A stretch of DNA of 64,000 nt from Leucoraja erinacea (GCF_028641065.1 NC_073401.1:22382001-22446000), one strand, 5' to 3'; counted from the stretch's first letter, positions 1 through 64,000 are shown. The notes: generated by a model from the sequence alone, not told the origin. A program made the numbers and translations.

Positions 1-836
1 AGACAGAATCCCGCTGGCCCTTACCTTCCACCCCATCAGCCGTCGCATACAACACATAATGCTCCGAAATTTCCGCCACCACCAACGGGATCCCTCCACT
101 AGCCACATTTTCCCATCTCCACCCCTTTCCGCCTTCCACATAGAGCGTTCCCTCCGCAACTCCCTGGTTAACTTATCCTTTCCCACCCAAACCACCCTCT
201 CCCCAGATACCTTGCCCTGTAATCGCAGAAGATGCAACACCTGTCCCTATTCCTCCTCCCTCGTGTCTGTCAAGGGACCCCGACAGTCCTTTCAGGTTAG
301 GCAGAGATTCACTTGCACCTCCTCCAACCTCATCTACTGTATCCGTTGTTCAAGATGTGGACTCTTATACATCGGTGAGACCAAATGTAGACTGGGCCAT
401 CTTTTCGCAGAACACTTTCACTCAGCCCGCCTGAACCCACCTGATCTCCCGATTACCGGACACTTTTATTCTCTTTCCCATTCCTACACAGACCTCTCTG
501 TCCTAGGTCTCCTCCATAGTCAGAGTGAGGCTAAACGCAAATTGGAGGAACAGCATCTCATATTCCGCTTGGGCAGCTTACAGCCCACTGGTATGAATAT
601 TAATGTATCTCCCTTCAGGTAGCCCCCGTATTCCCTATCTCGCTATCCCTCCCCCCACTCAAGTCGCACTAGCTTCGCGTTTTCACCCCACAAACCGCTA
701 ACAATGGCCTGTTTCCTTCACCATCTCTACTTTTTGCATATATTTTATTCATTGTTCTTCATCTCTCCACATCATCGTCTATATCTCTCGTGTCCCCAAT
801 CCCTAACCAGTCTGAAGAAGGTGTCTCGTCCCGAAA
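1..836 (+). mobile_element. Penelope-like retroelement 3' part: GIY-YIG endonuclease region (ORF 59..622) plus 3' flank ending in a hammerhead-like core
   Basis: ORF has C-x4-C-x2-C and TCTSSNLIYCIRCSRCGLLYIGET...EH...LEEQHLIFRLGSLQPTGMN, typical of PLE GIY-YIG domains; CTGAAGA...GAAA at ~812-835. Confidence 0.85.
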
Positions 837-929
837 TTGCAAGTCAGTTAATCCAACGTCAGAGGTTGGGAATTTAAAAAGGCTTGCGCATTGATGATCA
901 GCATGTCTTGTTGGTGGAAGATTCTGTCT

Positions 930-1900
930 GACGATGTGAATTTTCAAACTGGTAATTAACATGTTCATGAAGGCAGTGTCCTTAACGCCGCTTGCCTAAG
1001 CTACAGTAAAATGCATGACAGGATTACATTTGGTAAATTGGTGCAAAAGATTGGAGCCCATTGTATCCAAGGCACATTACCAAATTGGATGTAAATTGAT
1101 CTAGGTATTACGATGCAGTAGATAATGGTGGACAATTGCTTTTGCGAATGGAAGCCTGTGACCAGCTTTGTAAGCAACGATCAGTGAGGGCTATTTGTTA
1201 TATGAAGTCTATAATTCAGCCGGGCATGTAGGAGGTATGATTAATAAGGTGGCACGCCAAGCGGTGGTTGATACCGAGAGTGTCAGTCTGCAAAATGATA
1301 TCGATCATCGGGTAAAATGTGAAAGGTAATTACATGTGGAATTTAATCCTGATTATTATGCGGTGTTGCATGATAGGGTTTTACATAATGGTAGGCCATA
1401 CACCATGAATGGTCGGGCCCTGGGGCGTTGAAGAACATAGGGTTCGCAGTCTACGGTTGGAAAGTTCCATGGACATAGCAGTGCACGTATGAAGTGATAA
1501 ATATGGCGTATGAGGTATTGTATTCAACAGCACATGCATCAAATATAAGAGATCGGACTTACTTCAACTTTATAAAACATTGGGTATTCTGTGACGTTCT
1601 ACGAATATTCTGTGCAGTTCTGATCAGTGCACTATAGAACGGACGTGACTATACGGGAGGGTTTGCACTAAATTATTCACTTGGATGTTGCCTGTGATGG
1701 AATGTTTCATTTCCAAGGAAAGACTCGATAGGCCAGCTTCGTTTTCTATGAACTAGTTAAGTTGGTGCGTGAACATGATTGTGATATACAAAATTACGAG
1801 GAAAATAAATAGTGTAGAAGTAAGCCACTTGGGTACACAGCAGAGGTGTCCAAGCCAGGATCCAAGGGAGTGATTTCTCATCCAACATGCTTTTGCCATT
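930..1900 (+). mobile_element. Old, heavily decayed CR1-type LINE RT fragment
   Basis: Residual similarity to the CR1 copies elsewhere in the window (tggaagcctgtgaccag, ttctgtgcagttctgatca, cactatagaacggacgtg); no open frame; boundaries approximate. Confidence 0.55.
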
Positions 1901-3639
1901 TGGAATGCTGTGTAGCGTCTGAATGAGCACCGCAGTCATGGTAAGTTAATATCTAATGTTAGTAAACTTCTCTCTGTCTCGCAAAGAGAGATACACTATA
2001 GCCAGAGCAGACATATTTTTTCCCCAAAGCTTTAGCATGACGAGTAGAACAGTTCTACTGCCCTATCCTCTGCCTCTGTTTCCAAAACCAGGAATCATTT
2101 AATCTCTTTCAAAGCCCGTGTGTTCCCGCAACGTCAATAAAACGCGTTGCTCCTGAAAAAGATTAAAACTGATATTTACTCCAATGCCTTCAGGAAATAA
2201 TTGAACCAAAATTAATCACATTATCCATCAATACGTCAAATTTGAATCACCATTGATAGCAAGGTATTTGTCACACATCTCTTATTAACCATAAGATTGC
2301 GATGGGATGCTTATTGAATCACTGAAGTCTTCTGGGGATCGGACCCCAATTCTGTTATTGAAAAGGGATTTCCAGGCCACAGGCCCAGCAATCAAAAAAC
2401 ATTGAACGTGGCCCATGACTTGATAGCACCAGTGCTGGTCCCATGCACACAATTTGCTCTCAGCCTGAATGGCGTTGTCCGTTTGTCCTGTGAAAGCAAT
2501 TGCAATGCATTTAGTATACGCAAACAGTGTCTTCGTAAATCATTGTTACTTGCAGCGAGTGAACATACAGAATGGGGCAAAGTGTCAAATAAAGTGGATT
2601 ATTTTGCTGTGAATGAAGTTCAATTACTTGATTGCTGTCGGAGCTGCACACATCCAGGTAAACTGAAAGCATTTCAGAAATACTAAGCAGTATTTAAAAA
2701 AATCGGAAACAAAGCTTGAGACATTGAGGCCTCTGCTTGGCTTGTTTACAAGTCACCGATCTGAGGACTTTATATGTGAGAGTTTTAATTGTACAGGCAC
2801 ATTCGTGGAAAGGACCGCTCTCTTTTGATTAATTGTCAGCCGTATTGTAAGAGTTCAAATAAGAAAATGCTGATATTTTTCGGTTCTTTAGGCTGTATTT
2901 TCGTGTTGATATGGTTTAGCATTGATTCACACGGTGCTGTAGCAATCCTTAATATGAAAAGAGGCTTTCGCTATAAATAGAGCGATTGGTTCGCAGTAAG
3001 AAATGTGCGCGCGTCATATCAAGCCACGCTGTTCACATCTAAATATAATTCCATATATCGAATGAAGGTTGACAGAATCTATACCATGGCAATCCAAACA
3101 AGTACAGACTCACTTCACCTTTTTAACGGATAAAGCTACCTTGGCGATGAAATATATTTCTCAATTTCTTTCTCAATTTCGCGTGCAGTTTAGTTTCACG
3201 AGCAAAGTCAGTGAACCTGAACTAACCTTGGGTGCGACGAGCAAACATGGTTTCCAAAGATAACTCAAAAATCTTTACATTGGTTTTGACAGTGAGTTGC
3301 GTAGTCAGTAAGTTGGCCAGAATTGGCACCGAGATTTAAAAAAAATCATACATAATTTGCAGTCAATTGCAAATTCGCTTTCAGACATCTCCTAGTCGCT
3401 ATCTTCATCATAATATTCACCAGTTCATATACAATATACAATTAAAGGGATGGAGGAACAAGTCCCGCGCAGTAGGATGACACAGTGAGATCAGATTAAT
3501 CAGTACTGGATATGATGAGTTACTTCCATGAATATAATTTATTTTAACACACACTCTCTGCAACCACACAGAAAAGGATTCAAACTAAATGCAAAACCAG
3601 AATTGAATGTCCCGTTTCAAATAACACAAAATCTCCAGT

Positions 3640-3775
3640 TGTAGGAAGGAACTGCAGATGCTGGTTTACACCGAAGATAAGCACACATTGCTGGATTTTA
3701 GATGGAATAGGTGACGTTTCGGGTCGCGACCCTTCTTCATACCGAGAGTCACGGGAGAGGGAAATAGAGATATCA
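3640..3775 (-). mobile_element. Penelope pLTR-derived short repeat with degenerate hammerhead core; paralogs ~14326-14460, ~24832-24960, ~35413-35548, ~45894-46030
   Basis: Minus strand reads gtATGAAGAagggtcgcgacccGAAACGTCacctattcc...ccagcatctgcagttccttcctaca; resembles the terminal sequence of the PLE at 780-836. Confidence 0.7.
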
Positions 3776-3894
3776 AAACAGAATATCTTACGTGCTTGGA
3801 AATATATTAAATTGTACCGAGATACATAATTGGAAACTAAATCCATATCTACCTAACATTTCGGAAATAATTTGACACAGGAACAATCTGGCAA

Positions 3895-4039
3895 CATTTG
3901 ATTGGCGCAGCATCCATTCTGATTTGAGTGTTTTGCATAATTATGGAAGGCAGTGACGCCTCGCAACAGGGTTCATAAGCGACCTGGAGAGACGCCTGAT
4001 CAACCACTTCATCTGGCGCCCTCCAACAAAATAATTACA
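3895..4039 (+). promoter_or_regulatory. Putative IgL promoter: inverted CCAAT (ATTGG 3901-3905), octamer variant TTTTGCAT (3931-3938), TGACG, E-box CATCTG; repeated in clusters 2-5
   Basis: TTTTGCAT is one mismatch from the Ig octamer ATTTGCAT and sits 109 bp upstream of the ATG; also at 14616, 25117, 35705, 46186. Confidence 0.55.
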
Positions 4040-4088
4040 ATGTCTTGCTGGATGTCACTGGTTTGTGTGTTAGCATTTTCCGCAGCGT
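4040..4088 (+). CDS. IgL cluster 1 leader exon (MSCWMSLVCVLAFSAA)
   Basis: ATG, hydrophobic signal peptide, phase-1 donor T|GTGAGT. Confidence 0.93.
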
Positions 4089-4208
4089 GTGAGTATTTTA
4101 CTTCCAATGTTATTTATTCTGGAGTGCGATTAAACGTTTAGATATCTGACACTTCTGCTGTTTCGCTAATATATTGGTAAATGTATTTTTTTCTGGTTTG
4201 TTTTCCAG

Positions 4209-4553
4209 GCATAAATGCGCAAATTACACTAAATCAGCCGCCTTCAAAATCCACGTCTCCGGGACAAAACGCACTAATTTCCTGTATCTTGACTGGCGGC
4301 AGTTTAGGTAGTAGTTATGTTTCCTGGTACCAGCAGATTCCCGGAGCGGTTCCGCGGTTTCTGTTCTACTATTACTCGGGCAGCAGCATTACTAGAGGCT
4401 CGGGAGTTTCTGACCGTTTCGCGGGATCAGTGTCAGGCAACACTGCAACATTGACAATAGCGAATGTGCAGTTGGGGGACGCTGCGGACTATTACTGTGG
4501 TGTGTGGAAAAATCCTTTCATCTTCGGCAAAGGAACGAGGCTGGGTATTGGCG
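4209..4553 (+). CDS. IGLV: IgL cluster 1 germline-joined VJ exon (lambda type)
   Basis: ttttccAG acceptor; QITLNQPPS..C..WYQQ..DYYC-GVWKNPFI-FGKGTRL; donor G|GTAAGT. Confidence 0.97.
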
Positions 4554-4845
4554 GTAAGTAAACTATCTTCTACCTATGGGTTATTGATACTGCTGTGAAA
4601 AATAATTAGTTTTGTGTCGCTGATTGATGTTTCCAATAAAAGGCTTTTAAAGCTGATTTCTTAAATAATACACGACCAAGATCGAATCTCCTTTGGCAAA
4701 TTGGTTGACAACAGCAATGAAAGGACGAAATGACTGTCCATCTGTTTTTTTACTCTTAATTACTTTTCGGACGATGAACTAACATGGACCAAGCCAGGGT
4801 ACTAAGAAAACCGACCGTATGGAAACGGGAATTAACATTAGAGTG

Positions 4846-5010
4846 ACAAGGAACTGCAGATGCTGATTTGCAAAATAAAAACCCCCAAAACAGCAGAGGA
4901 GTGCCTCAGTGGGTCAGGCAGCATCTCTGGTGAACATAGATTGGCGATGACCAGAAACGCCTCATCCATCTTCTCCAGAGAAGCTCCCGAATCCATCACG
5001 TTGTGCATCT
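4846..5010. mobile_element. Penelope pLTR-derived repeat in J-C intron (two partial copies in inverted arrangement); present in clusters 1-5 and at the orthologous site of cluster 6 (59441-59560)
   Basis: acaaggaactgcagatgctg...gggtcaggcagcatctctgg followed by gaaacgcctc...tctccagagaagct. Confidence 0.6.
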
Positions 5011-5218
5011 TTCGGGGAATTATTTCTTGCCTTTAATGGCGCCTAGAATTCTAATGGAAAACGCACCTTCAATAATAGCTCATTTTCTGTTGATATTCCA
5101 TCACGAAATGTAAAATGTGGGGATTCTGCGGATCACTAGACCATGATAGACTTTTCCCAACATCGTGAACATGGAGAAATGTGGATTCTTGAAAATTATT
5201 GGTTCTCATCCCAAAATC

Positions 5219-5323
5219 GGCACGGTGGCGCAGCGGTTTAGCGCTGTAACCCAGTCGGTTCCATCCCGACTACGGGTACTGTCTGCACGAAGTTTGTTCG
5301 TTCTCCCCGTGACTGCATGTGGT
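5219..5323 (+). mobile_element. tRNA-derived SINE head fragment (HE1-like) in J-C intron; paralogs ~15909-16013, 26405-26509, 36989-37093, 47478-47582
   Basis: GGCACGGTGGCGCAGCGGT (A box), ggttccatccc (B-box-like), ttctccccgtgactgc. Confidence 0.7.
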
Positions 5324-6479
5324 ACAAATAAATTAAATCCTATTTCGAGAGGACTAGCTGCCACATTTATCCTTGTCCTCTTTTATACTTTTAAAACTGG
5401 TTAAATATTGCTCGTATACTTCTTTTGTAAGAGCTGAAGATTGTCATGGTCAATATTTAGCCGGGATAAACATCGGACGTAAACAATAACGCGGTGCGAG
5501 GTGTAGTGCAGCGACATTGGATTTGAAATCATCCATCGCTATGAATCTATGTTGTTGTTTTTAATTTTTATGCTTTAAAATCTTTGCTTAATTGTATCTC
5601 CCGGACATATTCAAAGTCAATGTCTGCTACCAATGATTTACTGCTAATGCGATATTGAATTCATTTCGTGATTTTGAAATTCCGGTACTTATGAGTTTTG
5701 TTGCCAGATGTAATTGTCATTACACTTAGAGCATGCGGATTCTGGAATCAATGGGACAGCGATTATTTCAATTTTACACGAAAAATAACTGAAAATGTGA
5801 AAGCAATTTGCGCATTGAATTTCCCAACCATATCAGTAATCAGCAAGTCATTACAGTCGATTTACTCTTTTTGCCATTGAGTGTACGGAGTGAGATTCGA
5901 TGATCAAATTCAGAAATTGAGCTAATTTTTTACTTCAAAAAGAAGACACAACATAAACGTAAACCATGTCCAAAATCAATTAAAAATGTGGGAACTAGTC
6001 TATGCATCGATGGGTTAAATGGCAAATTATTCGTGTCTCTTTTATCGAATCCTTCATGACACTTCGTTCTTTGGCCTTAATAAATGAAAGTATCCAAATA
6101 CGACATGTTTTAAGCGAGTTCAGTTGAAATTGGCACAATAGTTCCATAATTTATTAAATCCTGCAAATGGCTGTCGGGTCCAACACACGATTTTTATTTC
6201 AACTGGGGACAACGGAAATAATACTCTGGAGATCAATTAAAAACACTGACGAAATAATTTATGTTTAACCACAAAATAGAACGTGTCCCATTGTCATAAA
6301 TACCAATTAATCTTCGGAGATCACACCTGGAAATGATCTCACGTGCGCAATTGAACAATTTGAAACAATAGAGGAAAAATGTTTATTCATTAAAATGAAT
6401 GGATCCATGGTATTTTTAACTATGTTTTAACCGAAGCAGTTCTTCAACCTCCACTAATCTGTGATATTATTTTAAACAG

Positions 6480-6802
6480 CACCTCGCGCCCCCGCAATGT
6501 CCGTCCTCGGACCTTCAGCGGAAGAAATCGAGGGAAAGGGCACGGCCACCCTGGTGTGTTTGGTGAGCGGGTTTAATCCGGGTGCAGTGGACATTGAGTG
6601 GACCGTGGAGGGCAGTGCGAGAAGTGACGGCGTTGAGACCAGCCCAATCCAGCAGGAGAAGGACAACACGTTCAGTGCGAGCAGTTACCTGACTCTGCCA
6701 GTCACAGTCTGGAACTCAAACAATCTTTACTCTTGTGTGGTTAAACACGAAACCCAGGCAATCCCGTTTGAGGCAGACATCACCAGAACCGGCTGTATCT
6801 AA
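6480..6802 (+). CDS. IGLC: IgL cluster 1 constant exon (lambda type)
   Basis: aaacAG acceptor; APRAPAMSVLGPS..ATLVCLVSGFNPG..W..SSYLTL..YSCVVKHE..TGCI*; penultimate Cys for the H-L disulfide. Confidence 0.97.
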
Positions 6803-7104
6803 AACTCCTCAATTCCACCTAATGGAGCTGAAGTGATATATTTTGATAATTCTTTCTTTCTTTATTTGTGAAAAATTGGTCTGGGCATAATGTTTGTTTT
6901 TCGACCAGTCTTTGCGTTTAAAATCGTCGTTTGTCTTGCCAGTTGTGAACGCTATTCCATTAAAGCAATCAAATTGTTAATTGAACCTCCTATGCTATTC
7001 AATCTCAGCTGATGCATCTTCAAATATTCATTAATATTCAGTGGTCCGAAGTTTGTATTCTGGATGTTTGCTTACTGCTATCAGAAATTCAAACACGACT
7101 GTCA

Positions 7105-7110
7105 AATAAA
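7105..7110 (+). terminator. Candidate polyadenylation signal AATAAA ~300 bp after the C stop (conserved in clusters 1-5)
   Basis: gtcaAATAAAatc; an alternative ATTAAA lies at ~6959. Confidence 0.45.
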
Positions 7111-7386
7111 ATCAATAGTCCATTATTAAGAGCAATACATTTCCGTGACTATTATTTATGGTTTTTGACCTAATAGACGAAACAGCGATTTAGGTTGTCG
7201 AAAGTTATATAAAACCGGTGACTTTAAGTTGGTTCACTTTATCCAGCGCTCGCCCATAGGTAGCAGAAACACACACACAAACACGTCCATATGGAATCTC
7301 ATTCGAGTGAGGGCGGCTGAACATCATATACCGGCCTACTAATCAATTAGGAATCTATGTCGAACATGATGCTAAAACTAAAGAAA

Positions 7387-9165
7387 CATCTCCGACACCT
7401 CCCTCCCCTTTCCTGATCTCAATCTCTATGACAGGAGAGAGAATTATTTGGATGAGGGAATTAAATGCAAAATCTCCAGGTTTGCGGATGACACGAAGCT
7501 GGGGGGCAGTGTTAGCTGTGAGGAGGATGCTTGGAGGCTGCAAGGTGACTTGGATAGGTTGGGTGAGTGGGCAAATGCATGGCAGATGCAGTATAATGTG
7601 GATAAATGTGAGGTTATCCACTTTGGTGGCAAAACAGGAAAGTAAACTAGTCCATTATTAAGAGCAATACATTTTCGTGACTATTATTTCTGATTCGGAA
7701 GCAGTCAAATGTATGAAATCAAGATTTATGGGAAAAGGGGAGATGCAACGAGATCTGGGTGTCATGGTACACCAGTCATTGAAAGTAGGAATACAGGTGC
7801 AGCAGGCAGCGAAGAAAGCAAATGGTATGTTAGCATTCATAGCAAAAGGATTTGAGTATAAGAGCAGGGAGGTTCTACTGCAGTTGTACGGGGTCTTGGT
7901 GAGACCACACCTGGAGTATCGCGTACAGTATTGGTCTCCTAATCTGAGGAAAGACATTCTTGCCATAGAGGGAGTACAGAGAAGGCTCACCAGACTAATT
8001 CCTGGGATGGCAGGACTTTCACATGAAGAAAGACTGGATAGACTCGGCTTGTACACGCTAGAATTTAGAAGATTGAGGGGGGATCTTATAGAAACTTACA
8101 AAATTCTTAAGGGGTTGGACAAGCATGATGCAGGAAGATTATTCCCGATGTTGGAGAAGTCCAGAACTAGGGGTCACAGTTTAAGGATAAGAGGGAAGTA
8201 TTTTAGGACCGAGATGAGAAAATCATTTTTTACACGGAGAGTGCCGAATCTGTGGAATTCTCTGCCACAAAAGGTAGTTGAGGCCAGTTCAATGGCTATA
8301 TTGAGGGAGTTAGATGTGGCTCTAGGGGCTAAAGACATCAGGGGGGTATGGAGAGAAGGCAGGGATGGGATACTGAGATGGATTATAAGCCATGATCATA
8401 ATGAATGGCGGTGCAGGTTCGTAGGGCCGAATGGCCTACTCCTGCACCTATTTTCTATGTTTCTATGTTTCTATGAGATAGACCACCGACTGACGTGTAT
8501 TACAAACCCACTGACTCCCACAACTATCTCGGCTACACTACTTCCCACCCGGCTTCCTGCAAAGACTATCCCTCACTCCCAATTCGTCCGTCTGCACCGC
8601 ATCTGCGCACAAGGTGAGGTGTTCCATACATGGACATCCGAGATGTCCTCATTCTTTAGTGAACGGGAGTCCCCTTCCCCATCATAGATGATGCCCTCAC
8701 TCGTGTCTCCTCAGTACCCGCAGCTCCGCCCTTGTTCCCCTTCCCCCCAGTCGCAACAGAGACAGAGTTCCCCTGGTCCTTAAATTTGACCCCATCAGAC
8801 GTCGCATACACCACATAATCCTCCAACATTTTCGCCACCTCCAATGGGATCCCGACACTAGTCACATCTTTCCATCTCCACCCTTTTCCGCCTTCCGCAG
8901 AGATCCTCAGCAACTCCCTGGGTAACACATTCCTTCCCATCCAAATCACCGTCTCCTCCATTGCCAGAGTGAGGCGAAATGCAAATTGGAGGAACAGCAT
9001 CTCATATTCGCTGGGCAGCCTACAGCCAAGTGGAATGAATGTTGATTTAAGTAACATCAAGTAATCCTGACATTCCCTCTCTCTCTATCCCTCCCCCACC
9101 CAAGTCACACCAGCTCCTCGTCTTCGCCCAATGATCAGCTAACAACGGGCTTAAGAAGGAGAGAC
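7387..9165 (+). mobile_element. Penelope-like element remnant (RT C-terminus to 3' flank, internally deleted), interrupted by a CR1 insertion
   Basis: ISDTSLPF, IPHSQFVRLHRIC..SEMSSFF, aaattggaggaacagcatctc shared with the PLE at 1-836. Confidence 0.8.
7439..8474 (+). mobile_element. 5'-truncated CR1-type LINE inserted into the PLE, 4-bp GAGA target duplication
   Basis: [35 protein letters not shown]; (TTCTATGT)n tail; empty site visible at ~49800-49812. Confidence 0.92.
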
Positions 9166-9258
9166 AAATCAACCATGATTGAATGGTGGGTTGAAGATGG
9201 GTCGTGGCGTAATTCTACTATTCCTTACGACCTTATGACCTTATCACTGGTCCGCGCG

Positions 9259-10327
9259 GTAGGGATTAACGGGCCCCTTTCAGGCTGGCAGGAAGTGACG
9301 AGTGGGGTGCCGCGAGGCTCGGTGCTGGGACCGCAGCTATTTACAACATATGGTAATGATTTAGATGGAGGGATTAAAAGTAACATTAGCAAATTGCAGA
9401 TGATACAAAGCTGGGTGGCAGTGTGAAATGTGAAGTGGATGTTCTGAGAATGCAGCGTGACGTGGCCAGGTTGGGTGAGTGGGCAGATGCATGGCAGATG
9501 CGGTTTAATGTGAATAAATGTGAGGTTACCCAATTAGGTAGCAAAAACAGAAAGAAAGATTATTATGTAAATGGTGTCAATTTGGGAAAAGGGGAAGTAC
9601 TACGGGATCTGGGGGGGGGGTCTTTGTTCATCAATCAATGAAAGCAAGCATGCAGGTACAGAAGGCAGTGAAGGAAGCGAATGGCATGGTGGCCTTCATA
9701 ACAATAGGAGTTGAGTAAAGGAGCAAAGATTTCCTTCTGCAGTTGTACAAGGCTGTAGTGAGACCACACCTGGAGGATTGTGTGCAGTTTTGATCTTGAA
9801 ATTTGAGGAAGGACATTCTTGTTATTGAGGGAGTGCAGCGTAGGCTCACAAGGTTAATTCCAGAGATGGCGCGACTGTCATCTGCTGAGAGAATGGAGCG
9901 GTTGGGCTTGTCTACTCTGGAATTTAGAAGGATAAGAGGATATCTTATTGAGACATATAGGATTATTAAGGGTTTGCACACGCTAGAGGCAGGAAATATG
10001 TTCCCGATGTTGGGGGAGTCCAGAACCAGGGGCCACAGTTTAAGAATAAGGGATAAGCAATTTAGAACGGAGATGGGGAAACACTTTTTCACACTGAGAG
10101 TTGCGAGTCTTGTGGAATTCTCTGCCTCAGAGGAGGAGGCCGCTTCTCTGGAAACTTTCAAGAAATTGCTCGATAGGGCTCTTGAAGATAGCGGAGTCAG
10201 GGGGGATATGGGGAGAAGGCAGGAACAGGGTACTGATTGTGGATGATCATCCATGATCACATTGAATGGCCGTGCTGGCTTGAAGGGCCGTGTGGCCTAC
10301 GCCTGCACCTATTGTCTATTGTCTATT
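9259..10327 (+). mobile_element. 5'-truncated CR1-type LINE (second subfamily)
   Basis: VTSGVPRGSVLGP, WQMRFNVNKC, RTRGHSL; (CTATTGT)n tail; stops and frameshifts. Confidence 0.9.
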
Positions 10328-10339
10328 ACACAGCCATGC

Positions 10340-12950
10340 CTATCGCTAGCTAGCTCATTCTCCTTCAAATGGGAGTAAATCTCGATGAATTATCTCCAAT
10401 AGTTTCCTACCACTGACGTGCGTCTCACCGGCCTCTATTTCCCTGGATTCCTCTTACGTCTCAATCAACAAAGGAACAACTGGTCATTTCCCAGTCCTCT
10501 ATATGCTCGCCTCTGGCAATAGAAGAAGCAAATATTCTCAAGACCCCTGGAATCACCTCTCGCCTCCCTCAATAAACTGTGATAGATACCAACGGGTGCA
10601 GGGGACCTATCCAACTCAATGTTCCTCAAAAGCCCCACTGCCGCTCTTTTCAACCTCAAGCCCCAGCATATGTGCCCTAGCATATTAGTTTTCTCCACAC
10701 TGATCTCACCGTCATCCACGTCTTTCTCCTTGGTGAATACAGATGCAGAACGCACTCGTTTAACAATTCCGCTACATCCTTTATCCTTGATCAGACCTAC
10801 CGTATCCTTACACCCTTCTTGTTTTTTAACATATGCATAAAAATCCGCAGTATTTTCCTTAACTCAACAAATCAGTTACATTTCGTGACCAGTTTGGCCC
10901 GACTAATCACCCAGTTGAGCTATTTGCTACTCATCATTCCTCACAATCCCCGTATGATGGCACTTTGTTAAATCTGACATACGCTTCCGTTTTGTTTCTG
11001 AAAAGGTGTATAACCTCCGTGGTCATTCACGGATCCCTTACCATGCCATCGTTATCCATCCGCCTTACTGGAACGTGCTGATCCTGTACTTGGTTAAATA
11101 ACTCCCATATATTAGTTGTGGACATACTCAATAACAACTGCAACCAAGCTCCTGCCTAATGACATCTTAATCTGTTTTGCTTCTGCCAACATCCACACCA
11201 AATCTTTATTCAAACCTTATACAAAACCTTGTAATGTTGAGGTCACTATCCCCAAGTGCTCTTCCAGCATACCACCAGTCACGTGGCCAAGCACATTTCC
11301 CAACACAAGCTCCAGTATCGTCCCTCCTGGATTCAGACTATCCATACACCGTTTAAGGCAAATTTCTTGGATATACTTCATAAATTCTCATTTAACCCCC
11401 TTGCACTGAACAAAATACAGTCAATATTGGGGAGGTTAACGATACCCACTACAGCAACACTGTAGTTCATGCATCTGTATGCAGATCCGATCCATCTATT
11501 AGATTCGATGAGATTAGATTAGACCTAATCTAATAGATGGACGGATGGATCTCCCGCTGATTATTGGGTGTCCCATAATATAATCCCATTAGAGAGACTG
11601 GTCCTTTCTTATTTTTAAGCACAACCCACATGTCTCAATAGATGTACCCTCCACTACGTCCCCTCTGAGTTCCGCCATCCCAGATATCGAAGCCCTGATA
11701 CATGTCTCTCCCATAAGAAGGTTTTCATAATGGCCACGACATTATTATTCCAAGCACTGATCTCGCCTATCTACGTTCATTTAACTTCATCCACAATACT
11801 CCTTGCATTGAAGTAAACATGTCATCCCTTAATTGCCCCATAATCATGAACCAATCCCTGCCCATCTTTCCTTTGAGACTTACTTGTTATAACCTCCACT
11901 TTCCCATAATCCTTCCCACTTGCAGACTTGCTTCTTTCGTTCCCATTCTCTGTCCATTGTAACTTAAATTCTCCAGATTAGTACAAGCAACCTTCACTGA
12001 AAAGATTTTGGAGCTCCTTCAGTTCAAATGCAACGTGTCCCTCTTGTGCAGGTTGCCTTTGCGATAACAGAAATCTCAATGGTCTACGATTCGAATCATT
12101 TCCCCTGCACCAACCCCTCAGCCATGCATTCATCTGTCCCATCCTCCTATTGCTACACTCAATAACACCTGGCGACTGTAGTAATCTAGAGATGGTAATT
12201 TAAACCTTTTAGCTAATTCCCATTAGACACTCCGCAGGACCTCATTGCTCTTCGGTATATTTTGCTGATCTACTTATATTCACCCCAGAGGACCCCATCC
12301 ATTTTCCTAACTCTTTTCCCATCTCTTTATACTGACTCTATAGGACCTCATCCAGTTTCCTACATATCATTTGTGCGGACATGCACAACGACTTCTGTCT
12401 GTTCACCCACCAGGTCGAAAATGCTCTGCATTCGTTCCAGGACATTCTAGATCCTTGCACCAGAGAGGCAACAGTCCGTCCATGAGGCCTACTTGCTCCT
12501 GTCTGTCCCCCGCACTAATGTGGTTTATCACAATCACTGCCTGACTTCACACCGCTGCACATCAGAGACAGGCCCAGTGCCACAGACCTGACTACTGCTG
12601 CTGTCCCCTGAACGGTTACCCCCTCAACTGTTGCAAACGAACATAGCTGTTTTGCAGGGGGAAGCCTACAGGGCACTCCTGAACCCTCTGCCTACTCCCT
12701 TTGCTGCTGGTCACTCTTCTATTCTTTGTCCGCACCACACGTGTGAGCACCTCACTATGACTTCTAACTATGACTTGCTCACTCTCTGGACGAAGACGAG
12801 GTCATCCAATTGGAACTGCAGATCACTAACAGGGTCTTTCAGGAGCTGCACCTGGACACACCTCATGCAGATGTAATGTTCAGAGACGCTACGTCTTCTT
12901 CAGTTCCAACATCCCACAGGCTGAGCACACTAGCCTCCATCTCTATGACA
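10340..12950 (-). mobile_element. Decayed CR1-type LINE, 5' half (ORF1 and endonuclease/linker region)
   Basis: Minus-strand remnants ASVFTKEKD and DRSPAPVGIY..LLREAR; ILELVLGN..EHLG in the paralogous spacers; boundaries approximate. Confidence 0.7.
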
Positions 12951-14724
12951 CCAAGACCAGGTTGTGCTGCAAAGCAAACATAAAGTGACAGAACAAACCG
13001 TAACCTAAGGTAACCCTCACAGGAGTCTCTTGAGCTTAAGCCTCAATAAACCAATCTTACTATATATGGCCGCTCCACTTATGTTTACCTTCATTTTATT
13101 TGCAATAGTTATTTAACCAAATAACCAAGTGTGACACTTGCCCGCAAATAACGATATAGAAGGTGAACCAATATTCAAATAAGCATAACTCTGTCCGTTT
13201 GTAATGCAATGTAATTGCAATGTATTTAGTATACGCAAACAGTGCCTTCGTAATTCATTGTTACTTGCAGCGAGTGAACATATAGAATGTGGCAAGTGTC
13301 AAATAAAGCGGATTATTTTGCTGTGAATTAAGTTAATTTACTTGATTGCTGTCGGAGCTGCACACATCAAGGTAAGCTGAAAGCATTTCAGAAATACTAA
13401 GCAGTATTAAAAAAAATCGGAAACAAAGCTTGAGACATTGATGCCTCTGCTTGGCTTGTTTACAAGTCACCGATCTGAGGACTTTATAGGGCACTGTTCG
13501 GGCACATTCGTGGAAAGGACCGCTCTCTTTTGATTAATTGTCAGCCGAATTGTAAGAGGCCAAATGAGAAAATATTGATATTTGTCGGTTCTTTAGGCTG
13601 TATTTTCTTGTTGATATGCTTTAGCATTGATTCACACGGTGCTGTAGCAACCCACAATATGAAAAGAGGCTTTCGCTATAAATAGAGCGATTGGTTCGCA
13701 GTAAGAAATGTGCGCGCGTCATATCAAGCAACGCTGTTCACATCTAAATATAATTCCATATATCGAATGAAGGTTGACAGAATCTATACCATGGCAATCC
13801 AAACACCTACAGACTCACTTCACTTTTTTAACCGATAAAGCTACCTTGGCGATGAAATATATTTTTCAATTTCCTTCTCAATTGCACGTGCAATGTCAGT
13901 GAACCTGAACTAACCTTGGGTGCTACGAGCAAACATGGTTTCCAAAAATAACTCAAAAATCTTTGCATTGGTTTTGGCAGTGACTTGCGTAGGCAGTAAG
14001 TTGGCCAGAACTGGCACCGAGATTTAAAAAATCATAAATAATTTGCAGTCAATTGCAAATTCGCTTTCAAACATCTCTTAGTCGCTATCTTCATCATAAT
14101 ATTCGCCAGTATCAAATACAATGTGCAATTAAAGGGATGAAGGAACAAGTCCCGCGCAGTAGGATGGCACAGTGAGATCAGATTCATCAGTACTGGAATG
14201 ATGAGTTACCTCCATGAATATAATTTATTTTAACACACACTCTCTGCAACCACACAGAAAAGGATTCAAACTAAATGCAAAACCAGAATTGAATGTCCCG
14301 TTTCAAATAACCCAACATCTCCAGTTGTAGGAAGGAACTGCAGATGCTGGTTTACACCGAAGATAAGCACATTGCTGGATTTAAAGTGGAATAGGTGACG
14401 TTTCGGGTAACGACCCTTCTTCATACTGAGAGTCACGGGAGAGGGAAACTAGAGATATTAAAACAAAATATCTTACGTGCTTGGAAATATATTAAATTGT
14501 ACCGAGATACATAATTGGAAACTAAATCCTTATCTACCTAACATTTCGGAAATAATTTGACATAGGAACAATCTGGCAACATTTGATTGGCGCAGCGTCC
14601 ATTCTGATTAGAGTGTTTTGCATAATTAGTGAAGGCAGTGACGCCTCGCAACAGGGTTCATAAGCGACCTGGAGAGACACCTGATCAACCACTTCATCTG
14701 GCGCCCTCCACCAAAATAATTGCA

Positions 14725-14773
14725 ATGTCTTGCTGGATGTCACTGGTTTGTGCGTTAGCATTTTCCGCAGCAT
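14725..14773 (+). CDS. IgL cluster 2 leader exon (MSCWMSLVCALAFSAA)
   Basis: ATG, signal peptide, T|GTGAGT donor. Confidence 0.93.
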
Positions 14774-14897
14774 GTGAGTAATTTGCCTCCAAAGTTATTT
14801 ATTCTGGAGTGCGATTAAACGTTTAGATAGCTGACACTTCTGCTGTTTCGCTAATATCTTGGTTAATGTTGTACTTTTTTTCTGGTTTGTTTTCCAG

Positions 14898-15242
14898 GCA
14901 TAAATGCGCAAATTACACTAAATCAGCCGCCTTCAAAATCCACGTCTCCGGGGCAAAACGTGCAAATATCCTGTATCATGACTGGTGGCAGTTTAAGTAC
15001 CAACACTGTTTCCTGGTACCAGCAGATTCCCGGAGCGGTTCCGCGGTTTCTGTTCTACTATTACTCGGGCGGCAGCATTGTTAGAGGTTCGGGAGTTTCT
15101 GACCGTTTCGCGGGATCAGTGTCAGGCAACACTGCAACATTGACAATAGCGAATGTGCAGTTGGCGGACGCTGCGGACTATTACTGTGGTGTGTGGATAA
15201 ATCCTTTCATCTTCGGCAAAGGAACGAGGCTGGGTATTGGCG
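14898..15242 (+). CDS. IGLV: IgL cluster 2 germline-joined VJ exon
   Basis: In frame from acceptor: QITLNQPP..CIMTGGSLSTNTVSWYQQ..YYC-GVWINPFI-FGKG; G|GTAAGT. Confidence 0.97.
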
Positions 15243-17173
15243 GTAAGTAAACTATCTTCTACCTATGGGTTATTGATACTGCTGTGAAAAATAATTAGTT
15301 TTTTGTCGCTAATTGATGTTTCCAATTAAAGGCTTTTAAAGCTGATTTTTTAAATAATACGCGACCAAGATCGAATCTCCTTTGGCAAATTGGTTGACAA
15401 CAGCAATGAAAGGACGAAATGACTGTCCATCTGTTTTTTTTACTCTTAATTACTATTCGGACGATGAACTAACATTGACCAAGCCAGGGTACTAAGAAAA
15501 CCGACCATATGGAAACGGGAATTAACATTAGAGTGACAAGGAACTGCAGATGCTGATTTGCAAAATAAAACCCCCGAAAAAAGCAGAGGAGTGCCTCAGT
15601 GGGTCAGGCAGCATCTCTGGTGAACATAGATTGGCGATGACCCGAAACGCCTCATTCATCTTCTCCAGAGAAGCTCCCGAATCCATCACGTTGTGCATCT
15701 TTCGGGAAATTATTTCTTGCCTTTAATGGCGCCTAGAATTCTAATGGAAAACGCACCTTCAATAATAGCTCATTTTCTGTTGATATTCCATCACGAAATG
15801 TGAAATGTGGGGATTCTGCGGATCACTAGACCATGATAGACTTTTCCCAACATCGTGAACATGGAGAAATGTGGATTCTTGAAAATTATTGGTTCTCATC
15901 CAAAAATCGGCACGGTGGCGCAGCGGTTTAGCGCTGTAACCCAGTTGGTTCCATCCCAACTACGGATGCTGTCTGCACGGAGTTTGTTCGTTCTTCCCGT
16001 TACTGCATGTGGTACAAATAAATTAAATCCTATTTCGAGAGGACTAGCTGCCACATTTATCCTTGTCCTCTTTCATGCTTTTAAAACTGCTTAAATATTG
16101 CTTGTATACTTCTTTTGTAAGTGCTGAAGATTGTCATGGTCAATATTTAGCCGGGATAAACATCGGACGCAAACAATAACGCGGTGCGAGGTGTAGTGCA
16201 GCGACATTGGATTTGAAATCATCCATCGTTATGAATATATGGTGTTGTTTTTTAACTTTTATGCTTTCAAATGTTTGTTTAATTGTGTCTCCCGGACATA
16301 TTCAAAGTCAATGTCTGCTGCCAATGATTTACTGCTAATGCGATATTGAATTCATTTCGTGATTTTGAAATTCCGGTACCTATGAGTTTTGTTGCCAGAT
16401 GTAATTGTCATTACACTTAGAGCATGCGGATTCTGGAATCAATGGGACAGCGATTATTTCAATTTTACACGAAAAATAACTGAAAATGTGAAAGCAATTT
16501 GCGCATTGAATTTCCCAACCATATCAGTAATCAGCAAGTCATTACAGTCGATTTACTCCTTTTGCCATTGAGTGTACGGAGTGAGATTCGATGATCAAAT
16601 TCAGAAATTGAGCTAATTTTTTACTTCATAAAGAAGACACAACATAAACGTAAACCATGTCCAAAATCAATTAAAATATGCGGGAACTAGTCTATGCATC
16701 GATGGGTTAAATGGCAAATTATTCGTGTCTCTTTTTATCGAATCCTTCATGACACTTCGTTCTTTGGCCTTAATAAATGAAAGTATCCAAATAAGACATG
16801 TTTTAAGCGAGTTCAGTTGAAATTGGCACAATAGTTCCATAATTTATTAAATCCTGCAAATGGCTGTCGGGTCCAACACACGATTTTTATTTCAACTGGG
16901 GCCAATGGAAATAATACTCTGGAGATCAATTAAAAACACTGACGAAATAATTTATGTTTAACCACAAAATAGAACGTATCCCATTGTCATAAATACCAAT
17001 TAATCTTCGGCGATCACACCTGGAAAATATCTCACGTGCGCAATTGAACAATTTGAAACAAGTAGACGAAAAATGTTTATTCATTAAAATGAATGGATCC
17101 ATGGTATTTTTAATTATGTTTTAACCAAAGCAGTTCTTCAACCTCCACTAATCTGTGATATTATTTTAAACAG

Positions 17174-17496
17174 CACCTCGCGCCCCCGCAATGTCCGTCC
17201 TCGGACCTTCAGCGGAAGAAATCAAGGGAAAGGGCACGGCCACACTGCTGTGTTTGGTGAGCGGGTTTAATCCGGGTGCAGTGGACATTGAGTGGACCGT
17301 GGAAGGCAGTACGAGAAGTGACGGCGTTAAGACCAGCCCAATCCAGCAGGAGAAGGACAACACGTTCAGTGCGAGCAGTTACCTGACTCTGCCAGTCACA
17401 GTCTGGAACTCAAACAATCTTTACTCTTGTGTGGTTAAACACGAAACCCAGGCAATCCCGTTTGAGGCAGACATCACCAGAACCGGCTGTATCTAA
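17174..17496 (+). CDS. IGLC: IgL cluster 2 constant exon
   Basis: C1-set domain, intact, ends TGCI*. Confidence 0.97.
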
Positions 17497-18080
17497 AACT
17501 CCTCAATTCCACCTAATGGAGCTGAAGTGATATATTTTGATCATTCTTTCTTTCTATATTTGTGACAAATTGGTCTGGGCATATTGTTTGTTTTTCGACC
17601 AGTCTTTGCGTTTAAAGTCGTCGTTTGTCTTGCCGATTGTGAACGCCATTCTATTAAAGCAATCAAATTGTTAATTGAACCTCCTATGTTATTCAATCTC
17701 AGCTGATGCATCTTCAAATATTCATTAATATTCAGTGGTCTGAAGGTTGTATTCTGGATGTTTGCTTACTGCTATCATAAATTCAAACACGACTGTCAAA
17801 TAAAATCAATAGTCCATTATTAAGAGCAATACATTTCCGTGACTATTATTTATGGTTTTTGACCTAATAGACGAAACAGCGATTTAGGTTGTCGAAAGTT
17901 ATATAAAACCGGTGACTTTAAGTTGGTTCACTTTAACCAGCGCTCGCCCATAGGTAGCAGAAACACACACACAAACACGTCCATATGGAATCTCATTCGA
18001 GTGAGGGCGGCTGAACATCATATACCGGCCTACTAATCAATTAGGAATCTATGTCGAACATGATGCTAAAACTAAAGAAA

Positions 18081-19859
18081 CATCTCCGACACCTCCCTCC
18101 CCTTTCCTGATCTCAATCTCTATGACAGGAGAGAGAATTATTTGGATGAGGGAATTAAATGCAAAATCTCCAGGTTTGCGGATGACACGAAGCTGGGGGG
18201 CAGTGTTAGCTGTGAGGAGGATGCTAGGAGGCTGCAAGGTGACTTGGATAGGTTGGGTGAGTGGGCAAATGCATGGCAGATGCAGTATAATGTGGATAAA
18301 TGTGAGGTTATCCACTTTGGTGGCAAAACAGGAAAGTAAACTAGTCCATTATTAAGAGCAATACATTTTCGTGACTATTATTTCTGATTCGGAAGCAGTC
18401 AAATGTATGAAATCAAGATTTATGGGAAAAGGGGAGATGCAACGAGATCTGGGTGTCATGGTACACCAGTCATTGAAAGTAGGAATACAGGTGCAGCAGG
18501 CAGCGAAGAAAGCAAATGGTATGTTAGCATTCATAGCAAAAGGATTTGAGTATAAGAGCAGGGAGGTTCTACTGCAGTTGTACGGGGTCTTGGTGAGACC
18601 ACACCTGGAGTATCGCGTACAGTATTGGTCTCCTAATCTGAGGAAAGACATTCTTGCCATAGAGGGAGTACAGAGAAGGCTCACCAGACTAATTCCTGGG
18701 ATGGCAGGACTTTCACATGAAGAAAGACTGGATAGACTCGGCTTGTACACGCTGGAATTTAGAAGATTGAGGGGGGATCTTATAGAAACTTACAAAATTC
18801 TTAAGGGGTTGGACAAGCATGATGCAGGAAGATTATTCCCGATGTTGGAGAAGTCCAGAACTAGGGGTCACAGTTTAAGGATAAGAGGGAAGTATTTTAG
18901 GACCGAGATGAGAAAATCATTTTTTACACGGAGAGTGCCGAATCTGTGGAATTCTCTGCCACAAAAGGTAGTTGAGGCCAGTTCAATGGCTATATTGAGG
19001 GAGTTAGATGTAGCTCTAGGGACTAAAGACATCAGGGGGGTATGGAGAGAAGGCAGGGATGGGATACTGAGATGGATTATAAGCCATGATCATAATGAAT
19101 GGCGGTGCAGGTTCGTAGGGCCGAATGGCCTACTCCTGCACCTATTTTCTATGTTTCTATGTTTCTATGAGATAGACCACCGACTGACGTGTATTACAAA
19201 CCCACTGACTCCCACAACTATCTCGGCTACACTACTTCCCACCCGGCTTCCTGCAAAGACTATCCCTCACTCCCAATTCGTCCGTCTGCACCGCATCTGC
19301 GCACAAGGTGAGGTGTTCCATACATGGACATCCGAGATGTCCTCATTCTTTAGTGAACGGGAGTCCCCTTCCCCATCATAGATGATGCCCTCACTCGTGT
19401 CTCCTCAGTACCCGCAGCTCCGCCCTTGTTCCCCTTCCCCCCAGTCGCAACAGAGACAGAGTTCCCCTGGTCCTTAAATTTGACCCCATCAGACGTCGCA
19501 TACACCACATAATCCTCCAACATTTTCGCCACCTCCAATGGGATCCCGACACTAGTCACATCTTTCCATCTCCACCCTTTTCCGCCTTCCGCAGAGATCC
19601 TCAGCAACTCCCTGGGTAACACATTCCTTCCCATCCAAATCACCGTCTCCTCCATTGCCAGAGTGAGGCGAAATGCAAATTGGAGGAACAGCATCTCATA
19701 TTCGCTGGGCAGCCTACAGCCAAGTGGAATGAATGTTGATTTAAGTAACATCAAGTAATCCTGACATTCCCTCTCTCTCTATCCCTCCCCCACCCAAGTC
19801 ACACCAGCTCCTCGTCTTCGCCCAATGATCAGCTAACAACGGGCTTAAGAAGGAGAGAC
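18081..19859 (+). mobile_element. PLE remnant with nested CR1 (18133-19168); copy of 7387-9165
   Basis: Near-identical to spacer 1. Confidence 0.88.
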
Positions 19860-19952
19860 AAATCAACCATGATTGAATGGTGGGTTGAAGATGGGTCGTG
19901 GCGTAATTCTACTATTCCTTACGACCTTATGACCTTATCACTGGTCCGCGCG

Positions 19953-20995
19953 GTAGGGATTAACGGGCCCCTTTCAGGCTGGCAGGAAGTGACGAGTGGG
20001 GTGCCGCGAGGCTCGGTGCTGGGACCGCAGCTATTTACAACATATGGTAATGATTTAGATGGAGGGATTAAAAGTAACATTAGCAAATTGCAGATGATAC
20101 AAAGCTGGGTGGCAGTGTGAAATGTGAAGTGGATGTTCTGAGAATGCAGCGTGACGTGGCCAGGTTGGGTGAGTGGGCAGATGCATGGCAGATGCGGTTT
20201 AATGTGAATAAATGTGAGGTTACCCAATTAGGTAGCAAAAACAGAAAGAAAGATTATTATGTAAATGGTGTCAATTTGGGAAAAGGGGAAGTACTACGGG
20301 ATCTGGGGGTCTTTGTTCATCAATCAATGAAAGCAAGCATGCAGGTACAGAAGGCAGTGAAGGAAGCGAATGGCATGGTGGCCTGCATAACAAGAGGAGT
20401 TGAGTAAAGGAGCAAAGATTTCCTTCTGCAGTTGTACAAGGCTGTAGTGAGACCACACCTGGAGGATTGTGTGCAGTTTTGATCTTCAAATTTGAGGAAG
20501 GACATTCTTGTTATTGAGGGAGTGCAGCGTAGGCTCACAAGGTTAATTCCAGGGATGGCGCGACTGTCATCTGCTGAGAGAATGGAGCGGCTGGGCTTGT
20601 CGACTCTGGAATTTAGAAGGATGAGAGGGGATCTTATTGACACATATAGGATTATTAAAGGTTTGCACACGCTAGAGGCAGGAAATATGTTCCCGATGTT
20701 GGGGGAGTCCAGAACCAGGGGTCACAGCAATTTAGAACGGAGATGGGGAAACACTTTTTCACACTGAGAGTTGCGAGTCTGTGGAATTCTCTGCCTCAGG
20801 TGGAGGCCGCTTCTCTGGAAACTTTCAAGAAATTGCTCGAAAGGGCTCTTGAAAATAGCGGAGTCAGGGGGGGATATGGGGAGAAGGCAGGAACAGGGTA
20901 CTGATTGTGGATGATCATCCATGATCACATTGAATGGCCGTGCTGGCTTGAAGGGCTGTGTGGCCTACGCCTGCACCTATTGTCTATTGTCTATT
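19953..20995 (+). mobile_element. 5'-truncated CR1-type LINE; copy of 9259-10327
   Basis: Same RT motifs and tail. Confidence 0.88.
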
Positions 20996-21004
20996 ACACA
21001 GCCA

Positions 21005-23625
21005 TGCCTATCGCTAACTAACTCATTCTCCTTCAAATGGGAGTAAATCTCAATGAATTATCTCCAATAGTTTCCTACCACTGACGTGCGTCTCACCGGC
21101 CTCTATTACCCTGGATTCTTTCTACGTCTCAATCAACAAAGGAACAACTGGCCATTTCCCAGTCCTCTATATGCTCGCCTCTGGCAAGAGAAGAAGCAAA
21201 TATTCTCAAGACCCCTGGAATCACCTCTCGCCTCCCTCAATAAACTGGGATAGATACCAACGGGTGCAGGGGACCTATCCAACTCAATGTTCCTCAAAAG
21301 CCTCACTGCCGCTCTTTTCAACCTCAAGCCCCAGCATATGTGCCCTAGCATATTAGTTTTCTCCACACTGATCTCACCGTCATCCACGTCTTTCTCCTTG
21401 GTGAATACAGATGCAGAACGCACTCGTTTAACAATTCCGCTACATCCTTTATCCTTGATCAGACCTACCGTATCCTTACACCTTTCTTGTTTTTTTAAAA
21501 TATGTATAAAAATCCGCAGTATTTTCCTTAACTCAACAAATCAGTTACATTTCGTGACCAGTTTGGCCCGACTAATCACCCAGTTGAGCTCTTTGCTACT
21601 CATCATTCCTCACAATCCCCGTATGATGGCACTTTGTTAAATCTGACATACGCTTCCGTTTTGTTTCTGAAAATGTGTATAACCTCCGTGGTCATTCACG
21701 GATCCCTTACCATGCCATCGTTATCCATCCTCCTTACTGGAACGTGCTGATCCTGTACTTGGTTAAATAACTCCCATATATTAGTTGTGGACATACTCAA
21801 TAACAACTGCAACCAAGCTCTTGCCTAATGACATCTTAATCTGTTTTGCTTTTGCCAACATCCACACCAAATCTTTATTCAAACCTTATTCAAAACCTTG
21901 TAATGTTGAGGTCACTATCCCCAAGTGCTCTTCCAGCATACCACCAGTCACGTGGCCAAGCACATTTCCCAACACAAGCTCCAATATCGTCCCTCCTGGA
22001 TTCAGACTATCCATACACCGTTTAAGGCATATTTCTTGGATATACTTCATAAATTCTGTCTCATTTAACCCCCTTGCACTGAACAAAATACAGTCAATAT
22101 TGGGGAAGTTAACGATACCCACTACAGCAACACTGTAGTTCATGCATCTGTGTGCATATCCGATCCATCTATTAGATTCGATGAGATTAGATTAGATCTA
22201 ATCTAATAGATGGACGGATGGATCTCCCGTTGATTATTGGGTGCCCCATAATATAATCCCATTAGAGAGACTGGTCTTTTCTTATTTTTAAGCACAACCC
22301 ACATGTCTCAATAGATGTACCTTCCACTACGTCCCCTCTGAGTTCCGCCATCCCAAATATCGAAGCCCTGATACATGTCTCTCCCACAAGCAGGTTTTCA
22401 TAATGGCCACGACATTATTATTCCAAGCACTGATATCGACTATCTACGTTCATTTAACTTCATCCACAATACTCCTTCCATTGAAGTAAACATGTCATCC
22501 CTTAATTGCCCCATAATCATGAACCAATCCCTGCCCATCTTTCCTTTGAGACTTCCGTTTTATAACCTCCACTTTCCCATCATCCTTCCCACTTGCAGGC
22601 TTGCTCCTTTCGTTCCCATTCTCTGTCCATTGTAGCTTAAATTCTCCAGATTAGTATGAGCAAACTTCACTGAAAGGATTCTGGAGCCCCTTCAGTTCAA
22701 ATGCAACGTGTCCCTCTTGTGCAGGTTGCCTTTGCGATAACAGAAATCTCAATGGTCTACAATTCGAAACATTTCCCCTGCACCAACCCCTCAGCCATGC
22801 ATTCATCTGTCCCATCCTCCTATTGCTACACTCAATAACACGTGGCGACTGTAGTAATCTAGAGATGGTAATTTAAACCTTTTTAGCTAATTCCCATTAG
22901 ACACTCCGCAGGACCTCATTGCTCTTCGGTATATTTTGCTGATCTACTTATATCCACCTCAGAGGACCCCATCCATTTTCCTAACTCTTTTCCCATCTCT
23001 TTATACTGACTCTATAGGACCTCATCCAGTTTCCTACATATCATTTGTGCGGACATGCACAGCGACTTCTGTCTGTTCACCCACCAGGTCGAAAATGCTC
23101 TGCAGTCGTTCCAGGACATTCTAGATCCTTGCACCAGAGAGGCAACAGTCCGTCCATGAGGCCTACTTGCTCCTGTCTGTCTCCCGCACTAATGTGGTTT
23201 ATCACAATCACTGCCTGACTTCACACCGCTGCACATCAGAGACAGGCCCAGTGCCACAGAGCTGACTACTGCTGCTGTCCCCTGAACGGTTACCCCCTCA
23301 ACTGTTGCAAACGAACATAGCTGTTTTGCAGGGAAAGCCTACAGGGAAGTCCTGAACCCTCTGCCTACTCCCTTTGCTGCTGGTCACTCTTCTATTATTT
23401 GTCCGCACCACACGTGCGAGCACCTCACTATGACTTCTAACTATGACTTGCTCACTCTCTGGACGAACACGAGGTCATCCAATTGCAACTGCAGATCACT
23501 AATAGGGTCTTTCAGGAGCTGCACCTCGACACACCTCCTGCAGATGTAATGTTCAGAGACGCTACGTCTTCTTCAGTTCCAACATCCCACAGGCTGAGCA
23601 CACAAGCCTCCATCTCTATGACACC
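21005..23625 (-). mobile_element. Decayed CR1-type LINE; copy of 10340-12950
   Basis: Paralogous sequence; ORF 21886..22143 has ILELVLGN..EHLG. Confidence 0.7.
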
Positions 23626-25225
23626 AAGACCAGGTTGTGCTGCAAAGCAAACATAAAGTGACAGAACAAACCGTATCCTAAGGTAACCCTCACAGGAGCC
23701 TCTTGAGCTTAAGCCTCAATAAACCAATCTTACTATATATGGCCGCTCCACTTATGTTTACCTTCATTTTATTGGCAATAGTTATTTAGCCAAATAACCA
23801 AGTGTGACACTTGCCCGCAAATAACGATAGAGAAGGTGAACCAATATTCAAATAAGCATAACTCTGTCCGTTTGTAATGCAATGTAATTGCAATGTATTT
23901 AGTATACGCAAACAGTGTCTTCGTAATTCATTGTTACTTGCAGCGAGTGAACATATAGAATGTGGCAAGTGTCAAATAAAGCGGATTATTTTGCTGTGAA
24001 TTAAGTTCAATTACTTGATTGCTGTCGGAGCTGCACACATCTAGGTAAACTGAAAGCATTTCAGAAATACTAAGCAGTATTAAAAGAAATCGGAAACAAA
24101 GCTTGAGACAGTGATGCCTCTGTTTGGCTTGTTTACAAGTCACCGATCTGAGGACTTCATAGTTTTCACTGTACGGGCACATTCGTGGAAAGGACCGCTC
24201 TCTTTTGATTGATTGTCAGCCGAATTGTAAGAGTCCAAATAAGAAAATGCTGATATTTATCTGTTCTTTAGGCAGTATTTTCTTGTTGATATGCTTTAGC
24301 ATTGATTCACACGGTGCTGTAGCAATCCACAATATGAAAAGAGGCTTTCGCTATAAATAGAGCGATTGGTTCGCAGTAAGAAATGTGCGCACGTCATATC
24401 AAGCAACGCTGTTCACATCTAAATATAATTCCATATATCGAATGAAGGTTGACAGAATTCATACCATGGCAATCCAAACACCTACAGACTCACTTCACCG
24501 TTTTAACGGATAAAGCTACCTTGGCGATGAAATATATTTTTCAATTCCTTCTCAATTTCACGAGCAGTGTCAGTGAACCTGAACTAACCTTGGGTGCTAC
24601 GAGCAAACCATGGTTTCCAAAAATAACTCAAAACTATTTGCATTGGTTTTGACAGTGACTTGCGTAGATGGCACAGTGAGATCAGATTAATCAGCACTGA
24701 AAACGATAAATTACCTCCATGAATATAATTTATTTTAACACACACTCTCTGCAACCACACAGAAAAGGATTCAAACTGAATGCAAAACCAGAATTGAATG
24801 TCCCGTTTCAAATAACCCAACATCTCCAGTTCTAGGAAGGAACTGCAGATGCTCGTTTACACCGAAGATAAGCACACATTGCTGGATTTAAGATGGAATA
24901 TGTGACGTTTCGGTTTGCGACCCTTCTTCATACTGAGAGGAGAGGGAAACTAGAGATATTAAAACAGAATATCTTACGTGCTTGGAAATATATTAAATTG
25001 TACCGAGATACATAATTGGAAACTAAATCCTTATCTACCTAACATTTCGGAAATAATTTGACATAGGAACAATCTGGCAACATTTGATTGGCGCAGCGTC
25101 CATTCTGATTAGAGTGTTTTGCATAATTAGTGAAGGCAGTGACGCCTCGCAACAGGGTTCATAAGCGACCTGGAGAGACACCTGATCAACCACTTCATCT
25201 GGCGCCCTCCACCAAAATAATTGCA

Positions 25226-25274
25226 ATGTCTTGCTGGATGTCACTGGTTTGTGCGTTAGCATTTTCCGCAGCAT
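25226..25274 (+). CDS. IgL cluster 3 leader exon
   Basis: ATG, signal peptide, T|GTGAGT donor. Confidence 0.93.
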
Positions 25275-25398
25275 GTGAGTATTTTGCTTCCAAAGTTATT
25301 TATTCTGGAGTGCGATTAAACGTTTAGATAGCTGACACTTCTGCTGTTTCGCTAATATCTTGGTTAATGTTGTACTTTTTTTCTGGTTTGTTTTCCAG

Positions 25399-25737
25399 GC
25401 ATAAATGCGCAAATTACACTAAATCAGCCGCCTTCAAAATCCACGTCTCTGGGGCAAAACGTGCAAATATCCTGTATCTCGACTGGTGTCACTTTAAGTA
25501 GTTATTATGTTTCCTGGTACCAGCAGATTCCCGGAGCGGTTCCGCGGTTTCTGTTCTACTATTACTCGGGCATTACTAGAGGTTCGGGAGTTTCTGACCG
25601 TTTCGCGGGATCAGTGTCAGGCAACACTGCAACATTGACAATAGCGAATGTGCAGTTGGGGGACGCTGCGGACTACTACTGTGCTGTGTGGGTAAATGCT
25701 TTCATCTTCGGCAAAGGAACGAGGCTGGGTATTGGCG
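25399..25737 (+). CDS. IGLV: IgL cluster 3 germline-joined VJ exon (CDR2 two residues shorter)
   Basis: CISTGVTLSSYYVSWYQQ..YYYSGITRG..YYC-AVWVNAFI-FGKG; in frame. Confidence 0.97.
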
Positions 25738-27659
25738 GTAAGTAAACTATCTTCTACCTATAGGTTATTGATACTGCTGTGAAAAATAATTAGTTTTTTT
25801 TCGCTATTTGATGTTTCCAATAAAAGGCTTTTAAAGCTGATTTTTTAAAATAATACCCGACCAAGATCGAATCTCCTTTGGCAAATTGGTTGACAACAGC
25901 AATGAAAGGACGAAACGACTGTCCAGCTGTTTTTTTTATTCTTAATTACTTTTCGGACGATGAGCTAATATTGACCAAGCCAGGGTACTAATAAAACCGA
26001 CCGTATGGAAACGGGAATTAACATTAGAGTGACAAGGAACTGCAGATGCTGATTTGCAAAAGAAAAACACCCAAAAAAGCAGAGGAGTGCCTCAGTGGGT
26101 CAGGCAGCATCTCTGGTGAACATAGATTGGCGACGACCCGAAACGCCTCATTCATCTTCTCCAGAGAAGCTCCCGAATCCATCACGTTGTGCATCTTTCG
26201 GGAAATTATTTCTTGCCTTTAATGGCGCCTAGAATTCTAATGGAAAACGCACCTTCAATAATAGCTCATTTTCTGTTGATATTCCATCACGAAATGTAAA
26301 ATGTGGGGATTCTGCGGATCACTAGACCATGATAGACTTTTCCCAACATCGTGAACATGGAGAAATGTGGATTCTTGAAAATTATTGGTTCTCATCCAAA
26401 AATCGGCACGGTGGCGCAGCGGTTTGGCGCTGTAACCCAGTCGGTTCCATCCCGACTACGGGTGCTGTCCGCACGGAGTTTGTTCGTTCTCCCCGTGACT
26501 GCATGGGGTACAGATTAAATCCTATTTCGAGAGGACTAACTGCCACATTTATCTGTGTCCTCTTTTATACTTTTAAAACTGCTTGAATATTGCTTGTATA
26601 CCTTTTTTTGTAAGTGCTGAAGATTGTCATGGTCAATATTTAGCCGGGATAAACATCGGACACAAACAATATCGCGGTGCGAGGTTTAGTGCAGCGACAT
26701 TGGATTTGAAATCATCCATCGTTATGAATCTATGTTGTTGTTTTTAATTTTTATGCTTTAAAATCTTTGTTTAATTGTATCTCCCGGACATATTCAAAGT
26801 CAACGTATGCTGCCAATGATTTACTGCTAATGCGATATTGAATTCATTTCGTGATTTTGAAATTCCGGTACTTATGGGTTTTGTTGCCAGATGGAATTGT
26901 CATTACACTTAGAGCATGCGGATTCTGGAATCAATGGGACAGCGATTATTTCAATTTTACACGAAAAATAACTGAAAATGTGAAAGCAATTTGCGCATTG
27001 AATTTCCCAACCATATCAGTAATCAGCAAGTGATTACAGTCGATTTACTCTTTTTGCCATTGAGTGTACGGAGTGAGATTCGATGATCAAATTCAGAAAT
27101 TGAGCTAATTTTTTACTTCAAAAAGAAGACACAACATAAACGTAAACCATGTCCAAAATCAATTAAAAATGCGGGAACTAGTCTATGCATCGATGGGTTA
27201 AATGGCAAATTATTCGTGTCTCTTTTATCGAATCCTTCATGGCACTTCGTTCTTTGGCCTTAATGAATGAAAGTATCCAAATAAGACATGTTTTAAGCGA
27301 GTTCAGTTGAAATTGGCACAATAGTTCCACAATTTATTAAATCCTGCAAATGGCTGTCGGGTCCAACACACGATTTTTATTTCAACTGGGCCAATGGCAA
27401 TAATACTCTGGAGATCAATTAAAAACACCGACGAGATAATTTATGTTTAACCACAAAATAGAACGTGTCCCATTGTCATAAATACCAAATAATCTTCGGA
27501 GATCACACTTGGAAAATATCTCACGTTCGCAATTGAACAATTTGAAACAAGTAGAGGAAAAATGTTTATTCATTAAAATGAATGGAATGGTATTTTTAAT
27601 TATGTTTTAACCGAAGCAGTTCTTCAACCTCCACTAATCTGTGATATTATTTTAAACAG

Positions 27660-27982
27660 CACCTCGCGCCCCCGCAATGTCCGTCCTCGGACCTTCAGCG
27701 GAAGAAATCAAGGGAAAGGGCACGGCCACACTGCTGTGTTTGGTGAGCGGGTTTAATCCGGGTGCAGTGGACATTGAGTGGACCGTGGAGGGCAGTGCGA
27801 GAAGTGACGGCGTTGAGACCAGCCCAATCCAGCAGGAGAAGGACAACACGTTCAGTGCGAGCAGTTACCTGACTCTGCCAGTCACAGTCTGGAACTCAAA
27901 CGATCTTTACTCTTGTGTGGTTAAACACGAAACCCAGGCAATCCCGCTTAAGGCAGACATCACCAGAACCGGCTGTATCTAA
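27660..27982 (+). CDS. IGLC: IgL cluster 3 constant exon
   Basis: C1-set domain, intact. Confidence 0.97.
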
Positions 27983-28564
27983 AATTCCTCAATTCCACCT
28001 AATGGAGCTGAAGTGATATATTTTGATCCTTCTTTCTGTCTATATTTGTGAGAAATTGGTCTGGGCATATTGTTTGTTTTTCGACCAGTCTTTGCGTTTA
28101 AAATCGTCGTTTGTCTTGCCAATTGTGAACGCCATTCCATTAAAGCAATCAAATAGTTAATTGAACCTCCTATGTTATTCAATCTCAGCTGATGCATCTT
28201 CAAATATTCATTAATATTCAGTGGTCTGAAGTTTGTATTCTGGATGTTTGCTTACTGCTATCATAAATTCAAACACGACTGTCAAATAAAATCAATAGTC
28301 CATTATTAAGAGCAATACATTTCCGTGACTATTATTTATGGTTTTTGACCTACTAGACGAAACAGCGATTTAGGTTGTCGAAAGTTATATAAAACCGGTG
28401 ACTTTAAGTTGGTTCACTTTATCCAGCACTCGTCCATAGATAGCAGAAACACACACACACACGTTCATATGGAATCCCATTCGAGTGAGGGCGGCTGAAC
28501 ATCATATACCGGCCTACTAATCAATTAGGAATCTATGTCGAACATGATGCTAAAACTAAAGAAA

Positions 28565-30285
28565 CATCTCCGACACCTCCCTCCCGTTTCCTGATCTCAA
28601 TCTCTATCACAGGAGAGAGAATTATTTGGATGAGGGAATTGAATGCAAAATCTCCAAGTTTGCGAATGACACGAAGCTGGGGGCAGTGTTAGCTATGAGG
28701 AGGATGCTAGGAGGCTGCAAGGTGGCTTAGATAGGTTGGGTGAGTGGGCAAATGCATGGCAGATGCACTATAATGTGGATAAATGTGAGGTTATCCACTT
28801 TGGTGGCAAAACAGGAAAGTAAATTATTATCTGAATGGTGGCCGATTAGGAAAAGGGGAGATGCAACGAGACCTGGGTGTCATGGTACACCAGTCATTGA
28901 AAGTAGGAATGCAAGTGCAGCAGGCAGCGAAGAAAGCAAATGGTACGTTAGCATTCATAGCAAAAGGATTTGAGTATAAGAGCAGGGAGGTTCTACTGCA
29001 GTTGTACAGGGTCTTGGTGAGACCATACCTGGAGTATTGCGTACAGTTTTGGTCTCCTAATCTGAGGAAAGACATTCTTGCCATAGAGGGAGTACAGAGA
29101 AGGCTCACCAGACTAATTCCTGGGATGGCAGGACTTTCATATGAAGAAAGACTGGATAGACTCGGCTTGTAAACGCTAGAATTTAGAAGATTGAGGGGGG
29201 ATCTTATAGAAACTTACAAAATTCTTAAGGGGTTGGACAAGCATGATGCAGGAAGATTATTCCCGATGTTGGAGAAGTCCAGAACTAGGGGTCACAGTTT
29301 AAGGATAAGAGGGAAGTATTTTAGGACCGAGATGAGAAAATCATTTTTTACACTGAGAGTGGTGAATCTGTGGAATTCTCTGACACAAAAGGTAGTTGAG
29401 GCCAGTTCAATGGCTATATTGAGGGAGTTAGATGTGGCTCTTGTGGCTAAAGAGATCAGGGGGGTATGGAGAGAAGGCAGGGATGGGATACTGAGATGGA
29501 TTATAAGCCATGATCATAATGAATGGCGGTGCAGGTTCGAAGGGCCGAATGGCCTACTCCTGCACCTATTTTCTATGTTTCTATGTTTCTATGAGATAGA
29601 CCACCGACTGACGTCTATTACAAACCCAATGACTCCCACAACTATCTCTGCTACACTACTTCCCACCCGGCTTCCTGCAAAGACTATCCCTCACTCCCAA
29701 TTCGTCCGTCTGCACCGTATCTGCGCACAAGGTGAGGTGTTCCATACATGGACATCCGAGATGTCCTCATTCTTTAGTGAACGGGAGTCCCCTTCCCCCA
29801 TCATAGATGATGCCCTCACTCGTGTCTCCTCAGTACCCGCAGCTCCGCCCTTGTTCCCCTTCCCCCCCAGTCGCAACAGAGACAGAGTTCCCCTGGTCCT
29901 TAAATTTGACCCCATCAGACGTCGCATACACCACATAATCCTCCAACATTTTCGCCACCTCCAATGGGATCCCGACACTAGTCACATCTTTCCATCTCCA
30001 CCCTTTTCCGCCTTCCGCAGAGATCCTCAGCAACTCCCTGGGTAACTCATCCCTTCCCATCCAAATCACCGTCTCCTCCATAGGCAGAGTGAGGCGAAAT
30101 GCAAATTGGAGGAACAGCATCTCATATTCGCTGGGCAGCCTACAGCCAAGTGGAATGAATGTTGATTTATCCAACATCAAGTAATCCTGACATTCCCTCT
30201 CTCTCTATCCCTCCCCCACCCAAGTCACACCAGCTCCTCGTCTTCACCCAATGATCAGCTAACAACGGGGTTAAGAAGGAGAGAC
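28565..30285 (+). mobile_element. PLE remnant with nested CR1 (28617-29592)
   Basis: Paralog of spacer 1, without the 80-bp templated insert. Confidence 0.88.
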
Positions 30286-30378
30286 AAATCAACCATGATT
30301 GAATGGTGGGTTGAAGATGGGCCGTGGCGTAATTCTACTATTCCTTACGACCTTATGACCTTATCACTGGTCCGCGCG

Positions 30379-31442
30379 GTAGGGATTAACGGGCCCCTTT
30401 CAGACTGGCAGAAAGTGACGAGTGGGGTGCCGCGAGGCTCGGTGCTGGGACCGCAGCAATTTACAATATATGTTAACGATTTAGATGGAGGGATTAAAAG
30501 TAACATTAGCAAATTGCAGGTGATACAAAGCTGGGTGGCAGTGTGAAATGTTAAGTGGATGTTCTGAGAATGCAGCGTGACGTGGCCAGGTTGGGTGAGT
30601 GGGCAGATGCATGGCAGATGCGGTTTAATGTGAATAAATGTGAGGTTACCCAATTAGGTAGCAAAAACAGAAAGAAAGATTATTATCTAAATGGTGTCAA
30701 TTTGGGAAAAGGGGAAGTGCTACGGGATCTGGGGGTCTTTGTTCATCAATCAATGAAAGCAAGCATGCAGGTACAGAAGGCAGTGAAGGAAGCGAATGGC
30801 ATGGTGGCCTTCATAACAAGAGGAGTTGAGTAAAGGAGCAAAGATTTCCTTCTGCAGTTGTAGAAGGCTGTAGTGAGTCCACACCTGGAGGATTGTGTGC
30901 AGTTTTGATCTTCAAATTTGAGGAAGGACATTCTTGTTATCGAGGGAGTGCAGCGTAGGCTCACAAGGTTATTCCAGGATGGCGCGACTGTCATCTGCTG
31001 AGAGAATGGAGCGGCTGGGCTTGTCTACTCTGGAATTTAGAAGGATGAGAGGGAATCATATTGACACATATAGGATTATTAAGGGTTTGCACACGCTAGA
31101 GGCAGGAAATATGTTCCCGAAGTTGGGGGAGTCCAGAACCAGGGGCCACAGTTTAAGAATAAGGGGTAAGCAATTTAGAACGGAGATGGGGAAACACTTT
31201 TTCACACTGAGAGTTGCGAGTCTGTGGAATTCTCTGCCTCAGCGGGCGGTGGAGGCCAGTTCTCTGGAAACTTTCAAGAAATTGCTCGATAGGGCTCTTG
31301 AAAATAGCGGAGTCAGGGGGATATGGGGAGAAGGCAGGAACAGGGTACTGATTGTGGATGATCATCCATAATTACATTGAATGGCCGTGCTGGCTTGAAG
31401 GGCCGTGTGGCCTACTCCTGCGCCTATTGTCTATTGTCTATT
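30379..31442 (+). mobile_element. 5'-truncated CR1-type LINE
   Basis: Paralog of 9259-10327. Confidence 0.88.
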
Positions 31443-31449
31443 ACACAGC

Positions 31450-34070
31450 CATGCCTGTCGCTAACTAGCTCATTCTCCTTCAAATGGGAGTAAATCTCAA
31501 TGAATTATCTCCAATAGTTTCCTACCACTGACGTGCGTCTCACCGGCCTCTATTTCCCTGGATTCCTTCTACGTCTCAATCAACAAAAGAACAACTGGTC
31601 ATTTTCCAGTCCTCTATATGCTCGCCTCTGGCAAGAGAAGAAGCAAATATTCTCAAGACCCCATGGAATCACCTCTCGCCTCCCTCAATAAACTGGGATA
31701 GATACCAACGGGTGCAGGGGACCTATCCAACTCAATGTTCCTCAAGAGCCTCACTGCCGCTCTTTTCAACCTCAAGCCCCAGCATATGTGCCCTAGCATA
31801 TTAGTTTTCTCCACACTGATCTCACCGTCATCCACGTCTTTCTCCTTGGTGAATACAGATGCAGAACGCACTCGTTTAACAATTCCGCTACATCCTTTAT
31901 CCTTGATCAGACCTACCGTATCCTTACACCCTTCTTGTTTTTTAACATATGTATAAAAATGCGCAGTATTTTCCTTAACTCAACAAATCAGTTACATTTC
32001 GTGACCAGTTTGGCCCGACTAATCACCCAGTTGAGCTCTTTGCTACTCATCATTCCTCATAATCCCCGTATGATGGCACTTTGTTAAATCTGAAATACGC
32101 TTCCGTTTTGTTTCTGAAAATGTGTATAACCTCCGTGGTCATTCACGGATCCCTTACCATGACATCGTTATCCATCCTCCTTACTGGAACGTGCTGATCC
32201 TGTACTTGGTTAAATGACTCCCATATATTAGTTGTGGACATACTCAATAACAACTGCAACCAAGCTCCTGCCTAATGACATGTTAATCTGTTTTGCTTCT
32301 GCCAACATCCACACCAAATCTTTATTCAAACCAATATTAAACCTTGTAATGTTGAGGTCACTATCCCCAAGTGCTCTTCCAGCATACCACCAGTCACGTG
32401 GCCATGCACATTTCCCAACACAAGCTCCAGTATCGTCCCTCCTGGATTCAGACTATCCATACACCGTTTAAAGCAAATGTATTGGATATACTTCATAAAT
32501 TCTGTCTCATTTAACCCCCTTGCACTGAACAAAATACAGTCAATACTGGGGAAGTTAACGATACCCACTACAGCAACACTGTAGTCCATGCATCTGTCTG
32601 CATATCCGATCCATCTATTAGATTCGATTAGATTAGATTAGACCTAATCTAATAGATGGACGGATGGATCTCCCGCTGATTATTCGGTGTCCCATAATAT
32701 AATCCCATTAGAGAAACTGGTCCTTTCTTATTTTTAAGCACAATCCACATGTCTCAATAGATGTACCCTCCAGTACGTCCCCTCTGAGTTCCGCCATCCC
32801 AAATATCGAAGCCCTGATACATGTCTCTCCCATAAGAAGGTTTTCATAATGGCCACGACATTATTATTCCAAGCACTGATATCGACTATCTACGTTCATT
32901 TAACTTCATCCACAATACTCCTTGCATTGAAGTAAACATGTCATCCCTTAATTGCCCCATAATCATGAACCAATCCCTGCCCATCTTTCCTTTGAGACTT
33001 ACTTGTTATAACCTCCACTTTCCCATCATCCTTCCCACTTGCAGACTTGCTCCTTTCCTTCCCATTCTTTGTCCATTGTAGCTTAAATTCTCCAGATTAG
33101 TACAAGCAACCTTCACTGAAAAGATTTTGGAGCCCCTTCAGTTCAAATGCAACGTGTCCCTCTTGTGCAGGTTGCCGTTGCGATAACAGAAATCTCAATG
33201 GTCTACAATTCGAATCATTTCCCCTGCACCAACCCCTCAGCCATGCATTCATCTGTCCCATCCTCCTATTGCTACACTCAATAACACGTGGCGACTGTAG
33301 TAATCTAGAGATGGTAATTTAAACCTTTTAGCTAATTCCCATTAGACACTCCGCAGGACCTCATTGCTCTTCGGTATATTTTGCTGATCTACTTATATTC
33401 ACCCCAGAGGACCCCATCCATTTTCCTAACTCTTTTCCCATCTCTTTACACTGACTTTATAGGACCTCATCCAGTTTCCTACATATCATTTGTGCGGACA
33501 TGCACAACGACTTCTGTCTGTTCACCCACCAGGTCGAAAATGCTCTGCAGTCGTTCCAGGACATTCTAGATCCTTGCACCAGAGAGGCAACAGTCCGTCC
33601 ATGAGGCCTACTTGCTCCTGTCTGTCCCCCGCACTAATGTGGTTTATGACAATCACTGCCTGACTTCACACCGCTGCACATCAGAGACAGGCCCAGTGCC
33701 GCAGACCTGACTACTGCTGCTGTCCCCTGAACGGTTACCCCCTCAACTGAAGCAAACGAACATAGCTGTTTTGCAGGGGGAAAGCCTACAGGGGACTCCT
33801 GAACCCTCTGCCTACTCCCTTTGCTGCTGGTCACTCTTCTATTCTTTGTCCGCACCACACGTGTGAGCACCTCACTATGACTTCTAACTATGACTTGCTC
33901 ACTCTCTGGACGAACACGAGGTCATCCAATTGCAACTGCAGATCACTAACAGGGTCTTTCAGGAGCTGCACCTCGACACACCTCCTGCAGATGTAATGTT
34001 CAGAGACGCTACGTCTTCTTCAGTTCCAACATCCCACAGGCTGAGCACACTAGCCTCCATCTCTATGACA
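31450..34070 (-). mobile_element. Decayed CR1-type LINE
   Basis: Paralog of 10340-12950. Confidence 0.7.
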
Positions 34071-35813
34071 CCAAGACCAGGTTGTGCTGCAAAGCAAACA
34101 TAAAGTGACAGAACAAACCGTAACCTAAGGTAACCCTCACAGGAGCCTCTTGAGCTTAAGCCTCAATAAACCAATCTTACTATATATGGCCGCTCCACTT
34201 ATGTTTACCTTCATTTTTTTGCAATAGTTATTTAGCCAAATAACCAAGTGTGACACTTGCCCGCAAATAACGATATAGAAGGTGAACCAATATTCAAATA
34301 AGCATAACTCTGTCCGTTTGTAATGCAATGTAATTGCAATGTATTTAGTATACGCAAACAGTGTCTTCGTAATTCATTGTTACTTGCAGCGAGTGAACAT
34401 ATAGAATGTGGCAAGTGTCAAATAAAGCGGATTATTTTGCTGTGAATTAAGTTATTTTACTTGATTGCTGTCGGAGCTGCACACATCTAGGTAAGCTGAA
34501 AGCATTTCAGAAATACTAAGCAGTATTAAAAAAAATCGGAAACAAAGCTTGAGACATTGATGCCTCTGCTTGGCTTGTTTACAAGTCACCGATCTGAGGA
34601 CTTTATAGGGCACTGTACGGGCACATTCGTGGAAAGGACCGCTCTCTTTTGATTAATTGTCAGCCGAATTGTAAGAGGCCAAATAAGAAAATGCTGATAT
34701 TTTTCGGTTCTTTAGGCTGTATTTTCTTGTTGATATGCTTTAGCATTGATTCACACGGTGCTGTAGCAATCCACAATATGAAAAGAGGCTTTCGCTATAA
34801 ATAGAGCGATTGGTTCGCAGTAAGAAATGTGCGCGCGTCATATCAAGCAACGCTGTTCACATCTAAATATAATTCCATATATCGAATGAAGGTTGACAGA
34901 ATTCATACCATGGCAATCCAAACACCTACAGACTCACTTCACCTTTTTAACGGATAAAGCTACCTTGGCGATGAAATATATTTTTCAATTTCCTTCTCAA
35001 TTTCACGTGCAATGTCAGTGAACCTGAACAAACCTTGGGTGCTACGAGCTAACATGGTTTCCAAAAATAACTCAAAAATCTTTGCATTGGTTTTGGCAGT
35101 GACTTGCGTAGACAGTAAGTTGGCCAGAATTGGCACCGAGATTTAAACAATCATAAATAATTTGCAGTCAATTGCAAACATCTCTTAGTCGCTATCTTCA
35201 TCATAATATTCGCCAGTATCAAATACAATGTGCAATCCCGCGCAGTAGGATGGCACAGTGAGATCAGATTAATCAGCACTGAAAATGATAAGTTACCTCC
35301 ATAAATATAATTTATTTCAACACACACTCTCTGCAACAACACAGAAAACGATTCAAACTGAATGGAAAACCAGAATTGAATGTCCCGTTTCAAATAACAC
35401 AAATTCTCCAGTTGTAGGAAGGAACTGCAGATGATCGTTTACACCGAAGATAAGCACACATTGTTGGATTTAAGATGGAATAGGTGACGTTTCGGGTAGC
35501 GACCCTTCTTCATACTGAGAGTCACGGGAGAGGGAAACTAGAGATATCAAAACAGAATATCTTACGTGCTTGGAAATATATTAAATTGTACCGAGATACA
35601 TAATTGGAAACTAAATCCTTATCTACCTAACATTTCGGAAATAATTTGACACAGGAACAATCTGGCAACATTTGATTGGCGCAGCATCCATTCTGATTTG
35701 AGTGTTTTGCATAATTAATGAAGGCAGTGACGCCTCGCAACAGGGTTCATAAGCGACCTGGAGAGACACCTGATCAACCACTTCATCTGGCGCCCTCCAC
35801 CAAAATAATTACA

Positions 35814-35862
35814 ATGTCTTGCTGGATGTCACTGGTTTGTGTGTTAGCATTTTCAGCAGCGT
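35814..35862 (+). CDS. IgL cluster 4 leader exon
   Basis: ATG, signal peptide, T|GTGAGT donor. Confidence 0.93.
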
Positions 35863-35978
35863 GTGAGTATTTTACTTCCAATGTTATTTATTCTGGAGTG
35901 CGATTAAACGTTTAGATATCTGACACTTCTCGCTAATATCTTGGTTAATGTTGTACTTTTTTCTGGTTTGTTTTCCAG

Positions 35979-36323
35979 GCATAAATGCGCAAATTACACT
36001 AAATCAGCCGCCTTCAAAATCCACGTCTCCGGGGCAAAACGCGCTAATTTCCTGTATCTTGACTGGCGGCAGTTTAGGTAGTTATTATGTTTCCTGGTAC
36101 CAGCAGATTCCCGGAGCGGTTCCGCGGTTTCTGTTCTACTATAACTCGGGCAACAGCATTGTTAGAGGTTCGGGAGTTTCTGACCGTTTCGCGGGATCAG
36201 TGTCAGGCAACACTGCAACATTGACAATAGCGAATGTGCAGTTGGGGGACGCTGCGGACTACTACTGTGCTGTGTGGATAAATGCTTTCATCTTCGGCAA
36301 AGGAACGAGGCTGGGTATTGGCG
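35979..36323 (+). CDS. IGLV: IgL cluster 4 germline-joined VJ exon
   Basis: CILTGGSLGSYYVSWYQQ..YYNSGNSIVRG..YYC-AVWINAFI-FGKG. Confidence 0.97.
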
Positions 36324-38253
36324 GTAAGTAAACTATCTTCTACCTATGGGTTATTGATACTGCTGTGAAAAATAATTAGTTTTTTGTCGCTAATTGATGT
36401 TTCCAATTAAAGGCTTTTAAAGCTGATTTTTTAAATAATACGCGAGCAAGATCGAATCTCCTTTGGCAAATTGGTTGACAACAGCAATGAAAGGACGAAA
36501 TGACTGTCCAGCTGTTTTTTTTACTCTTAATTAATTTTCGGACGATGAACTAACATTGACCAAGCCAGGGTACTAAGAAAACCGACCGTATGGAAACGGG
36601 AATTAACATTAGAGTGACAAGGAACTGCAGATGCTGATTTGCAAAATAAAACCCCCGAAAAAAGCAGAGGAGTGCCTCAGTGGGTCAGGCAGCATCTCTG
36701 GTGAACATAGATTGGCGATGACCCGAAACGCCTCATTCATCTTCTCCAGAGAAGCTCCCGAATCCATCACGTTGTGCATCTTTCGGGAAATTATTTCTTG
36801 CCTTTAATGGCGCCTAGAATTCTAATGGAAAACGCACCTTCAATAATAGCTCATTTTCTGTTGATATTCCATCACGAAATGTGAAATGTGGGGATTCTGC
36901 GGATCACTAGACCATGATAGACTTTTCCTAACATCGTGAACATGGAGAAATGTGGATTCTTGAAAATTATTGGTTCTCATCCAAAAATCGGCACGGTGGC
37001 GCAGCGGTTTAGCGCTGTAACCCAGTTGGTTCCATCCCAACTACGGATGCTGTCTGCACGGAGTTTGTTCGTTCTTCCCGTTACTGCATGTGGTACAAAT
37101 AAATAAAATCCTATTTCGAGAGGACTAGCTGCCACATTTATCCTTGTCCTCTTTCATGCTTTTAAAACTGCTTAAATATTGCTTGTATACTTCTTTTGTA
37201 AGTGCTGAAGATTGTCATGGTCAATATTTAGCCGGGATAAACATCGGACGCAAACAATAACGCGGTGCGAGGTGTAGTGCAGCGACATTGGATTTGAAAT
37301 CATCCATCGTTATGAATATATGGTGTTGTTTTTTAACTTTTATGCTTTCAAATGTTTGTTTAATTGTGTCTCCCGGACATATTCAAAGTCAATGTCTGCT
37401 GCCAATGATTTACTGCTAATGCGATATTGAATTCATTTCGTGATTTTGAAATTCCGGTACCTATGAGTTTTGTTGCCAGATGTAATTGTCATTACACTTA
37501 GAGCATGCGGATTCTGGAATCAATGGGACAGCGATTATTTCAATTTTACACGAAAAATAACTGAAAATGTGAAAGCAATTTGCGCATTGAATTTCCCAAC
37601 CATATCAGTAATCAGCAAGTGATTACAGTCGATTTACTATTTTTGCCATTGAGTGTACGGAGTGAGATTCGATGATCAAATTCAGAAATTGAGCTAATTT
37701 TTTACTTCAAAAAGAAGACACAACATAAACGTAAACCATGTCCAAAATCAATTAAAATATGCGGGAACTAGTCTATGCATCGATGGGTTAAATGGCAAAT
37801 TATTCGTGTCTCTTTTATCGAATCCTTCATGACACTTCGTTCTTTGGCCTTAATAAATGAAAGTATCCAAATAAGACATGTTTTAAGCGAGTTCAGTTGA
37901 AATTGGCACAATAGTTCCATAATGTATTAAATCCTGCAAATGGCTGTCGGGTCCAACACACGATTTTTATTTCAACTGGGGCCAATGGAAATAATACTCT
38001 GGAGATCAATTAAAAACACTGACGAAATAATTTATGTTTAACCACAAAATAGAACGTATCCCATTGTCATAAATACCAATTACTCTTCGGCGATCACACC
38101 TGGAAATGATCTCATGTGCGCAATTGAACAATTTGAAACAAGTAGAGGAAAAATGTTTATTCATTAAAATGAATGGATCCATGGTATTTTTAATTATGTT
38201 TTAACCAAAGCAGTTCTTCAACCTCCACTAATCTGTGATATTATTTTAAACAG

Positions 38254-38576
38254 CACCTCGCGCCCCCGCAATGTCCGTCCTCGGACCTTCAGCGGAAGAA
38301 ATCAAGGGAAAGGGCACGGCCACCCTGCTGTGTTTGGTGAGCGGGTTTAATCCGGGTGCAGTGGACATTGAGTGGACCGTGGAAGGCAGTACGAGAAGTG
38401 ACGGCGTTGAGACCAGCCCAATCCAGCAGGAGAAGGACAACACGTTCAGTGCGAGCAGTTACCTGACTCTGCCAGTCACAGTCTGGAACTCAAACAATCT
38501 TTACTCTTGTGTGGTTAAACACGAAACCCAGGCAATCCCGTTTGAGGCAGACATCACCAGAACCGGCTGTATCTAA
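38254..38576 (+). CDS. IGLC: IgL cluster 4 constant exon
   Basis: C1-set domain, intact. Confidence 0.97.
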
Positions 38577-39158
38577 AACTCCTCAATTCCACCTAATGGA
38601 GCTGAAGTGATATATTTTGATCATTCTTTCTTTCTATATTTGTGACAAATTGGTCTGGGCATATTGTTTGTTTTTCGACCAGTCTTTGCGTTTAAAGTCG
38701 TCGTTTGTCTTGCCGATTGTGAACGCCATTCCATTAAAGCAATCAAATTGTTAATTGAACCTCCTATGTTATTCAATCTCAGCTGATGCATCTTCAAATA
38801 TTCATTAATATTCAGTGGTCTGAAGGTTGTATTCTGGATGTTTGCTTACTGCTATCATAAATTCAAACACGACTGTCAAATAAAATCAATAGTCCATTAT
38901 TAAGAGCAATACATTTCCGTGACTATTATTTATGGTTTTTGACCTAATAGACGAAACAGCGATTTAGGTTGTCGAAAGTTATATAAAACCGGTGACTTTA
39001 AGTTGGTTCACTTTAACCAGCGCTCGCCCATAGGTAGCAGAAACACACACACACGCGTTCATATGGAATCTCATTCGAGTGAGGGCGGCTGAACATCATA
39101 TACCGGCCTACTAATCAATTAGGAATCTATGTCGAACATGATGCTAAAACTAAAGAAA

Positions 39159-40878
39159 CATCTCCGACACCTCCCTCCCCTTTCCTGATCTCAATCTCTA
39201 TCACAGGAGAGAGAATTATTTGGATGAGGGAATTGAATGCAAAATCTCCAAGTTTGCGGATGACACGAAGCTGGGGGGCAGTGTTAGCTGTGAGGAGGAT
39301 GCTAGGAGGCTGCAAGGTGACTTGGATAGGTTGGGTGAGTGGTCAAATGCATGGCAGATGCAGTATAATGTGGATAAATGTGAGGTTATCCACTTTGGTG
39401 GCAAAACAGGAAAGTAAACTATTATCTGAATGGTGGCCGATTAGGAAAAGGGGAGATGCAACGAGATCTGGGTGTCATGGTACACCAGTCATTGAAAGTA
39501 GGAATACAGGTGCAGCCGGCAGCGAAGAAAGCAAATGGTATGTTAGCGTTCATAGCAAAAGGATTTGAGTATAAGAGCAGGGAGGTTCTACTGCAGTTGT
39601 ACAGGGTCTTGGTGAGACCACACCTCGAGTATTGCGTACAGTCTTGGTCTCCTAATCGGAGGAAAGACATTCTTGCCATAGAGGGAGTACAGAGAAGGCT
39701 CACCAGACTAATTCCTGGGATGGCAGGACTTTCACATGAAGAAAGACTGGATAGACTCGGCTTGTACACGCTAGAATTTAGAAGATTGAGGGGGGATCTT
39801 ATAGAAACTTACAAAATTCTTAAGGGGTTGGACAAGCATGATGCAGAAAGATTATTCCCGATGTTGGAGAAGTCCAGAACTAGGGGTCACAGTTTAAGGG
39901 TAAGAGGGAAGTATTTTAGGACCGAGATGAGAAAATCATTTTTTACACTGAGAGTGGTGAATCTGTGGAATTCTCTGCCACAAAAGGTAGTTGAGGCCAG
40001 TTCAATGGCTATATTGAGGGAGTTAGATATGGCTCTTGTGGCTAAAGAGATCAGGGGGGTATGGAGAGAAGGCAGGGATGGGATACTGAGATGGATTATA
40101 AGCCATGATCATAATGAATGGCGGTGCAGGTTCGAAGGGCCGAATGGCCTACTCCTGCACCTATTTTCTATGCTTCTATGTTTCTATGAGATAGACCACC
40201 GACTGACGTGTATTACAAACCCACTGACTCCCACAACTATCTCTGCTACACTACTTCCCACCCGGCTTCCTGCAAAGACTATCCCTCACTCCCAATTCGT
40301 CCGTCTGCACCGCATCTGCGCACAAGGTGAGGTGTTCCATACATGGACATCCGAGATGTCCTCATTCTTTAGTGAACGGGAGTCCCCTTCCCCATCATAG
40401 ATGATGCCCTCACTCGTGTCTCCTCAGTACCCGCAGCTCCGCCCTTGTTCCCCTTCCCCCCAGTCGCAACAGAGACAGAGTTCCCCTGGTCCTTAAATTT
40501 GACCCCATCAGACGTCGCATACACCACATAATCCTCCAACATTTTCGCCACCTCCAATGGGATCCCGACACTAGTCACATCTTTCCATCTCCACCCTTTT
40601 CCGCCTTCCGCAGAGATCCTCAGCAACTCCCTGGGTAACTCATCCCTTCCCATCCAAATCACCGTCTCCTCCATTGGCAGAGTGAGGCGAAATGCAAATT
40701 GGAGGAACAGCATCTCATATTCGCTGGGCAGCCTACAGCCAAGTGGAATGAATGTTGATTTATCCAACATCAAGTAATCCTGACATTCCCTCCCTCTCTA
40801 TCCCTCCCCCACCCAAGTCACACCAGCTCCTCGTCTTCTCCCAATGATCAGCTAACAACGGGGTTAAGAAGGAGAGAC
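39159..40878 (+). mobile_element. PLE remnant with nested CR1 (39211-40187)
   Basis: Paralog of spacer 1. Confidence 0.88.
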
Positions 40879-40971
40879 AAATCAACCATGATTGAATGGT
40901 GGGTTGAAGATGGGCCGTGGCGTAATTCTACTATTCCTTACGACCTTATGACCTTATCACTGGTCCGCGCG

Positions 40972-42049
40972 GTAGGGATTAACGGGCCCCTTTCAGGCTG
41001 GCAGGAAGTGACGAGTGGGGTGCCGCGAGGCTCGGTGCTGGGACCGCAGCTATTTACAACATATGGTAATGATTTAGATGGAGGGATTAAAAGTAACATT
41101 AGCAAATTGCAGATGATACAAAGCTGGGTGGCAGTGTGAAATGTGAAGTGGATGTTCTGAGAATGCAGCGTGACGTGGCCAGGTTGGGTGAGTGGGCAGA
41201 TGCATGGCAGATGCGGTTTAATGTGAATAAATGTGAGGTTACCCAATTAGGTAGCAAAAACAGAAAGAAAGATTATTATGTAAATGGTGTCAATTTGGGA
41301 AAAGGGGAAGTACTACGGGATCTGGGGGTCTTTGTTCATCAATCAATGAAAGCAAGCATGCAGGTACAGAAGGCAGTGAAGGAAGCGAATTCTAATAATA
41401 ATTATGGCCTTCATAATAAGAGGAGTTGAGTGAAGGAGCAAAGATTTCCTTCTGCAGTTGTAGAAGGCTGTAGTGAGACCACACCTGGAGGATTGTGTGC
41501 AGTTTTGATCTTCAAATTTGAGGAAGGACATTCTTGTTATTGAGGGAGTGCAGCGTAGGCTCACAAGGTTATTCCAGGATGGCGCGACTGTCATCTGCTG
41601 AGAGAATGGAGCGGCTGGGCTTGTCTACTCTGGAATTTAGAAGGATGAGAGGGGATCTTATTGACACATATAGGATTATTAAGGGTTTGCACACGCTAGA
41701 GGTAGGAAATATGCTCCCGAAGTTGGGGGAGTCCAGAATCAGGGGCCACAGTTTAAGAATAAGGGGTAAGCAATTTAGAACGGAGATGGGGAAACACTTT
41801 TTCACACTGAAAGTTGCGAGTCTGTGGAATTCTCTGCCTCAGAGGGCGGTGGAGGCCGGTTCTCTGGAAACTTTCAAGAAATTGCTCGATAGGGCTCTTG
41901 AAAATAGCGGAGTCAGGGGGATATGGGGAGAAGGCAGGAACAGGGTACTGATTGTGGATGATCATCCATAATTACATTGAATGGCCGTGCTGGCTTGAAG
42001 GGCCGTGTGGCCTACTCCTGCACCTATTGTCTATTGTCTATTGTCTATT
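40972..42049 (+). mobile_element. 5'-truncated CR1-type LINE
   Basis: Paralog of 9259-10327. Confidence 0.88.
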
Positions 42050-42059
42050 ACACAGCCAT

Positions 42060-44690
42060 GCCTGTCGCTAACTAGCTCATTCTCCTTCCAATGGGAGTAA
42101 ATCTCAATGAATTATCTCCAATAGTTTCCTACCACTGACGTGCGTCTCACCGGCCTCTATTTCCCTGGATTCCTTCTACGTCTCAATCAACAAAGGAACA
42201 ACTGGTCATTTTCCAGTCCTCTATATGCTCGCCTCTGGCAAGAGAAGAAGCAAATATTCTCAAGACCCCTGGAATCACCTCTCGCCTCCCTCAATAAACT
42301 GGGATAGATACCAACGGGTGCAGGGGACCTATCAAACTCAATGTTCCTCAAGAGCCTCACTGCCGCTCTTTTCAACCTCAAGCCCCAGCATATGTGCCCT
42401 AGCATATTAGTTTTCCCCACACTGATCTCACCGTCATCCACGTCTTTCTCCTTGGTGAATACAGATGCAGAACGCACTCGTTTAACAATTCCGCTACATC
42501 CTTTATCCTCGATCAGACCTACCGTATCCTTACACCCTTCTTGTTTTTTAACATATGTATAAAAATCCGCAGTATTTTCCTTAACTCAACAAATCAGTTA
42601 CATTTCGTGACCAGTTTGGCCCGACTAATCACCCAGTTGAGCTCTTTGCTACTCATCATTCCTCATAATCCCCGTATGATGGCACTTTGTTAAATCTGAC
42701 ATACGCTTCCGTTTTGTTTCTGAAAAGGTGTATAACCTCCGTGGTCATTCACGGATCCCTTACCATGCCATCGTTATCCATCCTCCTTACTGGAACGTGC
42801 TGATCCTGTACTTGGTTAAATAACTCCCATATATTAGTTGTGGACATACTCAATAACAACTGCAACCAAGCTCCTGCCTAATGACATCTTAATCTGTTTT
42901 GCTTCTGCCAACATCCACACCAAATCTTTATTCAAACCTTATTCAAAACCTTGTAATGTTGAGGTCACTATCCCCAAGTGCTCTTCCAGCATACCACCAG
43001 TCACGTGGCCAAGCACATTTCCCAACACAAGCTCCAGTATCGTCCCTCCTGGATTCAGACTATCCATACACCGTTTAAGGCAAATTTCTTGGATATACTT
43101 CATAAATTCTCATTTAACCCCCTTGCACTGAACAAAATACAGTCAATATTGGGGAAGTTAACGATACCCACTACAGCAACACTGTAGTTCATGCATCTGT
43201 GTGCATATCCGATCCATCTATTAGATTCGATGAGATTAGATTAGATCTAATCTAATAAATGGACGGATGGATCTCCCGCTGATTATTGGGTGTCCCATAA
43301 TATAATCACATTAGAGAGACTGGTCCTTTCTTATTTTTAAGCACAACCCACATGTCTCAATAGATGTACCCTCCACTACGTCCCCTCCGAGTTCCGCCAT
43401 CCCAAATATCGAAGCCCTGATACATGTCTCTCCCACAAGCAGGTTTTCATAATGGCCACGACATTATTATTCCAAGCACTGATATCGACTATCTACGTTC
43501 ATTTAACGTCATCCACAATACTCATTGCATTGAAGTAAACGTGTCATCCCTTAATTGCCCCATAATCATGAACCAATCCCTGCCCATCTTTCCTTTGAGA
43601 CTTACTTGTTATAACCTCCACTTTCCCATAATCCTTCCCACTTGCAGACTTGCTCCTTTCGTTCCCATTCTCTGTCCATTGTAGCTTAAATTCTCCAGAT
43701 TAGTATGAGCAAACTTCACTGAAATGATTCTGGAGCCCATTCAGTTCAAATGCAACGTGTCCCTCTTGTGCAGGTTGCCTTTGCGATAACAGAAATCTCA
43801 ATAGTCTACAATTCGAATTATTTCCCCTGCACCAACCCCTCAGCCATGCATTCATCTGCCCCATCCTCCTATTGCTACCCTCAATAACACGTGGCAGCTG
43901 AAGTAATCGAGAGATTACCGCCCTGCAGGTGGTAATTTAAACCTTTTAACTAATTCCCATTAGACACTCCACAGGACCTCATTGCTCTTCGGTACATTTT
44001 GCTGATCTACTTATATTCACCCCAGAGGACCCCATCCATTTTCCTAACTCTTTTCCCATCTCTTTATACTGACTCTATAGGACCTCATCCAGTTTCCTAC
44101 ATATCATTTGTGCGGACATGCACAACGACTTCTGTCTGTTCACCCACCAGGTCGAAAATGCTCTGCAGTCGTTCCAGGACATCCTAGATCCTTGCACCAG
44201 AGAGGCAACAGTCCGTCCATGAGGCCTACTTGCTCCTGTCTGTCCCCCGCACTAATGTGGTTTATCACAATCACTGCCTGACTTCACACCGCTGCACATC
44301 AGAGACAGGCCCAGTGCCACAGACCTGACTACTGCTGCTGTCCCCTGAACGGTTACCCCCTCAACAGTTGCAAACGAACATAGCTGTTTTGCAGGGGGAA
44401 GCCTACAGGGAAGTCCTGGACCCTCTGCCTACTCCCTTTGCTGCTGGTCACTCTCCTATTCTTTGTCCGCACCACACGTGTGAGCACCTCACTATGACTT
44501 CTAACTATGACTTGCTCACTCTCTGGACGAACACGAGGTCATCCAATTGCAACTGCAGATCACTAACAGGGTCTTTCAGGAGCTGCACCTCGACACACCT
44601 CCTGCAGATGTAATGTTCAGAGACGCTACGTCTTCTTCAGTTCCAACATCCCACAGGCTGAGCACACTAGCCTCCATCTCTATGACACCA
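42060..44690 (-). mobile_element. Decayed CR1-type LINE
   Basis: Paralog of 10340-12950. Confidence 0.7.
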
Positions 44691-46294
44691 AGACCAGGTT
44701 GTGCTGCAAAGCAAACATAAAGTGACAGAACAAACCGTATCCTAAGGTAACCCTCACAGGAGCCTCTTGAGCTTAAGCCTCAATAAACCAATCTTACTAT
44801 ATATGGCCGCTCCATTTATGTTTACCTTCATTTTATTTGCAATAGTTATTTAGCCAAATAACCAAGTGTGACACTCGCCTGCAAATAACGATAGAGAAGG
44901 TGAACCAATATTCAAATAAGCATAACTCTGTCCGTTTGTAATGCAATGTAATTGCAATGTATTTAGTATACGCAAACAGTGTCTTCGTAATTCATTGTTA
45001 CTTGCAGCGAGTGAACATATAGAATGTGGCAAGTGTCAAATAAAGCGAATTATTTTGCTGTGAATTAAGTTCAATTACTTGATTGCTGTCGGAGCTGCAC
45101 ACATCTAGGTAAACTGAAAGCATTTCAGAAATACTAAGCAGTATTAAAAAAAATCGGAAACAAAGCTTGAGACATTGATGCCTCTGTTTGGCTTGTTTAC
45201 AAGTCACCGATCTGAGGACTTTATAGTTTTCACTGTACGGGCACATTCGTGGAAAGGACCGCTCTCTTTTGATTGATTGTCAGCCGAATTGTAAGAGTCC
45301 AAATAAGAAAATGCTGATATTTATCTGTTCTTTAGGCAGTATTTTCTTGTTGATATGCTTTAGCATTGATTCACACGGTGCTGTAGCAATCCACAATATG
45401 AAAAGAGGCTTTCGCTATAAATAGAGCGATTGGTTCGCAGTAAGAAATGTGCGCACGTCATATCAAGCAACGCTGTTCACATCTAAATATAATTCCATAT
45501 ATCGAGTGAAGGTTGACAGAATCAATACCATGGCAATCCAAACACCTACAGACTCACTTCACCTTTTTAACGGATGAAGCTACCTTGGCGATGAAATATA
45601 TTTTTCAATTCCTTCTCAATTTCACGAGCAATGTCAGTGAACCTGAACTAACCTTGGGTGCTACGAGCAAACATGGTTTCCCAAAATAACTCAAAACTCT
45701 TTGCATTGGTTTTGACAGTGACTTGCGTAGATGGCACAGTGAGATCAGATTAATCAGCACTGAAAACGATAAATTACCTCCATGAATATTATTTATTTTA
45801 ACACACACTCTCTGCAACCACACAGAAAATGATTCAAACTAAATGCAAAACCAGAATTGAATGTCCCGTTTCAAATAACACAAAATCTCCAGTTGTAGGA
45901 AGGAACTGCAGATGCTGGTTTACACCGAAGATAAGCACACATTGCTGGATTTAAGATGGAATAGGTGACGTTTCGGTTTGCGACCCTTCTTCATACTGAG
46001 AGTCACCGGAGAGGGAAACTAGAGATATCAAAACAGAATATCTTACGTGCTTGGAAATATATAAAATTGTACCGAGATACACAGTTGGAAACTAAATCCA
46101 TATCTACCTAACATTTTGGAAATAATTTGACATAGGAACAATCTGGCAACATTTGATTGGCGCAGCGTCCATTCTGATTAGAGTGTTTTGCATAATTAAT
46201 GAAGGCAGTGACGCCTCGCAACAGGGTTCATAAGCGACCTGGAGAGGCACCTGATCAACCACTTCATCTGGCGCCCACCACCAAAATAATTACA

Positions 46295-46343
46295 ATGTCT
46301 TGCTGGATGTCACTGGTTTGTGCGTTAGCATTTTCCGCAGCGT
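46295..46343 (+). CDS. IgL cluster 5 leader exon
   Basis: ATG, signal peptide, T|GTGAGT donor. Confidence 0.93.
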
Positions 46344-46467
46344 GTGAGTATTTTGCTTCCAAAGTTATTTATTCTGGAGTGCGATTAAACGTTTAGATAT
46401 CTGACACTTCTGCTCTTTCGCTAATATCTTGGTTAATGTTGTACTTTTTTTCTGGTTTGTTTTCCAG

Positions 46468-46812
46468 TCACAAATGCGCAAGTTGCACTAAATCAGCCGT
46501 CTTCAAAATCCACGTCTCTGGGGCAAAACGTGCAAATATCCTGTATCATGACTGGTGGCAGTTTAAGTACCAACATTGTTTCCTGGTACCAGCAGATTCC
46601 CGGAGCGGTTCCGCGGTTTCTGTTCTACTATTCCGCGGGCAGCAGCATTACTAGAGGTTCGGGAGTTTCTGACCGTTTCGCAGGATCAGTGTCAGGCAAC
46701 ACCATAACATTGACAATAGCGAATGTGCAGTCTGGGGACGCTGCGGACTATTACTGTGGTGTGTGGCTAAATCCTTTCATCTTCGGCAAAGGAACGAGGC
46801 TGGGTATTGGCG
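46468..46812 (+). CDS. IGLV: IgL cluster 5 germline-joined VJ exon
   Basis: QVALNQPSS..CIMTGGSLSTNIVSWYQQ..YYSAGSSITRG..YYC-GVWLNPFI-FGKG; in frame. Confidence 0.97.
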
Positions 46813-48740
46813 GTAAGTAAACTATCTTCTACCTATGGGTTATTGATACTGCTGTGAAAAATAATTAGTTTTGTGTCGCTGATTGATGTTTCCAATAAAA
46901 GGCTTTTAAAGCTGATTTTTTTAACAATACCCGACCAAGATCGAATCTCCTTTGGCGAATTGGTTGACAACAGCATGAAAGGACAAAATGACTGTCCATC
47001 TGTTTTTTTTACTCTTAATTACTATTCGGACGATGAGCTAACATTGACCAAGCCAGGGTACTAATAAAACCGACCGTATGGAAACGGGAATTAACATTAG
47101 AGTGACAAGGAACTGCAGATGCTGATTTGCAAAATAAAAACCCCCAAAAAAGCAGAGGAGTGCCTCAGTGGGTCAGGCAGCATCTCTGGTGAACATAGAT
47201 TGGCGACGACCCGAAACGCCTCATTCATCTTCTCCAGAGAAGCTCCCGAATCCATCACGTTGTGCATCTTTCGGGAAATTATTTCTTGCCTTTAATGGCG
47301 CCTAGAATTCTAATGGAAAACGCACCTTCAATAATAGCTCATTTTCTGTTGATATTCCATCACGAAATGTAAAATGTGGGGATTCTGCGGATCACTAGAC
47401 CATGATAGACTTTTCCCAACATCGTGAACATGGAGAAATGTGGATTCTTGAAAATTATTGGTTCTCATCCAAAAATCGGCACGGTGGCGCAGCGGTTTAG
47501 CGCTGTAACCCAGTCGGTTCCATCCCAACTACGGGTGCTGTCTGCACGGAGTTTGTTCGTTCTCCCCGTGACTGCATGTGGTACAAATAAATTAAATCCT
47601 ATTTCGAGAGGACTAACTGCCACATTTATCCTTGTCCTCTTTTATACTTTTAAAACTGCTTAAATATTGCTAGTATACTTTTTTTGTAAGTGCTGAAGAT
47701 TGTCATGGTCAATATTTAGCCGGGATAAACATCGGACGCAAACAATAACGCGGTGCGAGGTTTAGTGCAGCGACATTGGGTTTGAAATCATCCATCGTTA
47801 TGAATCTATGTTGTTGTTTTTAATTTTTATGCTTTAAAATCTTTGCTTAATTGTATCTCCCGGACATATTCAAAGTCAATGTATGCTGCCAATGATTTTC
47901 TGCTAATGCGATATTTAATTCATTTCGTGATTTTGAAATTCCGGTACTTATGAGTTTTGTTGCCAGATGGAATTGTCATTACACTTAGAGCATGCGGATC
48001 GTGGAATCAATGGGACAGCGATTATTTCAATTTTAGACGAAAAATAACTGAAAATGTGAAAGCAATTTGCGCATTGAATTTCCCAACCATATCAGTAATC
48101 AGCAAGTCATTGCAGTCGATTTACTCTTTTTGCCATTGAGTGTACGGAATGAGATTCGATGATCAAATTCAGAAATTGAGCTAATTTTTTACTTCAAAAA
48201 GAAATCACAACATAAACGTAAACCATGTCCAAAATCAATTAACAAATGCGGGAACTAGTCTATGCATCGATGGGTTAAATGGCAAATTATTCGTGTCTCT
48301 TTTATCGAATCCTTCATGACACTTCGTTCTTTGGCCTTAATAAATGAAAGTATCCAAATAAGACATGTTTTAAGCGAGTTCAGTTGAAATTGGCACAATA
48401 GTTCCATAATTTATTAAATCCTGCAAATGGCTGTCGGGTCCAACACACGATTTTTATTTCAACTGGGGCCAATGGAAATAATACTCTGGAGATCAATTAA
48501 AAACACTGACGAAATAATTTATGTTTAACCACAAAATAGAACGTGTCCCATTGTCATAAATACCAATTAATCTTCGACGATCACACCTGGAAAATATCTC
48601 ACGTGCGCAATTGAACAATTTGAAACAAGTAGAGGAAAAATGTTTATTCATTAAAATGAATGGATCCATGGTATTTTTAACTATGTTTTAACCGAAGCAG
48701 TTCTTCAACCTCCACTAATCTGTCATATTATTTTAAACAG

Positions 48741-49063
48741 CACCTCGCGCCCCCGCAATGTCCGTCCTCGGACCTTCAGCGGAAGAAATCAAGGGAAAGG
48801 GCACGGCCACCCTGCTGTGTTTGGTGAGCGGGTTTAATCCGGGTGCAGTGGACATTGAGTGGACCGTGGAGGGCAGTGCGAGAAGCGACGGCGTTGAGAC
48901 CAGCCCAATCCAGCAGGAGAAGGACAACACGTTCAGTGCGAGCAGTTACCTGACTCTGCCAGTCACAGTCTGGAACTCAAACAATCTTTACTCTTGTGTG
49001 GTTAAACACGAAACCCAGGCAATCCCGTTTAAGGCAGACATCACCAGAACCGGCTGTATCTAA
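48741..49063 (+). CDS. IGLC: IgL cluster 5 constant exon
   Basis: C1-set domain, intact. Confidence 0.97.
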
Positions 49064-49554
49064 AACTCCTCAATTCCACCTAATGGAGCTGAAGTGATAT
49101 ATTTTGATCCTTCTTTCTTTCTATATTTGTGAGAAATTGGCCTGGGCATATTGTTTGTTTTTCGACCAGTCTTTGCGTTTAAAATCGTCGTTTGTCTTGC
49201 CAATTGTGAACGCCATTCCATTAAAGCAATCAAATTGTTAATTGAACCTCCTATGTTATTCAATCTCAGCTGATGCATCTTCAAATATTCATTAATATTC
49301 AGTGGTCTGAAGGTTGTATTCTGGATGTTTGCTTACTGCTATCATAAATTCAAACACGACTGTCAAATAAAATCAATAGTCCATTATTAAGAGCAATACA
49401 TTTTCGTGACTATAATTTCTGATTCGGAAGCATCAAATGTATGAAATCAAGATTTATGGGTTTTGACCTGATAGACGAAACAGCGATTTAGGTTATCGAA
49501 CGTTATATAAAACCGGTGACTTTAAGTTGGTTCACTTTACCCAGCGCTCGCCCA

Positions 49555-49561
49555 ACACACA

Positions 49562-49623
<62 letters not shown>
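49555..49623. repeat. Compound microsatellite (CA)n(CT)n
   Basis: Direct reading; much shorter CA runs at the same site in clusters 1-4. Confidence 0.95.
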
Positions 49624-49631
<8 letters not shown>

Positions 49632-49754
49632 TACACGCACGCTCGATGGAGCGTTCATACGGAATCTCATTCGAGTGAGGGCGGCTGAACAACAAATACG
49701 GGCCTACTAATCAATTAGGAATCTATGTCGAACATGATGCTAAAACTAAAGGAC

Positions 49755-50768
49755 CATTTCCGACACCTCCATCCCCTTTCTTGATCTCAATCTCTATCAC
49801 AGGAGATAGACCATCGACTGACGTCTATTACAAACCCAGTGACTCCCACAACTATCACGGCTACACTACTTCCCACCCGGCTTCCTGCAAAGACTATCCC
49901 CCACTCCCAATTCGTCCGTCTGCACCGCGTCTGCGCACAAGATGAGGCGTTCCATACCCAGACATACGAGATGTCCTCATTATTTAGTGAACGGGAGTCC
50001 CCTCTCCCACCATAGATGATGCCCTCACTCGTGTCTCCTCAGTACCCATATTCCGCCCTTGCTCCCCTTCCCCCTAATCGCAACAGAGACAGAGTTCTCC
50101 TTGTCCTTACCTTTTACCCCATCAGCCATAATCCTCCAACATTTTCGCCACCTCCAATGGGATCCCAACAATAGTCGCATCTTCCCATCTCCACCCCTTT
50201 CCGCCTTCCACAGAGACCCTCTGCAACTCCCTGGGTAACTCATCCCTTCCCATCCAAATCACCCCCTCCCCAGGTACCTTCACCTGCAACCGCAGGAGAT
50301 ACAACACCCGTCCGTATATCTCCTCCCTCGTCTCCGTCCAGGGACCACGATAGTCGTTTCATGTTCGGCAAAGTTTCTCTTACACCTCCAACCTCATCTA
50401 CTGTATCCTTGTTCAAGATGCGGACACTTATACATCGGCGACACCAAAAGTAGACTGGCTATCATTTCGCTAAACACCTTCGCTCAGTCTGCCTGAACAT
50501 ACCTAATCTTTAATTTTCCTCCCCATTCCCACACTGATCTTTTTGACCTAGGTCTCCTCCATTGCCAGAGTGAGGCTAAATGCAAATTGGAGGAACAGCG
50601 TCTCATATTTCGCTTGGGCAGCCTACAGCCCAGTGGAATGACTGTTGATGTATCTAACATCAAGTAATCCTGGCATGCCCTCTCTCTCTATCCCTCCCCC
50701 ACCCAAGTCGCACCAGCTTCTCGTCTTCACCCAATGATCAGCTAACAACGGGGTTAAGAGGGAGAGAC
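49755..50768 (+). mobile_element. Penelope-like remnant, uninterrupted and with the GIY-YIG region retained (decayed)
   Basis: Same 5' junction as in spacers 1-4, no CR1 insert; contains tgcaaccgcaggaga and ctcatctactgtat...tacatcggcg matching 215-380. Confidence 0.85.
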
Positions 50769-53700
50769 TATTGTAAGGGGAATAGATAGGCGTTTCTGCG
50801 GCCGCAAACGAGACTCCAGGATGATATGTTGCCTCCCTGGTGCAACGGTCTGGGATGTCACTGAACGGCTGCAGAACATTCTGGAGGGGGAGGGTGAACA
50901 GCCAGTTGTCGTGGTGCACATTGGCAACAACGATATAGGTAAAAAAAAGGTATGAGGTACAAGGTGAATTTAGGGAGCTATGAGATAAACTTAAAAGTAG
51001 GACCTCAAAGGTAATAATCTCTGGATTACTACTAGTGCCACGGGCTAGTCAGAGTAGAAATAAAAGGATATTGCAGATGAATTCGTGGCTTCAAAAATGG
51101 TGCAAGAGGGAGGGATTCAAATTTCTAGGGCATTGGAACCAGTTCTGGGGGAGGTGGGACCAGTACAAACAGGACGGTCTGCACCTGGGCTGGAATGGAA
51201 CCAATGTCCTAATGGAAGTGTTTGCTAGTGCTGTCGGGGAGGATATAAACTAATGCGGCGGGGTATGGGTGCAAGAGCAGAGAGACAGAGGGGTGTAAAA
51301 TGAGGGTAGAAGCAATAGGTAGCAAGGTGAAAAATAAAAGTGGCGGGCAGACAAATCCAGGGCAAAAATCAAAAAGAGCCACATTTCAACATAATTGTAT
51401 AAGGGGTAAGAGTGTTGTAAAAATAAGCCTGAAGGCTTTGTATCTTAATGCAAGGAGCATTCGTAATAAGGTGGATGAGTTGAATGTGCAGATAGTTATT
51501 AATTAATATGATATAGTTGGGATCACGGAGACATGGCTCCAGGTTGACCAAGGCGGGGAGTTGACCATCCAGGGATATTCAATATTCAGTAGGGATAGAC
51601 AGAAAGGAAAAGGAGGCGGGGTAGCGTTGCTGGTTAGAGAGGAGATTAACGCAATAGAAAGGAAGGACTATCTTGGAGGCTGTGGAATCGATATGGGTAG
51701 AGCTGCAAAACACTAAGGGGCAGAAAACGCTAGTGGGAGTTGTGTACAGGCCACCTAACAGTAGTAGTGGAGTTGGGGATGGCATCAAACAGGAAATTAG
51801 AAATGCGTGCAACAAAGGTAAAACAGTTATAATGGGTGACTTCAAATTGGGTGAATCAAATTGGCAGAGGTGCTGAGGAAGAGGATTTATTGGAATATAT
51901 ACAGGATAGTTTTCTGAACCAACGAGAGAGCAGGCTATTCTAGACTGGGTATTGAGTAATGAGGAAGGGTTAGTTAGCAGTCTTGTTGTGCCTGGCCCCT
52001 TGGGCACAAGTGGCCATAATATGGTTGAGTTCTTCATTAGGATGGAGAGTGACATTGTTAATTCAGAAACAAAGGGTCCTGAACTTAAAGGAATGTGACT
52101 TTGAGGGTATGAGACATGAATTGGCCAAGATAGACTGGAAATTGATTTTTAAAAGGTTGACGGTGGATATGCAATGGAAGTAATTTAAAAACTGCATGGA
52201 CGAACTACAACAATTGTTCATCCCAGTTTGGCAAAATAATAAATCATGGAAGGTAGTGCATCCGTGGATAACAAGGGAAATCAGGGATAGTATCAAAACA
52301 AAAGATGAAGCGCAAAAATTAGCCAGAAAAGGCAGCCTACCAGAGGACTGGGAGAAATTCAGAGTCCAGCAGAGGAGGACAAAAGGCTTAATTAGGAAAG
52401 GGAAAATAGATTATGAAAGAAAACTGGCAGGAAACAGAACAACTGACTGCAAAAGGGTTTATAGATATGTGAACAGGAAAATATTAGTTAAAACAAATGT
52501 AGGTCCCTTGCAGTCAGAAACAGGCGAATTGATCATGGGGAACAGGGACATGGCAGACCAATTGAATAACTACTTTGGTTCTGTCTTCAATAAGGAATAC
52601 ATAAATAATCTGCCGGAAATAGCAAGGGACCGGGGGTTAAATGAGATGGAGGAACTGAGTGAAATCCAGATTAGTCGGGAAGTAGTGTTGAATGGATTAA
52701 AGGCTGATAAATCCCCAGGGCCAGATAAATTGCATCCCAGAGTACATAAGGAAGTAGCCGCAGAAATAGTGGATGCATTAGTGATAATTTTTCAAAACTC
52801 TTTAGATTCTGGAGTAGTTCCTGAGGACTGGAGGGTAGCTAATGAAACCCCACTTTTTTAAAAAAAGGGAGAGAGAAAACGGGGAATTGCAGACCAGTTA
52901 GTCTATTACCGGTGGTAGGGGAAATTCTGGAGTCAGTTATTAAAGATGGGATAGCAGCACATTTGGAAAGTGGTGAATTCATTGGACAAAGTCAGCATGG
53001 ATTTATGAAAGGTAAATCATGTCTGACGAATCTTATAGAATTTTTCTAAGATGTAACTAGTAGAGTGGATAAGGGAGAACCAGTTGATGTGTTATATCTG
53101 GACTTTCAGAAGGCTTTCGACCAGGTCCTAATAAGAGATTAGTATGCAAACTTAAAGCACACGGTATTGTGGGTTCAGTATTGATGTGGATAGAGAACTG
53201 GCTGACAGACAGGAACCAAAGAGTAGGAGTAAACGGGTCATTTTCAGAATGGCTGACAGTGACTAGTGGGGTACCGCAAGGCTCAGTGCTGGGACCCCAG
53301 CTATTTACAATATATATTAATGATCTGGATGAGGGAATTGAATGCAACATCTCCAGGTTTGCAGATGACACGAAGCTGGGGGCAGTGTTAGCTGTGAGGA
53401 GGATGCTAGGAGGCTGCAAGGTGACTTAGATAGGTTGGGTGAGTGCGCAAATGCATGGCAGATGCAGTATAATGTGGATAAATGTGAGGTTATCCACTTT
53501 GGTGGCAAAACCAGGAAAGTAGACTATTAACTGAATGGTGGCCGATTAGGAAAAGAGAAGATGCAACGAGACCTGGGTGTCATGGTACACCAGTCATTGA
53601 AAGTAGGCATGCAGGTGCAGCAGGCAGTGAAGAAAGCAAATGGTATGTTAGCATTCATAGCAAAATAATTTGAGTATAACAGCAGGGCGATTCTATTGCA

Positions 53701-54291
53701 GTTGTACAGAGTCTTGGTGAGACAACGCCTGGTGTATAGCGTACAGTTTTGGTCTCCTAATCTGAGCAAATACATTATTGCCATAGAGGGAGTACAGAGA
53801 AGGTTCACCAGACTGATTCCTGGGATGGCAGGACTTTCAAATGAAGAAAGACTGGATAGACTCGGCTTGTACACGCTAGAATTTAGAAGATTGAGGGGGG
53901 ATCTTATAGAAACTTACAAAATTCTTAAGGGGTTGGACAGGCTAGATGCAGGAAGATTGTTCACGATGTTGGGGAAGTCCAGAACAAGGGGTCACAGTTT
54001 AAGGATAAGGGGGAAATCTTTTAGGACCGAGATGAGAAATAAAATTCACACAGAGAGTGGTGAATCTGTGGAATTCTCTGCCACAGAAGGTAGTTGTGGC
54101 CAGTTCATTGGGCATATTTAAGAGGGAGTTGGATGTGGCCCTTGTGGCTAAAGGTATCAGGGGGTATGGAGACAAGGCAGGTACAGGATATTGCGTTGGA
54201 TGATTCGCCATGATCATATTGAATGGTGATGCAGGCTCGAAGGGCCGAATGGCCTACTCCTGCACCTCTTTTCGATGTGTCTATGTTTCTA
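50769..54291 (+). mobile_element. Long (~3.5 kb) CR1-type LINE: partial SGNH-esterase-like ORF1, APE endonuclease and RT; disrupted
   Basis: CLPGA..LQNILEGEGEQPVVVVHIGNNDIG, DGLHL (ORF1); LYLNARSIRNKVDEL, VGVVYRPPN, IMGDF (APE); [22 protein letters not shown] (RT); tctatgtttctat tail; many stops. Confidence 0.93.
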
Positions 54292-55961
54292 TCCTAAGAA
54301 ATCATATGTATAAATTCATTTGCCGGATAAACGACTCTAAAAATGTATTTAACGATGCCTTGTCAAATATAAGGTTTAGCACTACACGCTACGGGGACAC
54401 TGGTATCGCTGGCTCGTTGTGGGACATTGATCTTTTCTATTCTGGATGTTAAATCATGTATTGTGTTTTTTTATATATAATTTATGATGTGTTTATGTGA
54501 TATACTCAGATTTTATATGTATTTTATGGTGCAATGTATTTTTATATAATGTTGTCGTTTGTCTGGACCTTGAGTCCGAAATAACGTGTATTAACGATAG
54601 AGAAGATTAACCAATATTCAGATAAGCATAACTCTGTAAAGAACTATATTCTGGACTATAGTGACTTAATGTGGAACACAACTAAAGGGATGGTCGAATT
54701 CTTTGTGGCATTAAAAAAAACAATCAACAGAACAATGAATTGTATTAATAAAGGAATATGACTGTGTTGCTACATCAGAGATCAGATCATATGAATTTTT
54801 TTTTAAATATTGTAAGGAAACCGAAGCTGAGGTTGAGGGTATAAAACCTTACTTGCAACACGACAGTGGTAGTCCTTACAAATCAGAACCAGGCCCAATT
54901 CTGCCTACTCTCTGTTTCATGAAGCCAGCCTTCGCTTCACGATAGCATGTGACCTCTAGTACATGCATCATTTTCCTTCTTTGGAAATTGCACGTTAATC
55001 TTCAAAGTATTCCATTACATTAGACAAACGTTGCTTGCCAAGTTGCTTGAGCACTTCGGCACAAACGCATGTGATAGTTTTAATATTCAATAATATTCAC
55101 GTTTCCAAATATCCTACTATGACGCTTATTCTCGTCAAATTTGATCTAAAGCAGCCAAAGAAATACTACGTCGGCAAAATACCTCTAATATCATTTGTGA
55201 TCACATGCCTGTGAAAGGAATGGACGTGGCGGATAAAATAATATCTAGGAGTGCTTTCTGTGCCAGTGCCAGACCCACTGAAAATAAGTGGCCAGGTAAG
55301 AGGATGAAGCATCAGTGGGCTGATATTTTGAGGGTACAAAACCATTGCATTTTACCCGTAAAGAATGTATTGGAAGGAATAAGAATAGTCCCGAAATCAG
55401 GTTTCCGAATTGCAAGAAGGCCGATTTCAGTAACATTGTAAGAAGTACATTCTGGATCGGTATTCCTAGTGGGTTGGAGCTGTATTTTCGGCAAAATGAC
55501 TGCATCAATTCCAGAGAAGGTGGTCCTTAACGATTACAGAGTCCACATCACATCCCTATATTTAACGTATTAAGGATCACAGTCTTCTGTCATTTCATCT
55601 TTACCTGAAATTGCACTGCTACATAATCTGCGGGATAACCTACGGGAACAGATTGCTTCTCGACCAGGCTGCCCTGGTAACGCTGCCCCTCGCTGGACCA
55701 TCACAATGTGTGTGGTTTTGCTCCAACCGAGCAATTTGGAAGCGCGCTTCGCATACAGGAAACATTCCACACAGAAGTGAATGCTTGTTAGTCATTAACC
55801 CCGTTATTCTTCAGCTGTGGCTTCTATGCAATGTACATCTTCCCTGCGTAAAACGATAAAACTATATTTAAATACGTAATCTTATTTATTTTAGAGAATA
55901 TCTAGGTTGCTTTAATACTTCACTTCCATTAATTTGTTAATGTGATGAATGTCCACTCCAT

Positions 55962-56142
55962 TGTCAAAGTGCTAGAGTAATTCAGCAGATAGGGCAGCAT
56001 CTTTGGAGGACATGGATATGTTATGTTTTTGGTGGGGACCCTGTTCCAGAGTCTAAAGAAGGTTCTCGATCCGAAATGTCCTTACGAGACCATCTACTCC
56101 AGCATTGTGCGTTTTACTGAAGATCCCAGCATCTCACAGTCT
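55962..56142. mobile_element. Inverted pair of decayed Penelope pLTR-derived repeats
   Basis: gctagagtaattcagc..gcagcatct.. then gtctaaagaaggttctcgatccgaaatgtc..actccagcatt..cagcatct. Confidence 0.55.
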
Positions 56143-56227
56143 CATCTCATTGAACGTCACAACCTTGTTCTGTTCAACATTTCATTACAAATGTTAATCT
56201 TTTGAGACTTTCAGTCTGCCTGTCTAC

Positions 56228-56260
<33 letters not shown>

Positions 56261-58287
56261 GTTGTTCTTACCATGATGCTCGCACGTAGAGTTACACTAT
56301 GGATCAAGCAGAAATAATATTCTGCCAAACTCCAACAAGACGAGTAGAACATCTCTATTACCCTATAATCTCTTTTTGTTTCCAAAACCTAAAGTTCCAA
56401 CAATACGCCAAATTTTAATCAACATTGATAGCAAGATGCGGATTAGTATGCACTGGTAAGCTTCTTGAATCACTGACGTATTCTGGCGATAGGACCCAAA
56501 TCCTGCAATTAGAAAGGGATTTCCAAGAAATGAGCCCCCAACAATCGCAAAGCATAGCAATGTATTTCGCACTCAACATCGCCTGTGACTTGTCTAGCAA
56601 GAGAGGTGCTCCTATGCACACCCTTTGCTCTTATCCTGATTCGGCACGGAGGTGTTGTCCGTGAGTCCTAGGCATAATTGTAATGTATTTTACGTATTGC
56701 CAAGAGAGTCGTGGCAATATATTGTTACTTGGGAGAGGATGAATATTTGGAATGAGAAAAGTATCAAAGAGCGGATTACTTTCTTCTGGATGAACTTGAT
56801 TGTTGTTTTACCTGCATGAGGAATTGTCCAATGTATCCAGTTTATGTAAAGCGTTAATGTGGAGAGATCAGAGGATAACTGAGCAAAGGCAACTACACTG
56901 CGTACTGAAACATGGTCTGATGTCATCATTTCAACTAAAATGTTGTTAATGCCAGTTAAATGCTGCATAATCATGCCACGGTATCACAGGAATGATTCCG
57001 CTGTTCCAACAGAGATAGCATTTCCGAAGTACCGAAGAGTAGAACAATTTGGGAAACAATGTTTGGGACATTGATGCCTTTGCTTGACCTGTGTGCATGT
57101 CATCGATTTGCGGACGTTAATGAGATGCGAGTATTAACTGTCCAGACACATCAGCAGTACAGCCCGGTCTCCTTTGATTAATTACCAGCGAAATCGTTAG
57201 TCCAAATATCAACATTTTGAAAATGTAGACTGTTTTTTGACTGTATTTTCTTGTTCATCGCCGTTAGCACTGATTCGCCCGGTGTTACTACCCTGCAGGG
57301 ATAATCCACAAAGCGAAAGGAGCGCTGCCGCGACAACTAGCGCGATTGGGTTGCGATATAAAATCTGCGTACATTAGATCAGGTATAAGGCAACGCTGGT
57401 TGCATGTAAATATAATTTCATATGTCAGATGAAGTTGGACAGAATTAATATCATAGCAACGCAAGCACTTGCAGACATCGAGGTCTTTCATATATAAAAC
57501 TCGCCAGCAGCTACCAACATGTCGATTAAACATGTTTCTCAATTTATTATCTCAAATAAGTCAATTACCCGTGCTAAGCCAGTGAACATGTGTGCTGCTA
57601 GCAAGCATGCTTTCCAGAATTACAGCGGTGTTGACGGGGCATTGACACCCAAATCTGCAAATTCGTAACTAATTTTGAAGACAATTGTTTCTTCACATTG
57701 CGCTTTGAAAGATTTCCTACACACCATCTTCACCAGAATATTTACCAGTTTCAAATAAAATGTGGGTGTGCAACTAAAAGGGTGAAGAGACATGTCGCGT
57801 ACAGTAGTGCGAGAGCATGAGATCGGATTCTTCAGCCCCTGTTTGAATGCATCCCTTCATTTTTCAAGAGTGAATGAGCAGTCGCCAGGAATTATGATGA
57901 GGTTATTCGATTAATTTATTTGAAGGCGCATGCCGTGCAACTGCACAGCAAAAGATTCAGAATAAATGAAAAGGAATAATTCAACACCTCCTTTCAAACT
58001 AAACAAAGTCTCTTATGTGATTGAGTCTATATTAAATCGTCCCGAGGTACAAATGTACCGGGATAAATTGTACCGAGATATTCGACACCAAATCTTTATT
58101 TACTTTGGAAATAATTTGACACAGGACGAATCTGGCAACTTCTGATTGGCGCAACACGCATTCTGATTTGACTGTTGAAGGATAGATAAGGAACTCGAGG
58201 TGACGCCTTATCACACGGTTCATAAGCGACCAGGAGTGAAACACTGAGGAGCCACTTCACCTGGCGTTCTCCGCTCAATTCATTACA

Positions 58288-58336
58288 ATGTCTTGCTGGA
58301 TCTCACTAGTCTATGCGTTAGTGTTTTCCGCAGCTT
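58288..58336 (+). CDS. IgL cluster 6 leader exon (MSCWISLVYALVFSAA)
   Basis: ATG, signal peptide, T|GTGAGT donor. Confidence 0.92.
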
Positions 58337-58460
58337 GTGAGTATTTACTTCAACCGACATGATATTTAATCTCGAGTACGATTAAACCTTTCTATTTGTG
58401 AAATTCTGCTGTTTCTCTGATATTAGTTAATTTTCTACTTTTTTCTGGTTTGTTTTTCAG

Positions 58461-58805
58461 ATATAAATGCGCAATTTTCACTAAATCAGCCGTCTTCAAA
58501 ATCCACATCTCTGGGACAGAACGTGGAAATTGCCTGTACCCTGTCTGGCGGCAGTTTAGGTAGTAGCACCGTGTCCTGGTACCAGCAGATTCCAGGAGCG
58601 GTTCCGCGTTACTTGTTCCGCTATTGGTCGGGCAGCAGCATTTACAGAGGCTCGGGAGTTTCTGAACGTTTCTCCGGATCAGTGTCAGGCAACACTGCAA
58701 CATTGACAATATCGAACTTACAGTCTGGGGACGCTGCTGACTACTTCTGTGCTGTGTGGAAAGATGCTGTAATCTTCGGCAAAGGAACGAGGCTGAGTAT
58801 TGGCA
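58461..58805 (+). CDS. IGLV: IgL cluster 6 germline-joined VJ exon (diverged paralog)
   Basis: QFSLNQPSS..CTLSGGSLGSSTVSWYQQ..RYWSGSSIYRG..YFC-AVWKDAVI-FGKGTRL; A|GTAAGT. Confidence 0.97.
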
Positions 58806-58819
58806 GTAAGTAAAATACC

Positions 58820-59000
58820 TTCTATCTTTGCGTAGACACAAAAAGCTGGAGTAACGTAGCGACACAGGCTGCATCTCTGGAGAGAAGGAAAGGGTCGTAG
58901 GAAGGAACTGCAGATGTTGGTTTAAAACGAAGATAGGCACAACAAGCTGAACAGGCAGCATCTCTGTAGGGAATGAATAGGTCTGCAGTTCCTTCCTGCA
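58820..59000. mobile_element. Cluster-6-specific rearranged pLTR-derived repeat at the start of the J-C intron
   Basis: tagacacaaaaagctggagtaac..gcatctctggaga; taggaaggaactgcaga and its inverted copy tctgcagttccttcct. Confidence 0.6.
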
Positions 59001-59416
59001 TATTCGGTCTTTGGGTTAATGATATATAACAGTGAAAAGTAATTGGTTTTCTGTCGCTAATCGAAGGTTCAAAGGAAAAGCTTTTAACGCTATTATCTAT
59101 GTTCAGCGTTCGACTAAAGTCGAGTTTCCTTTGGCAAATTATTAGACGTTGCTCTATCAAAGGGCTTGATGCTATGACTGCTGTTTGTATTTTTTACACT
59201 AAATAGCTAAAATAAAAGGTATTTAAAGCCGATATGTTTTAAATTTTCGACCACGATCGAGTCTTTTTTGACAAATTAGTTGACAACAGCAATGAAAGGA
59301 CGAAACGGCTGTCCAGCTGTTTTTTTTAAATTCTTTATTACTTTGCTGACGGAAAGTTGACAATTATCAAACCTGAATAAGAATTAGACCGAACGTAAGG
59401 GAACGGTAAATAACTT

Positions 59417-59440
59417 GGGGGGGGGGGGGGGGGGGGGGGG
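59417..59440 (+). repeat. Poly-G tract (24 nt)
   Basis: Direct reading. Confidence 0.9.
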
Positions 59441-60225
59441 ACAAGGAACTGCAGGTGCTGGTTTACAAAAAAAGACACAAAGCTCTGGGGTGACTCAGCG
59501 GGTAGGGCAGCATCTCTGGTGAACATGGATAGGTGACTTTTGGTTCGGGTCCCTTCTTCAAATCAGTTTTGTTCCGTGTGACATCTTATAACGCATTTCG
59601 CTGTGGTGCCATTATGCGAAAGGAATAAGATTCGCTATTCAACTTCAGAAATATGGGCTGAATTATTACTTCAAAGAGAAGAGACTGGTCGAGAAAAACA
59701 AACATAAACGTTTCAGCAATAATGTAAATCATATCAACGACTATTTAAAATGCGAGAAACGGTAAATTTAACGTGGCTGCAAATTTATTGATTGTTAAAA
59801 CGACAAAATATTCTTGTCGCTAAAATCCAACCATTAGTAACATTTCGGTATCTGGTCTTAACAAATGAACAGATGAATTAAGGGAAGGTATTTAAACAAA
59901 ACTAAAGTTTTAAGCGCGTTTAGTGGAACTTTGGCTTCAATGAAAACCCGCAACTGGCTGTCGAGTAAAACAGTTGGGTTTTTTTTTATTGTAGCTGGAG
60001 CCAACGAAAATAATACTCTGGAGATCAATTCAAAACACTGCCGAAACAATATACTTTACGCTGCTGCGCATATTCTGTCCCATTGCCATAAATAGCAGTT
60101 ATTGTTTGGAGATCTCACTTGGAACGAATGAATCCATGTTATACCAACTGTATTTTTAACAAAGATAATGTTTTAACCGAAGCAGTTCTGCCAGCCCTAC
60201 TAATCTGTGATTTTATTTAAAATAG

Positions 60226-60548
60226 ATCCTCAGCCCCCCGCGGTGTCCGTGCTTGGACCTTCAGCGCAAGAATTGACGGGAAAGGGAACGGCCACCCTGG
60301 TGTGTTTGGTGAACGGGTTTAATCCGGGCGCTGTGGAAATTGACTGGACCGTGGACGGCAGTGCGAGGAGTGAAGGCGTTGTGACCAGCCGGATCCAACA
60401 GGCGGCGGACAACACGTTCAGTGCGAGCAGTTACCTAACTCTGCCAGCCACAGTGTGGAACTCACACGAGCTTTACTCCTGTGTGGTTAAACACGAGACT
60501 CAGGCTAACCCGCTGCAGGGAAACATCGCCAGGTCCAGGTGTCTGTAA
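60226..60548 (+). CDS. IGLC: IgL cluster 6 constant exon
   Basis: aatAG acceptor; PQPPAVSVLGPS..ATLVCLVNGFNPG..SRIQQAADNTFS..WNSHELYSCVVKHE..SRCL*. Confidence 0.97.
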
Positions 60549-61192
60549 AACTTCTAGATTCCAACTAATCAAATTGACAAATATTGTTGCTCCGTCTTTC
60601 ATTTGTCAAAAATTGATATAAAAATATTCTCTATTATCGACTTGCATTTGCGGTAAAATTGTCCTTTGTCTCGCTGTTTGTAAACGTCATTCAATTGAAG
60701 CAACTCGTTGTGAATTGAAACTCCAATGTTATTCAATCTGTTAAATGCATTCCCAAATATTCATTAAAAGACAGTGGTCTAAAGATTACATTCAGGTTTG
60801 TTTTGTTTACCCACGTGACTAACATACAAATACAGCTCGCGACTAAAATCAATAATTCAATCTTAAGAGCGAAACATGTGTTGGATTTTTATTTCTGATC
60901 AGAGAAAATCAAATGTATTTAATCAACCTTCATCATTTTACCTTATGGAAGAACCGATGATAAATGTGGCCGAACGTTATGTTATAAACTGGTGTGATGA
61001 TAAATTGGTTCATAGAGCCGCGCGCGCGCACACGCACACACACGAACAAAATGGGGCGCTCATGTAGAAACGTATTCGAGGACAGACAGTAATCGTTATA
61101 TGTGACCTTGCTAATACTATTCACTTAGCAATTCCAACCTATTTCATCTGTGAATTAACTGGGTGGGGCTGGTGGTGAGTGAGATTAATATG

Positions 61193-61385
61193 GAAACATA
61201 GAAACATAGAAAATAGATGCAGGAGTAGGCTATTCGGCCCTTTGAGCATGCACCGCCATTCAATATGGTCATGGCTGATCATCCAACTCAGTATCCCATA
61301 AGGCCTTCGCTCCGTACCCCCTGATCCCTTTAGCCACAAGGGCCACATCTAACTCCCTCTTAAATATAGTCAATGAACTGGCCTC
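61193..61385 (-). mobile_element. CR1-type LINE 3' end fragment
   Basis: (GAAACATA)n followed by the reverse complement of the CR1 3' UTR seen at ~8280-8474. Confidence 0.85.
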
Positions 61386-61574
61386 ATTGTCTGGCAGAAT
61401 ATGGTATTTCTGCCTTTATATAGGGCGCTAGCACACATGGAGTATCACATATAGTTTTACTTTCCTCGCCTAATAGAAGTACTGAAGTTCTTGGTTGGTT
61501 CCTGCTGAGCTGATTAGCGGGATAAGTGTACGCTGCGCGGAACGACTGAGAAGCGTAGCCTACCTTCTCATCCA

Positions 61575-61772
61575 CTCCCTACACAGTGGGGGCAATTTTA
61601 CAGAGGTCAATTAACCTAGAAACCCGCAATCTTTGGGATGTGGGAGGCAAACCACGGCACCACATGGGAAACGTGTAAACTCCTCACAGACAGCATCCGA
61701 GCTCAGGATCGAACCCTGGTCTCTGGCGCTGTCGAGGCAGCTGCTCTACCAGGTGCGCCACTGTGCCGCCCC
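61575..61772 (-). mobile_element. tRNA-derived SINE fragment; related copy ~63170-63314
   Basis: ggatcgaaccc (B box, reverse) and ccactgtgccgccc (A-box head, reverse). Confidence 0.7.
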
Positions 61773-61894
61773 ACAATATATAATATATCAGCCACTGTAA
61801 TATCTAAATCTCGTAGTGGTCTTGGCAGGAAAGGTGCAGACGTAATTTCTCCTGATTGATGAGTGCAAACTATAATTTGCAGTATCCACAAAGC

Positions 61895-62550
61895 GCAGAA
61901 CATAGTACAGCACAGCACACGAACAAGCCTTTCCGCACTCCATGCCTCTGCCGACATGATGCCAAAACCAAATCTTATCTGCGGGCACGTGATCTGGATC
62001 CAGAAATCTTACAAATGCCACTGTTGCTTGTGTCGCCACCACCACCTTCGCCAACGCCTTCACAGTCCTCACCAACCTCTGTATATAAAATGTCCATGCG
62101 TCTCTCTCCTTAAAGCTATGTCATCTAGTCCTTGATATTTCCACTCTGAGGGGAAATGGTAATCATTCGCTGCCCTATCTATGACTCATAATTGTATATA
62201 ATTCTAGCAGGTCTCCCCTGATAGTCAACGGTTACAGGGAAAACAACCCAATTCTGTCCAACCTGTGCTCGTAGTTCAGGTATCATGCTGGTAAACATCC
62301 GCTGAGCCCTTTACAAGGCCTATAATTTCCATCTAGTATCAGAGCGACCAGAAATGATGGCAGTACCCGAAATGCAGCCTAGCAAAAGTCCTATAAAAGT
62401 TAGCATCATGACTCGCCTGCCCTTATCCTGAATGCCCTGCCCAATGAAGGAAAACATACAATATGCATTCTCACCACTCTATATAGTAGTGTTGCCACTG
62501 AAGGAGATATAGACTTGGTTCCCAAAATTCCTCTGTACTTCAATACTGTT
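61895..62550 (-). mobile_element. Old LINE (CR1-like) 3' fragment; related copy ~63430-64000
   Basis: agaacatagtacagcac..aacaagcccttc, ctatctatgactcataatt, gaccagaaat..cagtac, aaggcaagcatgcc. Confidence 0.6.
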
Positions 62551-64000
62551 GTTATTAATCGAAAGTAGATACAAAATGCTGGAGTATGTCAGCGGGTCAG
62601 GCAGCGTCTCGTATATTTCCCCTCATAATCGACCCCTCCCCCAGCAGTTCAATGCTCTGGTTAATCTGCATCTATCATTTCATCTCTCATTTTTATACCT
62701 ATCCCGCTGTTTACTTTGACAGCCTTCCTCACTGTCAGCAACCCAAACAATCTAGCTGTCATCTGTAAACGTATTAACTACTAGAGAAGGTGCAGAGACC
62801 TTTGTCATGGCTCCTGCAATCTCGTCTGTTGTGTCTCTCAATAATCTGTCCATTCATGCACACTGCCCCTCAAGACACCCAACACCTGCTTCTTAATCAC
62901 ACAGTGCCTTTGCATATGAATATTCGCCACATTGATCTCACTCTCCTCCTTGTCTTCTCCTTGATTAAAAGACGTACAACGACTATATGTTGGTTCACTC
63001 TCCCGCACGCGCACACACGCACACACTCACACGAATACAATAGCGCGCTCATGCACAAACCCATCCGAGAGTGACCACTAACCGTTGCATAAGATCCTTC
63101 TAATCACTTGGGAATCCGATCAATTTCATCCTGGAGTGAAATGGGTGGGGCTGGTATTGAGTGAGAGTAATGGGAGGCAACCGGGGAGCCCGGAGAAACC
63201 CATATTATCACGTGGGGAATGTGCAAACTCCCAGCCTTGGTCAGGATCGAACCCTGGTCTCTAGAGTTGTGAGGCAGCAGATCCACTCCACACAGGTGCG
63301 CCGCTGTGGCACCCTACAATATATAGTATATATGCCTCTGTAAAATTCTTAGTGGTATTCGCAGAACATTTGCAGACGGTATTTGACCTGATTAGTGTGT
63401 GCAAGACTGAAGTTTGCAGTCTTCATAAAACGTAGAACGTAGAACAATACAGCAAACGAACAAGCCCTTCGGCCCACAATTTCTCTGCAGACATGAAACC
63501 AAAACCAAACCTTATTTGCATGCACATGATCCGTATCCCTGCATTCTTATATATACTCACCAGCACCTCTCACATTAAAGCTATGCCATCTCGTCCTTGA
63601 TTTTTCCATTTTGGGGAGAAAGTGTTTTGACTCAATCCAATCTATGACTCTCATAATTCTGTATACTTTTGGGAGGTCCCATCTCATCCTCGGGCGTTGC
63701 AGGGAAATCAATCCAATTATGTCTCACCTCATCTTGTGGTTATTCTGGTTAAACTACATCTGCCATTTTGTCGCCCATTTCTGCACCTGGTCTCTAACCT
63801 GCTGCATTCCCCCTAATTGAGCATCATTCTGCTAAACATCCTCTGCATCCTTTGTAAAGCCTCCACATCCATCTAGTACTGGACCGCTCAGAAATGTAGA
63901 CAGTAGCCACACTGAAGCATAACAAAAGTCCAAAAAGTAGCATAATGACTCTATGGCCGTTATCCTCAATGTCCCGACCAATTAAGGCAAGCATGCCATC

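What the first reader, a model, noticed from the sequence alone, without database searches (positions are those of the whole stretch)
4040..60548. Tandem array of six intact, germline-joined VJ-C lambda light-chain genes: a hard-wired antibody repertoire
Seen: six L/VJ/C units, all in frame, with both introns retained, no RSS between V and J, and no pseudogene among them. Established: cartilaginous fish carry Ig genes in clusters, and their lambda (type II) light chains are pre-joined in the germline. Inference: retained introns exclude retroposed cDNA and point to RAG acting in germ cells, followed by duplication. Six ready-to-express genes 10-12 kb apart cannot use rearrangement for one-gene-per-cell choice, so another exclusion mechanism (or co-expression) must operate here.
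Basis: partly seen in the sequence, partly recalled or inferred. Interest (0 to 1): 0.75.

Follow-up and report, generated by a model that had tools for sequence, protein, structure and literature searches.

The report
Pre-joined skate antibody light-chain gene array
These are six intact skate antibody light-chain genes inherited already assembled, a long-known oddity of sharks and rays; five are recent side-by-side copies that likely trade short pieces around their antigen-binding loops, and how one B cell would pick among them is still untested.

Summary
Six leader/VJ/C genes are in frame, with GT-AG introns and no recombination signal at the V-J junction. They are lambda (type II) light chains by C-domain tree and neighbouring genes, and equal six public skate gene models. 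All-joined lambda genes in cartilaginous fish are known from reviews. The window is part of a 19-gene locus: 17 intact, 2 broken, so 'no pseudogene' holds only for the window. DNA depth near five times single copy argues against haplotype mis-assembly. One run shows both predicted splices. The six belong to a long-CDR2 V family whose 8-residue junction is shared with rays and some sharks, so the join is likely ancient; these genes carry no readable trace of RAG. Genes 1-5 are a young tandem expansion whose ancestry switches over promoter-leader-VJ, as gene conversion would give. Their octamer has one mismatch; gene 6 has none. One-gene-per-cell choice was not testable. New members of a known kind; modest interest.

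The parts
4040..6802 (+). Gene 1: leader 4040-4088, joined VJ 4209-4553 (CDR1 4295-4318, CDR2 4370-4390, CDR3 4499-4522), C 6480-6802; 238 aa
   Evidence: both splices seen in a contig of run X18; equals public model P0201
14725..17496 (+). Gene 2: leader 14725-14773, VJ 14898-15242, C 17174-17496; 238 aa
   Evidence: equals P0199
25226..27982 (+). Gene 3: leader 25226-25274, VJ 25399-25737 (in-frame 6-nt deletion in CDR2), C 27660-27982; 236 aa
   Evidence: the 6-nt deletion is also in a DNA contig of run X2; equals P0198
35814..38576 (+). Gene 4: leader 35814-35862, VJ 35979-36323, C 38254-38576; 238 aa
   Evidence: VJ and C match the end of P0200
46295..49063 (+). Gene 5: leader 46295-46343, VJ 46468-46812, C 48741-49063; 238 aa
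   Evidence: equals P0002
58288..60548 (+). Gene 6: leader 58288-58336, VJ 58461-58805, C 60226-60548; 238 aa; older paralog, no octamer-like site within 260 bp of the start
   Evidence: equals P0205
3901..3960 (+). Gene 1 promoter: CCAAT box on the minus strand at -139, one-mismatch octamer at 3931-3938 (-109), TGAC motif at -87; same layout in genes 2-5 (octamer variant starting at 14616, 25117, 35705, 46186)
   Evidence: octamer consensus recalled; function not tested
7105..7110 (+). AATAAA 302 bases after the stop in genes 1-5 (gene 6 has only ATTAAA within 450 bases)
   Evidence: an X18 contig runs to 7129
2476..49580 (+). Five-unit tandem block, unit about 10.5 kb, 95-97% identical between units; spacers hold repeated retroelement-like pieces (LINE-like by my reading, not classified by a tool)
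   Evidence: self-BLAST; depth of shared contigs about five times the single-copy flank in run X2
7647..7731 (+). 85-bp insert in the spacer repeat after gene 1 (identical copy at 18341-18425 after gene 2), 97.6% to the 3' flank of gene 5 (49377-49459), replacing about 23 bases of the repeat

Best explanation
The window holds six intact lambda (type II) antibody light-chain genes of a skate with V and J already fused in the assembled genome; they likely descend from one ancient germ-line join, were multiplied by tandem duplication, and likely diversify by short gene-conversion swaps plus selection on the binding loops. Shown: gene structure, intact frames, lambda C, five-copy array, patchwork ancestry over promoter-leader-VJ, higher variability in CDRs, a spliced transcript of the gene 1-5 subfamily. 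From established knowledge: such genes are expressed by transcription and splicing without RAG, and shark Ig genes are somatically mutated. Inferred (about even odds): a B cell switches on one or a few of the 17 intact promoters at random because activating factors are limiting, and pairing with the heavy chain plus receptor feedback fixes one chain on the surface; exclusion would be leaky in mRNA, and promoter differences (octamer exact, one mismatch, or absent) would bias the choice.
For: Frames and splice sites. C tree: window genes fall in one 58-row clade (95/92) with three named sandbar-shark lambda chains, apart from named type I (sigma-2) and the split sigma-type genes. A type IA topoisomerase gene 0.55 Mb away and the best BCR N-terminal domain 2.9 Mb away on the same contig; TOP3B and BCR flank human IGL (recalled). 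Junction of 8 residues in 14 of 14 cluster-A genes, 17 of 17 Amblyraja and 15 of 15 parsed Rhinoraja long-CDR2 models (1 unparsed), and in sawfish, stingray, Heptranchias and Pristiophorus models. Depth in X2: 26.4 on a single-copy contig with 0 differences over 1,746 bases, 118-140 on contigs shared by the units. Mosaic: among genes 2-5 the 2+4/3+5 grouping holds at 62 of 69 informative sites from -3720 to -520 and +518 to +3300, but at 5 of 23 from -500 to +518; like sites cluster (33 adjacent pairs against 17.4, 0 of 20,000 shuffles). Variable columns among genes 1-5: CDRs 18 of 63, framework 24 of 276, J-C intron 115 of 1917, C 10 of 323. Both splices in X18. Reviews: all lambda genes studied in cartilaginous fish are germline-joined (PMC5192425, PMC4279169, passages). 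Limiting-factor and pairing model for shark IgH (PMC2435157, passages).
Against: No direct trace of RAG in these junctions and no split lambda relative to compare. Three raw-read RNA runs (1-5% of each read, tissue unknown) gave no reads on leader or VJ and under one read depth on C. The conversion window was chosen after seeing the data, and its 18 discordant sites fall into about three tracts, so it may be three events; selection keeping shuffled V regions fits as well as a targeted process. CDR pN/pS is 1.3 on only 14 synonymous sites per pair, not a significant test. The tool warns that contig depth is no copy number, and the tissue of the DNA runs is not given. No kappa chain was in the C tree. 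The exclusion step is borrowed from nurse-shark heavy chains and was not tested.
Confidence: 0.82

Rival explanations
1. Same genes, but no one-gene choice: several pre-joined lambda genes are co-expressed in each B cell and specificity rests on the heavy chain and on which light chain pairs best.
For: Genes 1-5 have near-identical promoters 10.5 kb apart (10-22 differences in 500 bases) with no rearrangement step to single one out. A review notes several productive light chains in single fish, mouse and pig cells (PMC8873125, passages).
Against: Shark IgM appears clonally expressed (PMC2435157, passages). [quoted passage not shown]
Confidence: 0.35
2. The lambda VJ exon was never split: it is a relic of the pre-RAG gene, not a re-joined one.
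For: No split lambda gene in this genome or, per reviews, in any cartilaginous fish studied; junction lengths are old. Retained introns fit this equally well.
Against: Sigma-type genes in this genome are split with a signal after V; sigma-2 is split in horn shark and joined in skate, and nurse-shark kappa shows recent joins with P-type bases (PMC5192425 passages, PMC2193156 passages and part 4). Several fixed junction lengths (5, 8, 9, 11) look like separate joins. Bony-vertebrate lambda rearranges (established), so an unsplit relic needs separate splitting events.
Confidence: 0.1
3. The five-unit block is an assembly artefact (haplotypes or noisy reads laid in tandem).
For: Three 100-N gaps lie elsewhere in the locus, and only 3 sigma-2 genes were found against at least 89 reported (PMC2192082, abstract), so Ig clusters are hard to assemble here.
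Against: No gap in the window; five versions cannot come from two haplotypes; units differ by about 1-4% in non-coding DNA; shared contigs are several times deeper than the single-copy flank in 4 of 4 DNA runs; other skates have several paralogs of the same subfamily.
Confidence: 0.04
4. RAG or AID is still reshaping these genes in skate germ cells.
For: Three second-cluster paralogs, alike at 446 of 489 intron columns, have unrelated junctions of 33, 34 and 27 nt, one out of frame. Raw AID-hotspot excess in the V exon of genes 1-5 (8 of 46 against 7 of 115, p 0.036).
Against: The 9- and 11-residue junction classes are shared with sharks, so old junctions in homogenised flanks explain it; the 34-nt junction holds a short tandem repeat that slippage or an assembly error would give. 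The hotspot excess vanished when split by CDR/framework over three paralog sets (p 0.27 and 0.63). All six window genes share one junction length.
Confidence: 0.08

Closest known systems
Cartilaginous-fish Ig lambda (type II, nurse shark NS3, sandbar shark lambda), all germline-joined (PMC5192425, PMC4279169, PMC2193156; passages read)
   Same: VJ-C minicluster with fused VJ, both introns, no recombination signal; C domain in the same clade, 65-67% identical to named sandbar-shark lambda.
   Different: All 10 non-automatically named lambda-group records I retrieved (3 sandbar shark, 6 dogfish, 1 skate) have the short-CDR2 V; the six window genes use a long-CDR2 V family seen here only in automatic gene models and one unnamed contig protein not checked. 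19 genes against six loci in nurse shark; 9-32 kb spacing against 120 to over 200 kb between nurse-shark IgM clusters.
Skate type I (sigma-2, sigma-cart) light chains, at least 89 joined clusters (PMC2192082, abstract only)
   Same: All joined, CDR-biased replacement differences, expressed without rearrangement, possibly somatically mutated; also a long CDR2.
   Different: Different isotype: its C is about 40% identical to the window's and forms its own clade; the genes lie on other contigs.
Nurse shark NS4 (kappa) recently joined genes (PMC2193156, passages and part 4 of 7)
   Same: Proposed origin by RAG in germ cells followed by fixation.
   Different: There split and joined relatives coexist and junction processing can be read; here no split relative was found and the junction is old.
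Bony-vertebrate V-lambda with long CDR2 (turtle, bat and unnamed representatives)
   Same: Long CDR2 and similar framework-2 motif; best single-domain matches are 55-61% identical; the Atlas lists IGLV clusters first.
   Different: Those genes rearrange somatically (established). The tree did not resolve whether the skate family is their sister.

Membership tests
Cartilaginous-fish Ig lambda (type II) | C domain groups with named type II / lambda chains, apart from sigma and sigma-2 | tested here: met
   58-row clade 95/92 with three sandbar-shark lambda chains; named skate type I and split sigma-type genes outside (65 rows, 106 columns)
Cartilaginous-fish Ig lambda (type II) | C domain distinct from shark kappa (type III) | not tested
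   No named shark kappa chain was retrieved; 65-67% identity to sandbar lambda C makes kappa unlikely
Cartilaginous-fish Ig lambda (type II) | One V, one J, one C per cluster, V and J fused, no recombination signal | tested here: met
   6 of 6 in the window, 19 of 19 in the locus; control signal found in 2 of 2 sigma-type genes
Cartilaginous-fish Ig lambda (type II) | Joined in germ-line (non-lymphoid) DNA | tested here: inconclusive
   DNA contigs bridge the junction in runs X1 and X11 (2 of 4 laid; no counted cover at that base in X2 and X6); tissues not given. Sharing across species supports it
Cartilaginous-fish Ig lambda (type II) | V of the classical short-CDR2 type II family | tested here: not met
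   Window V genes form a separate long-CDR2 clade (33 rows, 100/100) present in rays and sharks and always with lambda C; the five second-cluster genes are the classical type. This marks a second V family within lambda, not another isotype
Cartilaginous-fish Ig lambda (type II) | Position matching the tetrapod IGL region | tested here: inconclusive
   Type IA topoisomerase gene and BCR domain on the same contig within 0.55 and 2.9 Mb; TOP3A versus TOP3B not told apart; human neighbours recalled
Cartilaginous-fish Ig lambda (type II) | Transcribed and spliced | tested here: met
Cartilaginous-fish Ig lambda (type II) | Octamer in the light-chain promoter | tested here: inconclusive
   Exact in 6 of 19 genes, one mismatch in 6 (genes 1-5 and one more), none at that place in 7 (gene 6 among them)
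Cartilaginous-fish Ig lambda (type II) | Pairs with a heavy chain and is expressed one gene per cell | not testable with these tools
   Needs single-cell or protein data; terminal cysteine for the interchain bond is present in 6 of 6
Sigma-2 (type I, sigma-cart) | C and V group with named skate type I | tested here: not met
   Separate clades in both trees; about 40% C identity
Lambda-2 of ray-finned fish | V and C group with gar/teleost lambda-2 | not tested
   No named lambda-2 sequence retrieved; C is plainly with shark lambda. PMC5985310 (passages) found no lambda-2 in cartilaginous fish
Processed retrocopy | Loss of introns | tested here: not met
   Both introns and the upstream promoter are present in 6 of 6

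The most novel reading that the evidence does not exclude
The skate lambda locus is a rearrangement-free choice system: 17 intact pre-joined genes in two anciently and separately joined V families, beside only two split light-chain genes found and no kappa found, where germ-line gene conversion concentrated on promoter-leader-VJ reshuffles CDR blocks in place of V-J combination, and graded promoters set the odds of a random one-gene choice akin to odorant-receptor choice.
Probability: 0.2. Interest if true: 0.7.

Novelty: new member of a known kind. Interest (0 to 1): 0.3.

Why it matters
The gene class has been known since the 1990s and the six proteins already stand in public databases under an automatic name. 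What the locus adds is a handle: with every paralog mapped and diagnostic bases known in each CDR, one single-cell experiment could show whether a vertebrate B cell can keep to one light chain without any rearrangement. The long-CDR2 V family, the locus map, the promoter gradient and the conversion patchwork were not found in eight full-text searches, but four key papers were not held, so they may be in print.

Tried and rejected
Germ-line AID footprint: raw excess did not survive splitting by CDR/framework over three paralog sets; rejected. Separate origin of the two shark lambda V families relative to bony-vertebrate V-lambda: the free tree keeps them apart, but holding them together is not rejected (p-AU 0.344, 65 rows, about 98 columns; one mis-cut row dropped); undecided. 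Recent RAG joins in the second cluster: not needed, since the junction lengths are shared with sharks. Sigma-2 identity, raised by the long CDR2: rejected by both trees. The automatic name 'lambda-1 light chain-like' is no test: it is also given to sigma-2 models. Kappa: a kappa-like V query (unnamed, labelled by my reading of its motifs) returned only the 19 lambda V exons, 136 of 209 candidates scored, and the C search showed no extra light-chain class; absence is not proven. No RNA holder was listed by the run index; three raw-read RNA runs of unknown tissue gave no V-exon reads, which is no evidence on expression. PDB search gave only generic human V-lambda-type hits. Structure and complex prediction were not run: an Ig fold adds nothing. 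Earlier scan notes: none on these genes. Papers not held: the 2017 shark isotype-exclusion paper, the 2007 four-isotype paper, a 2024 isotype review; of the 1995 skate paper only the abstract was served. No supplements were read; gene tables there (e.g. PMC12227049 table S1) may already list this locus in other species. The 345 kb between the fetched stretches of the two clusters was not read, only searched.
Full report
Observation. Self-comparison shows five units of about 10.5 kb at 95-97% identity from 2476 to 49580 and a sixth, more distant gene. Each of the six has a 49-nt leader, a fused VJ exon and a C exon. With the J donor corrected, all six splice at GT..AG sites to 236-238 residues without internal stops. 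No recombination-signal match lies in the window. Over 414 kb of the wider locus the 19 loose matches include none at a junction, whereas a like scan finds a near-perfect 12-spacer signal after V in both split sigma-type genes on another contig.

Context. The window's genome holds 19 C exons and 19 VJ exons of this kind on one contig: 14 genes in about 195 kb around the window and 5 genes about 420 kb further on. Seventeen are intact. The gene after gene 6 has a TAG in V, one second-cluster gene has a 34-nt out-of-frame junction, and an orphan C fragment lies upstream. Three 100-N gaps lie in the locus, none in the window, so the count may be off. Other light chains found were three joined sigma-2 genes on two small contigs and two split sigma-type genes; no kappa was found. 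These are lower bounds: at least 89 type I clusters were reported for skate (PMC2192082, abstract).

Identity. The closest proteins are skate and ray models, and six public models labelled Leucoraja erinacea match the six translations. Their automatic name is not diagnostic, as sigma-2 models carry it too. In the C tree the window genes join named sandbar-shark lambda chains in a 58-row clade (95/92), apart from named skate type I and the sigma-type genes; no kappa was included. A type IA topoisomerase gene and a BCR domain lie within 0.55 and 2.9 Mb, as TOP3B and BCR do beside human IGL (recalled; TOP3A/B not told apart). The V tree splits lambda into the classical short-CDR2 family (second cluster and all 10 non-automatically named records retrieved) and a long-CDR2 family (33 rows, 100/100) that holds the window genes and models from rays and several shark orders. 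Whether the two families are each closer to rearranging bony-vertebrate V-lambda is undecided (p-AU 0.344).

Age of the join. All 14 first-cluster genes have an 8-residue junction, as do 17 of 17 Amblyraja and 15 of 15 parsed Rhinoraja models of this family and models from sawfish, stingrays, Heptranchias and Pristiophorus; other sharks and some rays have 9 (overall 53 of 8, 22 of 9, 2 other, 3 unparsed). I saw those as protein models, not DNA. The simplest reading is a join older than the shark-ray split (some 250-300 million years, recalled). RAG in germ cells is the accepted origin, argued from nurse-shark kappa (PMC2193156, passages and part 4), but these six genes hold no readable evidence for it. 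Retained introns exclude a processed retrocopy, not a never-split gene, which I rate at 0.1.

Is the array real? In DNA run X2 a single-copy contig matches 900-2645 with no difference at depth 26.4, while contigs shared by the units reach 118-140; X6, X1 and X11 also show several-fold ratios. X2 may be the source sample, and the tool warns that depth is no copy number. Contigs bridge the junction in X1 and X11; X2 and X6 show no counted cover at that base. Tissues are not given. Other skates carry several paralogs of the same subfamily.

How the copies diverge. Among genes 1-5, 18 of 63 CDR columns vary, against 24 of 276 framework, 115 of 1917 intron and 10 of 323 C columns; pN/pS is 1.3 in CDRs, 0.7 in framework and 0.6 in C, on few sites. 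Among genes 2-5, 123 informative sites fall into blocks: 31 of 31 group 2+3/4+5 far upstream; 62 of 69 group 2+4/3+5 on both sides of the gene start, as a two-gene duplication would give; but only 5 of 23 do so from -500 to +518, where promoter, CDR1 and CDR3 each follow another grouping. This is what short conversion tracts would give. It may be only three events and the window was chosen after the fact. An AID-hotspot signal did not survive stratification.

Expression. Contigs of X18 skip both introns exactly as predicted and are closest to genes 3/4, with two bases near the junction seen in none of the five (allele, related species or somatic mutation). Three raw-read RNA runs of unknown tissue gave no V-exon reads. 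The octamer (consensus recalled) is exact in 6 of 19 genes, one base off in 6 including genes 1-5, and missing at that place in 7 including gene 6, so equal readiness is not shown.

Mechanism. Expression needs only transcription and splicing. For choice, I commit at about even odds to random activation of one or a few promoters by limiting factors, fixed by heavy-chain pairing and receptor feedback, by analogy with the model for nurse-shark heavy chains (PMC2435157, passages). Co-expression is the main rival (0.35). Neither was testable here.

What is known. Two reviews state that all lambda genes studied in cartilaginous fish are germline-joined (PMC5192425, PMC4279169; passages). PMC5985310 lists little-skate type II as lambda and kappa as not determined (passages). 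PMC12227049 says cluster distribution in these genomes is not well known (passages). PMC8873125 and PMC6901605 were seen in passages. Eight searches found no description of this locus or of the long-CDR2 family, but key papers were not held and no supplements were read.

Verdict. A correct observation of a known gene class. The locus map, second V family, promoter gradient and conversion patchwork are modest additions that make an old question testable. Interest 0.3.

Noticed in passing
window 7647-7731 and 18341-18425; donor 49377-49459: An 85-bp piece of gene 5's 3' flank, starting just after its AATAAA, replaces about 23 bases of a spacer repeat in units 1 and 2 (identical in both); looks like a templated insertion from 31-42 kb away.
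   Followed up: partly
G000:C25:22943256-22986698 (L026, L027, L030): Three close short-CDR2 paralogs have unrelated junctions of 33, 34 and 27 nt; the 34-nt one is out of frame and holds a short tandem repeat.
   Followed up: partly
G000:C25:22472924-22473265 (L013): Close paralog of gene 6 with a TAG in the V exon after CDR2.
   Followed up: yes
G000:C25:22364024-22364211 (L009): Orphan, broken lambda C fragment with no VJ found beside it.
   Followed up: no
G000:C25:22339490-22356737 (L006-L008): Two first-cluster genes lie on the minus strand among plus-strand neighbours, suggesting a local inversion.
   Followed up: no
L035:4860-5580 and L036:4380-5100 (G000:C29): The only split light-chain genes found: two sigma-type clusters about 24 kb apart on opposite strands; the V signal is near-perfect, the J signal has an exact heptamer but a poor nonamer (4 mismatches at spacer 22).
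   Followed up: partly
whole genome G000: No kappa-type V or C found, and only 3 sigma-2 genes against at least 89 reported for skate; the assembly or the search may miss many.
   Followed up: partly
G000:C25:22943695, 22957505, 22986795: An exact heptamer with a 2-mismatch nonamer at spacer 22 overlaps the leader splice donor of three second-cluster genes; probably chance.
   Followed up: no
proteins P0350, P0389: Basking-shark and white-shark light-chain models with a divergent long-CDR2 V that sits weakly beside the window's V family; perhaps a third lambda V family.
   Followed up: no
window 4272-4280 against P0004, P0006: The two framework-1 types that split genes 1/4 from 2/3/5 also occur in Amblyraja models, so some paralog differences predate the species split.
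   Followed up: no
window 3640-3740, 4850-4945, 5220-5315: Very high-copy short repeats beside and inside gene 1 (contig depth in the hundreds of thousands to millions), also abundant in RNA reads.
   Followed up: no
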